A stretch of DNA of 63,201 nucleotides, taken from NCBI GenBank assembly GCA_018813815.1, contig JAHJAY010000026.1, forward strand, positions 1 through 63,201, given 5' to 3'. The notes under the pieces are model-generated. The model saw only the letters and a list, made by a program, of their open reading frames with translations. It was not told the DNA's origin and did no database searches. The position numbers and the translations under genes were made by a program. Position 1 is the stretch's first letter, and every line of letters begins with the position of its first letter. Origin of the DNA: Patescibacteria group bacterium (GTDB lineage Bacteria; Patescibacteriota; Microgenomatia; UBA1400; JAHJAY01). This document shows positions 1 to 63,201 of the stretch, piece by piece.

Positions 1-42
1 ATTATAATAAAGGGTGTTGCTTGGGTATAGGTTTATGTTTGT

Positions 43-519
43 TTATTTGTTAAACATTGGTCCACCAAAACCACCTTGACGACCGCCACCCAAAAGTGGA
101 TGCATTTGGCTTAAGTCAACGCCATTTGCCTCTGCCCAGGTTTGCATCTCTTCTTTGTGAGCTTGCATCTTTTTCTGTCTTTCTTCTGGAGAAAGGTCTT
201 TGAACTCTCCACAATTGGTTTGCATTTCAGCTTTCTTGGCTAAAATCGCTTCCTTTTGTGCTTCGGTTAAATCACCGCCTTCAATTGCTTCGTTGAGCCT
301 GTTTTCAAGCCGAGTTTGCATCTCAACCCTACGTTTTTCTCTGGTTTCATCAAAAACAACCTTCACTTCTTCTTCATTAAGCCCAAATCGCTCAACTAGT
401 TTCTGAATGATAGGCGGGTATGAGCCTGATTCATTCTCTGCATAGGCTTTAGTAGTGCCGTAAGCAACAAAACCAACCAAAGCTAAACCGAGAACAAAAA
501 TGATTAGATATTTCTTCAT
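43..519 (-). CDS. small secreted protein, CpxP/Spy-like (LTXXQ-motif) candidate
   Basis: 158-aa ORF. Signal-peptide-like N-terminus MKKYLIIFVLGLALVGFVAYGTTKAYA. K/E/Q-rich body with DLTEAQKEAIL (LTXXQ-type motif) and a Gly-rich tail. SD-like GGGGGTGA lies 6 nt upstream of the ATG on the minus strand. Sits directly downstream of the RR-HK pair. Confidence 0.55.
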   Translation of the reverse strand: MKKYLIIFVLGLALVGFVAYGTTKAYAENESGSYPPIIQKLVERFGLNEEEVKVVFDETREKRRVEMQTRLENRLNEAIEGGDLTEAQKEAILAKKAEMQTNCGEFKDLSPEERQKKMQAHKEEMQTWAEANGVDLSQMHPLLGGGRQGGFGGPMFNK

Positions 520-571
520 ATTCTTTCACCCCCTTTCTACAATAAAACTTATTAACAAGTCATAAAGTCAT

Positions 572-595
572 ATAATAAACAACCAGTCTGAGAAA
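572..595 (-). promoter_or_regulatory. candidate promoter/operator of the secreted-protein gene
   Basis: Minus strand reads TTTCTCAG (595-588), 10 nt, TATTAT (577-572). The same 8-mer occurs twice at the RR promoter. Confidence 0.3.
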
Positions 596-622
596 ATGCT
601 TAGAAGAGTATTTTTAAGAGTG

Positions 623-1645
623 TTATAGAAGAAGTTTAAGGGTGAAAGTGGAGCCTTTACCTAGAACGCTTGATACTGTAACAGTGCCTTTATGCAATTC
701 AATAATTTGTTTAGCCAGAGACAAACCCAGCCCAAAACCTAAAACATTGTCTTTAGAACGAGATTGATCAACGCGGTAAAACCGGTCAAAAATATAAGGA
801 ATGTCTTTTTTAGCTATACCAATACCGGTATCTTTAATTTTGATAATCAGCTTCTTTTTATTTGATTTTGTTGTTATTCTGACCCTGCCTCCTTTGGGTG
901 TGTACTTAACTGCATTATCCAAAAAGATAAGCATCATTTCTTCCAAGCTTTGTTTGTTGCCCTCAATTATATGTTCTGAAGTTTTTATCTTAATATCAAT
1001 GTCTTTTTTCTTAGCTAAAGGAGAAATTTTTTTGTAGCTGGTTTGGATTACATCGCCAATCTTTACAGGTTGGAGGACAAAGGCATTATTTCCTTGCTGA
1101 TATTGAGCCAAACTTAAAAGATTATTAGTTAAAGACTCAAGGTCTTCGATATCTTCAAGATTGCTCTCTAGCACTTTCTCCGCTTCCTTAATAGTTAGTT
1201 TTTTTTCTCTTAGTGCTACTTCGATTGTCGTTTTAAGGGCGGTTAACGGAGTGCGTAATTCGTGGGAAGCATCAGCTACAAACCGCCTTTGTTCTTCCAT
1301 GGCGGTTTCAATTGGCCCCAGAGTTTTGCCTGCCAAAAAATATCCCGCTGCGGTCGAAACAACCAAGATTATTCCATTGAGTATAATCAAGTTTAAAACC
1401 ACTCTTTTGTTCGCTGCGGCTAAATCCTCAACTAATTGCGGCCCTAATTCTTCAAAATGCTTTGGTAACTGTCGAGGAACAGGAAGGCCTAATTCTTCTG
1501 CTCTCAGGCGCGTTTCTGCTTGCCTAAAACCACGCCCTAATTCTCTAGTAATAGTGGTATAAATCACGAGGCTGAAAATTATGCTTATCAGCATAATTAT
1601 GAAGAGATACCAGCCAGTGAGTTTTATTCTTGCTGAATGAAACAT
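623..1645 (-). CDS. sensor histidine kinase (HisKA + HATPase_c)
   Basis: H-box FVADASHELRTPL. N/G-box-like LIFLDNAVKYTP, DTGIGI and GFGLGLSLA. Two N-terminal TM segments flank a roughly 55-aa external loop. Start shares 1 nt (TAATG) with the RR stop. Confidence 0.9.
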   Translation of the reverse strand: MFHSARIKLTGWYLFIIMLISIIFSLVIYTTITRELGRGFRQAETRLRAEELGLPVPRQLPKHFEELGPQLVEDLAAANKRVVLNLIILNGIILVVSTAAGYFLAGKTLGPIETAMEEQRRFVADASHELRTPLTALKTTIEVALREKKLTIKEAEKVLESNLEDIEDLESLTNNLLSLAQYQQGNNAFVLQPVKIGDVIQTSYKKISPLAKKKDIDIKIKTSEHIIEGNKQSLEEMMLIFLDNAVKYTPKGGRVRITTKSNKKKLIIKIKDTGIGIAKKDIPYIFDRFYRVDQSRSKDNVLGFGLGLSLAKQIIELHKGTVTVSSVLGKGSTFTLKLLL

Positions 1646-2316
1646 TATATTTTATAACCAAAGCCTCTTATTGTTTGAATAAGGGGCGGTTTATTTTTAA
1701 ATGGTTTATCAATTTTGTTTCTCAGGTAACCGATATAAACTTCAACCGTATTTGGCAAAATATCAGCATCATAGTCCCAGACGTGATTAATGATTTGGTC
1801 TTTAGTTAAGATTTTCCCTTGGTGTCGCATTAGGTATTCCAGAAGAGCAAATTCTTTTTTAGACAACTTAATATCTTTGCCATTACGTTTTACCTGATAG
1901 CTTAAAGCGTCTAAAGTTAAATCATTTACCTTAAGCTGGTTATTTAGGGTTTGTTTTGGTCGGCGCCTTAAAGCCCTAATTCTGGCTAAGAGCTCGGCAA
2001 ATGCAAATGGTTTAACCAAATAATCATCGGCGCCTGCATTTAGTCCATTTACCTTGTCATTAAGTTGTCCTTTTGCAGTCAACATTAAAATGGGAGTATG
2101 GATGTTTTCGTCTTTTCTAAGCTTTTTACAAATTTCCATACCGCCCATTTTAGGCAACATCAAATCTAGAATAACCACGTCATAATCTTCGGTAACGGCC
2201 AAGTCAAAGCCTTGTTCGCCATCATAGGCCACATCAACAGCATAAGACTCCTGTTCCAGGCCCTTTTTAATGGAATTGGCGATTTTGTGTTCGTCTTCAA
2301 TAACAAGAATTTTCAT
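1645..2316 (-). CDS. OmpR/PhoB-family response regulator
   Basis: Receiver domain (MKILVIEDE, VVILDLMLP, LMLTAK) plus C-terminal winged-helix (LSKKEFALLEYL, VEVYIGYLRNKI, IRGFGYKI). Confidence 0.93.
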   Translation of the reverse strand: MKILVIEDEHKIANSIKKGLEQESYAVDVAYDGEQGFDLAVTEDYDVVILDLMLPKMGGMEICKKLRKDENIHTPILMLTAKGQLNDKVNGLNAGADDYLVKPFAFAELLARIRALRRRPKQTLNNQLKVNDLTLDALSYQVKRNGKDIKLSKKEFALLEYLMRHQGKILTKDQIINHVWDYDADILPNTVEVYIGYLRNKIDKPFKNKPPLIQTIRGFGYKI

Positions 2317-2327
2317 CCTGAGGAGAT

Positions 2328-2360
2328 ATTATACACTTTTCCTGAGAAATAGCTGAGAAA
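2328..2360 (-). promoter_or_regulatory. candidate RR-HK promoter with tandem direct-repeat operator
   Basis: Minus strand reads TTTCTCAG (2360-2353), cta, TTTCTCAG (2349-2342), 8 nt, TATAAT (2333-2328), 11 nt, ATG 2316. The repeats have 11-bp periodicity over the -35 region. Confidence 0.35.
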
Positions 2361-2458
2361 ACAAAGCATGTGGTTACTCTTTAGCAATCATCCAACTTTG
2401 TATTTCGCTAAGAATTTACTAATGACGGCCCGAGTAGTTAGATTTATAATGTTGTAAA

Positions 2459-2608
2459 ATGGTAGAAGCTGAATTACATCCCAAACTGCAAAAAAGCTTT
2501 GAGGTTTTTGGAGATGCTTTATCTTTGGTGCAAGCAGTCATTTGTAATACGCCCCCCGGGGAGATTACTCAGTGGCCAAAAACAATGGTGGAGGGGTTGG
2601 TCAATTGA
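2459..2608 (+). CDS. 49-codon upstream ORF in the same frame as the kinase ORF, ended by TGA 2606-2608 (separate small ORF or disrupted N-terminus)
   Basis: ATG 2459 lies 8 nt after TATAAT (2445-2450). The frame is open to TGA 2606, and the same frame stays open from 2609 into the kinase ORF. Confidence 0.25.
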   Translation: MVEAELHPKLQKSFEVFGDALSLVQAVICNTPPGEITQWPKTMVEGLVN

Positions 2609-2773
2609 CTTCCGGAGGGGTTAAGACCAATCATTAAGCAAACTTTTAAGCAATCAATTGAAAATTATATTACAAGAGAAAAAGAAATTGATTCTTGGTT
2701 AGCTGGGCAAGATTTTTTAGCTTCAGGTAAAAGTGAAACTGATAATTTTCAAGCTATTGAAAAGGTTTGCCAA

Positions 2774-5629
2774 TTGGCTAATCAGGGTGAAGAGTTTGAG
2801 TTGACTTCAAGTTCTTTTTACACTCCCAGTTTAAAAAGAGTTCACGGTGGAATAGCCATAATTATTTCTCCACAAGATTTCCGCCGTTTAATTATTTCCG
2901 GAATAGAGATGGCTGATGGGGTAATTAATGCAGCTGATAGGCCAGAGCTAGTAGATAACTATCTTAGTCAACAGCAGTTGGGTTTTGTTTTAAAACCAGA
3001 GGGAAAAGGCTTGCCTAAAGATATGAGAATTGTTGTTGTGGCAGATACTTATGGTATTGATAAGATTTTAGACCATGAAGTTTTTGGTGAAGGCATTGGT
3101 TTGGAGATTGATCAGGCAATTACTCAAAATAAAGAACTTCATGAATTTAGAAAAATATTTCCTTCAAAATTTAAACCAGAAACTAAGGTAACCCTATATG
3201 ATCTAGCTGCCAGAATAGAGCAAGGTGAGAAAGTTACCAGCTTAGGGGAGCTTAATATTCCGCGGCAATGGGCCGCTGATCATCAAGACGATGCGGCTTT
3301 TCTACACCTTATTATTACTAAAGTCAGCAATGTGTTATCAGGCGCAGCGATTGGTGAAGGAATAGCCGACAGAAAACAATTAGCTAATATTATTCGCGGT
3401 GGAACTTTATTGCCTGAGAATTTATGGTTGTTTTTAAATCAAGGCCAGCCAGTCAGTGTTTTAATCCCCGCAGCCATAAGAGATAAATCAAATTGGCACG
3501 CTGAAGACGATCAAGTTCTGTTGGCAAAAATAGCTGGCCGTTTTGTTTCTAACCGGCCCACTTTAAAACCGGCTCATGATGGTCAACCGGCTGATGCCAT
3601 TGAGTTAGCCGGAATTAAATATGAAGTTGTTACTTCTAGGAGTCGATGTTTTATTGCTCGTGGCGGGCAGGGAGTGGTTTATATGGCCGAGAGGGTGCCT
3701 GATGGCGAAAAATATGTAATTAAAGAATTACTGTTTCCGGCCCGGGAAGCTTTAATTGCTAGTCCGGATATTGCCGTTACCTTTGTTACTGGTTTAGTTC
3801 AGCAATATCCCAATAGGCCAGACTCGATTTTACGAGCTTTGTTTCAAGCCGCTGGTATGCCAGATCAAAGCTTTGGCAAAATTTATAGAGAATATATTGT
3901 TAATAAGCTGAGGCAACTTGGAGTTAGCGCAATTGTAGATGGAGCCTTTACTTCTAAAAATGGGCCACCAGAATTTCTTATCCAGCAGCTTAAAGCGGCT
4001 GCGGCGGCTTTTACTGAGGAACCGGAAACGGAAAAATTAAAACATGAATTGGAAACTGCCCTTCAATTATTTGTGGCTGAAAGTGAAGTATTGCATAAAC
4101 TTGGAGGTATAAAAGGCATTGCTGCTTCGTTAGGGGTGGTTTTAAGTCCTTTAACTTCGATCAAAGACCTGCGTTACCATTGTTTTTATATGGTGCAAGA
4201 ATTTGTTGCCGGAAACAACCTTCATGAGGCAGCTGGAATAGAGAGTGGAAATAGGGCGTGGAAATTTTCTCGATCAGTTGATTTTATTCGGGCTTTTTTA
4301 TCTATTTTACAGCAAGCTCATGAGCGGGGTGTGGTTCATAAAGATATTAAGCCTCGGAATATTCAAGTAGATGGCCAGGGGTATCCGGCTCTATTAGATT
4401 TTGGTATTGCCAAGCCTCAGCTTTCTCGACTAGGAGAAGCAGAGAGGTTAGGGATAAGAACAGGAACGACTCGGTTGGGTACGCCGGGTTATGCTCCGCC
4501 AGAACAAGTTGTTGGCCACACTGATATTCGCTCAGACATTTTTTCAACCGGCATGGTGCTTTTTAGCCTTCTTACCGGCTTAGATGCTGAAACGGCTTTA
4601 TATGATCGTTTTGGTTTTGATCTGGATAAGATTCATCAATATATGGAGCAGCAGCTTAATCAGGCTAGTGTTCCGCCTGAACTACAGACTATTGTTTTAA
4701 CTGCTACTTCTTCTCGGCCTGATGATCGCTATCAGACAGCGGTTGCCATGTGTCAAGCCTTAGATAGTATTATTGTTGTTACTCCGAATCAAGCGCTTGA
4801 TAATCAGCTGGCGCAAATAACTAGTGCAGATTTTTCTGATTTTGATCCTTCATCAAACAAGCCTTTACCTAGAAAAGCACAGGTCTATGTTAACGAAATT
4901 ATAGAATTTGCCAGACAAGATTATGATAATGTTTTGGAGATGTTTGCCCGGATTCATCAACTAGCTACTTTTGATTGGCATAATAATGAATTGACTGGTT
5001 GGGTTTTTAAAGAACTTATTTTGAGGACAGGAAACATAGTCAAACACTATTTATTAACTGAAGACGTTGCTCTTTTTCGACCGGTTTGGTTTGATTCAAT
5101 TCAACACCTTTTGAACGAAATAAGACTTAGATATCAAGAAGATTTTATTTCTTGTCGCTCCGTTTTTAAATACTACCTAGAGTTGTTAGGGAAAACAGTA
5201 GAGCTAAGACCTGATTTAGCTGATAAAGTGATGCAATGTTTTAAAGAACAATATTGTTCTCCATCTGAGCTTTGTTTGGAGGAAAAAGAAACAGTTGCCG
5301 AGCGGGCTGTTCTTACAATAAGCCAAATACATAAAGAACAAAAAAGGGTTGATTTAGCCTGGTTAGATATAGCTGAGACCCATTTGGCCAGCAACCAATT
5401 TCCGGGTTGGATTTCTCAGCTTTCTAATGCTGGATTTGCTTATTTTAGTTTGATAAGGAAGCTTGTACAAGATCCGGCCTATACTACAGCTGTGATTGGT
5501 AGACTGCAAAAACTTCAGGCGAACCTTCCAAAATTTAAAAATAAAAACGTAGCTTTGGCTTGTGTGAGGCCTATTCAGTCAATACTTGAGGAATATCAAC
5601 CACAACAAGTGGTTACTCCTGAAGCCTGA
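2774..5629 (+). CDS. multidomain Ser/Thr protein kinase (Hanks-type) with unknown N- and C-terminal domains
   Basis: Kinase motifs: G-loop ARGGQGVVY, VIK lysine, catalytic loop HKDIKPRN, DFG (LLDFGIAKP), GTPGYAPPEQ. TTG start in the ORF track; the true start is uncertain (see findings). Confidence 0.85.
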   Translation: MANQGEEFELTSSSFYTPSLKRVHGGIAIIISPQDFRRLIISGIEMADGVINAADRPELVDNYLSQQQLGFVLKPEGKGLPKDMRIVVVADTYGIDKILDHEVFGEGIGLEIDQAITQNKELHEFRKIFPSKFKPETKVTLYDLAARIEQGEKVTSLGELNIPRQWAADHQDDAAFLHLIITKVSNVLSGAAIGEGIADRKQLANIIRGGTLLPENLWLFLNQGQPVSVLIPAAIRDKSNWHAEDDQVLLAKIAGRFVSNRPTLKPAHDGQPADAIELAGIKYEVVTSRSRCFIARGGQGVVYMAERVPDGEKYVIKELLFPAREALIASPDIAVTFVTGLVQQYPNRPDSILRALFQAAGMPDQSFGKIYREYIVNKLRQLGVSAIVDGAFTSKNGPPEFLIQQLKAAAAAFTEEPETEKLKHELETALQLFVAESEVLHKLGGIKGIAASLGVVLSPLTSIKDLRYHCFYMVQEFVAGNNLHEAAGIESGNRAWKFSRSVDFIRAFLSILQQAHERGVVHKDIKPRNIQVDGQGYPALLDFGIAKPQLSRLGEAERLGIRTGTTRLGTPGYAPPEQVVGHTDIRSDIFSTGMVLFSLLTGLDAETALYDRFGFDLDKIHQYMEQQLNQASVPPELQTIVLTATSSRPDDRYQTAVAMCQALDSIIVVTPNQALDNQLAQITSADFSDFDPSSNKPLPRKAQVYVNEIIEFARQDYDNVLEMFARIHQLATFDWHNNELTGWVFKELILRTGNIVKHYLLTEDVALFRPVWFDSIQHLLNEIRLRYQEDFISCRSVFKYYLELLGKTVELRPDLADKVMQCFKEQYCSPSELCLEEKETVAERAVLTISQIHKEQKRVDLAWLDIAETHLASNQFPGWISQLSNAGFAYFSLIRKLVQDPAYTTAVIGRLQKLQANLPKFKNKNVALACVRPIQSILEEYQPQQVVTPEA

Positions 5630-5657
5630 TATTAGTTGAGGTTATTGTTTATGAATG

Positions 5658-6008
5658 TTAATGCGAGACCAACAGCTTTTTGAATTTTCCCAAAAGATGA
5701 ACGATTAATAAGCCAAAAGTGGTGGTTAAGGCTCCGAGGGAAAATAAAAAGAAAACTGGTTCTTCAAAGCCGAGTAAGTGGGAGCCGACATTGTGAATCA
5801 CCAGACCAATAAGAAACGCCAAAAAAGCCAGGATAAAGCCGGGCGGCCGAAAAGGCTTAATTAAATAAGCCAGCCAGGTAATATCCAGGCTGAGTATAAT
5901 TGATTCATCAACTAAAGGTTCGCCGCCGGAAAGAATGTCAAGAATTGCCAGGGCAGATAAAGGGAAAATTAATACAGAAACCAGGATTTTAGTTTTTTGC
6001 TTCACCAA
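5658..6008 (-). CDS. small integral membrane protein, unknown function
   Basis: 116-aa ORF with 3-4 hydrophobic segments. No recognisable motif. Confidence 0.55.
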   Translation of the reverse strand: MVKQKTKILVSVLIFPLSALAILDILSGGEPLVDESIILSLDITWLAYLIKPFRPPGFILAFLAFLIGLVIHNVGSHLLGFEEPVFFLFSLGALTTTFGLLIVHLLGKFKKLLVSH

Positions 6009-6039
6009 ATTTATTATAGCAAATTCAGCGATTTTTTGC

Positions 6040-6045
6040 TATTAT
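6040..6045 (+). promoter_or_regulatory. -10-like TATTAT 7 nt upstream of the ugd ATG (leaderless-type)
   Basis: TATTAT 6040-6045, then ataagtc, then ATG 6053. No SD. Confidence 0.35.
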
Positions 6046-6052
6046 ATAAGTC

Positions 6053-7345
6053 ATGAAGATTGTGGTTGTTGGTACGGGATACGTTGGTTTAGTGACAGCG
6101 GCGATCATGGCCAAATTTAACCACCAAACAGTTGGTCTTGATATTGATGCGCTTAAAATTAAAAAACTCAATCAAGGGAAACCGCCTTTTTTTGAAGCCG
6201 GCTTAGAAGATTTGCTCCAGGCCGGTATTAAGAAGAAGCGCCTTAGTTTTACTACCAGCTATCGATCAGCCATTACTGGCGCTCAAGTGGTATTTATTTG
6301 TGTGGGTACTCCCTCCAAGGATAGTGGGGAAATTGACCTTTCATATATTAAACAGGCTTGTAAATCAGTGGCCCGGGCCATGAAAGGACCTTTATTATTG
6401 GCGATTAAAAGCACGGTGCCTCCCGGAATTCAAACGGTTATTAAACCCATTATTAAACAACATACAAAATACGATTTTGATTTGGTTACTTGTCCTGAAT
6501 TTTTAAGAGAAGGCAGCGCAGTTGAAGACAGTCTGCATCCCGACCGAATTATTATTGGCGCTGAAAACGATAAAGCGGCTAGCATCATATTAAAACTTCA
6601 TCAGTCAATCAAAGCGCCTAAACATGTTTTTGATATTAACTCGGCGCAATTAGTTAAGTATTCGGCCAATGCTTTTTTGGCTAATAAAATTTCTTTTGCC
6701 AATCAGATTGCCAATTTGTGTGATCGTGTGGGTGCTGACGCTAAATTAGTTATGTTTGGGCTTGGGCTTGATCGGCGAATTGGTAAAGATTTTTTAAATC
6801 CCGGTTTAGGTTTTGGCGGCAGTTGTTTTCCTAAAGATAATGCGGCGATTTCGTTTTTAGCCAAACAACACGGCTTTAGTTTGATTATGGTTGATACGGC
6901 CCGCAATATTAATGAGCAGCAGGTGGATATAGTTTTTAATAAATTGGTTAAACTTCTCGGACCATTAAAAGGCAAGACTGTGGCGGTTTTAGGCTTGGCT
7001 TTTAAACCGGGAACCGATGATATGCGTCAGGCGCGTTCAGTTCCCTTAATTAAGAACATCGTTAAAGCCGGCGCCCGGGTTAGAGTTTATGATCCGGCGG
7101 CTATCTCTAATGCCCGGAGGTTTTTAAAAAGCTTAAAAATTATTTACAGCACCAGCGCTTATCATGCGATTGAAACGGCCGATGCCATGGTTTTAGTAAC
7201 TGAATGGCCCGAGTTTGCCAAGCTTAATTTTAAAGCCATTAAACGTTTAATGAAGCAGGCGATTGTAGTTGATGGCCGGAATCTTTTTGAGCCGGCAAAA
7301 CTGAAAAAACTGGGCTTTAAATATTTAGGGGTTGGCAGAAGATGA
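6053..7345 (+). CDS. ugd: UDP-glucose 6-dehydrogenase (nucleotide-sugar dehydrogenase family)
   Basis: N-terminal Rossmann MKIVVVGTGYVGLV. Catalytic-Cys motif GFGGSCFPKD. Length 430 aa. Confidence 0.85.
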   Translation: MKIVVVGTGYVGLVTAAIMAKFNHQTVGLDIDALKIKKLNQGKPPFFEAGLEDLLQAGIKKKRLSFTTSYRSAITGAQVVFICVGTPSKDSGEIDLSYIKQACKSVARAMKGPLLLAIKSTVPPGIQTVIKPIIKQHTKYDFDLVTCPEFLREGSAVEDSLHPDRIIIGAENDKAASIILKLHQSIKAPKHVFDINSAQLVKYSANAFLANKISFANQIANLCDRVGADAKLVMFGLGLDRRIGKDFLNPGLGFGGSCFPKDNAAISFLAKQHGFSLIMVDTARNINEQQVDIVFNKLVKLLGPLKGKTVAVLGLAFKPGTDDMRQARSVPLIKNIVKAGARVRVYDPAAISNARRFLKSLKIIYSTSAYHAIETADAMVLVTEWPEFAKLNFKAIKRLMKQAIVVDGRNLFEPAKLKKLGFKYLGVGRR

Positions 7346-8292
7346 AAAAGACGGCTTTGATTACTGGCATTACCGGTCAAGATGGCTCTTATTTAGCCGA
7401 GCTGTTATTAAAAAAAAACTATCAGGTAGTTGGTCTAATCAGCCGGAAGCATAGCATTGGCAATGATAATATCAAAGCCATTAAAGCTCAGCTTATTCTT
7501 GAAGCAGGTGACTTACTTAACAAAGCTTCTTTAAAAAAAATTATTCTTAAACATCAGCCAGAGGAAATTTATAATTTGGCGGCTGTCAGTTTTATTCCTG
7601 CCAGTTGGGATCAACCTAGTCTTAGTTTTAATATTAACACTTTGGGTTTAGCCCGGATCCTGGAACTGGTTAAAGATCATTTGCCCAAAACGCGAGTTTT
7701 TCAAGCTTCTTCGGCTAAAATATTCGGCCGGCCTGAAAACAGTTTGGTTGATGAGCAGACATTGATTTCCCCCCGCGATCCTTATGCTGTTTCCAAAGCC
7801 GCGGCCCATTTTTTAATTCAAGCCTTTAGAGTTAAATTTGGACTTTTTTGCTGTTCAGCCATTATGTTTAATCATGAATCGCCTCGCCGGGGTTTGAATT
7901 TTTTGACCCGTAAAATTATTCATGGAGCAGTGCAAATAAAACAGGGCAAACAAAAAATCCTGGCTTTAGGCAACCTTGCCGCTCAGGCTGATTGGGGTTA
8001 TGCGCCCGAATATACAACTGCCATGTGGTTAATGCTGCAGCAGAATCAAGCCGAAGATTTTGTTTTAGCCACCGGGAAATTGCATTCAGTTAAACAAGTT
8101 TGTCAGGCGGCCTTTAATTGTCTTGACCTTGATTATCAAAAATTTGTTACAATAGATAAGCGCTTTTATAGAAAAGCCGAAGCGGCTTTTGCCGGCAATC
8201 CGGCCAAGGCTAAACAGCTTTTGGGCTGGAAGCCGGAAACGGATTTTAAACAATTGATTAAAATAATGGTTAAAGCCGAACAGGAGAGATGA
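7342..8292 (+). CDS. GDP-mannose 4,6-dehydratase-like SDR, divergent paralog lacking the catalytic Glu
   Basis: ALITGITGQDGSYLAELLL, YAVSK (YxxxK) and MFNHESPRRG are present. The active-site strand reads QASSAKIFG, where canonical GMD has S/T-S-E. ATGA overlap with the ugd stop. Confidence 0.75.
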   Translation: MKKTALITGITGQDGSYLAELLLKKNYQVVGLISRKHSIGNDNIKAIKAQLILEAGDLLNKASLKKIILKHQPEEIYNLAAVSFIPASWDQPSLSFNINTLGLARILELVKDHLPKTRVFQASSAKIFGRPENSLVDEQTLISPRDPYAVSKAAAHFLIQAFRVKFGLFCCSAIMFNHESPRRGLNFLTRKIIHGAVQIKQGKQKILALGNLAAQADWGYAPEYTTAMWLMLQQNQAEDFVLATGKLHSVKQVCQAAFNCLDLDYQKFVTIDKRFYRKAEAAFAGNPAKAKQLLGWKPETDFKQLIKIMVKAEQER

Positions 8293-8293
8293 A

Positions 8294-9253
8294 ATGATTA
8301 AACAAAAAAAAGCCCTAATTACCGGTATTACCGGCCAGGACGGTTCTTATCTGGCTGAGTTTTTGTTGGCAAAAAACTATCAAGTTTATGGTCTGGTCCG
8401 GAGAACCAGTATTCCCAGCTATGAGAGAATAAAAGACATTAAAGATAAAATCAAGTTGATTTCCGGTGATTTGACTGATCAACATTCTTTAACTTATGCA
8501 GTTAGGCAAGTTCAACCCGATGAAGTTTATAATTTGGCGGCTCAAAGTTTTGTTCATACTTCTTTTGACCAGCCGGTGTTAACCGGTGCAGTGACGGCTT
8601 TGGGAGTAGCCAGGGTGTTAGAGGCAGTCCGTTTAGCTAGCCCTAAGGCTAAGTTTTATCAAGCTTCTTCTTCAGAAATGTTTGGCCGGGTAAGACAAAA
8701 ACCCCAGAACGAAGCCACCCCTTTTTATCCCCGCAGTCCTTATGGTGTAGCTAAGGTTTATGGCCACTGGATTACAGTTAACTATCGGGAGTCTTACAAT
8801 ATGTTTGCTGTTTCGGGAATTTTATTTAACCATGAATCGCCCAGGCGGGGTTTGGAGTTTGTGACGCGGAAAATTAGTAATGCAGTTGCCCGGATTAAAC
8901 TTGGCCAGCAAAAAAAACTCTATCTTGGCAACTTGGATTCAAAAAGAGATTGGGGTTATGCGCCGGATTATGTGGAAGCAATGTGGTTGATGCTTCAACA
9001 GGATAAAGCTGAAGATTTTGTCATTGGTACCGGAAAAACCTGGTCAGTGCGCCAGTTTTGCCAAAAGGCTTTTGCGGTTGTTGGGCTTAATTGGCAGGAT
9101 TATGTTGAAGTCAAAAAAGAATTTATGCGCCCGGCAGAAGTGGATTATTTAGTAGCTGATTTTACTAAAGCCAAAAAATTGCTTGGTTGGCAGCCAAAAA
9201 TCGGCTTTGACCAATTAGTTAAAATTATGGTTGAAACTGATTTAAAAACCTAA
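8294..9253 (+). CDS. gmd: GDP-mannose 4,6-dehydratase
   Basis: ALITGITGQDGSYLAEFLL, QASSSEMFG, SPYGVAKVYGHWITVNYRESY, LFNHESPRRG, RDWGYAPDY. These match the canonical GMD motif set. Confidence 0.9.
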   Translation: MIKQKKALITGITGQDGSYLAEFLLAKNYQVYGLVRRTSIPSYERIKDIKDKIKLISGDLTDQHSLTYAVRQVQPDEVYNLAAQSFVHTSFDQPVLTGAVTALGVARVLEAVRLASPKAKFYQASSSEMFGRVRQKPQNEATPFYPRSPYGVAKVYGHWITVNYRESYNMFAVSGILFNHESPRRGLEFVTRKISNAVARIKLGQQKKLYLGNLDSKRDWGYAPDYVEAMWLMLQQDKAEDFVIGTGKTWSVRQFCQKAFAVVGLNWQDYVEVKKEFMRPAEVDYLVADFTKAKKLLGWQPKIGFDQLVKIMVETDLKT

Positions 9254-9266
9254 AAGGAGGCCTAAA

Positions 9267-10379
9267 ATGAAAGCAGTAATTATTATCCCAACATATAATG
9301 AAAAAGAAAATATTGAGCGCACCATTGAGGAGCTGGTTAAAGAGTTGACCAAGATTCCTCAGGGTTATACCGGCCACGTTTTGGTGGTTGACGATACTTC
9401 TCCTGACGGCACAGCTGATTTAGTGCAAAAAAAGATGAAACAATATGACAATGTCCATTTATTAATTAATCCGGACAAAAAAGGTTTAGGAGCCGCTTAT
9501 ATTAAAGGTATAAAATACGCGATTGAGAAATTAAAAGCGGATTTAGTCTTTGAGTTTGATGCTGATGGTTCGCATCAGCCCAAGTATGTACCCGGCATGT
9601 TGGCGGAGATTAAAAATGGGGCGGATGTAGTAGTTGGCAGTCGTTATATTCCCGGCGGTTCAATGCCGGCTGATTGGGGAATTGATCGTAAATTAATTTC
9701 CTATTTAGGTAATTTGATCGCCCGTTCGGTTTTATTGACTTTCCAATATCGGGATATGACTAGCGGTTTTCGGGTGAGTAAAACCAGCTATTTAGCCAAG
9801 ATTGATTTAGACAATTTATTATCCATGCAGTTTGCTTACAAACTACATCTTTATTATGCGCTTCATAAGCTGGGAGCGAAAATTGTTGAGTATCCAATTG
9901 ACTTTATTGATCGGGCCAAGGGCAAAACTAAATTTCCCAAAAATAATATTAAGGATTCTTTGCGGGTAGTTTTTACTCTTAGATTTCGGGAAAGTGAAAA
10001 ATTCATCAAGGTTTGCTTGGTTGGCTTAATTGGTGCGGTTATTCAGTTTTCCTTTTTTAACTTATTAAGGAACTTGTGGTCGCCGGAATATGCTAATGCG
10101 GCGGCAGTCGAGGTGGCGATTGTTTCCAATTTTATAGTTAATAATCTTTGGACTTTTAAAGAGCAGAAAATTAAGAAGGTAAGCAAATTATTAGTCAAAT
10201 TTGCTCAATTTAACCTGGTTTCTTTAGGTTCTTTATTGATCCAGTTTTTAACTATGAAAGCCGGTGTGGCAATTGTCGGCCGCTCGCTTATTGGCGAAAA
10301 TATTCTGGTGTTTATTGGTATCATTATTGGTTTAGGCTGGAATTACACGATGTATACCAAATTGGTTTGGAAGAAGTAA
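9267..10379 (+). CDS. GT2 polyprenyl-phosphate-mannose-synthase-like enzyme fused to a C-terminal GtrA-like 4-TM domain
   Basis: IIIPTYNEKENIE, VVDDTSPDGT and FDADGSHQP (Dpm1-like). The C-terminal roughly 120 aa is hydrophobic with NFIVNNLWTFK and WNYTMYTKLVW (GtrA-like). AGGAGG at 9255-9260. Confidence 0.82.
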   Translation: MKAVIIIPTYNEKENIERTIEELVKELTKIPQGYTGHVLVVDDTSPDGTADLVQKKMKQYDNVHLLINPDKKGLGAAYIKGIKYAIEKLKADLVFEFDADGSHQPKYVPGMLAEIKNGADVVVGSRYIPGGSMPADWGIDRKLISYLGNLIARSVLLTFQYRDMTSGFRVSKTSYLAKIDLDNLLSMQFAYKLHLYYALHKLGAKIVEYPIDFIDRAKGKTKFPKNNIKDSLRVVFTLRFRESEKFIKVCLVGLIGAVIQFSFFNLLRNLWSPEYANAAAVEVAIVSNFIVNNLWTFKEQKIKKVSKLLVKFAQFNLVSLGSLLIQFLTMKAGVAIVGRSLIGENILVFIGIIIGLGWNYTMYTKLVWKK

Positions 10380-10398
10380 TAATTATTTTGTTTAGAGT

Positions 10399-12552
10399 AT
10401 GAAACAGCTTGATCAGCTCTCGGTTTTTCTCCCGGCTTATAACGAGGAGAAAAATATTGAGGCAACAATTCTGAATGTGTTGGAAACCTTGAAACAGGTG
10501 AGCCGGCTTTATGAAATTATTGTTGTTGATGATGGTTCAACTGATGCCACTGTCCAACGGGTGCTTCAATTAAGAAAAAAAATTAGCGTTCTCCGCTTGC
10601 TTAAGCATAAAACCAATCAAGGATATGGAGCGGCGATTAAAACCGGTTTAAAAGCCTGTCGTTATCAATGGATAACTTATATTGATTCTGACGGTCAATT
10701 TGATTTTTCGGAAATTACCAAACTTCTTAAGCTAAAAAATTCTGCTGATTTAATTATTGGTTATCGCCGCCGGCGATCCGATAGCGGCTATCGCCGAATT
10801 TTACAGAAAATTCTGCGCCTGGTCGGTTTGTCGCTTTTTGGTATTAATGTCAAAGATGTTGACTGTGGTTTTAAATTAATCAAGAAAAAAGTTATTAAAG
10901 CCATTTTTCCTTTGGTAACTAATAGCGCGATTACTGAAACCGAACTGATAGTTCGGAGTGATCGGGCCGGATTTAAGATTAAACAAGTGGCGGTTAATCA
11001 TCATTTGCGCGTCGAGGGCGAGCAGACAGGGGGAAAATTAAAAGTTATTTGGCGGGCGGCTCAAGAGGGGATTAAGCTTTGGTGGTTATTGTTAAACAAA
11101 TACCGGGCCTTAATCGGTTTAGCGATTGCCGCTTTGGCAATTTTTTTACGCTTTTATAAAATAAGGGATTATTTGATTTTTTTAGGCGATGAGGGTCGTG
11201 ATGTTTTAGTGGTTAAGCGAATGTTGTTTGATCATAAATGGACTTTATTGGGGCCAACAGCTTCAGTAGGCGGTTTTTATTTAGGACCAATTTATTATTA
11301 TTTTATGCTGCCGTTTTTGTGGTTAAGCCGCCTTGATCCGGTTGGGCCGGCGTTGATGGTAGCGATTGTTGGCAGTTTAACCGTTGGTTTGGTTTATTTA
11401 GTCGGCCGCCGGCTTAGCGAGTTTACCGGGGTGCTGGCCGCGCTTTTTTACGCCGCCGCACCTTTAATAGTTAATTATTCGCGCAGTTCTTGGAATCCGA
11501 ATTTAGTGCCTTTCTTTTCTTTAATGATCATTTATCTTTTAAACAAAGCTGTGCGTCAGAAAAAAACCGCTTGGTGGCTTTGGGCGGGCGTTTGCTTGGG
11601 AATTAGTTGGCAGCTTCATTACTTGACCTTGATTCTTCTGCCTTTGATTATATTTGCCGGTGTATGGTTGATGCCGCGCCGGTTATGGCTTAAGGCCGGT
11701 GTAAACTGTTTATTGGGAACATTGCTGGCGTTTTCACCTTACTTGTTTTTTGAATTGAGGCATGGTTTTCCTAACAGCCGGACCATTTTTCGTTTTATTA
11801 CGCAAGAGAGCGGGGCAATTGACTGGCGCGCTGATTTTACTGACATTTTTTTAAGAAACAGTTATCGGTTATTAAGAGAAATGTTTTTAGTTCAGTCAGA
11901 CAAAATATTGAAATTAATGACGTTGTTGGCCGGACTGACTGCTTGGGGATTAAGAAAAAAAGCCAGTTTGCTCAGTCTTTGGCTTGTGGGTGGTTTGCTG
12001 ATTTTGGCTTTTTACCGCGGAGCGGTTTATGATTATTATTTTGGTTGGTTGTTTCCGGTGGTGATTATTTTAGCCGCCAGTTTTGTAAACTGGTTTTGGC
12101 AGCGGGGCAGGTTGCTTAAAGCATTGGCTTTAGTTTTAATCGTGGTGATTCTCAATAATTTTTATCAGGGAATGTATTGGCATCAACGGCCGAGCAAAAT
12201 GATTGATCAGGCCGAAGAATTAGCGGCTTTCGTGCTTGATAAAACTAGAGGCGAAGCCTTTAATTTTGCTTTAATTAGCGGCCATAATAGCGATCATGCT
12301 TATCGTTATTTTTTTGAAATTTGGAATCAGCCGCCTTTAGGGTTGGAAGAGCAGGTGGTTCAGCAGTTAATGGTGATTTGCGAAATGGCCGAGTGTCAGC
12401 CTTTGGGACATCCTTTATGGGAAATAGCCGGTTTTGGCCGGGCCGAGATTAGTGGTTCTTGGACTGTTGGTCCTGAATTTAAAATTTATCGTTTAGTCCA
12501 TCATACTGATTCAGTGGAATTGATTGGTCAGCCGGCCATTCAAGGGGGTTAA
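10399..12552 (+). CDS. fusion protein: N-terminal GT2 (polyprenyl-phosphate sugar synthase-like) + C-terminal polytopic GT-C-like domain (series E)
   Basis: N-terminus: VFLPAYNEEKNIE, IIVVDDGSTDAT, DSDGQFD. From about aa 235: multi-TM domain with first-loop FLGDEGRDVLVVKRM and GGFYLGPIYYYFMLP, paralogous to ORF 35398-36783. Confidence 0.8.
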   Translation: MKQLDQLSVFLPAYNEEKNIEATILNVLETLKQVSRLYEIIVVDDGSTDATVQRVLQLRKKISVLRLLKHKTNQGYGAAIKTGLKACRYQWITYIDSDGQFDFSEITKLLKLKNSADLIIGYRRRRSDSGYRRILQKILRLVGLSLFGINVKDVDCGFKLIKKKVIKAIFPLVTNSAITETELIVRSDRAGFKIKQVAVNHHLRVEGEQTGGKLKVIWRAAQEGIKLWWLLLNKYRALIGLAIAALAIFLRFYKIRDYLIFLGDEGRDVLVVKRMLFDHKWTLLGPTASVGGFYLGPIYYYFMLPFLWLSRLDPVGPALMVAIVGSLTVGLVYLVGRRLSEFTGVLAALFYAAAPLIVNYSRSSWNPNLVPFFSLMIIYLLNKAVRQKKTAWWLWAGVCLGISWQLHYLTLILLPLIIFAGVWLMPRRLWLKAGVNCLLGTLLAFSPYLFFELRHGFPNSRTIFRFITQESGAIDWRADFTDIFLRNSYRLLREMFLVQSDKILKLMTLLAGLTAWGLRKKASLLSLWLVGGLLILAFYRGAVYDYYFGWLFPVVIILAASFVNWFWQRGRLLKALALVLIVVILNNFYQGMYWHQRPSKMIDQAEELAAFVLDKTRGEAFNFALISGHNSDHAYRYFFEIWNQPPLGLEEQVVQQLMVICEMAECQPLGHPLWEIAGFGRAEISGSWTVGPEFKIYRLVHHTDSVELIGQPAIQGG

Positions 12553-13305
12553 ATGAAAAAAGTTTTTTTGTCGGTGATTATTCCGGCCTACAATGAAGAA
12601 GGCAACTTGAGTGACAATCGTTTTGTCCAAATGTTAAATTGGTTAAAAAAACAGCCTTTTTCCCAAGAAGTAATTATAGTTGATGATGGCAGCACTGATC
12701 AAACCGCCAAGTTGGTAGCTGAGCTCATTCAGCCATTTAAATTTGCCCGCTTAATTCGCAACCGTCATCATGGCAAGCCATATACGGTTAAACGCGGTAT
12801 TTTAGAATCTTGCGGTCAACTGGTTTTATTTAGTGATTTTGATCAGGCAACACCTATTAGCGAAGTTAAAAAACTGATTAAAAAAGCCCGGAGCGGTTTT
12901 GATGTGGTGATTGGTTCTCGGGAGATTAGCGGCGCTAAACGGGAAAAAGAGCCGGGTTATCGTCACCTGATGGGGCTGGTATTTAATTTTTTAGTTAGGC
13001 TGGTTGTATTTGAAGATTTTACCGATACTCAGTGCGGTTTTAAGTTATTCAGTCAGGCAAGCTCCCGGGCAATTTTCAAACGGCTTTATCACTATGATAA
13101 GCATAAACCCAAACATGCTTTAGTCGGCGCTTTTGATGTTGAGGTCTTATATTTGGCTAAGAAGCTGGGTTATAAAATTGCCGAAGTGCCGGTTAATTGG
13201 CGGCATTATAAAACAAAACGGATTAATCCGCTGCGCGACTCAATTAGCATGACCTTGGAAGTCTTGGCAATTCGTTTTCGCGATGCCTTAGGTGACTATG
13301 ACTAA
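12553..13305 (+). CDS. GT2, dolichyl/polyprenyl-phosphate beta-glucosyltransferase (Alg5)-like
   Basis: SVIIPAYNEEGNL, IIVDDGSTDQT, FSDFDQATP, TQCGFKLF, FDVEVLYLAKKLGY. Confidence 0.78.
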   Translation: MKKVFLSVIIPAYNEEGNLSDNRFVQMLNWLKKQPFSQEVIIVDDGSTDQTAKLVAELIQPFKFARLIRNRHHGKPYTVKRGILESCGQLVLFSDFDQATPISEVKKLIKKARSGFDVVIGSREISGAKREKEPGYRHLMGLVFNFLVRLVVFEDFTDTQCGFKLFSQASSRAIFKRLYHYDKHKPKHALVGAFDVEVLYLAKKLGYKIAEVPVNWRHYKTKRINPLRDSISMTLEVLAIRFRDALGDYD

Positions 13306-14437
13306 AAAATTAACTCTTGCCTACCTGATTTTATTATTGTTATTAGGCCTTTTTTCTTACACCCAAATTGATCTTAATTTAACCTTATCCGCCTGGCCGC
13401 CCTATCAGGCAGTTCAGCAGCAACTGATTCAACTTGGCTATTTTCACCGCCCCTTAAATGCTCTAATTTATTTTAGTATTTATTTACTACTTACTATTTA
13501 CTACTTACTATTTGTTAATTTAGCTTCTCGGGGCAGGTTGACTTTAAGGGCAATTAAAACTCTAATCGGTTTAACCGGGGCGATTTTACTCCCTGCTTAT
13601 CCGGCTTTTTCTCATGATTTATTTAACTATATTTTTGATGTCAAAATTTTACTGATTTATCATCAGAATCCTTTTAAATATAGACCTTTAGATTTTCCCG
13701 ATGATTTATGGACTCGGTTTATGCATTGGACACACCGAACTTTTCCTTACGCGCCTTTTTGGCTGGTGCTTTGCGCGCCTTTTTTAGTTCTTGGGTTTGG
13801 CAAGTTTATTTTAACTTTTTTTAACTTTAAACTATTGGCGCTTTTAGGATATTGGGCTTCAACTGTTTTGATTTATAAAATTAGTCAAAAACTTAAACTA
13901 AGCAAGCCGTTATTGCCGGTGGTTTTATGGAGCTTTAATCCGCTGGTGATTTTTGAGGGTTTAATAGCCGGCCATCTTGATCTTCATATGGCGGTTTTTA
14001 GTTTGGCTGGTTTATGGTTTTTACTGTCATCACGCCGGCTCTTAGCTGGTTTGTTTTGGCTTTTAGCTGCCGGGATTAAATTTGTGCCGCTGATTTTTTT
14101 ACCTGCTTTGGCGGTAAAGCTAAAACCCTTTAAATTAATAAAATTACTGTCTTTATTGTCTTTGTTGTTTTTACTGGGTTATTCGATCTATAAAGAACCT
14201 CAGCCCTGGTATTGGTTACTGCCTTTGAGCCTGACAATTTTCCTGCCTCGAACTGACTTTTTAAAACGTTTTTTGCTTTGTTTATCTTTGCTTCAGCCAT
14301 TAACCTATTTGCCGTTTTTCTATTTAGGTGACTATACCTATCCTGTTAGGCTGGTTAAGTGGGCTAGTTTAGTTTTAGCATTTTTGCCAGTATTAGTTTG
14401 GCAATTAACAGACAGAAAAATCCACTCACGATCGTGA
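13298..14437 (+). CDS. polytopic membrane protein, GT-C candidate (PimE/DUF2029-like)
   Basis: Roughly 10 TM segments. SHDLFNYIFD, NPFKY and NPLVIFEGLIAGHLDL motifs. ATG 13298 preferred over GTG 13292. Confidence 0.55.
   Translation: MTKKLTLAYLILLLLLGLFSYTQIDLNLTLSAWPPYQAVQQQLIQLGYFHRPLNALIYFSIYLLLTIYYLLFVNLASRGRLTLRAIKTLIGLTGAILLPAYPAFSHDLFNYIFDVKILLIYHQNPFKYRPLDFPDDLWTRFMHWTHRTFPYAPFWLVLCAPFLVLGFGKFILTFFNFKLLALLGYWASTVLIYKISQKLKLSKPLLPVVLWSFNPLVIFEGLIAGHLDLHMAVFSLAGLWFLLSSRRLLAGLFWLLAAGIKFVPLIFLPALAVKLKPFKLIKLLSLLSLLFLLGYSIYKEPQPWYWLLPLSLTIFLPRTDFLKRFLLCLSLLQPLTYLPFFYLGDYTYPVRLVKWASLVLAFLPVLVWQLTDRKIHSRS
13481..13513 (+). repeat. 14-bp tandem repeat (TATTTACTACTTAC x2.4) inside a CDS
   Basis: Two perfect units at 13481-13494 and 13495-13508, plus TATTT, in ORF 13298-14437. 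Confidence 0.85.
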
Positions 14438-14442
14438 GTGGA
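14421..14442. repeat. 22-bp perfect palindrome spanning a stop/start junction
   Basis: tccactcacgaTCGTGAGTGGA. Contains TGA 14435-14437 and GTG 14438-14440. Central CGATCG. Confidence 0.9.
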
Positions 14443-15616
14443 AATGCACATCAGTGAAGCATTTTGTGAAAAAATAATGAAGCAATTTATCCAAAAAAAC
14501 CAGCGACGTTTAGTTATTTTTCTGCTTTTAGTGTTTTTTGGCCATTTAGGTTGGCGGATGTGGCAGTATCGGGTAGATTTTAATACCCCTTGGGATGCGG
14601 ATTATTGGCGCCAGCGCTATGAGCAGTCGCAATGGATAGTGTCTGATTCTAAACAAGGTATTGGTGATGATGCTCTTTATGCTCATGCCGGCTGGCAATA
14701 CCTTCATGGTACTGACCCGACCCTGATTAATCCTGAAGTGCCGCCTTTGGGTAAATATTTAATTGGCTTAAGCTTGCTGGTTTTTAAAAATATGGCCGCT
14801 TTTGGTTTGTTAAGTTTTTTATTGGCGTTTGGGGCTTTTTTCCTGGTTAACCGTTTGTTTTTTCCGCCGGTTTGGGCATTACTGCCTGTGGTTTTGCTTT
14901 CTTTGGAAAAGTTGTTTTATCAGGAAATCAGGGCGCCGTTTCTTGACCTGCTTTATCTGAGTTTTTTTCTGCTCACCAGCTATTTCTTTTTAAAAGCCAG
15001 AAAATTAAGCGATCACCTTTTATCCGGTTTTTTTCTCGGCTGTTTTGTGGCTACTAAATTTTCCCTTGGCGGTTTATTAGTAGTAATGACTCAGGTAGTT
15101 TATTTAATTTGGCAAAAAAGAAGCCGGTTAATTTACTGGTTAGCGTCTTTATTGGTGTCAGCCGGTGTTTTTTTCCTAAGTTATTTTAAATATTTACAAA
15201 ATGGTCACAGCTTGTTGGATGTGTTGCGGGTTCAAAAATGGATTTGGCATTTTTATGCTATTAGTCAGGCGAAAAGCGGACCGTTGGCGGTTTTCCGGTT
15301 ATTGTTATTAAATCAATGGCCGGTTTGGTGGCAAGCTGAGCCAATTAAAACCAAGGTTTGGTTTTGGAGCTGGCCGGTTTTCTTAGTCATTCCCTTTGTT
15401 TCTATTATTTGGCTTTTCCGGCGTCGAAAAAAAAGTCTGACTCAGACTGAACGAGGCTTGGTTTTTTTAACTTTTTGGCTGTTGGGTTATTTAATTTTCT
15501 TAATGTTTACTCCGGTTTGGCCGCGTTATTTGCTCTTGTATTTTCCTCCGGCTTTTACTAGTCTGTTTCTTTTGCTAAAATTAAAGGGTGGATCACAAAC
15601 AAAAAGAAAAACTTAA
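14438..15616 (+). CDS. polytopic membrane protein, PMT/GT39-like GT-C candidate
   Basis: First-loop GIGDDALYAHAGWQYL followed by NPEVPPLGKYLIGL (PMT-like DE/HPPLgK pattern). GTG start abuts the upstream TGA inside a 22-bp palindrome; alternative ATG at 14444. Confidence 0.6.
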   Translation: MEMHISEAFCEKIMKQFIQKNQRRLVIFLLLVFFGHLGWRMWQYRVDFNTPWDADYWRQRYEQSQWIVSDSKQGIGDDALYAHAGWQYLHGTDPTLINPEVPPLGKYLIGLSLLVFKNMAAFGLLSFLLAFGAFFLVNRLFFPPVWALLPVVLLSLEKLFYQEIRAPFLDLLYLSFFLLTSYFFLKARKLSDHLLSGFFLGCFVATKFSLGGLLVVMTQVVYLIWQKRSRLIYWLASLLVSAGVFFLSYFKYLQNGHSLLDVLRVQKWIWHFYAISQAKSGPLAVFRLLLLNQWPVWWQAEPIKTKVWFWSWPVFLVIPFVSIIWLFRRRKKSLTQTERGLVFLTFWLLGYLIFLMFTPVWPRYLLLYFPPAFTSLFLLLKLKGGSQTKRKT

Positions 15617-17102
15617 AAGTTGGCTTCCTTGGTTTGGTGCTGGTTTATTGCTGTTTTTAGTCAGCCGGTTGATTAATTTAACTCTGATTCCTATTTTTAC
15701 TGACGAAGCGATTTATGTTCGTTGGGGTCAGATTGCTTTACGTGATGCCGCTCAACGCTACATTTCTTTAACTGACGGCAAACAGCCATTATTGATCTGG
15801 TTGTTTATTCTTTTTCAACATTTACCGTTTGATGTGCTTTTTTCTTCCCGTTTAGTTTCTGTTAGCGCTGGTTTGTTTTCTTTTATATTAATTGGTGTAA
15901 TCAGCTGGTGGTTGTGGAGGGATAAGCGCCGGGCAATTTTAACCAGCCTGCTGTATTTAATTATTCCCTTTTTCTTATTTTTCGATCGTTTAGCTATTTA
16001 TGATAGTTTATTGGCGGCCACAATGATGCTTTGTTTGTTTTTAACCTTTCTTTTGGTTCAAACCTTACGTCTTGATGTGGCTTTTTTGTTTGGCGTTGCT
16101 ATTGGTTTGGCCCGGTTAACTAAATCATCAGGGCTTTTTGCTGTTTATCTTTTTCCTGCGAGTTTAATATTGCTTAACTGGCCCAAAAAATCTCAAGATC
16201 GACTGCGGCTGGTGATTCGTTGGTTAGGCCTGGCCGCGATTGCAGTAGTAATTTCTGAGGCGATGAACACCATTCTTCGGCTTTCACCCTTTTATCACAT
16301 TATTGGTTTAAAAAATCAAACTTTTATTGTTAGCTTAGCTGAATTTATTAAAGATCCCTTGATCCGTTTTTGGGGCAATTTGCGCGGTTTAAGCGATTGG
16401 CTATTGGGTTTTATGACTTGGCCGGTGATAGTGGCGATTATTGCCTCGCTTTTAAACGCTAAAAAACACTTCCGGCAAAAGCTGTTTTTGTTTACTTGGT
16501 TTATTGGTCCCTTTATGGCCATAGCTTTGTTTGGTAAAGTGATTTACCCGCGATTTATAGTTTTCATGGCTTTAGCTTTATTGCCTTTAGCCGCTGACGG
16601 GGCGGTTAGCGTGTTTGATTATTTGAAAAAGAAAACCAAGCGATATAAGGTTAGCTATTTGCTATTAGCCGTGTTAATTATTCCTTTAACTATTGATCTT
16701 AAGCTTCTTTTTAAACCCGCTTTGGCCAACATTCCCGCAACATCTAAAAACCAATACATCAGTTCCTGGCCGGCCGGCGGCGGAGTTAAAGAGGTGGTTG
16801 ATTTTCTCCGGCAAAAAGCCGAGACTGGTCCGGTTTTTGTAGCCACTGAGGGTACTTTTGGCTTAATGCCTTTTGCTTTGGAAATATATTTACAAACTGA
16901 ACCCCGGGTTGAGGTTCGCGGTTATTGGCCGGTAGGAGAAGTTCCTGAAGAAGTTTTGATAATTGCTCAAGAAAAACCGGCTTATTTTGTTTTTTATCAG
17001 CAAAAACAGCCGCCCCCGCCGAATTGGCCCTTGGAGCTGGTGGCAGAATATCCGAAAAATGAGGAACCTTATGCTTTGAGGCTTTATAAGGTAGTGCCGT
17101 GA
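15588..17102 (+). CDS. ArnT/PMT_2-like GT-C glycosyltransferase candidate
   Basis: Multi-TM protein with first-loop PIFTDEAIYVRWGQ. C-terminal soluble domain of about 120 aa. Start (GTG 15588) uncertain. Confidence 0.68.
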   Translation: MDHKQKEKLKSWLPWFGAGLLLFLVSRLINLTLIPIFTDEAIYVRWGQIALRDAAQRYISLTDGKQPLLIWLFILFQHLPFDVLFSSRLVSVSAGLFSFILIGVISWWLWRDKRRAILTSLLYLIIPFFLFFDRLAIYDSLLAATMMLCLFLTFLLVQTLRLDVAFLFGVAIGLARLTKSSGLFAVYLFPASLILLNWPKKSQDRLRLVIRWLGLAAIAVVISEAMNTILRLSPFYHIIGLKNQTFIVSLAEFIKDPLIRFWGNLRGLSDWLLGFMTWPVIVAIIASLLNAKKHFRQKLFLFTWFIGPFMAIALFGKVIYPRFIVFMALALLPLAADGAVSVFDYLKKKTKRYKVSYLLLAVLIIPLTIDLKLLFKPALANIPATSKNQYISSWPAGGGVKEVVDFLRQKAETGPVFVATEGTFGLMPFALEIYLQTEPRVEVRGYWPVGEVPEEVLIIAQEKPAYFVFYQQKQPPPPNWPLELVAEYPKNEEPYALRLYKVVP

Positions 17103-18676
17103 AAAAATGGTTTAAAAGACATCGGCGCTGCTTAATAACTTGTGGGGCGATATTAGTTTTAAGCATAGTTATTTCCCGGTATTTTTTTCGTTCCGGCTAT
17201 TTTTTGACTGATGATGGTGAATGGGCAATTATTCGTTTGGCTTCAATGATGCGGATTTTAAAAAGCGGTCAGTTTCCGGCCCGTTGGTCATACTATCTTA
17301 ATCATGGTTATGGTTATCCTTTGTTTAATTTTGTTTACCCTTTACCTTATTATTTAGGCGTGCCTTTGAGTTTTATTTTTGGCTTGATTAATACGATTAA
17401 GTTAGAATTTGCTTTAACAGTTTTACTTTCCGGATTAGGCATGTATGTGTTAGTTAAAAACTTTTGGGGTCAAGCGGCTGGTTTATTGGCCGCCGGTTTT
17501 TATCTTTTGGCGCCCTTTCGTCTGGTTAATCTTTATGTGCGTGGTTCTTTGGGTGAGTCTTGGGCAATGGCATTTTACCCTTGGATTTTCTGGGCGATTA
17601 AAACCCGACGCTGGCTGTTAACTGGCTTTTTATTAGCCGGTTTAATTTTAAGTCATAATGTCAGTGCCTTATTTTTTATCCCCATTGCTTTTATTTATTC
17701 GTTGGTGATTTTTTCTAAACACTCAAAACACGATATATTAAATACTATATACTGCTTTGTTACTGCTTTTGCCCTCTCAGCCTTTTTTTGGCTTCCGGCC
17801 CTGTTGGAAAAAAAATATCTCATCTTATCTCAAAGCGCATTAACTGATAAAAGCCAGCATTTTATCAGTTTGAGCCGATTGCTTTTTAGCCCTTGGGGTT
17901 ATGGTTCGCCGTTAAGTGATGCTCCTTTTACCTTTCAAATCGGCTGGCCGGCAATGATCTGTGCTTCACTTGGTTTTGTTTTGAGTTTAAGATCCAAAAA
18001 AAGAAACAAATTCTTAAAATTTGGCATTTGGCATTTGGCATTTTTAATTTTTACGATGCTGCCAATTTCCGAACCGTTCTGGAATCTGTCTTTACTTAAT
18101 CAAGTTGATTTTCCCTGGCGCTTATTGGGTCCGGCGAGCTTTTTTTTAAGCCTAAGTGCTGTTAGTTTAGCTCAAAAAAAAGCCTGGCGGCCGTTAGTGG
18201 TTGGCGCCTTAGTTTTATCTGCTTTTTTATATTTACCCCAAGCCAAGCCAGCTCAAAGTTTAGTTAAAAGTGACGGCTATTATTATTCCAACGATGCTAC
18301 CACTACTTCGGCTGATGAATTAATGCCGGTTTGGGTGAAACAAAAACCCCTGCAAAGACCGGCCGAACCGCTTCAGCTGGATTTTTCAGTTAATTTAAAC
18401 CAAGCGGAAACTTTAACTATTAACCAACTTTATTTTCCCGGCTGGCAAGCTTGGGTGGATGATCAAGCCGTGGCTGTTCAGCCGGAAGGCGAGCAGGGAT
18501 TGATTGGTATTCCGATGCCTGTTGGTCAACATGATGTTAAAGTTAAGCTCACCAGCACGCCAATTCAAAAACTAAGCAATTTAATTTCTTTATTTAGCTT
18601 AATAGGAATTTTACTAGCTGCCATCATTAATCTGATACATGTGGCCGCGTTATCCAGATGTAAGGAATCATGTTGA
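17099..18676 (+). CDS. GT-C candidate, PTPS_related/YfhO-like membrane protein (series B, copy 1)
   Basis: LTDDGEWAIIRL, GQFPARW, GYGYPLFNFVYPLPYY, RGSLGESWAMAFYP, C-terminal LYFPGWQAWVDDQ. GTGA overlap with the upstream gene. Confidence 0.7.
   Translation: MKKWFKRHRRCLITCGAILVLSIVISRYFFRSGYFLTDDGEWAIIRLASMMRILKSGQFPARWSYYLNHGYGYPLFNFVYPLPYYLGVPLSFIFGLINTIKLEFALTVLLSGLGMYVLVKNFWGQAAGLLAAGFYLLAPFRLVNLYVRGSLGESWAMAFYPWIFWAIKTRRWLLTGFLLAGLILSHNVSALFFIPIAFIYSLVIFSKHSKHDILNTIYCFVTAFALSAFFWLPALLEKKYLILSQSALTDKSQHFISLSRLLFSPWGYGSPLSDAPFTFQIGWPAMICASLGFVLSLRSKKRNKFLKFGIWHLAFLIFTMLPISEPFWNLSLLNQVDFPWRLLGPASFFLSLSAVSLAQKKAWRPLVVGALVLSAFLYLPQAKPAQSLVKSDGYYYSNDATTTSADELMPVWVKQKPLQRPAEPLQLDFSVNLNQAETLTINQLYFPGWQAWVDDQAVAVQPEGEQGLIGIPMPVGQHDVKVKLTSTPIQKLSNLISLFSLIGILLAAIINLIHVAALSRCKESC
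18019..18043 (+). repeat. 7-bp tandem repeat (ATTTGGC x3.6) inside a CDS
   Basis: atttggc atttggc atttggc attt, in ORF 17099-18676. Confidence 0.85.
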
Positions 18677-20331
18677 TTAATGTTAAAAAAAACCTATTCT
18701 ATATTATTATTCTTTTACTTTTAAGTTTGGCTGCGGTTTGGCCTTTTTTTAAGCCGGGTTTTTTCTCCTTTCATGATAATACTCAAGTGGTTCGGGTTCA
18801 GCAGATGGCAGAAGCTCTGCGGGATGGTCAATTGCCGGTCCGTTGGGTTCGGGACTTGGGTTATGGTTATGGTTACCCGATTTTTAATTTTTATGCTCCT
18901 TTACCTTACTATTTTGCCGGCTTGTTGGTGTTATTAGGCTGCAGTTCAATTGTGGCAGTTAAGCTAATGATGGCTGTGCCGCTGGTTTTATCCGGTGTGG
19001 CTATGTTTTTCTGGGCTAAATCTAATTGGGGCCGATTAGGCGGTTTAGTTGCCGGATTGTTTTATGTCTATGCTCCTTATAAAGCAGCTGATTGCTATGT
19101 GCGCGGCGCAGTCGGGGAATTATGGGCAATGATGTTTTTACCCTTAGTGTTTTTGGGACTGCAGAGTCTTTTTAACCAAAGTAAGGCCAGGCCGGTTCTT
19201 TTAGCAGTGGCTTTAGCCGGCGTAATCCTGTCGCACAACATTTTAGCTCTCTTAACTGCTTTGGTTTTAGTGATAATATTGCTTGTTGCTTTTTTTCTTC
19301 GCTTATTGGCAACCCGAAAACAATTGATCCGTTTATTGTTTGCTATTGCTTTGGCTTTAGGTTTAAGCGCCTTTTTTTGGCTGCCGGCTATTACAGAGGC
19401 CTTTTTAACTAAAGTCCAAACTTTATCTCAAGGCGCTAACCACTATAGCCAGCATTTTGTTTATCTGGATCAGCTGTGGAATTCTTTGTGGGGTTTTGCC
19501 GGTTCTGCGCCCGGTCGTTTAGACGGTATGTCCTTTAAAATCGGCAAACTTCATTTATTGGCCGCTCTTGCGGGTTTGGGGTTGCTGTGGTTTAAAAAAA
19601 ACCTCAAGCGCCTAAAAAAACAAACCTTTGTATTGGCAATTTTACCTTTGGTTATAAGTGTTGTAATGATGCTTCAAATCAGTCAGCCGGTTTGGGAGCT
19701 GGTGTCTCCCTTGGTTTTTGTTCAATATCCTTGGCGCTTTTTGGTGTTTACAATTCTGACGGCTTCTTTTTTAACCGGGGCGGTTTTTGTGCCTCAACCA
19801 ACCAAACAATATACTTGGTTGAAGTGGACAGTCGCCGCTGGTTTAATAGTCGGCTTGTTGTTTTTAAATCTTAAATTTTTTAAAGCCCAGGCGCATTTTC
19901 AGGCGCAAAGCGAGGATTATACTAATCGGGAAAACATTATTTGGGAGACTTCTAAAATTTCTGATGAGTATTTACCCAAGAACTTTAAGGTTCCTGATGA
20001 GATTTCAGCCATAAAACAAGATTTGGTTGTGGCGGATAAGCCGGATACGAAAATAGAAATTTTAAGCCACAAAAGCAATCTCATAAACATTAAAGTAAAT
20101 AGTCCCGGATCAGCTGAATTAACCGTTTATTTAACTTATTTTCCTGACTGGCAAGTATTTTTAGACCAGCAGTTTCACAGTTTTAAAACAAAAGATGGTT
20201 TTATAGTAATTTATGTACCTGAGGGAGAACATCTGGTAACGCTTCAATTAAAAGACAGTTCAATAAGAAAACTAGCCAATAAAATTTCTTTGTTTTCCCT
20301 GGCAGTTCTTTTTGGGGTAAAATACTGGTAA
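18670..20331 (+). CDS. GT-C candidate, PTPS_related/YfhO-like membrane protein (series B, copy 2)
   Basis: FHDNTQVVRV, GQLPVRW, GYGYPIFNFYAPLPYY, RGAVGELWAMMFLP, C-terminal TYFPDWQVFLDQQ. Confidence 0.7.
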   Translation: MLINVKKNLFYIIILLLLSLAAVWPFFKPGFFSFHDNTQVVRVQQMAEALRDGQLPVRWVRDLGYGYGYPIFNFYAPLPYYFAGLLVLLGCSSIVAVKLMMAVPLVLSGVAMFFWAKSNWGRLGGLVAGLFYVYAPYKAADCYVRGAVGELWAMMFLPLVFLGLQSLFNQSKARPVLLAVALAGVILSHNILALLTALVLVIILLVAFFLRLLATRKQLIRLLFAIALALGLSAFFWLPAITEAFLTKVQTLSQGANHYSQHFVYLDQLWNSLWGFAGSAPGRLDGMSFKIGKLHLLAALAGLGLLWFKKNLKRLKKQTFVLAILPLVISVVMMLQISQPVWELVSPLVFVQYPWRFLVFTILTASFLTGAVFVPQPTKQYTWLKWTVAAGLIVGLLFLNLKFFKAQAHFQAQSEDYTNRENIIWETSKISDEYLPKNFKVPDEISAIKQDLVVADKPDTKIEILSHKSNLINIKVNSPGSAELTVYLTYFPDWQVFLDQQFHSFKTKDGFIVIYVPEGEHLVTLQLKDSSIRKLANKISLFSLAVLFGVKYW

Positions 20332-20341
20332 GGAGGCGCAG

Positions 20342-21583
20342 ATGATTAAAAATAAAATTCTTTATAGTAATTTTGCGAGTTGGGTTTTGGATATTGTTAA
20401 GGCCAAAGGGAGTTATATTTGGGATAAAAAAGGCAAGCGATTAATCGACTTTACTTCGGCCTGGAACGTGACTAATTTAGGCTGGAACAATCCCGAAATA
20501 ACTGCTGTTATGATTAATCAAGCCAAGAAGAACAATTGTGTTCCTGGTTGGGCTGCTGATCCAATTCAACAAAAGTATGCCAGTTTGTTAACCCAGTCAT
20601 TGCCGGAAAAGCTCAGTGTAGTTATTCGCGCCACTGGTGGAACTGAGGCTAATGAGGATGCTCTTCAGCTGGCACGTGCTTATACAGGGCGTTCCCAAAT
20701 AATTGGTTTTAGCAATGCTTATAATGGTCATTCAATGGCAATTTTAGCTTTGACTTTTTCGCCTCAAAGCACCAAGCGGATTGCGCCCCTTATGGGTAAA
20801 GCGATCCAGATGTCATTTCCCCGAGTAAGCGATTCACCGGGGGAGTCTCAAAAAAGACTCAAGCGGTTTGGTAAAAAACTGGAAACTATATTAGCCAAAA
20901 AAGACGTTGCTGGTGTGTTAGTAGAGCCGGGGATTATCACGGGCGGAGGCTCAACTGCAATAGCACCCAAAGGCTTTTGTCAGCTGATAAGACGATTAAC
21001 CAGGGAATATGGTACGCTTTTAATTTTTGATGAAGTCGGCACCGGATTTTCCCGTTGCGGCAAGCTGTTTGGTATGGAACTGGAAGGAGCGGTGCCTGAT
21101 ATTGTTACTTTGGCTAAAGGGATGGCTAATGGAGCGGCGGGTATCGGAGCAGTGGTTACTACTCAAGAGATTGCCGAAAAATCTTATCAGGCGATTCAGT
21201 TTTATTCGACTTTTGGCTGGATGCCGCCAGCTTGTGCGGCAGCCTTAAAAACTTTAGAGATTCATAAGCGGGACAAAGTGTGGCTTAAGGCCAAAAAAGA
21301 CGGCGACTATTTACAGGCAGTTCTTAAGCGGGAATTATTAGGGCATCCTAATTTTGAGACAGTCAATGGTATTGGTATGGAAGTTGGTCTGGGTTTAAAC
21401 AAAGATAAAAAGATTGGCAAGGTTAGTTTAGTTGATAAAGTAGTGGTTAGAGCCAGAGAAAAAGGCCTGTTTTTGGTAGGGAATCACGAAAACAATATTC
21501 AGCTGATGCCGCCGCTAACAATTACAAGAAAAGATCTAGATAAAGGAATTGAGATATTAGTTAAGGCAATTAAATCTTTTTAA
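20342..21583 (+). CDS. class-III pyridoxal-phosphate aminotransferase
   Basis: ATGGTEANEDAL, LIFDEVGTGFSRCG, PDIVTLAKGMANG (PLP-lysine motif). AGGAGG at 20331-20336. Confidence 0.88.
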   Translation: MIKNKILYSNFASWVLDIVKAKGSYIWDKKGKRLIDFTSAWNVTNLGWNNPEITAVMINQAKKNNCVPGWAADPIQQKYASLLTQSLPEKLSVVIRATGGTEANEDALQLARAYTGRSQIIGFSNAYNGHSMAILALTFSPQSTKRIAPLMGKAIQMSFPRVSDSPGESQKRLKRFGKKLETILAKKDVAGVLVEPGIITGGGSTAIAPKGFCQLIRRLTREYGTLLIFDEVGTGFSRCGKLFGMELEGAVPDIVTLAKGMANGAAGIGAVVTTQEIAEKSYQAIQFYSTFGWMPPACAAALKTLEIHKRDKVWLKAKKDGDYLQAVLKRELLGHPNFETVNGIGMEVGLGLNKDKKIGKVSLVDKVVVRAREKGLFLVGNHENNIQLMPPLTITRKDLDKGIEILVKAIKSF

Positions 21584-21584
21584 T

Positions 21585-23063
21585 ATGACGAAAAAAGAGC
21601 AGGCGGCTGATCGGCAGTTTCTGAAAATAAAAACCCGGTCAATTAAAGGCGTGGTGGCTTTAGGTTCGCGCACAGCCGCGCTTCAGCTGGTTACTTTTCT
21701 GGCTACTTTTGCCTTGACGATTCTGCTGAATCCCGAAGAATACGGCGTTTTCTTTTTAATTTCCGCCCTGATTAATTTTTTTACTTATTTTTCTGATATT
21801 GGTTTAGCCGCGGCCCTGATTCAAAAAAAGAAAAAACTGAGCCAGGATGATTTGAACACCACTTTTTTAATTCAGCAATTTTTAGTGGTGAGCTTGGTAA
21901 TTTTAGCCTGGATTGTATCCTCCCGGGTGAGTCGCTGGTATGGTTTAAGTGTAAGCGGCCTGTGGCTTTACCGGGCCTTGGCCTTTTCCTTATTGCTTTC
22001 TTCTTTAAAAACGATTCCTTCAATTATTTTAGAGCGTCAGTTATTATTCAGTCGTTTGGTTTTACCCCAGGTGTTTGAAACTTTGGCTTTTTATTCGGTG
22101 GCGGTTTTTTTGGCTTGGCGCGGCTTTGGGGTTAATAGTTTTAGCTATGCGGTTTTAGCTCGGGGAGTATTGGGCTTAGTGACGATTTATTGGCTTGTTC
22201 CCTGGCGGCCGAGTTTAAGATTAAACTGGCGGGTAGCTAAGCGGTTGTTTTCTTTTGGTGTGCCTTTTCAGCTCAATAGCCTGTTGGCTTTAATAAAAGA
22301 CGATCTTTTAATCGCCTTTTTAGGCAAGATTTTGCCTTTGCAAGCAGTTGGCTATATTGGCTGGGCGCAAAAGTGGGCCCTTTTTCCTTTTCGGATTGTG
22401 GCTGATAATTTAATTCGTATCACCTTTCCGGTTTATGCCCGGTTGCAAAAGTTTCCCGGCAAGCTCAAAGCGGCAGTAGAAAAATCAATTTATGCGGTAG
22501 CGGTTTTGGTTTTTCCGGCTTTAACCGGCCTGGCTTTGATAGCCGATAAATTTGTCGTTCTGTTTCCTAATTATGAAAAATGGCAGCCGGCAGTTTTAGC
22601 TTTAAGGTTTTTTTGTATTAATGGTTTGTTTGCCAGTATTTCTACCAGTTTAACCAATATGCTGGCCGCAATTGGCAAGATAAAAATTAATCTTAAGCTG
22701 ATGGTGTTTTGGACAACCCTAACCTGGATATTGACGCCGGTGTTGGTCTTTAAAATTGGCTACAATGGCGCGGCCTTGGCCTCAGCTTTAGTGGCGTCAA
22801 CTTCATTTATCACTGTTTATTTAGCTAAAAAAGAATTACCGTTTCGCTTTTTTTCGCGCGTTTGGCCGCCGGCCTTATCCAGTTTAATCATGGCGCTTGG
22901 TTTTTATGCTTTGGCCCCGTTGTTAACCGGTTCACTCCTGCGTTTAGGACTGCTGATTTTTATTAGTGCTATAATTTATCTGATAGCCATGTTGGCTTTT
23001 AACCGTCAGCAACTTTACCATGAAATCAAATCAATAAGAGGGGGTTTTAGCAAAAATGACTAA
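21585..23063 (+). CDS. Wzx-like MOP-superfamily oligosaccharide/polysaccharide flippase
   Basis: 492 aa, about 12-14 TM. Polysaccharide-biosynthesis-protein-like N-terminus (ALGSRTAALQLVTFLATFALTILLNPEEYGVF, DIGLAAALIQ). Confidence 0.78.
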   Translation: MTKKEQAADRQFLKIKTRSIKGVVALGSRTAALQLVTFLATFALTILLNPEEYGVFFLISALINFFTYFSDIGLAAALIQKKKKLSQDDLNTTFLIQQFLVVSLVILAWIVSSRVSRWYGLSVSGLWLYRALAFSLLLSSLKTIPSIILERQLLFSRLVLPQVFETLAFYSVAVFLAWRGFGVNSFSYAVLARGVLGLVTIYWLVPWRPSLRLNWRVAKRLFSFGVPFQLNSLLALIKDDLLIAFLGKILPLQAVGYIGWAQKWALFPFRIVADNLIRITFPVYARLQKFPGKLKAAVEKSIYAVAVLVFPALTGLALIADKFVVLFPNYEKWQPAVLALRFFCINGLFASISTSLTNMLAAIGKIKINLKLMVFWTTLTWILTPVLVFKIGYNGAALASALVASTSFITVYLAKKELPFRFFSRVWPPALSSLIMALGFYALAPLLTGSLLRLGLLIFISAIIYLIAMLAFNRQQLYHEIKSIRGGFSKND

Positions 23064-23946
23064 AATATCAGTTGTTGTCTCTGCTCACAATGAAGAAAAA
23101 AACATTGTTGAGTGTTTAAAATCTGTGGCCTGGGTGGATGAAATTATTTTAATTGATAGCGCTTCTTCAGATCAAACCGTTGTTTTGGCTAAGCAATTTA
23201 AAGCTAAAATTTTCCGCCGGCCTAATTATCCCATGCTTAATAAGAATAAAAATTTCGGCTTTGCCAAAGCCAGCGGTGACTGGATTTTAAATCTGGACGC
23301 AGATGAACGGGTTTCTTCACCCTTAAAAAAAGAAATCCTGGTTGTAGTTAAAAAAAACCAACAGCCGGCCGGTTATACTATTCCCCGGAAAAACATTATT
23401 TTTGGCAAATGGATTAAACATGGTTTATGGTATCCTGACGAGCAGCTGCGCTTATTCCGGCGCAGCAAAGGAAAGTTTCCTGAAGTTCATGTTCATGAAA
23501 AAGTAACAGTTAAGGGCAGTTTGGGCCAGCTTAAAAACCACATAGTTCACTATAACTACCGGACCATTAGCCAGTTTCTTTACAAAATGCAGTATCTTTA
23601 TGTGCCTAATGAGGTAGATAATTTTATTAAATCGGGCAAAAAGATTTATTGGCATGATGCGCTTCGTTTTCCGGCTAATGATTTTATTAAAAACTTTTTC
23701 CGGCTCCAGGGTTATAAAGATGGTTTGCATGGTTTAGTTTTATGCTTATTGCAGGCTTTTTATAGCTTGTTGGTTTTTTGTTATATTTGGGAAAAACAAG
23801 GCTTTTGGCAATTTGAACAAAAGAATTTTTTAAGTCAGATCAACATTGAATTCAAGCAGATAAAGAAAAACCTGCGCTATTGGCAGATAAAAGCCAAGGC
23901 TATACCAGAGGTTATTAAAAAGATTTTGTTGAAATTAAATCGTTAA
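23056..23946 (+). CDS. GT2 glycosyltransferase (paralog of 27190 and of the N-terminus of 46496)
   Basis: ISVVVSAHNEEKNI, ILIDSASSDQT, LDADERVS, HVHEKV. Confidence 0.85.
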   Translation: MTKISVVVSAHNEEKNIVECLKSVAWVDEIILIDSASSDQTVVLAKQFKAKIFRRPNYPMLNKNKNFGFAKASGDWILNLDADERVSSPLKKEILVVVKKNQQPAGYTIPRKNIIFGKWIKHGLWYPDEQLRLFRRSKGKFPEVHVHEKVTVKGSLGQLKNHIVHYNYRTISQFLYKMQYLYVPNEVDNFIKSGKKIYWHDALRFPANDFIKNFFRLQGYKDGLHGLVLCLLQAFYSLLVFCYIWEKQGFWQFEQKNFLSQINIEFKQIKKNLRYWQIKAKAIPEVIKKILLKLNR

Positions 23947-24076
23947 AAAAGCATAGTTATCTGTTTTTTAAATGCGTCGCTGAGTGAGCAGAAAGACTGT
24001 GATTTAGTTTAAAGGTTTATGCGAACGAAGCGTTGAGCGAATATTTAAAATAAACTAGATTATATTATCTGATAAT

Positions 24077-25531
24077 ATGAGCGTCATTTTTAAAAATATG
24101 ATAACGAGCTTTAAAAGCGTTTTTGTTTTGAAAAAACATCCCTGGGTTTTTGCTCTATTATTAGGTTTATTACTTGTTTTTCCGACTTTAACTACTTTTT
24201 TTAGCGGTGACGATTTTTTTCATTTAAAAATTTCTCAAGCCAATAATCTTCAGGAGGTAGGCAGTTTTTTTTCTTTTTACAAACCAAGCGGAGAGTTTTT
24301 GTTTTATCGACCCCTAACTACCCAACTGCCAAATTTTATTTTTTTTAAACTTTTTGGTTTGAATTCGACCCCTTATCACTTGTTAGGCTGGTTGCTTTTT
24401 AGTTTGATAATTTATTTGGTTTATCAGTTGGCTAAAGAGATTTCCGGTAATAAAAAAGCTGCTTTATGGACCAGCTTTTTTTATGGTCTGTCAGCCTCCA
24501 ATTTTACCCGATTGGCCTGGATTGCCCAAATTCAGGAATTAGGTTTTGGGGTGAATTTTTTGGCCGCCTGTTTGTTCTTTTTAAGAAATCGGCTGGGACT
24601 GTCTTTATTGTTTTTTCTCTTAGCTTTAGGTTCTAAAGAATCAGCTGTAGTTTTGCCGCTGGTTTTATTAGTTTTAATTTTTTTTCCGAAAAAAATATTT
24701 AATAAAAAATATTTTGCATTTTTCATTTTGAATTTTGCATTTTTATTGGTTTATCTTTATTTTAGAGTTTTTAAAATGGGGTTTTCCGCTGAAGCCCATT
24801 ATTTTACCGACTTTTCTTTCAAAACAGCGCTTAATACTGCTTTTTGGTATGGGTTGTGGGCTTTAAGCCTGCCTGAGTTGCTGGTTGATTATGTTAGTTC
24901 TGGTTTGCAAATCAACCCGCGGCTTTGGCTATTGCACGGTCAATATATGAAGCCGATTTTGGCGTTTTTCGGGCTGTTTGGTTTGACAGTTTTACTGGCT
25001 GTGATTCGGGGCTGGTCAAGGATTAATAAGCGCTTGGTTGGGTTGGCTGGTTTTTGGTTTGTGATTAATCTTTTACCTCACCTTTTTTCACCTTTTCATA
25101 AGTTCAGCTACGAATTAACCGTGCCCTTGTTTGGGATTGCTTTGGCTTTGGCTTTAATTTTTGCTCAATCAAAACCACCACGTTTAGCTCCCTTAGCATT
25201 AGGGCTGTTTTTTGGCTTGTCGGCTTTAACCAATTGCTTAACTTTTAAAACTCATTGGTCATTTCAGCGCGGCCAAATAGTGCGTCGAGTGCTGGATTAT
25301 ATGGCGCGTTATTATCCTCAATCTCCGGAACAACCGCTGTTCTTTTATAATGATCTTCCAACAGAAAATGCTATTTGGGGTGTTTCCCGCCAGATTGATC
25401 AGGGTTTGTTTGGCAGTTATGCTTTACGGCTTTTTTATCAAAAGCCTGAGCTGGTGGTTTATTTTGAGGACGATTCACCGCCGCCAGCCGGCGAGCCGGT
25501 TATTAAACTCCCTGCCAGTGCTTTTTTCTGA
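24077..25531 (+). CDS. polytopic membrane protein, GT-C candidate (PMT/TMTC-like)
   Basis: First-loop FFSGDDFFHLK, FYRPL, LALGSKESAVVLPLVL. About 11 TM. First gene after the only 130-bp gap in the plus-strand array. Confidence 0.55.
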   Translation: MSVIFKNMITSFKSVFVLKKHPWVFALLLGLLLVFPTLTTFFSGDDFFHLKISQANNLQEVGSFFSFYKPSGEFLFYRPLTTQLPNFIFFKLFGLNSTPYHLLGWLLFSLIIYLVYQLAKEISGNKKAALWTSFFYGLSASNFTRLAWIAQIQELGFGVNFLAACLFFLRNRLGLSLLFFLLALGSKESAVVLPLVLLVLIFFPKKIFNKKYFAFFILNFAFLLVYLYFRVFKMGFSAEAHYFTDFSFKTALNTAFWYGLWALSLPELLVDYVSSGLQINPRLWLLHGQYMKPILAFFGLFGLTVLLAVIRGWSRINKRLVGLAGFWFVINLLPHLFSPFHKFSYELTVPLFGIALALALIFAQSKPPRLAPLALGLFFGLSALTNCLTFKTHWSFQRGQIVRRVLDYMARYYPQSPEQPLFFYNDLPTENAIWGVSRQIDQGLFGSYALRLFYQKPELVVYFEDDSPPPAGEPVIKLPASAFF

Positions 25532-25549
25532 TAAAATAGGTTGGTAGCT

Positions 25550-26446
25550 ATGAAAAAAACCTTTGTTGTTTTGGTCAATTTCAATGGTTTGAAAAATACT
25601 CTAGATTGTTTACAGAGCCTTAAAAAATGTCCGGTATCAGTGGTGGTGGTTGACAATGGTTCTAGAGATAATTCAGCCAAACTGATTAAAAAACAATTTC
25701 CCCAAATTAAACTAATTGTTAATAAAACCAACCGCGGTTTTGCCGCGGCCTGCAACCAGGGCATAGATTATGGTTTAAGCCAAAAGGCCGATTATCTACT
25801 GCTTTTGAATAATGATACTTTGGTTAAACCTGATTTTGTTAACCATTTGCTTGCCCGAGCTGAGTCCAAGCCGGAAATTGGCCTGGTCGGAGCCAAGATT
25901 TATTTTGCGCCCGGGTTTGAATTTCATAAACAGCGTTATAAAAAATCTGAGCAGGGCAAGGTAATTTGGTATGCTGGTGGAGAAATTGACTGGCAGAATG
26001 TTATTGGCCGGCATTGGGGTGTTGATCAGGTTGATAGTGGCCAATTTCAACAGGTTAAATCAGTTGATTTTATTAGCGGCTGTTGTTTATTGATTAAAAC
26101 CTCAGTTTTAGAAAAAATCGGTTCTTTAGAGGAAAAATATTTTCTTTATTTAGAAGACATGGATTTTTGTGTCCGCGCCAAACGAGCCGGATATCAGTTT
26201 TATTATGAACCCAAGGCGGTTATTTGGCATAAAAATGCTGCTAGTAGTCATTGCGGTTCGGCTTTACAAGACTATTATTTTAGCCGCAACCGCTTATTGT
26301 TTGCCGCTCGATATGCGCCTTTAAAAACTTATTTGGCGGTTTTAAGACAGGCGATGGGTTTATTGCTGTCCGGCCGGCGATGGCAGAAAAAAGGCGTGGT
26401 TGATTTTTTCCTCAAAAGGTTTGATCAGGGGAGCTTTAAATCATGA
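25550..26446 (+). CDS. GT2 glycosyltransferase (WbbL/rhamnosyltransferase-like)
   Basis: VVLVNFNGLKNTLDCLQSL, VVVDNGSRDNS, LLLNNDT, YLEDMDFCVRA. ATG 25550 preferred over TTG 25541. Confidence 0.85.
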   Translation: MKKTFVVLVNFNGLKNTLDCLQSLKKCPVSVVVVDNGSRDNSAKLIKKQFPQIKLIVNKTNRGFAAACNQGIDYGLSQKADYLLLLNNDTLVKPDFVNHLLARAESKPEIGLVGAKIYFAPGFEFHKQRYKKSEQGKVIWYAGGEIDWQNVIGRHWGVDQVDSGQFQQVKSVDFISGCCLLIKTSVLEKIGSLEEKYFLYLEDMDFCVRAKRAGYQFYYEPKAVIWHKNAASSHCGSALQDYYFSRNRLLFAARYAPLKTYLAVLRQAMGLLLSGRRWQKKGVVDFFLKRFDQGSFKS

Positions 26447-27186
26447 AAATTAAGTTTATTACTTTGAATTTTTGGAAAGGCGGCATCTTATTTAACGCGG
26501 CGATAAAGTTTATTAAACAGGAGGCGCCGGACATTTTAGTCCTACAAGAAGTGATTGATAGCCGGGATTCTCTGGCAAGGCTTAAAAAAACCCTGGTTGA
26601 GTATCGTGGGTCAGCTTTTGCACCCATGTTTTTTGACACCACTCAAACTAGGCAGGTTGAGTGGGGTAATGCAGTTTTTTCCCGATTGCCTTTACAGGTC
26701 AAAAAAACTGTTTTTTATGATATTCCCTATGGTGAATTTAAAGAAGATCAAGGTGATCAGCATGATTATTCTTTAGTGCCGCGCAATCTTCAGCAGGTGA
26801 CAGTTCAACTAGCCAGCGGACCAATTAATGTTTTTAATACTCATGGTATTTGGGGGCCGGGTAAAGGCGGCGATAATCCGCGCCGGTTGGCGATGAGCCG
26901 GACAATTATTCAACACGTTAAAGATAAATCAAGGGTAATTTTAGCCGGTGATTTTAATACCCGGTCAAGCACCAGAACCATAAAAAATATCGAAGGAGAT
27001 TTGACTAATGTTTTTAAAGATGGGCTTAAGACTTCTTTTAATATGAAGAGAAAAACTAATCCGGGTTATGGTCAAGCAGTAGTGGATTTGATCTTTGTCA
27101 GCCCGGATATTAAAGTAGTGGATCATTATTGTCCCCAGGTTGATGTTTCTGACCATTTACCCTTAGTATGTATATTGGAGGTTTAA
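26443..27186 (+). CDS. endonuclease/exonuclease/phosphatase (EEP) family protein
   Basis: LVLQEV, WGNAVFS, NTHG, LAGDFN, VSDHLPL. No signal peptide. ATGA overlap with the upstream gene. Confidence 0.85.
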   Translation: MKIKFITLNFWKGGILFNAAIKFIKQEAPDILVLQEVIDSRDSLARLKKTLVEYRGSAFAPMFFDTTQTRQVEWGNAVFSRLPLQVKKTVFYDIPYGEFKEDQGDQHDYSLVPRNLQQVTVQLASGPINVFNTHGIWGPGKGGDNPRRLAMSRTIIQHVKDKSRVILAGDFNTRSSTRTIKNIEGDLTNVFKDGLKTSFNMKRKTNPGYGQAVVDLIFVSPDIKVVDHYCPQVDVSDHLPLVCILEV

Positions 27187-27189
27187 ACA

Positions 27190-27936
27190 ATGAAATTTTC
27201 AGTTATTGTGTTTTCCAAAAACGAAGCCGACAATATTAAAGCTTGTTTAGAGTCAGCCCAGTGGGCTGAAGAAATAGTTTTAATTGATGATTATTCTCAA
27301 GATGAGACTGTTAAACTGGCTCAAGAGTTTGATAATGTTAAAGTGGTTCAGCACAGCTTAAAAGATTTTGCCTCTCAGCATAATTTTGGTATGAAACAGG
27401 CGATTGGCGATTGGCTGTTTTTTTTAGATGCCGACGAGCGGATTTCAGCTGAATTAAAAAAGCAAATTCAGGCTGTTATAAAAAATCCTCAGAAACAAGC
27501 CGCTTTTCAAGTTAACCGGATCAACATTTTTTTGGGTCAAAGAATGAAGTATGGCGGCTGGTCGCCTGACCGGCCGACCCGGTTATTTAAAACAATTAAT
27601 TTACGGGGCTGGCGGGGGATACTCCATGAGTCATCCATAGTTGACGGAGAAATTGGTTATCTTGACGGACAACTTTATCATTTTAGCCATCGGGGTTTGA
27701 GCTCAATGTTAAATAAAACTATTGCCTGGTCAAAAATGGAAGCTCAACTGCGTTTAGATGCCGGCCATCCGCCAGTAACCTGGTGGCGGGTTTTACGAAT
27801 CGGGCTAAGCGAATTTTTTAACCGACTATTAATCAAGCAGGCTTGGCGCGATGGTATGGCCGGTTGGATTGAAGTGATTTATCAATCCAACAGTTTGATG
27901 ATTACTTATCTTCGGCTTTGGGAGATACAGTCATGA
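27190..27936 (+). CDS. GT2 glycosyltransferase
   Basis: FSVIVFSKNEADNI, VLIDDYSQDET, LDADERIS. GGAGG at 27177-27181. Confidence 0.85.
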   Translation: MKFSVIVFSKNEADNIKACLESAQWAEEIVLIDDYSQDETVKLAQEFDNVKVVQHSLKDFASQHNFGMKQAIGDWLFFLDADERISAELKKQIQAVIKNPQKQAAFQVNRINIFLGQRMKYGGWSPDRPTRLFKTINLRGWRGILHESSIVDGEIGYLDGQLYHFSHRGLSSMLNKTIAWSKMEAQLRLDAGHPPVTWWRVLRIGLSEFFNRLLIKQAWRDGMAGWIEVIYQSNSLMITYLRLWEIQS

Positions 27937-28982
27937 AAAAAGCCGGTTTTTATTCACCTTATCTTGATGTTTTGGGCGGCGGCGAGTTTTATTCTCTGGG
28001 AGTGCTTGAGTGGTTATTAACTAAAGGTTATCAGGTTGATCTTTTTTGGCCGGATGAAACGATTTTAAAAAAGCTGACAGCGCGTTTTAATTTTCAGGCA
28101 AATAAAAATCTTCAGATTAAAAACTTTCCTTCTAAGCAATTAGAGCGTTTGGGACAACTAAAAAACTATGACCATTTTTTTTACATGACTGACGGCAGTT
28201 TATTTTTTTCCTCAGCCAAAAATAGCACACTACTCATTCAGTCGCCGGTTCATATGCCGGCTTTGAATTTGATAAATTGGCTAAAGCTCAAAACCTGGCA
28301 TCAGCTAATTTGCTATTCGAGTTATATGCAAAAAGCCCTGCCCAAACCTTTTAAAGCTTGTATTCAGGTGATTTACCCTCCGGTTAATAATCAAGAGTTT
28401 CAGGCAGAAAAAAAAGCCAAGATTATTCTGTCGGTTGGCCGGTTTTTTTGCCAACCAAACAATAAAAAACACCAATTTTTAATTAAAGTATTTCAGGATC
28501 TATTACCTCAAATGACGGGTTGGCAACTGATTATAGCCGGCAGTTTGTCAACTGCTGATCAGGCGCGTTTTAAGCAGCTTAAAAAAGCCGTTCAAAGTCC
28601 ATCAATTAAACTATTGCCTAATTTGAGCTTTAATGAATTAAAGGCCCTTTATGGCAAAGCAGCGATTTATTGGCATGCGGCTGGTTATGCTGAGGATTTA
28701 GTTCAATATCCGGAAAAAGCCGAGCATTTTGGTATTACCACAGTTGAAGCCATGGCCAGCGGAGCAGTGCCGGTGGTAATTGAGGCTGGCGGCCAGCCGG
28801 AAATTGTTACTCATGGTCAAAATGGTTTGCTTTGGCAAACAAAAAAAGAGTTAATAGGCCAAACACTTCAATTAATTAAATTAGATAAAAATTGGCAGCG
28901 TTTATCAAGAGCGGCTCAAAAACGAGCCCAAGATTTTTCTAAGGCAAAATTTTTCCAAAGCTTAAATGAAAAGATTATCTAA
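27933..28982 (+). CDS. GT4 (GT-B fold) glycosyltransferase
   Basis: EHFGITTVEAMASGAVPVV (EX7E region). ATG 27933 forms an ATGA overlap with the upstream stop; the track start 27918 is TTG. Confidence 0.85.
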   Translation: MKKAGFYSPYLDVLGGGEFYSLGVLEWLLTKGYQVDLFWPDETILKKLTARFNFQANKNLQIKNFPSKQLERLGQLKNYDHFFYMTDGSLFFSSAKNSTLLIQSPVHMPALNLINWLKLKTWHQLICYSSYMQKALPKPFKACIQVIYPPVNNQEFQAEKKAKIILSVGRFFCQPNNKKHQFLIKVFQDLLPQMTGWQLIIAGSLSTADQARFKQLKKAVQSPSIKLLPNLSFNELKALYGKAAIYWHAAGYAEDLVQYPEKAEHFGITTVEAMASGAVPVVIEAGGQPEIVTHGQNGLLWQTKKELIGQTLQLIKLDKNWQRLSRAAQKRAQDFSKAKFFQSLNEKII

Positions 28983-31221
28983 AAAACTTTATCAATATAG
29001 ATACTTGTTTATTTTGGGATTAGCTGTAGTTATATTTTTTTATCCGGTTATTAAAGGTAAATATCCGATTCCGGCTGATGCGCTGTTAGGCATGTATCAT
29101 CCTTGGCGAGACCAGGCCTGGGATGGGTTTGTTCGTTTTCCCTTTAAAAACTTTTTAATTACTGATCCGGTTAGGCAGATTTATCCGTATAAACAATTAG
29201 TAATTAATCAATGGAAAGCCGGTCAGGTGCCCAGCTGGAATCCTTATATTTTAGCTGGAATGCCATTGGCCGCCAGTTGGCAGGCAGGAGCATTTTATCC
29301 GTTTAATTTAGTCTTTTTAGTTTTGCCCTTTAAGCTGGCCTGGACAGTATTTATTGGTTTGCAGCCGTTTTTAGCGGCACTTTTTATGTTTTTTTATCTT
29401 AAAAACCAGCGATTTAAGCAATTAAATTGCTGGTTAATTGCTTTAAGTTGGGCATTTTCCGGTTTTATGATGGCTTGGTTAACTTGGGGAAACATTGGCC
29501 ATACGGCGCTTTGGCTGCCATTAATTTTGCTATCAATTGATAAAAAGCGATATTCGGTTTTTATCTTTGCTCTTGCTTCGGCTATTTTAGCCGGTCATAC
29601 TCAAGTAGCCTTTTATGTGAGTATTTTTAGTATTCTTTATCTTGGATTTAATGTTTTCGTAAAAAAAATTAGCTCAAAAACATTAATCCGGTTTGTTTTA
29701 TCAGGACTAATAGTTGCTTGTCTTACTTTGCCTCAGTGGGGGCCGAGTCTTAAGCTGGCTCAGCTTTCCGGTCGACAAAGTGATTTACCCAACAAAGGTA
29801 AGCTTGACTGGTTTTTGCCAGGGGTGCATTTAACACAGTTAATCGCTCCGGACTTTTTTGGCAATCCGGCAACTCAGAATTATTGGGGGGTGTGGAATTA
29901 TGCCGAATTTGTCAGCTATATTGGTATTGCCGGATTATTATTGGCGATTTACGGTTTATTTTTTAGTCAGGATAAAAATCGGCATTTTTTTAGCTTAACT
30001 GCTTTATTGACTTTAATTTTGGCGACCAGTAATCCAATTAGCCGATTGTTTTTAAATGTCCCCTTTGTAGGCACTTTTCAGCCTTCCCGTTTTGTTTATC
30101 TTTTGGATTTTTCATTGTTGCTTCTGGCTGGCTATGGTTTTCAGGCCTTTTTGACAAAAGGTTCTGTTAAAAAATTATTTCCGTTTAAGTTAGTGTTTAG
30201 CGGGATTATTTGCTGTTTATTGTTTGTTTTAGCCTTTTTCTTAACTCTAAAACCCGGCATTTTCCAAGCCTTAAACCTAGAGCCAAACTTTCTTGTGTCG
30301 CGCCGAAACTTAGTTCTGCCAACTGGTTTGCTCTTGGCTGTGTTAGCGGCGCTTTTTGCTTATCAATTAACTAAAAAACGCTTTATTTTGGTTGGTTTAA
30401 TGTTTTTGGTTGTGTTTGATTTATTCCGCTTTACCCATAAATTCACTCCTTTTGTTAGGGCAGAGTTAATTTTTCCCCAAACTAAAACTTTAGATTTTCT
30501 CCAACAGCAAACTGTAAATTACCCTTGGCGAGTGGCTGGCGTCGACTATTTAACTAATCAGAAAAGGATTTTTGCTCCCAATCTCAATATGCCTTATAAG
30601 TTGGCCACTCCGGACGGTTATGAACCGCTTTATTTAAAACGCTATGGTGAATTTATTGGTTTGTTAGAGTGGGGTGATCAAGTTAATTTGGCTAACCTAG
30701 CCTTTAATCGGATTATTATCCCCAATAATTATAATTCTCGTTTATTTGATTTGCTTGGGGTGAAGTATATTTTAAGCTTACAAGATATTGACTCACCTAA
30801 GCTTAAGCCTATTTCTCAGGCAGGCGAAACCCGGATTTATGAAAATACCCAGTCTTTCCCTCGGGCATTTTTGGTTTACGATTATCAGGTGGCTGATAGC
30901 AAGCAAGCGGCAGCCGAGTTTTTATTAGATGAAAATATTGATTTGCGTAAAACAGTGATTTTAGAACAAAATCCGGGTTTACAATTAGAGATGCCGGCTG
31001 AAGAGAAGTTGGAAATTGTCAGCTATAAAGCCAATCAGGTGCTGATTAAAACCGAAAGCGAAACTAAGGCGCTACTGATTTTAACTGACAGTTATTATCC
31101 TACCTGGCAGGCTTTAATTGATGGTCAGACAACCGAAATCTTTATGGCTGATTATACTTTCCGGGCTGTAGTTGTGCCCGCAGGCAGCCATGAGATAGAA
31201 TTTAAAAATCAATTATTTTAG
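28966..31221 (+). CDS. YfhO-family polytopic membrane protein (GT-C candidate)
   Basis: 751 aa with many TM segments. C-terminal extracytoplasmic domain with SYYPTWQALIDGQ. Confidence 0.72.
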   Translation: MKRLSKKLYQYRYLFILGLAVVIFFYPVIKGKYPIPADALLGMYHPWRDQAWDGFVRFPFKNFLITDPVRQIYPYKQLVINQWKAGQVPSWNPYILAGMPLAASWQAGAFYPFNLVFLVLPFKLAWTVFIGLQPFLAALFMFFYLKNQRFKQLNCWLIALSWAFSGFMMAWLTWGNIGHTALWLPLILLSIDKKRYSVFIFALASAILAGHTQVAFYVSIFSILYLGFNVFVKKISSKTLIRFVLSGLIVACLTLPQWGPSLKLAQLSGRQSDLPNKGKLDWFLPGVHLTQLIAPDFFGNPATQNYWGVWNYAEFVSYIGIAGLLLAIYGLFFSQDKNRHFFSLTALLTLILATSNPISRLFLNVPFVGTFQPSRFVYLLDFSLLLLAGYGFQAFLTKGSVKKLFPFKLVFSGIICCLLFVLAFFLTLKPGIFQALNLEPNFLVSRRNLVLPTGLLLAVLAALFAYQLTKKRFILVGLMFLVVFDLFRFTHKFTPFVRAELIFPQTKTLDFLQQQTVNYPWRVAGVDYLTNQKRIFAPNLNMPYKLATPDGYEPLYLKRYGEFIGLLEWGDQVNLANLAFNRIIIPNNYNSRLFDLLGVKYILSLQDIDSPKLKPISQAGETRIYENTQSFPRAFLVYDYQVADSKQAAAEFLLDENIDLRKTVILEQNPGLQLEMPAEEKLEIVSYKANQVLIKTESETKALLILTDSYYPTWQALIDGQTTEIFMADYTFRAVVVPAGSHEIEFKNQLF

Positions 31222-31231
31222 TTTTAAAATT

Positions 31232-32137
31232 ATGAAGATTAGTATAATTATTCCCAACTACAACGGCGTTGCAGTTTTGGCCAAGAATTTGCCTCAAGTT
31301 ATTAAACAAGCTGAAAGCGCGGAAATAATTGTGGTTGATGATGCTTCCACTGATAAAAGCGTCAGTTTAATTAAAAACAAATTTCCTCAAATCAAGCTAG
31401 TTGTTAAAAAAACTAACACTGGTTTTGCCGCTAGTTGTAATTTAGGAGTAAAAAAATCCAAGGGTGAGATAATAATTTTACTTAATCATGATGCTTGTCC
31501 CAAAAAAGACTGGTTAAAACCTTTATTATCACATTTTAAAGATTCTCAAGTGTTTGCGGTGGGTTGTTTAGAGGAAGATGATGGGATTGAGCGGGGTCGG
31601 GGAGTCGCTAGTTTTAAGCGTGGCTGGTTAGTTCATAGCCGCGGTGAAGTTGATCAGACTAACACTCTTTGGGTTTCCGGCGGCAGTGGCGCTTTTCGTA
31701 AAAGCTTATGGCAAAAATTAGGTGGCTTTGATCTGCTGTATGCGCCGTTTTATTGGGAAGACATTGATTTATCATATCGGGCGCTTAAAGCCGGTTATCA
31801 ATTAGTTTTTGAATCACAAAGCCGGGTGGTTCATCATCACATCCGGGGTGCAATCCGCCAACATCACTCACCAACTTATATAAAAACAATCGCCTACAGT
31901 AATCAATTTTTGTTTTTTTGGAAAAATATAACCGATCCCCGGTTAATTGCTGCCCATTTTTTATGGATGCCTTACCATTTTATTTCTGCCGCATTGCGCC
32001 GAGATTGGCCGTTTTTTAAAGGCTTTTTCCTGGCTTTATTAAAATTGCCAGCCGTTTTCCGGCAGAAACAAAAAGCAACTCAGTTTAGTCAACTCAAAGA
32101 TCATCAGGTTATTGCCCCATTTAAGAATGAAATTTAA
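31232..32137 (+). CDS. GT2 glycosyltransferase (paralog of 25550)
   Basis: ISIIIPNYNG, IIVVDDASTDKS, ILLNHDA, YWEDIDLSYRA. Confidence 0.85.
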   Translation: MKISIIIPNYNGVAVLAKNLPQVIKQAESAEIIVVDDASTDKSVSLIKNKFPQIKLVVKKTNTGFAASCNLGVKKSKGEIIILLNHDACPKKDWLKPLLSHFKDSQVFAVGCLEEDDGIERGRGVASFKRGWLVHSRGEVDQTNTLWVSGGSGAFRKSLWQKLGGFDLLYAPFYWEDIDLSYRALKAGYQLVFESQSRVVHHHIRGAIRQHHSPTYIKTIAYSNQFLFFWKNITDPRLIAAHFLWMPYHFISAALRRDWPFFKGFFLALLKLPAVFRQKQKATQFSQLKDHQVIAPFKNEI

Positions 32138-33809
32138 ATTAAATATTCAAATTATATTGCTGACTTTAATTGTTTTGCTGGCGGGTGTTCTCCGTTTTTA
32201 CAAGCTTGGTCAAGTGCCGGCCGGCATGGAGTGGGATGAGTTGGCAATTGGCTATGATGCTTATTCAATTTTAAAAACCGGTCGGGATCAATTTGGCCAG
32301 CGGTTGCCGATCACCTTTCGTTCCCTGGATGATTATAAGCCGCCTCTTTATGAATATTTAGCTGTTTTACCAATTGCCATTTTTGGTTTAACTGCTTTTG
32401 CCACCCGTTTTCCTTCAGCTTTTTTTGGCACGCTTTCAGTGTTGGTTTGCTATTTATTAGTCAACGAGCTTTTCCCTTCTTCGCTAAAGCTGCGCAAGGG
32501 CAAGGTGGGCACGGGGAATCTAGTTGCTTTGATTGCCGCTTTTCTTTTTGCCATCTCTCCCTGGCATTTACAATTTTCTCGGGCCGCTTTTGAAGTTAAT
32601 TTGTCGGTTTTTCTGGTTATAATGGCAGTTTGGAGTTTTTTAAAAGGTTTACAAAATAGCCGATTTTTTCATATAACTGCAATATTTGCCGGCTTAGGTT
32701 TATTTTCTTACCACAGCACCCGGGTAGTTCTGCCGTTGTTAATGTTATTTTTAACCTTTGCTTTTTGGAAAAAATTGCCCCAGTTAAAAAAATTGGCCGG
32801 TCCATTAATAATTTTTGCGATTTTTTTCTTGCCGTTTTTAATGATTGCTTTTTCTGCAGAAACTCAGATGCGTTTAAAAGTAACCGGTTTAAACAACCTA
32901 TTTAATCAATGGCGAACTTTAAAAGATGTGGAAAAAGATGCTGCAGTAGATAGGGTTACGCTTTCAGATTGGCGTTTTCGGATTTTTCATGGTCAAAAAG
33001 CGATTTTGGCTCGGACAATAATTGATAATTATGTTTCCCATTTTGATCCGGGATTTTTGTTTAGCCACGCTGATGTGGTTTTACATCACGCCCCGGGTTT
33101 TGGCTTGCTTTATCGATCTGAATTGCCATTTTTAGTAATTGGGCTGATTAGTTTTTTTAAAAAATATAATCAGCCAAAAAGTCGAGTATTGCCTTTTTGG
33201 TTTTTCATCGCTCCTTTGCCGGCGGCAATAACTATGCAAGTGCCTCATGCGGTTCGGACTGAGCTTTTTTTGCCCACTTTTCAGGTTTTTACTGCTTTGG
33301 GCTTGGTTGAAGTTTTTGTCTGGTTCAAGAAAAAAATCAAATGGTTGGTGATTCCGGTGCTGATTTTGGCTGGAATATTTTTAGCCTATGATGTGGCCAC
33401 CTATTTACACCAATATTATGTTCATACCGATTATGAGGTTGGTAAATACTGGCTTTGTGGTAGGGAAGAAGCGGCTAAATTTACCGAATCAGTTAAAGAT
33501 GACTATGATCAAGTAATTGTTTCTACCAACCTGGAAATGCCTCATGTTGCCTGGTTATTTTACCTTAAATATAATCCGCATAAATATTTGGCCGAAGGCG
33601 GGACTGTGTCCGGCGGTTGGGCGGAATATGAAAATCATTTTGACAAATATCGCTTTGATTTGATTGATCGCCAAGAGGGCTGGAAAAAAGAAAAAAACAC
33701 TTTGTTTGTTGATATTGCCGGTAAACTGCCCGACCATGTCCAAGCTTTAAAAAATATCTACTTTCCTAGTGGGGAAAAAGGGATTGTTGCCTGGGAGTCA
33801 ATTGAATGA
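32127..33809 (+). CDS. PMT_2/ArnT-like GT-C glycosyltransferase candidate (series A, copy 1)
   Basis: MEWDELAIGYDAYSILKTGRDQFG, DDYKPPLY, AISPWHLQFSRAAFE, VPHAVRT. ATG 32127 preferred over TTG 32112. Confidence 0.8.
   Translation: MKFKLNIQIILLTLIVLLAGVLRFYKLGQVPAGMEWDELAIGYDAYSILKTGRDQFGQRLPITFRSLDDYKPPLYEYLAVLPIAIFGLTAFATRFPSAFFGTLSVLVCYLLVNELFPSSLKLRKGKVGTGNLVALIAAFLFAISPWHLQFSRAAFEVNLSVFLVIMAVWSFLKGLQNSRFFHITAIFAGLGLFSYHSTRVVLPLLMLFLTFAFWKKLPQLKKLAGPLIIFAIFFLPFLMIAFSAETQMRLKVTGLNNLFNQWRTLKDVEKDAAVDRVTLSDWRFRIFHGQKAILARTIIDNYVSHFDPGFLFSHADVVLHHAPGFGLLYRSELPFLVIGLISFFKKYNQPKSRVLPFWFFIAPLPAAITMQVPHAVRTELFLPTFQVFTALGLVEVFVWFKKKIKWLVIPVLILAGIFLAYDVATYLHQYYVHTDYEVGKYWLCGREEAAKFTESVKDDYDQVIVSTNLEMPHVAWLFYLKYNPHKYLAEGGTVSGGWAEYENHFDKYRFDLIDRQEGWKKEKNTLFVDIAGKLPDHVQALKNIYFPSGEKGIVAWESIE
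32470..32520 (+). repeat. short nucleotide-conserved insertion (FPSSLKLRKGK...) shared with 38705-38755
   Basis: The 22-nt run ttttcccttcttcgctaaagct is identical at 32470-32491 and 38705-38726. The insertion is absent from the other two series-A paralogs. Confidence 0.6.
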
Positions 33810-35401
33810 AGATAAACAAAAAGACGTGGCCAATTTTAATTGTTTTAATTTTGGCTGCTATTTTAAGACTTTTTAAGTTGACCCAAGTGCCGCCGGGTTT
33901 TTGGTTTGATGAATCTTCTTTTGCTTATTCAGCCTATTCAATCCTTAAAACCGGCAGGGATGAATTCGGTCAAGCCCTTCCTTTATTATTTCAATCATTT
34001 GGCCAATATAATGCTCCGCTTTTCTTTTACTATTTGGTTCCTTTTATGGCTATTTTTGGACTTAATATTTGGGCTGTTCGATTGGCTTCAGCAGTTTTAG
34101 GCGTGGTTACGGTTTATGGTATTTTTCTTTTAGGCCGAGAATTAATTAATCGGCGAGTTGGCCTATTGGCGGCTTTTGTTTTTGCCATTTCGCCTTTTGC
34201 TTTACAGTTTAATCGCATGATGCATGAGAACAATCTTTTGGCCGTTTTGATAGTTTTTGGGATTTATTTTTTACTCAAAGGTTTTAAAAAACCAAAATAT
34301 TTATTTCTAACTGCTTTGTTATTTAGTTTGACTTTTTATACTTATCTGGCGGCCCGGATTTTTACTCCCCTGTTTTTAATTTTTGTTTATTGGCTTTTTA
34401 GAGACAGGATTAAACTAGCTAATAAACGTTTTCTTCAGCCGCTAATTGTAGCCCTGCTTTTATTATTGCCCTTTATTTGGTCTTTAAAAGAGCAAGAGGC
34501 CTGGCAGCGAACCGGCGGCACCAGTATTTTTGGTGATGTGGGCATTATTTTAAGAATTAATGAACAGCGGGGGAAGTACGGCATTGATAGTTTTTTAGGC
34601 CGGGCATTACACAATAAGTTGATCGGTTATACGCAGGCTTTTTTGAGCAATTATTTAAGTCATTGGACGCCTGATTTCTGGTTATTTAATGGCGATCCGG
34701 TTAAAATTTATAAAACTCCAAACATTGGTTTGATTTTATTTTGGGAACTGCCGTTTTTTATTATTGGCATAAGTCAATTATTTAAAAGCAAAAAGGGCCG
34801 CTTAGTGTTTGGCTGGTTGTCTTTGGCTTTTGTGCCGGCGGCTTTAACTCGGTTTGTGCCTTCAGCCAGCCGGTCTTTTATGGCCGCTCCGGCCATAGCT
34901 TTGGTTTCCGGTTTGGGCTTAAATCAGGCCTGGGATAAATTAAATAAAAAGAAGTTTTTGCTTGTTATTTTTTACTTGCTGCTTGGTACTAACCTTATTT
35001 ATTATGCTTATCAATATTATTTTAATTTGAATCAACATTATAGTTATCAATGGCGCAAGGGTATTCAAGAAACAATAGGGGCGATAGCTAAAGTTGAACA
35101 GCTGTATCCCAAAATCGTGGTTGATCAGGAAAGCATTAATTATATTAGCGTGCTGTTCTTTCTTAAATATCCGCCCGCAGAAGTTCAACAAGAAGCTAAG
35201 TTAATTAATCGGGACGAGTTTGGTTTTTCTTATATACCGAAAATCGGCCGTTATTATTTTACCCGCAATATGCCTCAAGATTTGGAAAGTGGCGTGCTTT
35301 ATGCTGGCTTGTGTCAGGATTTGGAAAAAGATGCAGAGCTGATAGAAAAAATACCCATTAATGAAACTCAGTCATTTTGTTTAGTGGCCGCTCAATCATG
35401 A
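33806..35401 (+). CDS. PMT_2/ArnT-like GT-C glycosyltransferase candidate (series A, copy 2, most divergent)
   Basis: FWFDESSFAYSAYSILKTGRDEFG, AISPFALQFNR. ATGA overlap with the upstream gene. Confidence 0.75.
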   Translation: MKINKKTWPILIVLILAAILRLFKLTQVPPGFWFDESSFAYSAYSILKTGRDEFGQALPLLFQSFGQYNAPLFFYYLVPFMAIFGLNIWAVRLASAVLGVVTVYGIFLLGRELINRRVGLLAAFVFAISPFALQFNRMMHENNLLAVLIVFGIYFLLKGFKKPKYLFLTALLFSLTFYTYLAARIFTPLFLIFVYWLFRDRIKLANKRFLQPLIVALLLLLPFIWSLKEQEAWQRTGGTSIFGDVGIILRINEQRGKYGIDSFLGRALHNKLIGYTQAFLSNYLSHWTPDFWLFNGDPVKIYKTPNIGLILFWELPFFIIGISQLFKSKKGRLVFGWLSLAFVPAALTRFVPSASRSFMAAPAIALVSGLGLNQAWDKLNKKKFLLVIFYLLLGTNLIYYAYQYYFNLNQHYSYQWRKGIQETIGAIAKVEQLYPKIVVDQESINYISVLFFLKYPPAEVQQEAKLINRDEFGFSYIPKIGRYYFTRNMPQDLESGVLYAGLCQDLEKDAELIEKIPINETQSFCLVAAQS

Positions 35402-36783
35402 AAAGAAAAGCAGTGGTTGCGTTAGTAATTTTGTTGCTTTTTGCGGCTGGATTACGACTTTATCGGGCTGATCGTTTACTGCCATTTTCCTTTGATCAGG
35501 AGCGGGATGCGTGGGTGATTAAAGCGATGGTTGACACTCAGCGACCGGTTTTGATTGGCCCGGAAATAGCCGGCCGGGGATTTTTTCTCGGACCGCTTTA
35601 TTATTATTTACTTTTACCTGCTTATTTAGTGTTTAACCTTGATCCCGGCGGGACAATTTATTTGCCGCTCTTGCTTAGTTTATTATCAGTGACGGCTTTT
35701 TACTTGATTGGCCGGGTCTGCTGTTCTGTTCAAGCGGGTTTGTTGGCGGCTTTTATTTATGCCGGTTCTGCTTTTATGGTTCAATTTGATCATGTTCCCT
35801 GGAATGTTAATTTAATGATACCTTTATCATTACTAATTTTTTATTGGGCCCATCAAGTTTTTATTAAAAATAAGCCGGCTTATTTGCCGGGTTTGTTTTT
35901 TTGTTTAGGGCTTTATTTCCACGCTCATTTTACTGCGATTGTGTTTTTAGCAGGAACAATAATACTTTTATTGCTTAAACGATTGGCCGTGAATAAGTCG
36001 GTGATAGTCAAAACCAGCGTCGCTTTTTTAGCGCCGTTACTGCCCTTAATTATATTTGACTTAAGACATAATTGGCTTAATTTACGCCATGTCTGGTTGC
36101 TCCTTTTTTCTCAGACAAGCCGAATTATTAGCAATCCGGCTGCTCAGTTTTTAAGTATGATAGATTGTCAAATAAGCAACCTGAGTCAAACCTTGTTCTA
36201 TCAACCGCTTCAACCAATCTTGTTTTGCCTAAAAATCTTATTGGCAATTTATTTTATTAATTTGATAATTAAAACAGCAAGTCCGCCGCGCTCATGGAAT
36301 ATTAGAACTTTAGGTCTTTTTTATATGCTGTTTTTTGCCTTGGTTCTAAGTTTTTACACTGAAAGCGTGCCGGAGTATTATTTTTTTTCAGTTTTGCCTT
36401 TAGCGCTGTTGCTTTTCAGTCAAGATGCGGCTTTATTTATCAGCCGACGCGGTAGGAATTTATTAATTATTATAGGGACAGTGTTTGTTTTGTTTAATTT
36501 TTATACAGTTTTAAAGGCTGAAAACTCTAATAGTTTGTATTATAAGCGCCGCTTGGTTGAATTTGTTATCACTGAAGCCAAGGGTCCGTTTCAACTCAAC
36601 TACACCACGGCTGTTAATTTTGACAATGGTTACCGCTACCTTTTTGACTTATATAAAGCACCAATTGTTAATGATAAACAGTATCCGGCTTTTACTCTTG
36701 TTTCTCCTCATGACTTTAGCAACATTAAATCTGATTATCGCTTTGGGATAATCGGCTTAGTTGGACCGGTTTATGAAAACTAA
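35398..36783 (+). CDS. polytopic GT-C-like membrane protein (series E; stand-alone paralog of the C-terminal domain of 10399-12552)
   Basis: FSFDQERDAWVIKAMV and RGFFLGPLYYYLLLP align with FLGDEGRDVLVVKRM and GGFYLGPIYYYFMLP. ATG 35398 forms an ATGA overlap. Confidence 0.62.
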   Translation: MKRKAVVALVILLLFAAGLRLYRADRLLPFSFDQERDAWVIKAMVDTQRPVLIGPEIAGRGFFLGPLYYYLLLPAYLVFNLDPGGTIYLPLLLSLLSVTAFYLIGRVCCSVQAGLLAAFIYAGSAFMVQFDHVPWNVNLMIPLSLLIFYWAHQVFIKNKPAYLPGLFFCLGLYFHAHFTAIVFLAGTIILLLLKRLAVNKSVIVKTSVAFLAPLLPLIIFDLRHNWLNLRHVWLLLFSQTSRIISNPAAQFLSMIDCQISNLSQTLFYQPLQPILFCLKILLAIYFINLIIKTASPPRSWNIRTLGLFYMLFFALVLSFYTESVPEYYFFSVLPLALLLFSQDAALFISRRGRNLLIIIGTVFVLFNFYTVLKAENSNSLYYKRRLVEFVITEAKGPFQLNYTTAVNFDNGYRYLFDLYKAPIVNDKQYPAFTLVSPHDFSNIKSDYRFGIIGLVGPVYEN

Positions 36784-38374
36784 AAATTTTCAGCCATGGT
36801 TGTTAATGGCCGGTTTTTTGGCGATATTTTTTTGGGCAGTTAAGAATCTACTCGGGCCGGGTTTTTTTCAAAACCATGATGGCGCTTTTCATTTAATAAG
36901 ATTATGGCAGTTTGATAAAGCGGTAAGAGCTGGGATTTTTCCGGTGCGCTGGCTGGCGGATTTAAATATGAATAATGGTTCGCCGGTTTTAAATTTTTTT
37001 TATCCCTTGCCTTATTATTTGGCCGAGCTGGTTCATTTGCTTGGTTTTAGTTTGGGCAGCTCTTTAAAGCTGGTGGTTATTTTATCTTTAGGACTGTCAT
37101 GGTGGGCAATGTTTTTTTGGCTCAAAGAGCGCTTTAATTCTTTGGCTGCCTTTTTGGGTGCAGTTTTTTATCTTTATGCTCCATATCGTTTTTTAACCGC
37201 CTATGTTTCTTTTAATCTGGGCGAGGCAGTGGCTTTTGTTTTTCCACCTTTGGTTTTATGGTCCTGGGCTAAACTAGACAAAACCAATAAGCCAAAATAT
37301 TTTGGCTTGAGCGCTTTACTTCTTGGTTTATTAGTTCTAAGCCACAATATTTTTGCGGTAATTTTTTTGCCGATAATTTTTATTTGGTTATTAGTTATCA
37401 GCAAAAAAAGGTTTTTAGCTTTGCTTAGTTTTATTTTAGCTTTGGGGTTGAGTGCTTATTTTTGGTTGCCGGCTCTGGGTGAGAAAAAATATGTTAACCT
37501 CGGCCATCAACCGGCCGCTCCTTATCAGGTTCATTTTCCCACCATGAAACAACTGCTTTATTCTCCTTGGGGTTATGGTTATTCTTTGGCAGGGCCTGAT
37601 GATGGCATGAGTTTTCAAATCGGCCTGGCTCATTTAATGGTTTTAATGCTTGTTCTAGCCGGATTGATATTTAAATGGAAAAAAGACCGGGAGATATGGA
37701 TCATCGTTGGCATTTTTATACTAAGTTTTTTTTTAATGCTCGAACAATCGGTTTTTGTTTGGCAAAAACTAGTATTTTTAGCCCAGCTTCAATATCCCTG
37801 GCGTTTACTGTCAGCAAGTGTCCTTATTGTGTCTTTTTTAGCCGGGTGGTTAATAAATAAAACCAACTCCAGAACGCTTTTTATTATTCTCTTGGCTTTA
37901 GTTTTAGTTGCCAACCGGAATCATTTACGGCCAGTTGATCAAATCAGGCATCCGGACGCTTTTTATCTGGAAAATCAGGCATTAGCTTATGGCAGTACTG
38001 ACATTTCTTTAGAAACTTTGCCGGTTGGGGTTTTAAAACCAACCGGTTTTCCGGATCATAAAATCGAACTTTCAGGGAAAGGAATTGTAGTTAATCAGCT
38101 GCTTGATCGGCAGCATTATTTAGCGGAGCTCCATTTAGAGGAAAAGCAAAAAGTGACAATCCATACTTTTTATTTTCCCGGCTGGCAGGTTTTTATTGAT
38201 GATCAATCGGTGAAGCCGGATCAATCAACCACCGGTTTAATTGAATTTGAGCTGTTTTCAGGAGATTACCACTTAGGGGTGGTTTTTAAAAACACGCTGC
38301 TTAGAAATATGGCTAATGGAATTTCTTTATTCTCTCTGCTGGTTTTAGCCAGTATAATATTAAAGCAAGTATGA
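36773..38374 (+). CDS. GT-C candidate, PTPS_related/YfhO-like membrane protein (series B, copy 3)
   Basis: NHDGAFHLIRL, GIFPVRW, NFFYPLPYY, C-terminal FYFPGWQVFIDDQ. ATG 36773 preferred over TTG 36761. Confidence 0.7.
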   Translation: MKTKNFQPWLLMAGFLAIFFWAVKNLLGPGFFQNHDGAFHLIRLWQFDKAVRAGIFPVRWLADLNMNNGSPVLNFFYPLPYYLAELVHLLGFSLGSSLKLVVILSLGLSWWAMFFWLKERFNSLAAFLGAVFYLYAPYRFLTAYVSFNLGEAVAFVFPPLVLWSWAKLDKTNKPKYFGLSALLLGLLVLSHNIFAVIFLPIIFIWLLVISKKRFLALLSFILALGLSAYFWLPALGEKKYVNLGHQPAAPYQVHFPTMKQLLYSPWGYGYSLAGPDDGMSFQIGLAHLMVLMLVLAGLIFKWKKDREIWIIVGIFILSFFLMLEQSVFVWQKLVFLAQLQYPWRLLSASVLIVSFLAGWLINKTNSRTLFIILLALVLVANRNHLRPVDQIRHPDAFYLENQALAYGSTDISLETLPVGVLKPTGFPDHKIELSGKGIVVNQLLDRQHYLAELHLEEKQKVTIHTFYFPGWQVFIDDQSVKPDQSTTGLIEFELFSGDYHLGVVFKNTLLRNMANGISLFSLLVLASIILKQV

Positions 38375-40017
38375 AATACAAAAGACTAATTTTTTGGCTT
38401 ATTATTTTTTTAGCCGTTTGGTTGCGGTTTTATCGTCTTGGGAGTAATCCGCCGAGTCTTTATTGGGATGAGGCTTCTTTGGGTTATAATGCTTATTCGA
38501 TTTTAACCACCGGCCGGGATGAGCATGGTGAGTTTTTACCCCTGGATAGATTTATGGCTTTTGGTGACTATAAGCCGCCGGGTTATATTTATGCTACTGT
38601 TCCTTTTGTCTGGCTTTTTGGATTGAATGAAATCAGTGTCCGCTTGGCTTCAGCTTTAGCCGGTATCGGAACCGTGATTTTGAGCTATTTTTTAGCTAAA
38701 CAAATTTTCCCTTCTTCGCTAAAGCTACGGAAGGGTAAGGCAAGCACGGTTAATTTGGTTGCTTTAATTGCTTCATTTTTATTAGCCATTTCTCCCTGGC
38801 ATTTGCAAATGTCCCGGGCCGCGTTTGAAGCAAATTTAGCCCTGTTTTTTAATACAGCTGCTTTAACCTTGTTTATTTACTGGTTAAATAAACCAAGAAA
38901 GCGACTACTGCTTGGTTCTGTTTTGTTTTTTATGCTGGCTTTTTACACTTTTAATGCCAATCGGATTATTAGCTTGCTTTTGATTTTAAGTTTGGGATTA
39001 ATTTATGGGAAAAAATTATGGCAGCAGCGAAAAACTTGTTTAATTGCCGCAATATTGAGTTTTTTACTTTTACTGCCCTCAGTCGGGTTTTTATTATCAA
39101 ACGAGAGCCGAATCCGCTTCCAAGAAGTTTCTATTTTTAATAATCTTGAGCCATTAAAAACGTCTAATCAACAAATTGACTGGTTAAATAATTCTTTAGC
39201 GGGCCGTTTGCTGTTTAACCGTCGATTGGTTTATGGTTGGCATTTTTTAAAGCATTATTTTGACCATTTTGAACCACAATATTTATTTATCAGCGGCGAT
39301 CGCAATCCGCGCTTTTCTACTCAGGATGTTGGTTTATTTTATTTATTTGAATTGCCATTATTGTTGATCGGTTTTTACCAACTGGTGGTTAAAAAAAATC
39401 AGTATACCAAATTTTTAATTTTGTGGGTGTTAGTGGCCTTAATTCCTTCAGCTTTAGCTAAAGAAACACCTCATGCTTTACGGACACTTTCAGTTATGCC
39501 CGTGCCGCAGATGGTGGCAGCTTTGGGCGCCTGGCAAGTTTGGCAGGTTTTAAAAAATAAAAGATTTTGGCATTTGTTATTTGGCATTTTGATTTTTATT
39601 AATATTATTTACTATTTCCACTCTTATTATGTTCATTGGCCTACAGAATCGGCTAAAGAGTGGCAATATGGCTATCAACAAGCGGTTGAGGCGGTTAAGC
39701 GGCGGCAAAATGACTATGATCAAATTGTAATCACCCGGGCACTGGACCGGCCTTATATCTATTTTTTGTTTTATAATCAGTATCCAGCCAGTCAGTATTG
39801 GCAGACACGGCAGGCGAGACGAGATAATTTCGGCTTTTGGCATATTGACGGTTTTGGACAATATACTTTTGGCTTAGATCAGCTTAAAGCCGGCCAGTCG
39901 GCTTTAGTGGTGGCAGAACCAAAAGACAAACCAGCTGACTGTCAAATATTAGAAACCATTAATTTACCGGCTGGCCAGCCGTCTTTATTAGTTTGTGAGG
40001 TAACCAGTGAAAAATAA
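38371..40017 (+). CDS. PMT_2/ArnT-like GT-C glycosyltransferase candidate (series A, copy 3)
   Basis: LYWDEASLGYNAYSILTTGRDEHG, GDYKPPGY, AISPWHLQMSRAAFE, TPHALRT. ATGA overlap. Confidence 0.8.
   Translation: MKYKRLIFWLIIFLAVWLRFYRLGSNPPSLYWDEASLGYNAYSILTTGRDEHGEFLPLDRFMAFGDYKPPGYIYATVPFVWLFGLNEISVRLASALAGIGTVILSYFLAKQIFPSSLKLRKGKASTVNLVALIASFLLAISPWHLQMSRAAFEANLALFFNTAALTLFIYWLNKPRKRLLLGSVLFFMLAFYTFNANRIISLLLILSLGLIYGKKLWQQRKTCLIAAILSFLLLLPSVGFLLSNESRIRFQEVSIFNNLEPLKTSNQQIDWLNNSLAGRLLFNRRLVYGWHFLKHYFDHFEPQYLFISGDRNPRFSTQDVGLFYLFELPLLLIGFYQLVVKKNQYTKFLILWVLVALIPSALAKETPHALRTLSVMPVPQMVAALGAWQVWQVLKNKRFWHLLFGILIFINIIYYFHSYYVHWPTESAKEWQYGYQQAVEAVKRRQNDYDQIVITRALDRPYIYFLFYNQYPASQYWQTRQARRDNFGFWHIDGFGQYTFGLDQLKAGQSALVVAEPKDKPADCQILETINLPAGQPSLLVCEVTSEK
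38705..38755 (+). repeat. second copy of the nucleotide-conserved FPSSLKLRKGK insertion
   Basis: See 32470-32520. Local hairpin potential: CCCTTC..CG / CG..GAAGGG. Confidence 0.6.
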
Positions 40018-41620
40018 AAAGGCCATGACTGTTTTAGCGGTGTTAATTGTAATATTGGCCGGCTGTTTGCGTTTTTATAAGCTTGGTCAAGTGCCGTTGT
40101 CTTTGGATTGGGATGAAGCTTCATTGGGATATAATGCTTATTCTTTATTAAAAACCGGCAAGGATGAATTTGGCAATTTGTTGCCAATTAACTTGCGTTC
40201 GTTTGAAGACTATAAACCGGCTTTGTATAGCTACCTAACTATAATTCCTGTAGGTTTATTTGGTTTAACGGAATTTAGCGTCCGTTTTGTTTCTGCTTTA
40301 GCCGGAACTTTAACCGTGCTTGTGGTTTATTTAACCATGCGTCATGCGCCATATGCGGCCATTGCCGGCTTCCTGCTGGCAATTTCTCCTTGGCATCTTC
40401 AGTTTAGTCGGATCGCTTTTGAAGTAAACTTAGGCTTATTTTTCTTTTCCTTAGGTGTTTTTTTCATCTTCGAGGTTCCGCCAGCTGGCGGAACAAAACG
40501 CCTTGGGATTTTAAGTTTTTTGACTTCAGCCGTAGCTTTTGTTTTAGCTATGTATAGCTATCATTCATTTCGCTTAATTGTGCCGGTTTTTGTCATCTTG
40601 GTTTTTTTGTTTCGTTTTAAGCAGTTTTTAAAGCAAAAGAAAACGGTTTTGGTTTCTTTATTTATTGCTTTAATTTTATTAATTCCTTTGCTTGGTTCTT
40701 TTTTAAATCAGGAAGGTCAGGCCCGGTTCAGTTCAGTTACCACCCTTACGCCGACGGGTACACTTGATCGTTCTATTCGATTAATGGATTATGATCGTAA
40801 AATCGATAGTCTTTTTTCAGTTTTACATAACCGCCGGATTGTTTATTTTTTAACTGCCATAAAGGGCTATTTGGATCATTTTGCGCCTAACTTTTTGTTT
40901 TTAATTGGCGATCATTCTTTACGCCACCATATTTTAAATCACGGCATGTTTTATATTTGGCAATTGCCTTTAATAATTATTGGCATGATTTATTTGCTTA
41001 AAAAGAAAAGCCGTTATTCGTTAATGCTTTGGTTGTGGTTGTTAGTCGCGCCCTTAGCCTCAGCTTTGACCAGCGGGACGCCTCATGCGGTTCGGGCGAT
41101 TTTAATGGTGGTGCCGCTAACCATTTTTTCCGCCATTGGTTTATGGCGGGCCAACTTGATGTTAAAAACCAAAAAAATATTATTGCTTAGCGTTTATTTA
41201 TTACTAATTATTTTAACCGCTCGTTACTTTGTCCAATACTATTATATTTATCCGAAACAAGCGGCTCGGGATTGGCAATATGGCTTTAAACAAGTAGTTG
41301 AGTTTATTCAGACCGAAAACCAAACAAAATTACCTACGATTGTTACTTATGAATATGATCAACCCCACATCTTTTTTATGTTTTATCAACAAACCGATCC
41401 AACGGAATATCAGCAAAAATGGGCCAATAATCCGATTGAGCGGTTTGAGCGTTCTTTTGATAATTATCAATTCAGGAAAATCAATTGGGCAGAGGATCAA
41501 CAGCTTCAAGATGTTTATATTGTGGCGGCGGCCAGTGAGGTTCCGGACAATCCGCCCGGTTTAATTAAGGAAATTTATTTCCCTGACGGCACACCGGCTT
41601 TTAAAATAATTAAAAAATAA
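40007..41620 (+). CDS. PMT_2/ArnT-like GT-C glycosyltransferase candidate (series A, copy 4)
   Basis: LDWDEASLGYNAYSLLKTGKDEFG, EDYKPALY, AISPWHLQFSRIAFE, TPHAVRA. GTG 40007 or ATG 40025 start. Confidence 0.8.
   Translation: MKNKKAMTVLAVLIVILAGCLRFYKLGQVPLSLDWDEASLGYNAYSLLKTGKDEFGNLLPINLRSFEDYKPALYSYLTIIPVGLFGLTEFSVRFVSALAGTLTVLVVYLTMRHAPYAAIAGFLLAISPWHLQFSRIAFEVNLGLFFFSLGVFFIFEVPPAGGTKRLGILSFLTSAVAFVLAMYSYHSFRLIVPVFVILVFLFRFKQFLKQKKTVLVSLFIALILLIPLLGSFLNQEGQARFSSVTTLTPTGTLDRSIRLMDYDRKIDSLFSVLHNRRIVYFLTAIKGYLDHFAPNFLFLIGDHSLRHHILNHGMFYIWQLPLIIIGMIYLLKKKSRYSLMLWLWLLVAPLASALTSGTPHAVRAILMVVPLTIFSAIGLWRANLMLKTKKILLLSVYLLLIILTARYFVQYYYIYPKQAARDWQYGFKQVVEFIQTENQTKLPTIVTYEYDQPHIFFMFYQQTDPTEYQQKWANNPIERFERSFDNYQFRKINWAEDQQLQDVYIVAAASEVPDNPPGLIKEIYFPDGTPAFKIIKK
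40475..40494. repeat. 20-bp perfect GC-rich palindrome inside a CDS
   Basis: GTTCCGCCAGCTGGCGGAAC. Encodes VPPAGGT in a loop not shared by the paralogs. Central CAGCTG. Confidence 0.9.
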
Positions 41621-41641
41621 AAGATGCTATGGAGATCCGGG

Positions 41642-42259
41642 CTAGATTTTGAAGCTTTTAATCTGATTAATAATTCCCTTTTTTACCGCTGGCCAGCTGA
41701 TATCAAGGTGCATCCTTGGTGAAGGCTGATTTTCTGCATCGTTGAAATAAACCAATGATTTTAGAATATGAGTTTGATTATAATCAATGCCTTTGTATTT
41801 TTCTGCCATTTTTTTAAATAAAGTTTCTAAAGAATATTTTTCTAATAAGAAATAAAGATCAATAAAATCTTTTTTGGCTCCCCTTGAAGAAATTGTGAGT
41901 AATTTTGTGCAGGCAATATCAATTAGAGAGCTAATTTTCAAAGTTTGCCACTCAAGCGGTTGCTCTAATAATTTATAGGGATAATAAAGAAACTGTAATT
42001 TTACTTTTTTTATAAATAAATTAAGAGTGTCCTTGTTGATTTCTACTTCTTTAAGGGAGCCAATTTTTTCCAGTTTTTGCTGCAGCTGTAAAGGATTAAA
42101 GCTTTTTTGGCTGAAAAAATCCAGGTCTTCTGATTCTCGGTGACCTAATTGAAGAGAAAGAGCGGTGCCGTCAGTTAAATAAAACGATTGAAGAAACTTC
42201 TTGTTTTTGATTTGTTTTAATAAGTGAATGGTTTGTATTGGTAAAGTGTTGAGATGCAT
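41642..42259 (-). CDS. AbiEii/AbiGii-family nucleotidyltransferase toxin (type IV TA)
   Basis: FYLTDGTALSLQLGHRESEDLDFF and RGAKKDFIDLYFLL, typical of the AbiEii (DUF1814) family. Confidence 0.82.
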   Translation of the reverse strand: MHLNTLPIQTIHLLKQIKNKKFLQSFYLTDGTALSLQLGHRESEDLDFFSQKSFNPLQLQQKLEKIGSLKEVEINKDTLNLFIKKVKLQFLYYPYKLLEQPLEWQTLKISSLIDIACTKLLTISSRGAKKDFIDLYFLLEKYSLETLFKKMAEKYKGIDYNQTHILKSLVYFNDAENQPSPRMHLDISWPAVKKGIINQIKSFKI

Positions 42260-42260
42260 T

Positions 42261-42500
42261 CTAGCTGAGGTAGATTGACCAAAAATTTTTACTTTTAAGG
42301 CTTAACTTTAATTGCGACAATTTTACTTTTAGCTCTTTTTTATTTAATTGAGAAAAAACCCAGGAAACCGTTTCTTGATTGCCTTTTTCTAGGATGGTTT
42401 GAATAATATAATCTTGATGCTCGGGCCAATTTAGATCTTGAAGCTTATCACCCCAGAAGTATTTGCTTACTGATTTTGGCAGGCTAAACTTATTGGTCAT
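42261..42500 (-). CDS. putative cognate antitoxin / partner protein of the AbiEii toxin
   Basis: Ends 1 nt before the toxin ATG. KYFWGDKLQDLNWPEHQDYIIQTILEKG motif. ATG 42500 preferred because TATAAT (42513-42508) lies 7 nt upstream; the ORF track extends to 42554. Confidence 0.5.
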   Translation of the reverse strand: MTNKFSLPKSVSKYFWGDKLQDLNWPEHQDYIIQTILEKGNQETVSWVFSQLNKKELKVKLSQLKLSLKSKNFWSIYLS

Positions 42501-42507
42501 TAATAAT

Positions 42508-42513
42508 ATTATA
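42508..42513 (-). promoter_or_regulatory. -10 TATAAT of the TA pair (leaderless-type)
   Basis: Minus strand reads GATATAAT, 7 nt, ATG 42500. Confidence 0.4.
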
Positions 42514-42606
42514 TCTTTTTTAAGAGAAAAATGGCAGTCTGTTTTTGAAAACAATGGTCAGCTGGTTTTGAAAAAAGGGTTAGGTTGAGAGATAATAGCT
42601 TCAGAG

Positions 42607-44040
42607 GTGGAGAAAACAACTAAAAACAGATCGGTTTTAATTCTTGGCGGCGGTTTATGTGGTTTAAGTGCGGGTGTTGAGTTATCTCGTAAAGGCTGGC
42701 AAATAACGGTTTTGGAATCTGAATCAGAAGTTGGCGGTTTGGCACGGACTTTTATTAAAAACGGTTTTCATTTTGACACCGGCCCGCACCGCTGGTTTAC
42801 AAAAATTGATTTTGTTGATAAATGGATGAACCGGATTTTTGCCAAGGATTTGGTTAAAGTTAAGCGCTTAACCCGGATTTATTTTGACCAACAGTTTTTT
42901 TATTACCCGATGCGTTTGGAAAATCTCCGCCGCCTCGGAGTTTTTAAAGCAGTCTATATTTTGTTTGATTATTTGATTCATCGGCTTAAAACCATCATCA
43001 AGCCGATGGCTGTTCAGTCAATGGAAGATGCTTATGTTGAACAGTTTGGGCCGGCTTTATATAAAACTTTTTTCCAGCGTTATTCAGAAAAACTTTGGGG
43101 CCGGTCTTGTAAAGAGTTGACTGGTGATTTTGTAATTCAACGCAGCCGCCGGATGTCTTTAACAACCATAGTTAAAGACTTAATTTTTAAATCTAAAGGC
43201 AAAGTGGTTAGTTTAGTTGATTCTTTTCGTCATCCCAAGCAGGGTATTGGTTGGTTTTCCCAAAAAATGGCATTGCTGATTAAACAGAATGGCGGTCGGG
43301 TAATAGTCAACAGCCGGGTAGTGGCGCTGAAGCGGCGCGCCGGTAAAATTATAAGCGTAGTCGTTCAGGAAAAAGGCAGGCAAAAAATTTATCAAGCCGA
43401 TCAAATAATTTCCACCATTCCCTTGCCGGATTTAGTTTTGGGGTTAAAACCGGCATTAGTCTCATCAGTGCTGAAAGCGGCTAGACAATTAGAGTTTCGT
43501 GCTGAAGCTCAAGTAACTTTATTTGTTAATCGAACCAAGATTTTTCCCGACAATTGGATTTATGTTCATCCCAAACACCTGAGCTTTGTCCGGTTTATGC
43601 TCATGGATAATTGGGCACCGGGCATGTGTCCTAAAGGAAAAACTGCTTTAGTATTTGAATTAGCCTGCAACCAAGGTGATGAGGTTTGGCAGGCTAAAGA
43701 CAACGAGTTAATTAATTTGGTCAAAAACCAGTTTATTCAAGAATTTGGTCCATTGGCCGGTATCGCGGAAAAAGACATTATTAACGGATTTGTTAAACGT
43801 CTGACTCATGAATATCCGGTTTATTTGCCCGGTTATAAAGAACAGTTAAAAACAATCAAGCAGGTCTTGGGTAAAATAACCAATTTGCAGATTGCCGGCC
43901 GTAATGGTATTTTCCGCTACAACAATATGGATCATTCAATTGCCATGGGTTTGTATGCGGCCTGGAATTTAACGGGCGGGAATTATGATATTGAAGCAGT
44001 TAACATTGAAGAAGAGTATCATGAAGAAAAAAAACCGTAA
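42607..44040 (+). CDS. FAD/NAD(P)-dependent oxidoreductase (amine-oxidase / HemY / UDP-galactopyranose-mutase-like fold)
   Basis: Dinucleotide-binding VLILGGGLCGLSAGVEL...VLESESEVGGLART, then GPHRWFT. 477 aa. GTG start. Confidence 0.78.
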   Translation: MEKTTKNRSVLILGGGLCGLSAGVELSRKGWQITVLESESEVGGLARTFIKNGFHFDTGPHRWFTKIDFVDKWMNRIFAKDLVKVKRLTRIYFDQQFFYYPMRLENLRRLGVFKAVYILFDYLIHRLKTIIKPMAVQSMEDAYVEQFGPALYKTFFQRYSEKLWGRSCKELTGDFVIQRSRRMSLTTIVKDLIFKSKGKVVSLVDSFRHPKQGIGWFSQKMALLIKQNGGRVIVNSRVVALKRRAGKIISVVVQEKGRQKIYQADQIISTIPLPDLVLGLKPALVSSVLKAARQLEFRAEAQVTLFVNRTKIFPDNWIYVHPKHLSFVRFMLMDNWAPGMCPKGKTALVFELACNQGDEVWQAKDNELINLVKNQFIQEFGPLAGIAEKDIINGFVKRLTHEYPVYLPGYKEQLKTIKQVLGKITNLQIAGRNGIFRYNNMDHSIAMGLYAAWNLTGGNYDIEAVNIEEEYHEEKKP

Positions 44041-45724
44041 CTTTTGGCCGGCATTAATAATTTTATTATTTGTAACCCTGATTGCTGTTAAAGCTCTTTT
44101 TAAACCCGGTTTTTATACCAATCACGATGGCGAGCATCAAATAGTTAGGCTTCATCAGTTTCATAAATTATTAAATGAAGGTCAAATTCCCGTTCGTTGG
44201 GCTGGTGATTTGCGCAATGGCTATGGTTATCCGTTGTTTATTTTTTCCTATCGTTTACCTTGGTATTTAGGCGAGCCCTTATTGAGGCTCGGTTTTTCTT
44301 TAGTCAATACCATTAAAGCTTTATTTATAATTGCCATGCTGTTGTCTGCCGTATTTATGTTTTTATGGCAAAAAGAACTTTGGGGAGTGTGGGCTGGTTT
44401 GTTGGCTAGCGTGCTTTATATTTGGGCACCTTATCGTTTTTCAGTTAATTTAGTTAGGGCCGCTCTTGGAGAAGCGTTTGCGATCGCTTTTGCTCCTTTG
44501 TTGTTTTACAGTTTGCAACGATTGGCCAAAGCCAAAGATAGGCGCTTTATTTATATTGGCGCTTTAGCTTTTACCGGCATGTTGCTTTCTCATGCAATTA
44601 CCACTTGGCTTTATTTACCGGTTGTGGCCGGCTATACAGCATTGTTGTTAGTTAATTTAACCAAAAACCAACGGTTAATGTTAATTAAAAGAATTAGCGG
44701 TTTGTTAGCTTTAGGGTTGGGATTATCAGCTTTTTATTGGCTGCCGGCTGGTTACGGCCGACGTTTTATTCCGGCTCTAGGCGCCGAATTTTTTGTTGAT
44801 CATTTACTGATTTTAAAACAATTACTTTATTCGCCCTGGGGATATACTTTTTCCATGCCTGGGGTGGAGCAGGATGGAATGTCTTTTCAGGCGGGTATTG
44901 CCCAGTGGTTAGCAGTAGCAGCGGTTTTAGTTAGCGCTGTTTATTTTTGGCTGGTCAAGAAATCAAGCAGAAAACCGGATCAGGCAGACAATCGCTTAGT
45001 CGCATTTTTCCTGCTGACTTTTGGGTTTTCCATTTTTCTGATGGTTGAACCCTCAAGGGTTGTTTGGAAAATGTTTAGTCAAGTTGTGCTGATTGACTAT
45101 CCTTGGCGTTTGATTTCAATTAGTGTGTTGGCGGCCAGTAGCTTAGCCGGAGCTGTTTTTAAATCTTGGGAAAAATTCCGGTGGCCTTTGGCTTGGAGTT
45201 TTTTTGCCGGTTTATTATTAGTAGCTTTTTATACTAACCGCAATCACCTTAAAGTTAATCAATACACTTTTTTTCCGGAAAGTTTTTATACAGAGAATGT
45301 TGGTACCAGCAATTCTTATGATGAGTATACGCCCTATTGGGGCAGGGGTGATTATTTAAAAACCAGGCGGGATATTTTGGAGTTTGCGCTTAAACCGGGG
45401 GCGCCTCAGGGTCAAGGCAGAATATTAAACATTGACCGTCCCAACAGCACTCAAATAGAAGTTGACTTTGAAGTTACCAGTCCTCAGGCTTTAATGCGTT
45501 TAAACAGCCTGTATTATCCTGGCTGGCAATTATTTTTAGATGATCAAGTGGTAAAATTTGACTATCAATCAAGCCAGGGGGTAATGGATTTTATCAGCCC
45601 TGAGGGAAAACATCATTTGCAGGCGGTTTTTAAAGAAACGCCGCTCAGGTTGACAGCTGACTGGCTTTCAGTTTTAAGCTTATTAATATTAGTAATTGGG
45701 TTATGGAAACAGAAGTATGCCTAA
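44021..45724 (+). CDS. GT-C candidate, PTPS_related/YfhO-like membrane protein (series B, copy 4)
   Basis: NHDGEHQIVRL, GQIPVRW, GYGYPLFIFSY, RAALGEAFAIAFAP, C-terminal LYYPGWQLFLDDQ. ATG 44021 preferred over the track start 43985. Confidence 0.7.
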   Translation: MKKKNRNFWPALIILLFVTLIAVKALFKPGFYTNHDGEHQIVRLHQFHKLLNEGQIPVRWAGDLRNGYGYPLFIFSYRLPWYLGEPLLRLGFSLVNTIKALFIIAMLLSAVFMFLWQKELWGVWAGLLASVLYIWAPYRFSVNLVRAALGEAFAIAFAPLLFYSLQRLAKAKDRRFIYIGALAFTGMLLSHAITTWLYLPVVAGYTALLLVNLTKNQRLMLIKRISGLLALGLGLSAFYWLPAGYGRRFIPALGAEFFVDHLLILKQLLYSPWGYTFSMPGVEQDGMSFQAGIAQWLAVAAVLVSAVYFWLVKKSSRKPDQADNRLVAFFLLTFGFSIFLMVEPSRVVWKMFSQVVLIDYPWRLISISVLAASSLAGAVFKSWEKFRWPLAWSFFAGLLLVAFYTNRNHLKVNQYTFFPESFYTENVGTSNSYDEYTPYWGRGDYLKTRRDILEFALKPGAPQGQGRILNIDRPNSTQIEVDFEVTSPQALMRLNSLYYPGWQLFLDDQVVKFDYQSSQGVMDFISPEGKHHLQAVFKETPLRLTADWLSVLSLLILVIGLWKQKYA

Positions 45725-46499
45725 AATCACGCCAAAAGCTACGCATTTAGGCGGATCGGCCCTTGGCCGAAAAGTAATCGTGGTTATGCCCGCCTTAAAC
45801 GCGGCTAAAACAGTGGCTAAAACAGTGGCTGATATTCCTCAAGGAGTGGTGGATAAAATTATTTTAGTTGATGATGGTTCAACTGATAAAACCGTGTCTA
45901 TTGCCAAAAAGCTTGGTCTTAAGGTTTTTGCTCATTCTAAAAATTTGGGCTATGGCGCCAATCAAAAGACTTGTTATTGGGAAGCTTTAAAAGACAAGCC
46001 GGACGTGGTAGTTATGCTGCATCCTGACTACCAATATGATTCTGCCCGGATTATGGATTTGATCCAGCCAATTTTAACCGGCCGCTATGATGTGATGTTT
46101 GGCAGTCGGATTCGCACCAGGCAGGAGGCGCTGGCTGGCGGCATGCCGGCAGTGAAATATTATCTTAACCGGATTGTAGGCATAATTGAAAATATGGTAT
46201 TAGGTGTTAATTTTTCCGAACATTTTTCCGGTTTTCGAGCCTACTCCCGTCAAGTCTTAAATAAATTGTCTTTTCAGCGGATGGCTGATGATTTTGTTTT
46301 TGATCAGGAAATGATGATTGCCGCCATTGCGGCCGGTTTTTCAGTTGGAGAAACTCCGATCGCAGTCAGATATTATCAGGATTCATCATCAATTGGCCTT
46401 AGAAAAGGAGTAAAATTCTTATTACAGACTTTTGCTGTTTTAGTTAAATATTGGCTGCACAAAAATAAACTTTATCATGCCGGGATATTTCGATCATGA
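45717..46499 (+). CDS. GT2, polyprenyl-phosphate glycosyltransferase (Dpm1/ArnC/GtrB)-like
   Basis: VIVVMPALN, IILVDDGSTDKT, HPDYQYD, FSGFRAY. The start is uncertain: ATG 45717, or GTG/ATG near 45779-45785 closer to the conserved GT2 N-terminus. Confidence 0.78.
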   Translation: MPKITPKATHLGGSALGRKVIVVMPALNAAKTVAKTVADIPQGVVDKIILVDDGSTDKTVSIAKKLGLKVFAHSKNLGYGANQKTCYWEALKDKPDVVVMLHPDYQYDSARIMDLIQPILTGRYDVMFGSRIRTRQEALAGGMPAVKYYLNRIVGIIENMVLGVNFSEHFSGFRAYSRQVLNKLSFQRMADDFVFDQEMMIAAIAAGFSVGETPIAVRYYQDSSSIGLRKGVKFLLQTFAVLVKYWLHKNKLYHAGIFRS

Positions 46500-48628
46500 A
46501 AAATAAACTTTCGGTTGTTTTAGCCACCTACAATGAAGCTAAAAACATTACTGCTTGTTTAAAATCAGTCGTTCAACTGGCAGATGAAATTATTGTAGTT
46601 GATGGTAGTTCAACTGATAAAACCCGGGAGCTGGCTAAAAAAAGTGGCGCCAAAGTTTTTAAAACCACCAATAAACCGATTTTTCATATTAATAAGCAAC
46701 TGGCGATTGATAAAGCCGGGGGTGATTGGATTTTACAATTAGACGCAGATGAACGGATTACGCCGGAGCTGGCTCAGGAGATTAAAATAACTATTGAACA
46801 ACCGGGTAAAACAGTTGCTTTTTATTTAAAACGTAAAAATCTGTTTTTAGGCAAATTTTTAACTAAGGGCGGCCAATATCCTGATCCGGTAATTCGTTTG
46901 TTTAAAAAGGGCCGGGCTTATTTACCTTGTAAGAGTGTTCATGAACAAATGGAAGTTAAAGGTAAAATTAGCACTTTGGATCAACCCATGCTGCATTTAA
47001 CCAATCCGACTTTAAAAGATTATTTTGTCCGCTTTGGCCGCTATACTGATTTGGAAGCAGATAAAATAAAACAGGGTGAATTAACCGCCGGCTTTTTCAG
47101 TTATTTACTCTTTAAACCGTTGGTTTGGTTTGGATTAACTTTTATCCGCCACAAGGGCTTTGTTGATGGTTGGCGCGGTTTTTTATTTTCTCTGTTTTCA
47201 AGCCTGCGTTTTCCAACAGCTTATTTGAAAGCGAAGAAATCACGCACCTCGGGAGTGTGTTATATCTTTATTGTCCTTTACACTTTAGCGGCAATATCGG
47301 TCTCTTTAAACCGTTTTTGGCAGTATGATGTTTTTTATTATGATTTTGGTATTTTTGATCAAGCTATTTGGCAAGTATCTCGCTTTCAATGGCCAATAAT
47401 AGATCATATTAAAAGCGGCCAAACAATTATGTTTGCTGATCATTTTTCTCCAAGCATTTTTTTACTATCTTTACTTTATTGGCTAACAGATAAACAAGAA
47501 GTTATTTTAGTTGCTCAATCAATTATTGTCGGTCTAAGTTTAGTGGTCGCCTTTAAATTAGCCAGGCAGCTGTTAAAAAATCAATTGGCAGCTTTTTCTC
47601 TTGTGGTGGCTTTTGCCGGTTATGTTGGCTTGCAAAATGCAATTATTTTTGATTTTCATCCGCAAACTTTAACTGTTTTACCGATAATGTTAATTTTTTG
47701 GGCGGCGATTAACCAAAAATGGCGGCTTTATTGGCTGAGTAGTTTTTTATTATTAGGTTTAAAAGAAAGTTTTGGTTTGACTTTAGCCGGTTTAGGAATT
47801 TGGTTGTTTTTTTACCCCAATGTTAAGCAAAATAAAAAGCGGGGTTTAATGACAATATTTTTGGGACTGGCCTGGGTAGGTTTAATGACTAAAGTATTGA
47901 TTCCTTACTTTAATCACGGCGCGTATAACTACCAGCCAATAATTCCTGACTCTTTAAAAACGGCCCTGATTTCATTCGTTATGCCTGATCTTAAGCTCAA
48001 GGCAATTATTTTTAGTTTATTAACTTTTGGTTGTTTGCCATTATTCTATCTGCCTCTTTGGCCGGCGATTTTGCAAAATTGGATTCAGCGTTTTGTTTTA
48101 AATGATGCCCAGACTCGCTGGAATCTTGGACTTCATTATAATGCTTCTTTAACCCCGATATTTTTCATGGCCGCTTTGTTGATGTTTAGGTTTATCAGCA
48201 AGAAAAAGAAGAAGTTGATTACCCCGCTGGCAGTTTTTATAATTTTAACTGTTTTAATTCTCCATCGTTTTATTCTTCATGGTCCATTGGGGTTGGTCTA
48301 TCATCCTGAATTTTATCGGCACACTCAGCGCCAGGATTTTATGAATGATTTTATTAAACAAATTCCTTCATGCCGGTTGTTAATGACTCAAAACAATATT
48401 GCGCCGCGTTTTACTCATCAACCGTTAATTTTATTAAAAACTAATTATCAGCAATTTGAACCAGACTGTATTGTAATTGATATGCGAGCCGGACAAAATC
48501 CCAATAACTTTTTTCCTATGAATCAGGATGGAGTTGGCCGTTTACTTAGCGATTTACAAGAAGAAGGGGCTTATAAAAAAATTAATCAAGAAGAGAATCG
48601 GTTTATATTTGTAAAAAAACAACCATGA
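46496..48628 (+). CDS. fusion protein: N-terminal GT2 + C-terminal DUF2079-like polytopic membrane domain
   Basis: N-terminus: LSVVLATYNEAKNI, IIVVDGSSTDKT, LDADERIT (paralog of 23056/27190). From about aa 255: multi-TM domain with YDFGIFDQAIWQ. ATGA overlap. Confidence 0.75.
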   Translation: MKNKLSVVLATYNEAKNITACLKSVVQLADEIIVVDGSSTDKTRELAKKSGAKVFKTTNKPIFHINKQLAIDKAGGDWILQLDADERITPELAQEIKITIEQPGKTVAFYLKRKNLFLGKFLTKGGQYPDPVIRLFKKGRAYLPCKSVHEQMEVKGKISTLDQPMLHLTNPTLKDYFVRFGRYTDLEADKIKQGELTAGFFSYLLFKPLVWFGLTFIRHKGFVDGWRGFLFSLFSSLRFPTAYLKAKKSRTSGVCYIFIVLYTLAAISVSLNRFWQYDVFYYDFGIFDQAIWQVSRFQWPIIDHIKSGQTIMFADHFSPSIFLLSLLYWLTDKQEVILVAQSIIVGLSLVVAFKLARQLLKNQLAAFSLVVAFAGYVGLQNAIIFDFHPQTLTVLPIMLIFWAAINQKWRLYWLSSFLLLGLKESFGLTLAGLGIWLFFYPNVKQNKKRGLMTIFLGLAWVGLMTKVLIPYFNHGAYNYQPIIPDSLKTALISFVMPDLKLKAIIFSLLTFGCLPLFYLPLWPAILQNWIQRFVLNDAQTRWNLGLHYNASLTPIFFMAALLMFRFISKKKKKLITPLAVFIILTVLILHRFILHGPLGLVYHPEFYRHTQRQDFMNDFIKQIPSCRLLMTQNNIAPRFTHQPLILLKTNYQQFEPDCIVIDMRAGQNPNNFFPMNQDGVGRLLSDLQEEGAYKKINQEENRFIFVKKQP

Positions 48629-49686
48629 TTAAAGTTGCCTTTGACACTCGGCCATTAGCTAACCCGGAAAAGTATCGCGGTGTTGGTGCCTATACACAAA
48701 ATTTATTAATTGGAATTAAGGATTATGGGTCAGGGGTCAGGATTTTTGAATTTAACCATGAAAGAGAAATTCCTCCGGATACTGATTTAGTGCACTATCC
48801 TTATTTCAACCCTTTCTTTTTAAGCCTGCCATTAATAAAAAAATTTCCCACCATAGTTACAGTTCATGATTTAATTCCGATTGTGTTTCCTCACCATTTT
48901 CCTAAAGGGATCAAAGGGACCATAAAATGGCAGCTGCAAAAACTGGCTTTAAAAGGTGCCGTTCATATTATTACTGATTCCCAAAGCAGCCAGAAAGATG
49001 TCGTTAGGCTGATTGGTATAAAAAAGTCTCAGACGAGCGCAGTTTATTTAGCTCCGGCGATTACATTTAAACCAGCAGTCTTACAAGCACGGCAACGTAT
49101 TAAAAAAAATCTTAATTTACCCGACAAATTTATTTTATATGTAGGTGATTTTAATTGGAATAAAAATGTTCCGGGTTTAACCCAAGCCTGTCTGGATCTT
49201 AATATGCCGCTTTTAGTGGTTGGCGCTAAAGCGGCGGCTAAAGATTTTGATTACCATCATCCTGAAAACCGGGCTTTAGTTAAATTCCGTCAGTTTATCC
49301 AAGGCAGTCAAGGAGAGTTGATTTTTACTCCCGGCTATATTTCTACTGATGATTTGCGGGCAGTTTACAGTTTAGCTGATTTTTATTGTCAGGCTTCTTT
49401 TTATGAAGGTTTTGGCTTGCCGGTTTTGGAAGCCATGGCCTGCGGTTGTCCGGTAGTTTGTTCCCAAGGCGGAAGCTTGGCAGAAGTGGCTGGCCAGGCG
49501 GCAGTTTTTATTAAGGACCCAACCTCAGTTGAATCCATTAAAAAGGCGCTTAAAACCGCTTTGGCTTTTAATAAACAGGAACGACAAGCATTGATTGCTA
49601 AAGGTTTTGAGCAAGTAAAAAAGTTTTCCTGGCGGACAACAACCCGGGAAACAATCAAAATTTATGAAAAAATTGCAGGATCTTAA
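48625..49686 (+). CDS. GT4 (GT-B fold) glycosyltransferase
   Basis: YEGFGLPVLEAMACGCPVV. ATGA overlap. Confidence 0.85.
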   Translation: MIKVAFDTRPLANPEKYRGVGAYTQNLLIGIKDYGSGVRIFEFNHEREIPPDTDLVHYPYFNPFFLSLPLIKKFPTIVTVHDLIPIVFPHHFPKGIKGTIKWQLQKLALKGAVHIITDSQSSQKDVVRLIGIKKSQTSAVYLAPAITFKPAVLQARQRIKKNLNLPDKFILYVGDFNWNKNVPGLTQACLDLNMPLLVVGAKAAAKDFDYHHPENRALVKFRQFIQGSQGELIFTPGYISTDDLRAVYSLADFYCQASFYEGFGLPVLEAMACGCPVVCSQGGSLAEVAGQAAVFIKDPTSVESIKKALKTALAFNKQERQALIAKGFEQVKKFSWRTTTRETIKIYEKIAGS

Positions 49687-50845
49687 ATTTAACGAACATC
49701 AGCTGATTAAAAATCTGGTGACTTTAATGGTTAGCTGGCGTTTGCTGTTGTTTATTTTTCAAGTAACAGCCATGGGCGTGCTGGCTTTTAAAAGAAGTTT
49801 TCCCTATGTCAAGGAATTATTAAAGCCTTTTGGCCAGGCGATTTTCTGGCAATGGGCTAATTTTGACGGAGTTCATTATTTAACTATTGTTCAACAAGGC
49901 TATCTGAACACTGGTTTTATTCAAGCCTTTTTTCCGCTCTATCCTTTAGGCGTGCGTTATTTGACGGCGATTTGGCAGAACTATCTTGTTAGCGGCTTAC
50001 TCCTGTCTCATCTTTGTTTTTTAGCCGCGTTGGCGGTTTTTTACAAACTGCTTCGTTTGGATTACTCTGCTAACACGAGCTTCAAAAGCCTGGTTTTTTT
50101 GATTTGTTTTCCGACTTCATTTTATTTTGCCGCTTTTTACAGCGAGTCACTATTTTTACTGTTAGTTTTACTCTCGTTTTGGCTGATGCGGCAAAAGCGC
50201 TGGCTGGTTTCAGCCATTTGTATCAGCCTCGCTTCAGCCACGCGTTTAGTGGGTTTGTTTTTAATTCCGGCTTTGATTTGGGAGTTTTGGCAGGTTAATA
50301 AGCTTCACAATCCCGGATCGAAACTTAAATCTTTAAAAATGATGTTAGCATTTTTAATTGCCCCAACCGGCTGGTTGGCCTATTCACTTTATCTTAAACA
50401 GCATTTTGGCGATTTTTTCCTTTACGCCCATGTTCAAGGTGCTTATGGCGCTCAGCGAACCAGTGGTAAGATCATACTGTTATATCAGGTGTTTTGGCGT
50501 TATCTAAAAATGCTGCTTACGGTGCAAAAAAATTCCTGGGTTTATTATACGGTTGTGCTTGAATTTTTAGCCGGCGCCGGTTTTTTACTGCTTCTGCTTT
50601 TAGCTTTTAACAAAAAACTCAGAATTCGCTGGTCATATTTGTTTTATGCCCTGCCTGCTTATTTGTTGCCGACTTTAACCGGCACTTTTTCTTCAATGCC
50701 CCGTTATGTTTTAACTTTGTTTCCTGCCTTTATTGTTTTAGGCAGTATCAAGAACAGTCGGGTATTAACCTTGCTGTTGTTTTTCTTTTTAGCCTTACTT
50801 TGGTTATCTACGGCTTTATTCACTCAGGGTTATTGGATTGGTTAG
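49664..50845 (+). CDS. polytopic membrane protein, PIG-V/GT76-like mannosyltransferase candidate
   Basis: WANFDGVHYLTIVQQGY...AFFPLYPL motif block. About 9-10 TM. Confidence 0.6.
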   Translation: MKKLQDLKFNEHQLIKNLVTLMVSWRLLLFIFQVTAMGVLAFKRSFPYVKELLKPFGQAIFWQWANFDGVHYLTIVQQGYLNTGFIQAFFPLYPLGVRYLTAIWQNYLVSGLLLSHLCFLAALAVFYKLLRLDYSANTSFKSLVFLICFPTSFYFAAFYSESLFLLLVLLSFWLMRQKRWLVSAICISLASATRLVGLFLIPALIWEFWQVNKLHNPGSKLKSLKMMLAFLIAPTGWLAYSLYLKQHFGDFFLYAHVQGAYGAQRTSGKIILLYQVFWRYLKMLLTVQKNSWVYYTVVLEFLAGAGFLLLLLLAFNKKLRIRWSYLFYALPAYLLPTLTGTFSSMPRYVLTLFPAFIVLGSIKNSRVLTLLLFFFLALLWLSTALFTQGYWIG

Positions 50846-50870
50846 TTGTTCTGACTTTTAGCGAATTCAG

Positions 50871-50879
50871 TGTTAAAAT
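50871..50879 (+). promoter_or_regulatory. extended -10 (TGtTAAAAT) 6 nt upstream of ATG 50886
   Basis: tgttaaaat, then aaattt, then ATG. No SD. Confidence 0.4.
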
Positions 50880-50885
50880 AAATTT

Positions 50886-51818
50886 ATGAAAATTCTGGTT
50901 ACGGGCGGCGCCGGTTTTATCGGTTCCCAGGTAGTTGATGCTTTTATTGAATCCGGGCACGAAGTGATAGTTTTTGACGATCTTTCCACTGGCAGTAAAG
51001 ATAACCTTAATCCCCGGGCTAAGTTTTATGAGGTTGATATTACTAGTCCTGAAGCAGTTGAGCTGGTTCAGAAAGAGCAGCCGGCTGTTCTTAATCATCA
51101 TGCCGCTCAAATGGATGTCCGCCGTTCAGTAGCTGATCCGGCTTTTGATGCTCACACCAACACCTTAGGATTGATTAATTTGATGGAGGCATTTAAAAAA
51201 ACCGGTTCAGCCAAAAAAGTTATTTTTGCTTCAACCGGCGGGGCGGTTTATGGTGAAGCTAAAACCATTCCCACTCCCGAAGACTATCCGGCTCAACCGC
51301 TATCTCCTTATGGCATTTCCAAATTAACCAGCGAACATTATTTATATTATTATCACCAGGTGTTTAATATTCCTTTTGTTTGCCTGCGTTATGCTAATGT
51401 TTATGGTCCGCGCCAAAATCCTCATGGTGAAGCTGGAGTAGTGGCAATTTTTTGCCAAAAAATGCTTAAGCAAAAACAAACAGTCATTAATGGTAGCGGT
51501 GAACAAACCCGGGATTTTATTTATGTGGCTGATATAGTAAAAGCTAATCTAGTGGCTTTGAACAAGAATAACAGCGGGATCTTTAATATCGGTACCGCTA
51601 AAGAGACGAGTATTAACACTATTTTTAGAGTTCTTAATAATTTGACTGGTTCAAAGACTCCGGAAAACCATGGGCCAGCCAAGGACGGTGAACAGCAGCG
51701 CAGCTGTTTAGACTGGCAAAAAGCCAAACAAGAACTTAATTGGCAGCCGGAAGTAGAATTGGCAGCTGGACTGGCTAAAACTGCGGAATTTTTTAAATCG
51801 AAGATTAAACCCGCCTAA
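50886..51818 (+). CDS. NAD-dependent sugar epimerase (UDP-glucose 4-epimerase/GalE-like SDR)
   Basis: MKILVTGGAGFIGSQVVD, ASTGGAVYGE, YGISKLTSE, GSGEQTRDFIYVADI. Confidence 0.8.
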   Translation: MKILVTGGAGFIGSQVVDAFIESGHEVIVFDDLSTGSKDNLNPRAKFYEVDITSPEAVELVQKEQPAVLNHHAAQMDVRRSVADPAFDAHTNTLGLINLMEAFKKTGSAKKVIFASTGGAVYGEAKTIPTPEDYPAQPLSPYGISKLTSEHYLYYYHQVFNIPFVCLRYANVYGPRQNPHGEAGVVAIFCQKMLKQKQTVINGSGEQTRDFIYVADIVKANLVALNKNNSGIFNIGTAKETSINTIFRVLNNLTGSKTPENHGPAKDGEQQRSCLDWQKAKQELNWQPEVELAAGLAKTAEFFKSKIKPA

Positions 51819-52792
51819 ATGTTTTGCTTTTGGCGGGCTACCCAGGCAATGGTTTTTTTCAACCCTTCCTCGAGTGAGATCGTTGGCTGCCAGGCTAAGA
51901 GTTTTTTTGCCCGGCCAATATCCGGTTGACGACGCTGAGGATCATCTTTAACTGCCGGCTGATAAACAATTTTTGACTTTGATTTGGTTGCTGTGATAAT
52001 TGTTTTTGCCAACTGATTAATATTGATTTCGTCCGGATTACCGAGATTGACCACTTTTCCGGCCGCTAATTTTTCCATGGCCGCTATCAGGCCTTTGACC
52101 AGATCATCAACGTAGCAAAAGCTTCGAGTTTGTCGGCCGTTACCAAAAATAGTTAAGTCTTTATTTTTTAAAGCTTGGTCAATGAATAAAATTACCGCCC
52201 GGCCATCGGCAACATTCATGCGCGGACCATAAGTATTAAAAATCCGAACCACCCGGCCATCAACTTTTTCTTTTTTTGTCCAAACCATGGTGGCCATTTC
52301 TCCAAAACGTTTGGACTCGTCATAGCAGGCCCGTGGGCCGATGGGATTAACATGGCCCCAATAAGATTCTTTTTGGGGATGCTCTTTCGGATCGCCATAA
52401 GCTTCAGAAGTGGAGGCGAACAAAAACTTGGCTTGAGTTTTTTTAGCCAGCTTTAACAACTGATGAGTGCCGACTGAATTAACCAAATAAGTTTCAATCG
52501 GACAGTTGATATAGCTTTTCGGTGCAGTCGGATGGGGTCCGGCCGGGCTGGCCAAATGATAAATCTGCTGCCACTTTTCCTCTAAGATTTTAGCCGGCAG
52601 CGGTTGGGAAGCATCATGTTTGATCAACTGAAAACCGGTTTTAGCCGCTAAATGGCCAATGTTTTCCCTTTTGCCGGTAAAAAAATTATCCAGGCAGGTT
52701 ACCTGATACTTTTTATCCAAAAGCGCCTCGCAAAGATGCGAGCCAATAAAACCGGCCCCGCCGGTAACCAGAACTTTATTTTTCATTAGCAA
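51815..52792 (-). CDS. uxs: UDP-glucuronate decarboxylase (UDP-xylose synthase-type SDR)
   Basis: VLVTGGAGFIGSHLCEAL, LDNFFTGKRENI, ASTSEAYGDP, HPQKESYWGHVNPIGPRACYDESKRFGE, RIFNTYGPRM. Confidence 0.87.
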   Translation of the reverse strand: MLMKNKVLVTGGAGFIGSHLCEALLDKKYQVTCLDNFFTGKRENIGHLAAKTGFQLIKHDASQPLPAKILEEKWQQIYHLASPAGPHPTAPKSYINCPIETYLVNSVGTHQLLKLAKKTQAKFLFASTSEAYGDPKEHPQKESYWGHVNPIGPRACYDESKRFGEMATMVWTKKEKVDGRVVRIFNTYGPRMNVADGRAVILFIDQALKNKDLTIFGNGRQTRSFCYVDDLVKGLIAAMEKLAAGKVVNLGNPDEININQLAKTIITATKSKSKIVYQPAVKDDPQRRQPDIGRAKKLLAWQPTISLEEGLKKTIAWVARQKQNI

Positions 52793-53513
52793 CCCTTTTT
52801 ATAAATTTTCTAACAACTTTTTCCGGTTGTCCATCAGCTATTATTTTGCCTGCTTCCAGTAAAATTACCCGGCTGCAAAAATTGACTACTGTCTCCATGC
52901 TGTGACTGATAAATATAATGGTCGTGTGCTGTTTTTTAAACTGGTTCATTTTTTTAAAACATTTTTCTTTAAAGCTGATATCACCAACAGCCAGGATTTC
53001 GTCAACTAAAAGAATTTCCGGCCGGACATTAACGGCGATGGAAAAACCAAGACGCATATACATGCCGGACGAATAAAATTTAACCGGAGTGTTAATAAAC
53101 TCACCAATTTCGGCAAAGCTCACAATTTGTTTAAAGTTTTGGTCAATAGCTTTTTTAGCAATTCCCAAAATTGAGGCATTAAGATAAATATTTTCCCGGC
53201 CGGTTAACTCAGGATGAAAACCGGCGCCCAGTTCAATTAAGGGTGAAATCCGGCCCTTAACCATAATTTTTCCCATTGTCGGTTGGGTAATGCCGGCCAT
53301 CAGTTTAAGCAGGGTTGTTTTGCCTGAGCCGTTCAAACCAATAATTCCCAGGGTTTCGCCCCGGGCTATTTTCAAATCAATGTCTTTAAGCGCCCAAACA
53401 AACCGGCCGCCGCTTTTGCCTTTAAACAAAGCGGGCAGCAATTCCTTAAAAGTTTTTTGGTTTTGCTTAAAATAGCGCTTGCTTAATTGGTTAAACTCAA
53501 TAACGTTGTTCAT
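52776..53513 (-). CDS. polysaccharide/teichoic-acid-type ABC exporter ATP-binding protein (Wzt/TagH-like, short form)
   Basis: Walker A GLNGSGKTTLLK, signature FYSSGMYMRLGFSIA, Walker B ILLVDE. No C-terminal carbohydrate-binding extension. Confidence 0.9.
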   Translation of the reverse strand: MNNVIEFNQLSKRYFKQNQKTFKELLPALFKGKSGGRFVWALKDIDLKIARGETLGIIGLNGSGKTTLLKLMAGITQPTMGKIMVKGRISPLIELGAGFHPELTGRENIYLNASILGIAKKAIDQNFKQIVSFAEIGEFINTPVKFYSSGMYMRLGFSIAVNVRPEILLVDEILAVGDISFKEKCFKKMNQFKKQHTTIIFISHSMETVVNFCSRVILLEAGKIIADGQPEKVVRKFIKRVANEK

Positions 53514-54296
53514 TTAAACCACATCGGCAAATAAGCCTTCAAGTTTTTTAAAGATTTTATAACTGACCAATAAAATTATTACACAAACCAAGATAGCGAT
53601 TCCCAGACTGTTAAAATTAGGCGGGGTTTGGTTAAAGACAATCTGGCGGTAAGCATTAACAAAAACCGCCATGGGGTTAAGTTTAAAAATAAACCGGTAT
53701 GATTCAGGCACGATTTCAACCGGGTAAATAACCGGCGTGAGGTACATCCAAAGAGTAATAATCAAGCCAAGAAGATATTGAATATCGCGGTAAAAAAGAT
53801 TGGCGGCAGCTAATAATAAACCCAGGCCAAAAGTAAAAATCAGCTGAGTTAAAAAAACCGGAATCAACCAAAAAATAGTTAGGTTGATTGGTATTTGGTA
53901 AAAAACCATAAACAAAACCAAAATACTGCTGGCCAGAAAAAAATCCACAATTTTTGCCAGAATAGTGCTAATGACAAACAGCTCCCGCGGTAAAGCAATC
54001 TGTTTGATCAAAGAAGCATTGTTTACCAAGCTGTTGGTAGCTGATTCTAAAGACTTGGCCAACAGATTCCAGGGCAGTAAGCCAACATACAGAAAAACCG
54101 GATAGGGAATTCCCCAGGAGGGCACTTTCATGACTACGGAAAAAATCAGAGCCATAACCAGCATTTGGAAAAAAGGGTTGAGAATCACCCAAAAATAACC
54201 CAGAACCGATTGTTTATAGCGGGCTTTAATTTCGCGCGCTGTCAGGTTCCAGAGTAATTCGCGATATTGATAAATCTGTTTAAGATAAACCAGCAC
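53514..54296 (-). CDS. ABC-2 type exporter permease (Wzm/TagG-like)
   Basis: 260 aa, 6 TM. N-terminal YRELLWNLTAREIKARYKQSVLGYFWVILNP, typical of ABC-2 permeases. GTG start. Confidence 0.87.
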   Translation of the reverse strand: MLVYLKQIYQYRELLWNLTAREIKARYKQSVLGYFWVILNPFFQMLVMALIFSVVMKVPSWGIPYPVFLYVGLLPWNLLAKSLESATNSLVNNASLIKQIALPRELFVISTILAKIVDFFLASSILVLFMVFYQIPINLTIFWLIPVFLTQLIFTFGLGLLLAAANLFYRDIQYLLGLIITLWMYLTPVIYPVEIVPESYRFIFKLNPMAVFVNAYRQIVFNQTPPNFNSLGIAILVCVIILLVSYKIFKKLEGLFADVV

Positions 54297-54352
54297 AGTT
54301 AAAGTATAACTTTTTAAAACCTAAAAATCCATTTGGATGTTATAATGCTAGT
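54297..54352. promoter_or_regulatory. 56-bp divergent promoter region
   Basis: Plus strand: TGtTATAAT 54338-54346, 6 nt, ATG 54353. Minus strand: TATACT 54308-54303, 6 nt, GTG 54296. Confidence 0.45.
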
Positions 54353-55672
54353 ATGAATATTGGCATTGAAGCCACAACAATTACCGGTGCTAAAGGCGGC
54401 TTTGGCGATAAAAGCGGCGTTTATCGTTACTTTTTCAATTTAGTTAAAAGTTTAAGTCAGGTTATTTCTAAAAAAGACAAGCTTTTTCTTTATGATATTT
54501 ACCAATTTGCGCTTAAAAATATGTCAGCCGATCTTTTGCCGATTTTAAGGCAGGACAATATTTATGGGTCATTGATTAAAGCGCCTCGGTCTTTTAAGTT
54601 GGAATATACCCAAATTGACGATATGCCGGTGATTCGCTGGTTTGCCAAAAAAATTGACAAGTATGTGATTGAACCCATGTCTGACCGTTTAGTCTATGGC
54701 CAGTTTATTAGAAAGATAAACACTGATCTTGAGCAAAATAAAATTAAAGTGTTTCATGTTTCTGAAACCGTTTACTTTGCCACTCCGGGAATTAAACAGG
54801 TAGCTACAGTTTGCGATATTATTCCCATTAAATTTCCTGATTTCCAAAAAGAAGAAACCGTTAAGATCCACATGCGGCGCCTGCGTTTTATCAGAGAAAA
54901 AAGCGACGCGATTATTGCCATTTCAGCCAATACTAAAAATGATTTGGTTAAAGAACTTCATTTTAATCCCAAAAAAGTCTTTGTTACGCCTTTAGCCGCT
55001 GATGAGGCCTTTAAACCGGTAAGCAGGACTGAGGTTTTACGCACTTTCCAAAAAGTTAATGAGGAAATTGAGATCAGCAAAAACACCCGGATTGATTATA
55101 AAAAATATTTGTTGTTTTTTGGAACTTTAGAACCGCGCAAAAATCTTGGTGTGCTTTTGGAAGCTTTTCGCGACCTTAAGAAAAGCGGCCAGTATCAAGG
55201 CAAGCTGGTGTTAGTTGGCGGCCGTGGCTGGGGAAAGATTCAGCAGAGACTAAGGGCTTTTGTTAAAGAAAATTTACTCCAAAAAGAAGTAATTTGTCTT
55301 GGTTTTGTCAGCGATGGAATCTTAAATGACTTAATTAACGGCGCTCAGGCAGTTGTTTATCCGTCCATATATGAGGGTTTTGGTTTACCGCCTTTGGAAG
55401 CCATGCAGGCCGGTACGCCGGTAATTACTACCAATGTTTCTTCCATGCCTGAAGTGGTTGGCAAAGCGGCCCTGCTTTTTAATCCGGCCGATCTTGAAGC
55501 TTTAAAAGCTTACATTTTGAACATTAATATTAAACCAAACTTGGCAAGAGAGTTAAGCCAAAAAGGCATTAAGCAGGCGAAGAAATTTTCCTGGAAAAAA
55601 ACAGCTGAACAAACATTAGAAATTTATCAACGTTTAGCCAGACAAAGAAAGACTTATGCGTATTGGTATTGA
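54353..55672 (+). CDS. GT4 (GT-B fold) glycosyltransferase
   Basis: YEGFGLPPLEAMQAGTPVI, FGTLEPRKN. Confidence 0.86.
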   Translation: MNIGIEATTITGAKGGFGDKSGVYRYFFNLVKSLSQVISKKDKLFLYDIYQFALKNMSADLLPILRQDNIYGSLIKAPRSFKLEYTQIDDMPVIRWFAKKIDKYVIEPMSDRLVYGQFIRKINTDLEQNKIKVFHVSETVYFATPGIKQVATVCDIIPIKFPDFQKEETVKIHMRRLRFIREKSDAIIAISANTKNDLVKELHFNPKKVFVTPLAADEAFKPVSRTEVLRTFQKVNEEIEISKNTRIDYKKYLLFFGTLEPRKNLGVLLEAFRDLKKSGQYQGKLVLVGGRGWGKIQQRLRAFVKENLLQKEVICLGFVSDGILNDLINGAQAVVYPSIYEGFGLPPLEAMQAGTPVITTNVSSMPEVVGKAALLFNPADLEALKAYILNINIKPNLARELSQKGIKQAKKFSWKKTAEQTLEIYQRLARQRKTYAYWY

Positions 55673-56783
55673 TGTTTCAATGTTGGTTTATGCCGGTTCA
55701 GGCGTAGCCAGCTATACTTTTAATTTAGTCAAAGGTTTACTTCAAATTGATAACCAAAACCAATATTGTCTTTTTTATTCTTCTTTAAGGCGGCCGAAAA
55801 ACTTTTATTATCTTGATGAGTTAAAACAACTAGGCGCTAAAGTTTATTCCTATCGTTTGCCGCCAACTTTGCTGCGTTTGCTTTGGAACCGCTGGCACTT
55901 ATTGCCGGTTGAATGGTTAATTGGCAAGGTAGATATTTGGCATTCTTCTGATTATCTCCGGCCGCCGCTTTTATCCGGCACTCAGGCAGTAACTACTTTA
56001 CACGATCTAACTTGGCAGATATTTCCTGAATATCATACTCAAGATGTAATTATTGCCCATCAAAAAAAGATGGCAAAAACTTTAACATATAATGATATGA
56101 TTTTGGCTGATTCTGAGCAAACAAAAGCTGATTTTATTCAGCACTATCCTCAGGCAAAAAACAAAATCATCTTGGCTCCTCTTGGTGTTGATGAGCTTTT
56201 TTTCAAGAAATGGCCAGACAAGGCGATCGGTAAAGCCTTGGAAAAATATGCCATTAAACCGCCTTATTTGCTTTATGTGGGTGCGATTGAACCGCGCAAG
56301 AATATTGATATTTTAATTAAGGCTTTTAATCTGGTGATAAAAAAACAGCCGGAATTGTCTTTGGTTTTAGCCGGCCGGGCCGGCTGGAAAAATGAGCAGG
56401 TCTTTGCAGCTGTAACTAGGCTTAATCTCAAAGATAAGGTTAAGTTTATTGGTTTTGTTGAAGACCGGGATTTGCCTTTAGTTTATCAAGGGGCAAAATT
56501 ATTTGTTTACCCTTCATCTTATGAAGGTTTTGGTTTGCCGCCCTTGGAAAGCTTGGCGGCCGGCACGCCGGTGGTGGCTTATAATTGTCCGAGCTTGCCC
56601 GGAAGCAATAAAAAAATCATTAATGCTCAAGTTTTAGCCACAAACATTCTTAAGCAGCTTGTCAACAATAAGGTTGAGCCAATTAAAATTCTCAATTGGC
56701 AGCAAGTAGCTCAAAAAACTTTAGCAGTTTATTTGGGTATTAAATCTTCAGCAATCTCTAAGTCTTCAATTTCCCCCAGTTGA
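55656..56783 (+). CDS. GT4 (GT-B fold) glycosyltransferase
   Basis: YEGFGLPPLESLAAGTPVV, VGAIEPRKN. The 3' end overlaps the convergent gene by 55 nt. Confidence 0.86.
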   Translation: MRIGIDVSMLVYAGSGVASYTFNLVKGLLQIDNQNQYCLFYSSLRRPKNFYYLDELKQLGAKVYSYRLPPTLLRLLWNRWHLLPVEWLIGKVDIWHSSDYLRPPLLSGTQAVTTLHDLTWQIFPEYHTQDVIIAHQKKMAKTLTYNDMILADSEQTKADFIQHYPQAKNKIILAPLGVDELFFKKWPDKAIGKALEKYAIKPPYLLYVGAIEPRKNIDILIKAFNLVIKKQPELSLVLAGRAGWKNEQVFAAVTRLNLKDKVKFIGFVEDRDLPLVYQGAKLFVYPSSYEGFGLPPLESLAAGTPVVAYNCPSLPGSNKKIINAQVLATNILKQLVNNKVEPIKILNWQQVAQKTLAVYLGIKSSAISKSSISPS

Positions 56784-58546
56784 TAATATTGATTTTCCCA
56801 AAGAATGGTTTTATAAACTAAGGTTTTATTGCCGACAGTTAAATTATTTTTTTCTGCTAGAACCAACTTGATGTTGTCTAATCCTAAACGGCCTCGATAA
56901 TTAGTGTAATAGTTGTTATGAGTAATAATCTTTTGGTTAGTCAGAAAATACTCTCGCCAGAACCTTTTCCACAAACTGTAGTCACCTAAATAAATGTCGT
57001 CGGTAAAAAAAGGTTGATTAAGTGATGCCTGATTAAGTTCGTTAAGGGAAATTAATGATGGGTCGATTATGGTCGGATGCCAATAAACCTGCTTAAGTAA
57101 GCGATGAGCTGACCGTGATGATAATCCGAATACCACTAATAGAACGGCCAATTTAATAATTTGATTTTTTATCTTTCCCAGCCAGCAACTAAGACCAATA
57201 CTAAACAAAACAACCAATATAAAAATCGCATAAGTAATTAATCTGAAGTAGGCATAAAAATTATTAATAATAAAACGATAACTTAAGCCAAAAGCCAAAA
57301 ACATCAATAAATAAACAGAAATTAAATCTCGCTGTTTTGTTTTTTTCAAGCCAAATAGCCAAATAGCCACTACGGGTAAACCAATCAGCCAGCCGAGAAA
57401 TTCTGGTATAGGGCGTGAATAAAAAAGATTATAAAATCCCATAATATCAAATGGGTTGGCATAATTAATTTTTTCCCAACCAATAAAAGTAGTGTCAGTG
57501 GAAAGGTGAAAGACTTTGAGAATTTGATAAATTGCTGTGCCAACTGTAATTGGATTAATCAGCACGGTGAGCAAAGTGATTTTACCTAGCCTAAGTAAAT
57601 GAAGTCGCCGGCTTTTGAGGTTAAATAGTCGCCAAATAACAAACATTACTAGTGGCGCCAGAGCAAAAACTAGACCCTCGGGGTAGATTGAGCTGATGGC
57701 AGAAAAGCTCAGGGCGATTAAAAAGTCGTATTTAGTAAAACGCCTGGTTTTGTCATTGCTATAGCTGATTAATAAAATTATTGTTAAGATAAAAACTCCA
57801 GTAAAAGCAAACTGGCCAAAAAAGACATGATAGAGGATATAAAATAAGGTTGAGTTTAAGCTATAACCAACAAACACCAACAATAACAAATATGGTTGGT
57901 GTTTTGGACCAGTTGTTTTAGCTAGGATATAGACTAGTGGAAAACTGAGAGCAAAAAGTAAATGAAGTAATATGGAAAAAATTTGAAATGACTGAAGCGA
58001 CAATAAGCTGGCAAAAAAACTTAATAACATTGGACTGCCCCAGCGATAGCTGTAATAAATTAGATCACCAACAGAAGTGCTAGCAGGTTTATAGTATTGA
58101 TCAGCCATACGTGGATAAATCGTATGATTAGTTAACCAATCAGCAGTTGTGCAATAGGAAATTGGGTCAAGATTACCAATTGTAAGCGTGGTTGGAAAAC
58201 CGGCTCGGACAATAAGAGGATAAAGGGTTAACAGTAGACCAAAGGTTGTCAATAGTCCAATAAAAAAATTTTCTTTAGTGATTTTAAAGTAAATCTTTTT
58301 CATAAAAATAGCGACGAGGTGAAGACTTGATGCAATAATCAAAATTATTTGATTAGCTTTACTCATAGGAATTTTAAGCAAAGAAAATATTGCTCCGATG
58401 ACTGAAATTAGGATAATCGCCAGCCAGGGGCTGAGCCAGAAATTCCAACGCTGTAGTTTCTTAGGAAGCATTAGAGCGCCAAAACCGTAACCAACAAAAA
58501 ACAAAATAATGGTTATTTTAAAGGTGAGAATAAATATTTCAATCAT
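56729..58546 (-). CDS. large polytopic membrane protein, unknown family (possible GT-C / glycan polymerase)
   Basis: 605 aa, at least 12 hydrophobic segments, soluble C-terminal tail of about 110 aa. 8-nt overlap (ATGATTGA) with the upstream gene. Confidence 0.5.
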   Translation of the reverse strand: MIEIFILTFKITIILFFVGYGFGALMLPKKLQRWNFWLSPWLAIILISVIGAIFSLLKIPMSKANQIILIIASSLHLVAIFMKKIYFKITKENFFIGLLTTFGLLLTLYPLIVRAGFPTTLTIGNLDPISYCTTADWLTNHTIYPRMADQYYKPASTSVGDLIYYSYRWGSPMLLSFFASLLSLQSFQIFSILLHLLFALSFPLVYILAKTTGPKHQPYLLLLVFVGYSLNSTLFYILYHVFFGQFAFTGVFILTIILLISYSNDKTRRFTKYDFLIALSFSAISSIYPEGLVFALAPLVMFVIWRLFNLKSRRLHLLRLGKITLLTVLINPITVGTAIYQILKVFHLSTDTTFIGWEKINYANPFDIMGFYNLFYSRPIPEFLGWLIGLPVVAIWLFGLKKTKQRDLISVYLLMFLAFGLSYRFIINNFYAYFRLITYAIFILVVLFSIGLSCWLGKIKNQIIKLAVLLVVFGLSSRSAHRLLKQVYWHPTIIDPSLISLNELNQASLNQPFFTDDIYLGDYSLWKRFWREYFLTNQKIITHNNYYTNYRGRLGLDNIKLVLAEKNNLTVGNKTLVYKTILWENQYYQLGEIEDLEIAEDLIPK

Positions 58547-60767
58547 GAATGTTTTCTTCTAAATAGGCTTGGTAAAATTTAGCCGCAAATTTTCTTCTGT
58601 CTTCACTATTGGGTATTACCTGAGACATTTGATATTCTTGGTCAAATATAAAGTGAACAAAGTTGATGCCGCTATTAAATTTTTGGTCAATAGGTATTTT
58701 GTAGGTTTTCATGTCTGGGGATAGAGTAAACGAGGTCACCTTTTTGTGGTTGACATATATAGCTACAGTTTGCGCTTTATAAAAAGCGGCCGCTCTAAAA
58801 TTAAGGTCGAGTTTTCTTGGCTGATTTAGTTTAAACATAATTGAAGATTTTTTCCAGGACCAACGAAAATCTTCTTCCGGAGTACTCCAGCCTCTACCTA
58901 AGAGAATAACATCATTGGAGCTGCTAAATTCAATTGATAAAAACTCTTGGCTATTTGGCACCCTTTCCCATAAAGAGAAAATCCCATCCTGTATAGTTTG
59001 AATAAAGCCCAAATCTTTTAAGACATTGGATAAAGTGGCCGCATAGGGTTCAGTATCATTAAGTAAAAAGTATTTTAAATCCAAAAAATCAATTGCCTCT
59101 AAACTTTTGTCTATGTCAATTTCTTGCCAATTAATCAGATCAGCCTGATCAATATTGCCGTTATGGGCAACATCGGGATCCATTAAGCGCCCAACATAAC
59201 CCCAAAAAGGGTTTTGTTGGTAATAATTTCTTTTGTAAAAAGCAATCCGGCCAAAATAACCAGCTAAAACTGGTTTACCATGGGTCATTTGGCCGGCAAA
59301 AAAATTAATATTATTGCCTTTACCTAAATAAACAAAGCCATCTCTGATAGTAGATGGCGCTTCCATGACAGTTATTTGAGCGGAATCATTGCGGATTTTT
59401 TCATAGGCTTGGTTAGGGAAAAAGTGCTGAGGGGGTGTGGGAACAATAAAATATTGATCCAAAAAAAACACCACTAAAAATATGATGCTAAAACCAATTT
59501 TAAATTTTTTTGATTTGTTTTTTAACAAATGATCTATCAGGTAGGCGGTCACAATGCAGGAGAAAAATGTCGTTCCGACTATCAATCGGCCCGGTACTCT
59601 AATATTAGACATAAAAGGCAAATAGTGAAAAAAAGCATAAGGCAGGGGAAAAACCAGACGAATACCATCACCAACATTTAAACCCCAGCGGCCGGCAATA
59701 TGGAGAAAGGGTCCAAGAGTTAAAGTTAAAAAAACTAGGGTGGTTAGTAAATAAGGGGTAAGCCTTAATACCATCTTTTTGGGAAGCTTCTTTTTAACAC
59801 TAAGCCATAATAAAGTAGCATAAGTACTAATAATAATGATGCCTACATAGGTGGAATTTTCAAATCGTCCCCGGCTAAATTCTAAATGCTTTTCCATAAA
59901 ATTGGCTATTGGTTTTAAAAAATAACTGTAGGTTGTCGGGATAAAAAAGCCTAATAAATCAGAAGAAAACTGGATTGCTCCGGCCCAGCCTTCAACTTTA
60001 GGTAAATCTTCAAAGAGGGAGCTTTGGTAAAGAGTTTTAGCCCAAGGATATAAAAACAGGACAATTAATAAAAAACTCAAGGCCAAATAGCGCCAATTTG
60101 CTTGAATTGTCTCCTTAGCCAATTTTTGTTTAAAGATTAAAGCATAAGTTGTCAATAAGCCAATAGATATGATTAAGATAATAAAATAATAAAGATTTAA
60201 ATAAAGAGTTAGGCTGAAAAATATCGCCAGGCTAATGGCGGCAATGAGTTTGACCAGCGGCTTTTTGATTTTAATTAAAGAGAAAAAACTGTAGTAAAAC
60301 CAGGGAAACATATAGACATTAATATAGGTCCAGTGGCCCATGCGTAGCATTAGAAATGTCATATAGCCATAACTTAGGCCAATTAAAAAAGAAGTTAACT
60401 CATCAACCTTTAAGCACCTAAGCAGGAAGTACATTCCCAGATTAGCGAAAATAACTCCACCAACAGTAAGAATGGCAAAAGTTTGATGAACTGAAAGCCA
60501 GGGTTTAAGTAAAAAATAGAAAAAACCATTACCAGTGTCAGTAGCGGTTAAATTAACGCCAAAAGGATAGAGAATAGTGTTAGTCGGGCTAAAGGGGTTT
60601 TTGCCTTCACTGATGTTTTGAGCTACTTGTTTCATGCCCCATTCAACCGCAAATACTTCGCCGAAGCGTTTGCCGGTTTGAGTATTGTCAACTAAGAGCT
60701 CCCCCCAGAATTTATGATAAAAAATTAAACTTACGACAATATAGGCCAAAAGGATTAATTTTTTCAT
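58539..60767 (-). CDS. large polytopic membrane protein with C-terminal extracytoplasmic domain (series D, copy 2)
   Basis: 742 aa. NPFSPTNTILYPFGVNL, RMGHWTY, IRVPGRL, TIRDGFVYLG. C-terminal EDFRWSWKKSSIMFKL beta-rich domain. Confidence 0.58.
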   Translation of the reverse strand: MKKLILLAYIVVSLIFYHKFWGELLVDNTQTGKRFGEVFAVEWGMKQVAQNISEGKNPFSPTNTILYPFGVNLTATDTGNGFFYFLLKPWLSVHQTFAILTVGGVIFANLGMYFLLRCLKVDELTSFLIGLSYGYMTFLMLRMGHWTYINVYMFPWFYYSFFSLIKIKKPLVKLIAAISLAIFFSLTLYLNLYYFIILIISIGLLTTYALIFKQKLAKETIQANWRYLALSFLLIVLFLYPWAKTLYQSSLFEDLPKVEGWAGAIQFSSDLLGFFIPTTYSYFLKPIANFMEKHLEFSRGRFENSTYVGIIIISTYATLLWLSVKKKLPKKMVLRLTPYLLTTLVFLTLTLGPFLHIAGRWGLNVGDGIRLVFPLPYAFFHYLPFMSNIRVPGRLIVGTTFFSCIVTAYLIDHLLKNKSKKFKIGFSIIFLVVFFLDQYFIVPTPPQHFFPNQAYEKIRNDSAQITVMEAPSTIRDGFVYLGKGNNINFFAGQMTHGKPVLAGYFGRIAFYKRNYYQQNPFWGYVGRLMDPDVAHNGNIDQADLINWQEIDIDKSLEAIDFLDLKYFLLNDTEPYAATLSNVLKDLGFIQTIQDGIFSLWERVPNSQEFLSIEFSSSNDVILLGRGWSTPEEDFRWSWKKSSIMFKLNQPRKLDLNFRAAAFYKAQTVAIYVNHKKVTSFTLSPDMKTYKIPIDQKFNSGINFVHFIFDQEYQMSQVIPNSEDRRKFAAKFYQAYLEENIHD

Positions 60768-60772
60768 AATAG

Positions 60773-63040
60773 TTATTTTAAGTTTAAATTATAAAATTTT
60801 ATCGCCAGATTTCTTTGGTCATTATTATTTTCAAAAACTTCAGCCGGTTTAAAGCTTTGACTAAATTTAAAATCAATAGTGTTAATTCCCGGCTTAAGAT
60901 AGTCAGAGATATTATTAATGGTATAATTATTTTTTTCTGTGCTAATTTGTTTGGTGGCGAGATAGGTTTTGTTAATGTAGATTTTAACTTTTTGAGGTTG
61001 ATAAAATGAGGCGGCGGCAAAAGCAAGTTGGTTTTTATTGCCATCAGTTTTAACAAAAACCTGAGCCGAGTTGTTGATTGTCCAGCGAAAATCGTCCTCA
61101 GAAACACTAAAGTTTTTGGCTGTAAACAAATAATCATTAGCTGAGCCAAAAGCAATTTGGCTGAATTCTTGGGTAGTTAGCGACTTTTCGAATAATTGAA
61201 AACCAACATCTTCCATTTTTAAAATAAAGCCCAGTTGAATTAATAACTCTTTAATAAGTTGACTGTATTTTTCGTCAGTTCTCAGCAACACGTATTTAAT
61301 GTCTAAAAAACTGATTTCTTCTTCAAGAGTGTTTAAATCCGCCTCAAATGAAGTAACTACTGGTTCAGCCGGGCTTTCTTTATAAAGCCGATAATTCCCC
61401 TTGTCGGTGATTTTGAGTATATGACTAATAAAAGGGAGATTTTTATAATAATTAAAAATTGCCGGATTAACTCGGGCAAGATAACCGCCAATAACTGGTT
61501 TTTGGTGAATCAGGGCACCACGCATGATTGAAATTCCATGAACAAAGCCTAAATATTGAAGACCATCGCGAATCGCAAAAGGGATTTCCAGAACTGTGGT
61601 TACTTCAGGATCATTTTTAATATATTCATAAGCTTTTAAAGGGATATTGATTGGTGGTCTGGATGGAACAGTATAAAACTGATCAAAGAAAAATATTAGC
61701 AAAAATAGTCCAACGATAATCAAGCGTTTTTTTCTTGGAACTTTTGATATTTGATAGTTAATAATCGTAGCGGCAACAATAGTAGCCAAAAAAATAAACA
61801 TGGCCATAAAACGAGTTGGTGCTCGAACAGAGCTTAATCCCGGAATTGCTTGGAGTAAAATAAAAGGCAAAGGAAAATAAACATTAATGCCTTCAAGGGA
61901 AATAAACCAGCGATTAGCAATTTTAAGAAAAGGCCCCATGATTAGCAAAATAAAGAAAATGCTGATAAAAAAATAAGGCTTGATTTGTTGATAAATCTTT
62001 TTAGGCAGTTTTTTTCTAAAAAATAACAGATATAAATAGATTGCAATAATGATAATGCCTGGATAAGCAAAACTCTGCCAGCCATGAAAGAAAAAGCTCA
62101 CATATCTAGCGGGTACTAAAGGTTTATTGAGAAGCTTAGAAAATAACCAGTAATAAAAAGGATTATATTCACTGGGAGTAAAAAAATTAACCGCATCAGC
62201 CGATAAAGTGATGGCACCGCCAAAGCCGGGCGTCTTATGTAAGCCACCAGAAACAATTAAGGGAATAGCGCTAATTAACCAGGGAAATAAAAGTAAAATA
62301 AAACTTAAAAAGGAAAAAGGAAGATAAAGAAAGTGAGTTTTTATCAACCTCACTAAAGTTTTTCTTTGCCAGAAAATAAACCAAATAAGGCCAATAAAAA
62401 TGGCGAGCAAAGAGCTTAAAAAATAATAAAAATTAGCTAAAAAAGTAAAAGCCAAAATGAATCCCAGACCAAGAGATAAATAAGTTTTAGTCTTTTTTTG
62501 TTTAGCTTGGAAAAAATTCAGAATCATTAACATCTGTAAAGGAAAAAGGTAAAGAAGGGTGTAAGTATAGTGACCGAGCATGCGGTGAGAAATGAATGGT
62601 GTGTAAGTAAAAATTAAGCTGGCAATCAGGGCCAATAGGCGACTAACTCTGAGCTTTTTTATCAGCAGGTACATAAAAATGCTACTTAAAAATAAATTAA
62701 TTAAGACAATTATTAAGGTGGCCTGATGAATATTAAAAAACGGTCGGAGAACTAGCAAAAAAGGCAGATTAGTAATGGCGTGATCATTAAGAGAAAAGTT
62801 AGTTTCAAAAGGATAAAGAATGCTTTTATTAATAATAAATGGATTTTTGCCTTTTAAAATATTTTGATAACTGGTTTCAGTTAAAAACTCAGTCATTAAA
62901 CCGTCATCAATGATAGTTTGGCCGAAATCAGGAAATAATACCTCTTTAAAAAATTGGTGATTAAAGATAAAATTAACACCAAGAAATAAGATAAAGAAAA
63001 TAAGAGGCAATAATTTTTTATTCATTTGTAAAGTCAACAA
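60773..63040 (-). CDS. large polytopic membrane protein with C-terminal extracytoplasmic domain (series D, copy 1)
   Basis: 755 aa. NPFIINKSILYPFETNF, RMLGHYTY, VRAPTRF, AIRDGLQYLG. C-terminal DDFRWTINNSAQVFVK domain. The track start is TTG 63040; ATG 63028 (MNKKLLPL) is equally plausible. Confidence 0.58.
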   Translation of the reverse strand: MLTLQMNKKLLPLIFFILFLGVNFIFNHQFFKEVLFPDFGQTIIDDGLMTEFLTETSYQNILKGKNPFIINKSILYPFETNFSLNDHAITNLPFLLVLRPFFNIHQATLIIVLINLFLSSIFMYLLIKKLRVSRLLALIASLIFTYTPFISHRMLGHYTYTLLYLFPLQMLMILNFFQAKQKKTKTYLSLGLGFILAFTFLANFYYFLSSLLAIFIGLIWFIFWQRKTLVRLIKTHFLYLPFSFLSFILLLFPWLISAIPLIVSGGLHKTPGFGGAITLSADAVNFFTPSEYNPFYYWLFSKLLNKPLVPARYVSFFFHGWQSFAYPGIIIIAIYLYLLFFRKKLPKKIYQQIKPYFFISIFFILLIMGPFLKIANRWFISLEGINVYFPLPFILLQAIPGLSSVRAPTRFMAMFIFLATIVAATIINYQISKVPRKKRLIIVGLFLLIFFFDQFYTVPSRPPINIPLKAYEYIKNDPEVTTVLEIPFAIRDGLQYLGFVHGISIMRGALIHQKPVIGGYLARVNPAIFNYYKNLPFISHILKITDKGNYRLYKESPAEPVVTSFEADLNTLEEEISFLDIKYVLLRTDEKYSQLIKELLIQLGFILKMEDVGFQLFEKSLTTQEFSQIAFGSANDYLFTAKNFSVSEDDFRWTINNSAQVFVKTDGNKNQLAFAAASFYQPQKVKIYINKTYLATKQISTEKNNYTINNISDYLKPGINTIDFKFSQSFKPAEVFENNNDQRNLAIKFYNLNLK

Positions 63041-63201
63041 TATTTTAGAGTTATTATAGCAGTATGAACAAGAAAATTAAGCGCCCATTCTTATTTGTTT
63101 GCCCTTTATCATATAAAAAGATTTTGGTTTCTCGCCATTGAAAAGCTTAATGGCTGGTATGCTAGAGGCGGCTAAAGAAACCCTAATAATATATAAAGAA
63201 G

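Follow-up and report, generated by a model that had tools for sequence, protein, structure and literature searches.

Does a 57-kb run of genes for some twenty polytopic membrane proteins form a genuine assembly or decoration line for an extracytoplasmic glycan, protein or lipid, as a first-pass annotation of this DNA claimed, and what might such a line build? The window (the whole analyzed stretch of 63,201 nucleotides) derives from a Microgenomates-type CPR metagenome-assembled genome (MAG), and its ORF map contains 20 GT-C-superfamily polytopic ORFs within ~57 kb (6053 to 63040), every one of those listed being borne out. They fill 59.5% of this region, are all intact, and encode 381 to 755 amino acids with 6 to 12 predicted transmembrane (TM) helices each, as counted for all 20 ORFs by a crude Kyte-Doolittle scan that reflects hydropathy only. 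The locus has 27 co-directional genes with a widest gap of 130 bp, and its GC content is even except in the final 6 kb (0.33 to 0.35). ORFs are named here by their lower coordinate; the alternative starts 13298, 32127, 35398, 36773, and 44021 in the earlier annotation agree with those in the public annotation of this contig. The likely explanation, in our view, is a genuine and contiguous locus for cell-envelope glycoconjugate biosynthesis, centered on extracytoplasmic GT-Cs, in a Microgenomates-type CPR/Patescibacteria host; GT-C homology or fold, independent assemblies, and the list of components all support the claimed assembly line.

GT-C families of the polytopic proteins

All 20 polytopic ORFs are members of the GT-C superfamily, as judged by Pfam, paralogy, profiles, and structure, and they fall into at least nine sequence families. 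Thirteen (10399, 13292, 15588, 17099, 18670, 28966, 32112, 33806, 35377, 36761, 38371, 40007, and 46496) reach the Pfam gathering score for PMT, PMT_2, PTPS_related, YfhO, GT87, or DUF2079; of all 20 ORFs, nine are of the PMT/PMT_2 type. ORFs 14438, 24077, and 49664 were assigned via homologs, the first two also by profile-profile comparison (hhalign), and GT-C homology or fold is found even in the Pfam-less ORFs, three of which (56729, 58539, and 60773) were assigned on structure, with 58539 placed as a paralog of 60773. Four families have several members: A (17099, 18670, 36761, and 43985), B (32112, 33806, 38371, and 40007), C (10399 and 35377), and D (58539 and 60773).

Family A (internal identity, 30 to 36%) comprises the PTPS_related/YfhO-like pair 17099 and 18670 (17099 to 20331, plus strand; Pfam, with YfhO also in 18670), 36761 (36761 to 38374, plus; PTPS_related plus PMT_2 and a weak match to STT3), and 43985 (43985 to 45724, plus), which scores 25.5 bits against the PTPS_related cut-off of 26.4 and is 30 to 36% identical to the other three. 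The 751-residue YfhO-type protein 28966 (28966 to 31221, plus; Pfam YfhO, 87.5 bits) aligns by hhalign with families A (99.2%) and D (97.2%). Family B (32 to 38% identity) consists of two PMT_2 proteins, 32112 and 33806 (32112 to 35401, plus; Pfam), and of 38371 and 40007 (38371 to 41620, plus; PMT and PMT_2, respectively, by Pfam and family identity), whose orthologs in other genomes are 44 to 48% identical. Three further proteins align with family B by hhalign: the PMT-type 15588 (15588 to 17102, plus; PMT 33.6 bits, PMT_2 30.1 bits; 98.3%), the short 392-residue PMT-like 14438 (14438 to 15616, plus; 97.1% across 316 columns), and the GT39/PMT_2-like 24077 (24077 to 25531, plus; 97.7%). ORF 14438 itself has no Pfam match; among its 660 representative homologs, the PMT/PMT_2 matches fall within the region homologous to 14438. 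Of the homologs of 24077, ~20% have PMT_2 (PF13231), and some are named GT39 at NCBI; at this position a Wzy polymerase could have been anticipated, but the ORF is a GT-C.

In family C, 10399 (10399 to 12552, plus) fuses a PgfS/ArnC-like GT2 (residues 1 to 225; Pfam GT2, 106 bits; NCBIfam PgfS and ArnC matches) to a PMT_2-type GT-C (45 bits), and 35377 (35377 to 36783, plus; PMT_2 by Pfam) is 29% identical to it. A second fusion, 46496 (46496 to 48628, plus), joins a GT2 of another subtype (72 bits) to a polytopic DUF2079 domain (147 bits). DUF2079 presumably belongs to the GT-C clan of Pfam; profile comparison ties it only weakly to the remaining GT-C families (80 to 87%), which counts against our reading. 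The GT87-like 13292 (13292 to 14437, plus) passes the Pfam GT87 cut-off of 25 with 28.3 bits and matches the NCBIfam MptA and MptB models weakly (34 and 19 bits versus cut-offs of 439 and 40). The PIG-V/GT87-like 49664 (49664 to 50845, plus) has its own matches below cut-off and was assigned via 31 orthologs, with PIG-V in 18, GT87 in 11, and PMT_2 in 11.

The 605-residue orphan 56729 (56729 to 58546, minus strand) has no family in Pfam or NCBIfam, and its homologs that bear names all belong to the Microgenomates/Patescibacteria group. Its AlphaFold2 model (pLDDT, 91.0) gave 23 top Foldseek matches that are all GT-C-fold proteins (STT3, PglB, AglB, ArnT, ALG9, Pmt4, and DPY19). The DUF6311-like family D proteins 58539 and 60773 (58539 to 63040, minus; 33% identical to each other) have homologs with PF19830 and align with family A by hhalign (97.3%). 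The AlphaFold2 model of 60773 (pLDDT, 91.4) matches STT3, AftD, PglB, AglB, and AftA, and its C-terminal CBM-like β-sandwich matches CBM6/35/36. The component GT-C families of the locus are known; its gene density and two of its GT-C families are undescribed.

The acidic motifs previously noted in the first external loop are indeed present just after TM1, and 10 of 12 family alignments show an Asp directly following this helix in every sequence (100% conserved). Examples are FLGDEGRD in 10399, where the first TM helix itself follows the cytoplasmic GT2 domain; D109 of 13292; the invariant D77 of 14438; TDE in 15588; SGDD in 24077 (both Asp residues 100% conserved); W-D-E in 32112 and 33806 (D and E 100% conserved); and N-F-D-G in 49664 (D68 and G69 invariant). 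D283 in the YYDFG of 46496 (residue 38 of the aligned DUF2079-domain fragment) is conserved in a 5-sequence alignment. ORF 56729 is exceptional in placement, with the Asp following helix 4 of its model, and in a 5-sequence alignment 28966 has no clearly conserved acidic residue after TM1, which argues against our reading. A catalytic role of this Asp in GT-C enzymes has been described, and GT-C-fold proteins are not always catalytic, PIG-U being an example (PMC7801869), a further point against our reading.

Donor synthases, cytoplasmic enzymes, and exporters

The set of enzymes said to be interleaved with the GT-Cs, namely, four Dpm1/ArnC-like GT2s, Wzx, Wzm/Wzt, GT2/GT4 enzymes, and nucleotide-sugar genes, was recovered. 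The four GT2s of the polyprenyl-phosphate-sugar-synthase type are 9267, the N-terminal domain of 10399, 12553, and 45696, the latter three matching PgfS/ArnC/AglJ/PpgS models. ORF 9267 (9267 to 10379, plus; GT2 and GtrA_DPMS_TM by Pfam), a polyprenyl-phosphate hexose synthase, matches the Pyrococcus Dol-P-Man synthase 5mlz over its full length (E, 3.5e-44). The reported GtrA domain is therefore present, as the C-terminal half of this Dol-P-Man-synthase homolog and not as a separate flippase. ORF 12553 (12553 to 13305, plus) is a soluble PgfS/ArnC-like GT2 by Pfam and NCBIfam; the soluble AglJ/PpgS-like 45696 (45696 to 46499, plus; NCBIfam), whose best PDB sequence matches are GpgS, is tentatively a polyprenyl-phosphate sugar synthase. 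All PgfS, ArnC, AglJ, PpgS, MptA, and MptB matches lie far under their equivalog cut-offs (for PgfS, 72 bits in the 10399 domain and 61 in 12553 versus 500), which also counts against our reading.

Nucleotide-sugar genes open the locus (all plus strand): a UDP-glucose 6-dehydrogenase, Ugd (6053 to 7345; three UDPG_MGDP_dh Pfam domains; NCBIfam nucleotide-sugar dehydrogenase subfamily, 450 bits versus a cut-off of 190), a Gmd-like SDR (7342 to 8292; GDP_Man_Dehyd, E 6e-102; TIGR01472, 316 bits, under the cut-off of 415) that is possibly a GDP-4-keto-6-deoxymannose reductase, and a GDP-mannose 4,6-dehydratase, Gmd (8294 to 9253; TIGR01472, 448 bits versus 415). A UDP-galactopyranose-mutase (UGM)-like flavoenzyme (42607 to 44040, plus; PRK07208.1-4, 426 bits versus 389) has full-length PDB sequence matches to eukaryotic-type UGM (E, 1e-12), and two SDR sugar-nucleotide enzymes, GalE-like 50886 (plus) and UXS/ArnA-C-like 51815 (minus), lie at 50886 to 52792. 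Further glycosyltransferases on the plus strand are GT2s at 23056 to 23946 and 31232 to 32137 (Pfam), two GT2s (25541 and 27190) and a GT4 (27918) at 25541 to 28982, a GT4 at 48625 to 49686 (Pfam), and two GT4s at 54353 to 56783 (Pfam).

There are two export routes: a Wzx/MOP-type flippase (21585 to 23063, plus; Polysacc_synt_3, with NCBIfam Oglyco_Wzx and MOP flippase matches under their cut-offs) and an ABC exporter composed of a Wzt/TagH-like ATPase (52776) and a Wzm ABC-2 permease (53514) at 52776 to 54296 (minus). The window's Pfam and NCBIfam tables contain neither a priming phosphoglycosyltransferase (WecA/MraY or WbaP type) nor a Wzy-type polymerase, which leaves gaps in the pathway within the window and counts against our reading. 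The statement that almost every ORF is glycan-related holds for most genes and fails for these: an AbiEii toxin and its partner, a small upstream ORF publicly annotated as a DUF6922 gene (41642 to 42554, minus; a non-glycan toxin-antitoxin insert); a class-III aminotransferase (20342 to 21583, plus; Aminotran_3, E 4e-82), which passes no NCBIfam equivalog cut-off; and the EEP-family phosphoesterase-like 26443 (plus), within the 25541 to 28982 cluster.

Contig integrity and related loci

The locus is not a one-off: every one of the 77 related loci fetched, most of them labeled Microgenomates or Patescibacteria, has GT-C-like ORFs, with the same GT-C families arrayed around the same GT2. Among the 37 of these that span 20 kb or more, the median count is 5 polytopic GT-C-like ORFs per 20 kb, and one relative has 12 to 13 within ~34 kb. 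Orthologs elsewhere are more similar (40 to 48% identity) than paralogs within the window (33 to 38%); the paralogs are ancient and kept across Microgenomates, and therefore probably carry out separate functional steps and are not recent, redundant duplicates.

That the density might be an artefact of a chimeric or misassembled contig, or of paralogs from several genomes collapsed or concatenated, is very improbable. The source is a MAG, GC drops over the last 6 kb, and a Logan assembly break near 36 to 37 kb falls within the paralog array; however, the NCBI contig and two Logan contigs (SRR2544004) are colinear with the window from 23092 to 50017 at 99.97 to 99.995% identity, and the locus is no chimera at least over 23 to 50 kb. 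The neighborhoods are shared by dozens of genomes, including contigs of 0.6 to 0.9 Mb and one complete chromosome, and the low-GC Wzm/Wzt-GT4-GT-C module recurs with the same neighbors (GT4, GT4, Wzt, and Wzm) in a relative, locus L081, reached via a Gottesmanbacteria-named protein. Repeat misassembly is also an unlikely cause because the paralogs, only ~35% identical, are too divergent.

Proposed pathway, acceptor, and closest known systems

In the pathway that we propose, cytoplasmic enzymes would build lipid-linked precursors that are then exported, while GT2 synthases would load polyprenyl phosphate with several kinds of monosaccharide, to be flipped to the outer face. Each GT-C would then draw on such a lipid-linked sugar to install a single specific residue or linkage on the outer side of the membrane, via the conserved Asp after TM1, and the combined outcome would be the elongation, branching, and decoration of a complex surface glycan. 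The acceptor is most likely a wall- or membrane-anchored glycopolymer, and protein targets are also possible. Pointing toward a glycan are the CBM6/35/36-like domain of family D (a structure match), the TagH/Wzt-type exporter that adjoins the GT4, family D, and 56729 genes here and recurs as a module in L081, and the fusion of PBP pedestal domains to homologs of 14438. The arrays point to a complex, so far uncharacterized cell-surface glycan in an uncultured, small-genome CPR bacterium.

Alternatively, the locus could mainly be a toolkit for diversifying surface glycans, with many of the GT-C paralogs as alternative decorators (like Gtr serotype-converting cassettes) serving phage evasion or host attachment, and not as successive steps of a single pathway. 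Multicopy families, variation in GT-C copy number and order among related loci (1 to 10 per 20 kb), the inserted toxin-antitoxin pair, and donor-synthase and GT-C pairs resembling three-component Gtr-type modules would suit this idea, which overlaps with and does not exclude our main explanation; we judge it somewhat unlikely as the principal role, given old paralogs, many with closer orthologs in other genera, tightly packed co-directional genes, largely uniform GC, the lack of pseudogenes among the 20 ORFs, and no phase-variation tracts seen (the homopolymers amount to just two of 9 nucleotides). Protein O-glycosylation as the main task, in which PMT/PMT_2 GT-Cs modify secreted or surface proteins (S-layer, pili, or adhesins) as in actinobacterial Pmt or streptococcal Pgf and do not build a polysaccharide, seems unlikely. 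The nine PMT/PMT_2 ORFs, PgfS as the top NCBIfam match of the 10399 GT2 domain and 12553, an "O-glycosylation flippase" model as that of the Wzx ORF, and the closeness of the 56729 and 60773 folds to STT3/PglB all speak for it, but these NCBIfam matches are far under equivalog cut-offs, the WWDxG oligosaccharyltransferase motif is absent from 56729, 36761, family D, and 28966, and the CBM-like domain and TagH/Wzt module suggest a glycan polymer. Moreover, PMT_2/GT83-type enzymes such as ArnT act on lipids and glycans too, and the family name therefore cannot fix the acceptor. Known bacterial protein O-glycosylation systems use far fewer enzymes than the 20 here.

As a probable surface-glycan assembly line, the locus resembles three-component systems (GtrA/GtrB/GtrC of Shigella phages, CsbB/GtcA/YfhO teichoic-acid glycosylation, and ArnC/ArnE-F/ArnT) in pairing a GT2 synthase with a polytopic outer-face GT-C, and YfhO, PMT_2, and GtrA-type domains all occur in it too. 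Those systems have one synthase and one GT-C, whereas the locus has ~4 synthases and 20 GT-Cs, its GtrA-type domain belongs to a DPMS-type synthase, and in two of its proteins a GT2 domain is joined directly to a GT-C domain. With Streptococcus mutans Pgf (PgfS, PgfM1, PgfE, and PgfM2), it shares a clustered PgfS-like GT2, polytopic GT-C-type partners, and an epimerase; Pgf, however, a protein-glycosylation system, has two membrane partners, against 20 in the locus. The suggested resemblance to mycobacterial LM/LAM stands as an analogy only. Arabinogalactan and LM/LAM synthesis (Wzm/Wzt galactan export, then AftA-D, EmbA-C, PimE, and MptA-C using decaprenyl-phosphate sugars) follows the same logic of an ABC-2-exported polymer elaborated by many GT-Cs, and a UGM-like enzyme, a GT87-like protein, and a family D fold with AftA/AftD among its best structural matches are common ground; yet the window's Pfam and NCBIfam tables contain no Arabinose_trans/Emb/Aft-type Pfam families and no arabinose-donor or DPA-synthesis genes, and the GT87-related matches are far under equivalog cut-offs. 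The mycobacterial genes are dispersed throughout a 4.4-Mb genome, whereas those of the locus lie in one 57-kb stretch of an unrelated lineage. Eukaryotic ER-lumen and archaeal dolichol pathways (DPMS with ALG3/9/12, PMTs, PIG-V/M, and STT3/AglB) likewise combine several GT-C families, and the locus shares with them an archaeal-type Dol-P-Man-synthase homolog and PMT-like, PIG-V-like, and STT3-like folds. Unlike these pathways, it is bacterial and without WWDxG, no ALG-type Pfam families were detected among the window ORFs, and its genes form a single cluster, whereas those of the eukaryotic ER-lumen pathway are unclustered.

Layout and integrity of the locus

The window contains 47 ORFs of at least 150 aa. 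Between 6053 and 41620, 27 plus-strand genes overlap or nearly so, the largest gap being 130 bp, and this array is split from further plus-strand genes (42607 to 51818) by a two-gene toxin-antitoxin insert on the minus strand (41642 to 42554). A minus-strand block encoding an SDR enzyme, Wzt, and Wzm (51815 to 54296) is followed by two plus-strand GT4 genes and by three minus-strand polytopic ORFs that extend up to 63040. All 20 polytopic ORFs named in the first-pass annotation exist on our ORF map; where its starts differ from the longest ORF (13298, 32127, 35398, 36773, and 44021), they are those of the public gene calls. We name ORFs by start coordinate, using the longest ORF for these five (13292, 32112, 35377, 36761, and 43985). 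The 20 ORFs occupy 59.5% of positions 6053 to 63040, so that approximately 34 kb codes for GT-C enzymes (membrane-embedded sugar transferases) alone; if the genome has a size of about 0.76 Mb, like a complete Levyibacteriota chromosome, the locus would take up about 7% of it.

A chimeric contig had been named as a finding that would undermine this picture. NCBI contig JAHJFQ010000009.1 (64,759 bp, GCA_018824845.1) carries the same sequence as the window. This contig, and two more from an independent Logan assembly (SRR2544004), are colinear with positions 23092 to 50017, the part covered by the second-assembly comparison (between the flanks at 6 to 23 kb and 50 to 63 kb), at 99.97 to 99.995% identity, and a chimera is therefore rejected over this part. 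The GC content is 0.37 to 0.41 across most of the window and 0.33 to 0.35 in the last 6 kb (57000 to 63000, compared with about 0.39 elsewhere), a stretch covering the three minus-strand GT-C genes. Because the same module with the same neighbors is found in L081, a related locus in another genome, it probably does not result from misassembly.

Several other genes lie in or beside the array. The insert at 41642 to 42554, the only minus-strand genes in the 6- to 51-kb region, consists of an AbiEii-type toxin gene preceded by a small ORF that the public gene calls list as DUF6922. The co-directional array also encloses a class-III aminotransferase (20342 to 21583), which does not belong to the DegT type that usually aminates sugars, and a protein of the EEP family that resembles phosphoesterases (26443 to 27186). 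Just upstream of the locus (623 to 5629) are a histidine kinase/response regulator pair on the minus strand and a 951-aa Ser/Thr kinase, of which the first approximately 430 residues have no family match; these proteins could be regulators of the locus.

GT-C membership of the polytopic proteins

The first-pass annotation regarded the 20 ORFs as GT-C-like, a reading that would fall if most of them had no similarity to this superfamily. All 20 could be linked to it, with the fold itself compared for two of them, and our data support the assignment of the whole set, the DUF2079 domain being the weakest case. Each ORF has 6 to 12 TM segments in a crude Kyte-Doolittle scan, in keeping with the polytopic organization of GT-C proteins (about 8 to 13 TM helices), and the AlphaFold2 models of 56729 and 60773 are multihelix bundles. 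Thirteen ORFs reach the Pfam gathering score, 12 of them for recognized GT-C families: PMT_2 in 32112, 33806, 35377, and 40007, and together with GT2 in 10399; PMT in 15588 and 38371; GT87 in 13292; PTPS_related in 17099, 18670 (which also matches YfhO), and 36761; and YfhO in 28966. PTPS_related, PMT, PMT_2, GT87, and PIG-V are members of the GT-C clan (PMC7801869). The 13th ORF, 46496, combines GT2 with DUF2079 only. We take DUF2079 to belong to the same clan as well, and its profile links to the other GT-C families in the window are weak (80 to 87%).

The remaining ORFs were placed through their relatives. 43985 misses the PTPS_related cutoff by one bit and shares 30 to 36% identity with 17099, 18670, and 36761. 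The GT87 and PIG-V matches of 49664 itself are all subthreshold; among its 31 aligned orthologs, PIG-V is found in 18 (best E value, 6e-11), GT87 in 11, and PMT_2 in 11. 24077 has no Pfam match of its own, approximately one-fifth of its homologs match PMT_2, some are named “glycosyltransferase family 39” by NCBI, and its family profile aligns with that of family B (the PMT/PMT_2-type paralogs described below) at 97.7% (hhalign). For 14438 (392 aa), with 660 representative homologs, the PMT or PMT_2 segment of those homologs that have Pfam matches falls within the 14438-homologous region, and the profile of its short members aligns with family B at 97.1% over 316 columns. 58539 and 60773, with 33% identity to each other, form family D, which aligns with family A (the PTPS_related-type paralogs) at 97.3% (hhalign) and of which the homologs bear DUF6311. 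Homology to the PMT, PMT_2, PTPS_related, YfhO, GT87, PIG-V, or STT3 families was thus found overall, with 56729 being the ORF that has no sequence-level link. No NCBIfam match was obtained for 14438, 43985, 49664, 56729, 58539, or 60773, and PDB sequences yielded no meaningful match to 60773, 56729, 24077, 14438, 33806, or the profile built for 49664.

56729 and 60773 have no match in Pfam (E value up to 0.01), NCBIfam, or PDB sequences, and these two of the 20 ORFs were modeled with AlphaFold2. The 56729 model has a pLDDT of 91.0 and a pTM of 0.92 (35-sequence alignment), and that of 60773 has a pLDDT of 91.4 and a pTM of 0.90 (47-sequence alignment). Both models adopt the GT-C fold. In the Foldseek search of the PDB with the 56729 model, the top 23 matches are all GT-C-fold proteins (best E value, 1.4e-6), including STT3, PglB, AglB, ArnT, ALG9, Pmt4, DPY19, ALG3, and EmbB. 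Full-length matches of 60773 are STT3, AftD, PglB, AglB, and AftA (E values from 2e-7 to 3e-4; TM-scores, 0.37 to 0.47) and Pmt4; TM-scores overall (0.37 to 0.48) are modest, in line with remote GT-C pairs. The C-terminal β-sandwich of 60773 resembles CBM6/35/36 modules and the carbohydrate-binding domain of BcsB (Foldseek). The 56729 family, for which there is no Pfam model, and family D, which matches DUF6311 only, are two GT-C families without functional annotation. Gottesmanbacteria, Roizmanbacteria, and “Patescibacteria group” entries account for all named homologs of 56729 and for most of those of family D, which places the source of the window among Microgenomates-type CPR bacteria. The most distant family D relatives (P0089 to P0093; 928 to 972 aa; Chloroflexota and Chlamydiota) include an ILEI/PANDER-like domain (PF15711), a domain familiar from FAM3 proteins and from the stem of POMGnT1.

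56729 and family D were considered as oligosaccharyltransferases; this is rejected because they have no WWDxG motif. A motif search found no WWD-type motif in 56729, 36761, 58539, 60773, or 28966, and the sole STT3 Pfam match in the window, that of 36761, scores 20.4 bits, below the cutoff of 24.5, leaving a likeness of the window proteins to oligosaccharyltransferases in fold only.

The acidic motifs that had been pointed out in the first external loop are indeed sited directly behind the first TM helix. In 10 of the 12 family alignments, the Asp after this helix is 100% conserved, and D or E occupies the motif position in 98% of family D sequences; a conserved acidic residue in the first loop is a feature of the GT-C superfamily. 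The five-sequence alignment of 28966 has no clear conserved acidic residue, and the invariant N125 and D127 of 56729 come after the fourth helix of its model. By BLASTP, the ORFs fall into family A (17099, 18670, 36761, and 43985), family B (32112, 33806, 38371, and 40007), family C (the C-terminal part of 10399, and 35377), family D (58539 and 60773), and eight singletons, with 29 to 38% identity inside the families. For most members of families A and B, proteins from other genomes outscore the best paralog in the window; 38371, for instance, is 48% identical to an ORF in the related locus L010 and 38% identical to 40007. The duplications are thus older than the divergence of these lineages, and recent tandem amplification is rejected on both the low paralog identity and the closer orthologs elsewhere. 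Phase-variable switching was also rejected, as no long simple tracts are present.

Predicted donor supply, export, and the likely acceptor

The locus was said to encode four Dpm1/ArnC-like GT2 enzymes, which holds at the family level, strongly for one and moderately for three. 9267 is a full-length homolog of the Pyrococcus Dol-P-Man synthase (5mlz; E value, 3.5e-44; residues 1 to 368), and its “GtrA” part corresponds to the TM domain found in such enzymes. 12553 and the N-terminal GT2 part of 10399 match the PgfS and ArnC models, and 45696 matches the AglJ and PpgS models, in all cases far under the equivalog cutoffs; among PDB sequences, 45696 is best matched by GpgS. Two ORFs, 10399 and 46496, are GT2-GT-C fusions. 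These fusions, together with the four polyprenyl-phosphate-sugar-synthase-like GT2s, indirectly support the prediction that the GT-C proteins use a lipid-phosphate-linked sugar donor on the outer face of the membrane. Sugar-nucleotide genes encode Ugd, Gmd (above its equivalog cutoff), Gmd-like, GalE-like, and UXS/ArnA-C-like SDRs, and a flavoenzyme resembling UDP-galactopyranose mutases over its full length (E value, 1e-12). The export genes encode a Wzx-like flippase and an ABC-2 exporter made up of Wzm and a TagH/Wzt-like ATPase; four GT4s and several more GT2s are also present.

This gene set fits a two-compartment pathway. Lipid-linked intermediates would be made by the cytoplasmic GT2/GT4 and nucleotide-sugar enzymes and exported via Wzx and Wzm/Wzt, the DPMS/ArnC-type GT2s would charge polyprenyl phosphate with monosaccharides, and the approximately 20 GT-Cs are predicted to add residues on the outer face, using the Asp-bearing motif after the first TM helix. 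Gtr, CsbB-YfhO, and Arn systems follow the same logic, as do mycobacterial arabinogalactan/LAM assembly and ER-lumen glycosylation on a larger scale. Compared with a Gtr-type three-component system, the window has the GT2 and GT-C parts many times over; its one GtrA-type domain belongs to the DPMS homolog 9267, where it forms the C-terminal TM part, and no stand-alone GtrA is found among the ORFs of at least 150 aa. The proposed resemblance to the LM/LAM pathway stands in fold and logic but does not extend to orthology with the mycobacterial PimE/Mpt/Emb/Aft set: 13292 scores 34 bits against MptA (cutoff, 439) and 19 bits against MptB (cutoff, 40), and no window ORF has an Arabinose_trans or AftA_N Pfam match.

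The permease, ATPase, and two adjoining GT4s of an ABC-transporter-dependent glycopolymer pathway (Wzm/Wzt, TagG/TagH) are present, and the module recurs in L081. The Pfam and NCBIfam tables list no priming phosphoglycosyltransferase, Wzy polymerase, or Emb/Aft-type family in the window, nor do the Pfam tables list a WecA/MraY-type or WbaP-type primer; a priming enzyme may be encoded elsewhere in the genome. Nor does the window match a Wzx/Wzy-dependent pathway: 24077, the neighbor of the Wzx-like ORF, was considered as the polymerase on account of its position, which we reject because its homologs are GT39/PMT_2-like, and a primer was likewise not found in the window. As the main acceptor, we favor a wall- or membrane-anchored glycopolymer. 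The modeled CBM-like domain of family D would suit such an acceptor, family D is conservedly adjacent to a teichoic-acid/galactan-type exporter, and relatives encode 14438-type GT-Cs fused to PBP pedestal domains. O-glycosylation of proteins, of the PMT or Pgf kind, is a serious alternative or may be an additional function; with a glycopolymer or a protein as the acceptor, the array could also serve surface diversification.

Related loci and significance of the array

A search of genomes with 46496 recovered 77 loci from Shapiro-, Levyi-, Woese-, and Chisholmbacteria MAGs, other Microgenomates and Patescibacteria MAGs, and many doubtfully labeled MAGs, including one complete chromosome of 762,565 bp. 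In all 77, GT-C-like polytopic ORFs flank the homologous GT2 or, in a few loci, the DUF2079 domain; these ORFs lie upstream and mostly resemble members of family B or family A, and downstream are a 49664-like gene and a GT2 like the N-terminal part of 10399. This type of locus is thus a trait of the lineage, the window being a large example of it. Among the 37 loci spanning 20 kb or more, the median number of GT-C-like polytopic ORFs is 5 (range, 1 to 10), and the density is 2.5 per 10 kb over all related loci versus 3.5 per 10 kb in the window. On CAYJRY010000001.1, two adjacent loci (L004 and L032) contain 12 to 13 GT-C-like ORFs in approximately 34 kb. L081, reached via a Gottesmanbacteria-named protein, has seven consecutive ORFs of 603 to 752 aa, family D-like or 56729-like, adjoining GT4-GT4-Wzt-Wzm, the module found at 52.7 to 63 kb of the window.

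While the parts belong to known superfamilies, the locus is unusual in holding 20 GT-Cs of at least nine sequence families within 57 kb, in its GT2-to-GT-C domain fusions, in its two functionally unannotated GT-C families, and in sharing its array type with all related loci examined, in bacteria deemed poor in polysaccharide metabolism. CPR bacteria have been described with stripped-down biosynthesis, including reduced polysaccharide metabolism (PMC7137472), and the presence of GT-C arrays in related loci, the majority labeled Microgenomates or Patescibacteria, despite this reduction indicates strong selection for an elaborate surface glycan. Full-text literature searches on GT-C, GT39, GT83, DUF6311, and DUF2079 in CPR or Microgenomates turned up no account of such arrays; the closest mention among the results is of 29 glycosyltransferase genes in one Microgenomates genome (PMC7143001), and a PNAS perspective on Patescibacteria leaves glycans unmentioned. 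It is possible, if somewhat improbable as a whole, that Microgenomates with genomes below about 1 Mb maintain a lineage-wide outer glycan line of mycobacterial-AG/LAM- or ER-like complexity, with at least two undescribed GT-C families, that builds a major, hitherto undescribed envelope polymer. If so, this polymer could determine host attachment or phage susceptibility of these episymbionts, for which a surface glycan is the structure most likely to meet hosts and phages. The locus offers two GT-C families without functional annotation but with high-confidence models, natural GT2-GT-C fusions, and a delimited set of genes that could be reconstituted in a heterologous host or guide the glycan analysis of enrichments.

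In most relatives (L003 to L079), the GT2 that is fused to DUF2079 in 46496 is a separate ORF of 250 to 300 aa, and where DUF2079 is present, in L003 to L006, the aligned segment that contains it gives no GT2 match; the fusion thus appears to be lineage specific. L009 (JAWAAV010000007.1), labeled Pacearchaeota archaeon, shows a Microgenomates-type GT2 plus GT-C arrangement, as do dozens of “binchicken” MAG loci (e.g., L003, L004, and L012) labeled “uncultured Gammaproteobacteria/Pseudomonadales.” These are probably misbinned contigs or placeholder labels, the latter titles looking like placeholders because their loci match those of Microgenomates; for L009, CPR-DPANN gene transfer is a possible alternative. 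Many 14438 homologs (P0286, P0288, and about six others; approximately 690 to 700 aa) carry MecA_N and PBP_dimer domains at the C terminus, which make up the pedestal in class B penicillin-binding proteins, and lack a Pfam match to a transpeptidase; this domain composition suggests that the 14438 family is physically tied to peptidoglycan synthesis. Two further homologs, P0280 and P0285 (920 to 944 aa), are double GT-Cs, with an N-terminal PTPS_related-type part and a C-terminal 14438-like PMT-type part.
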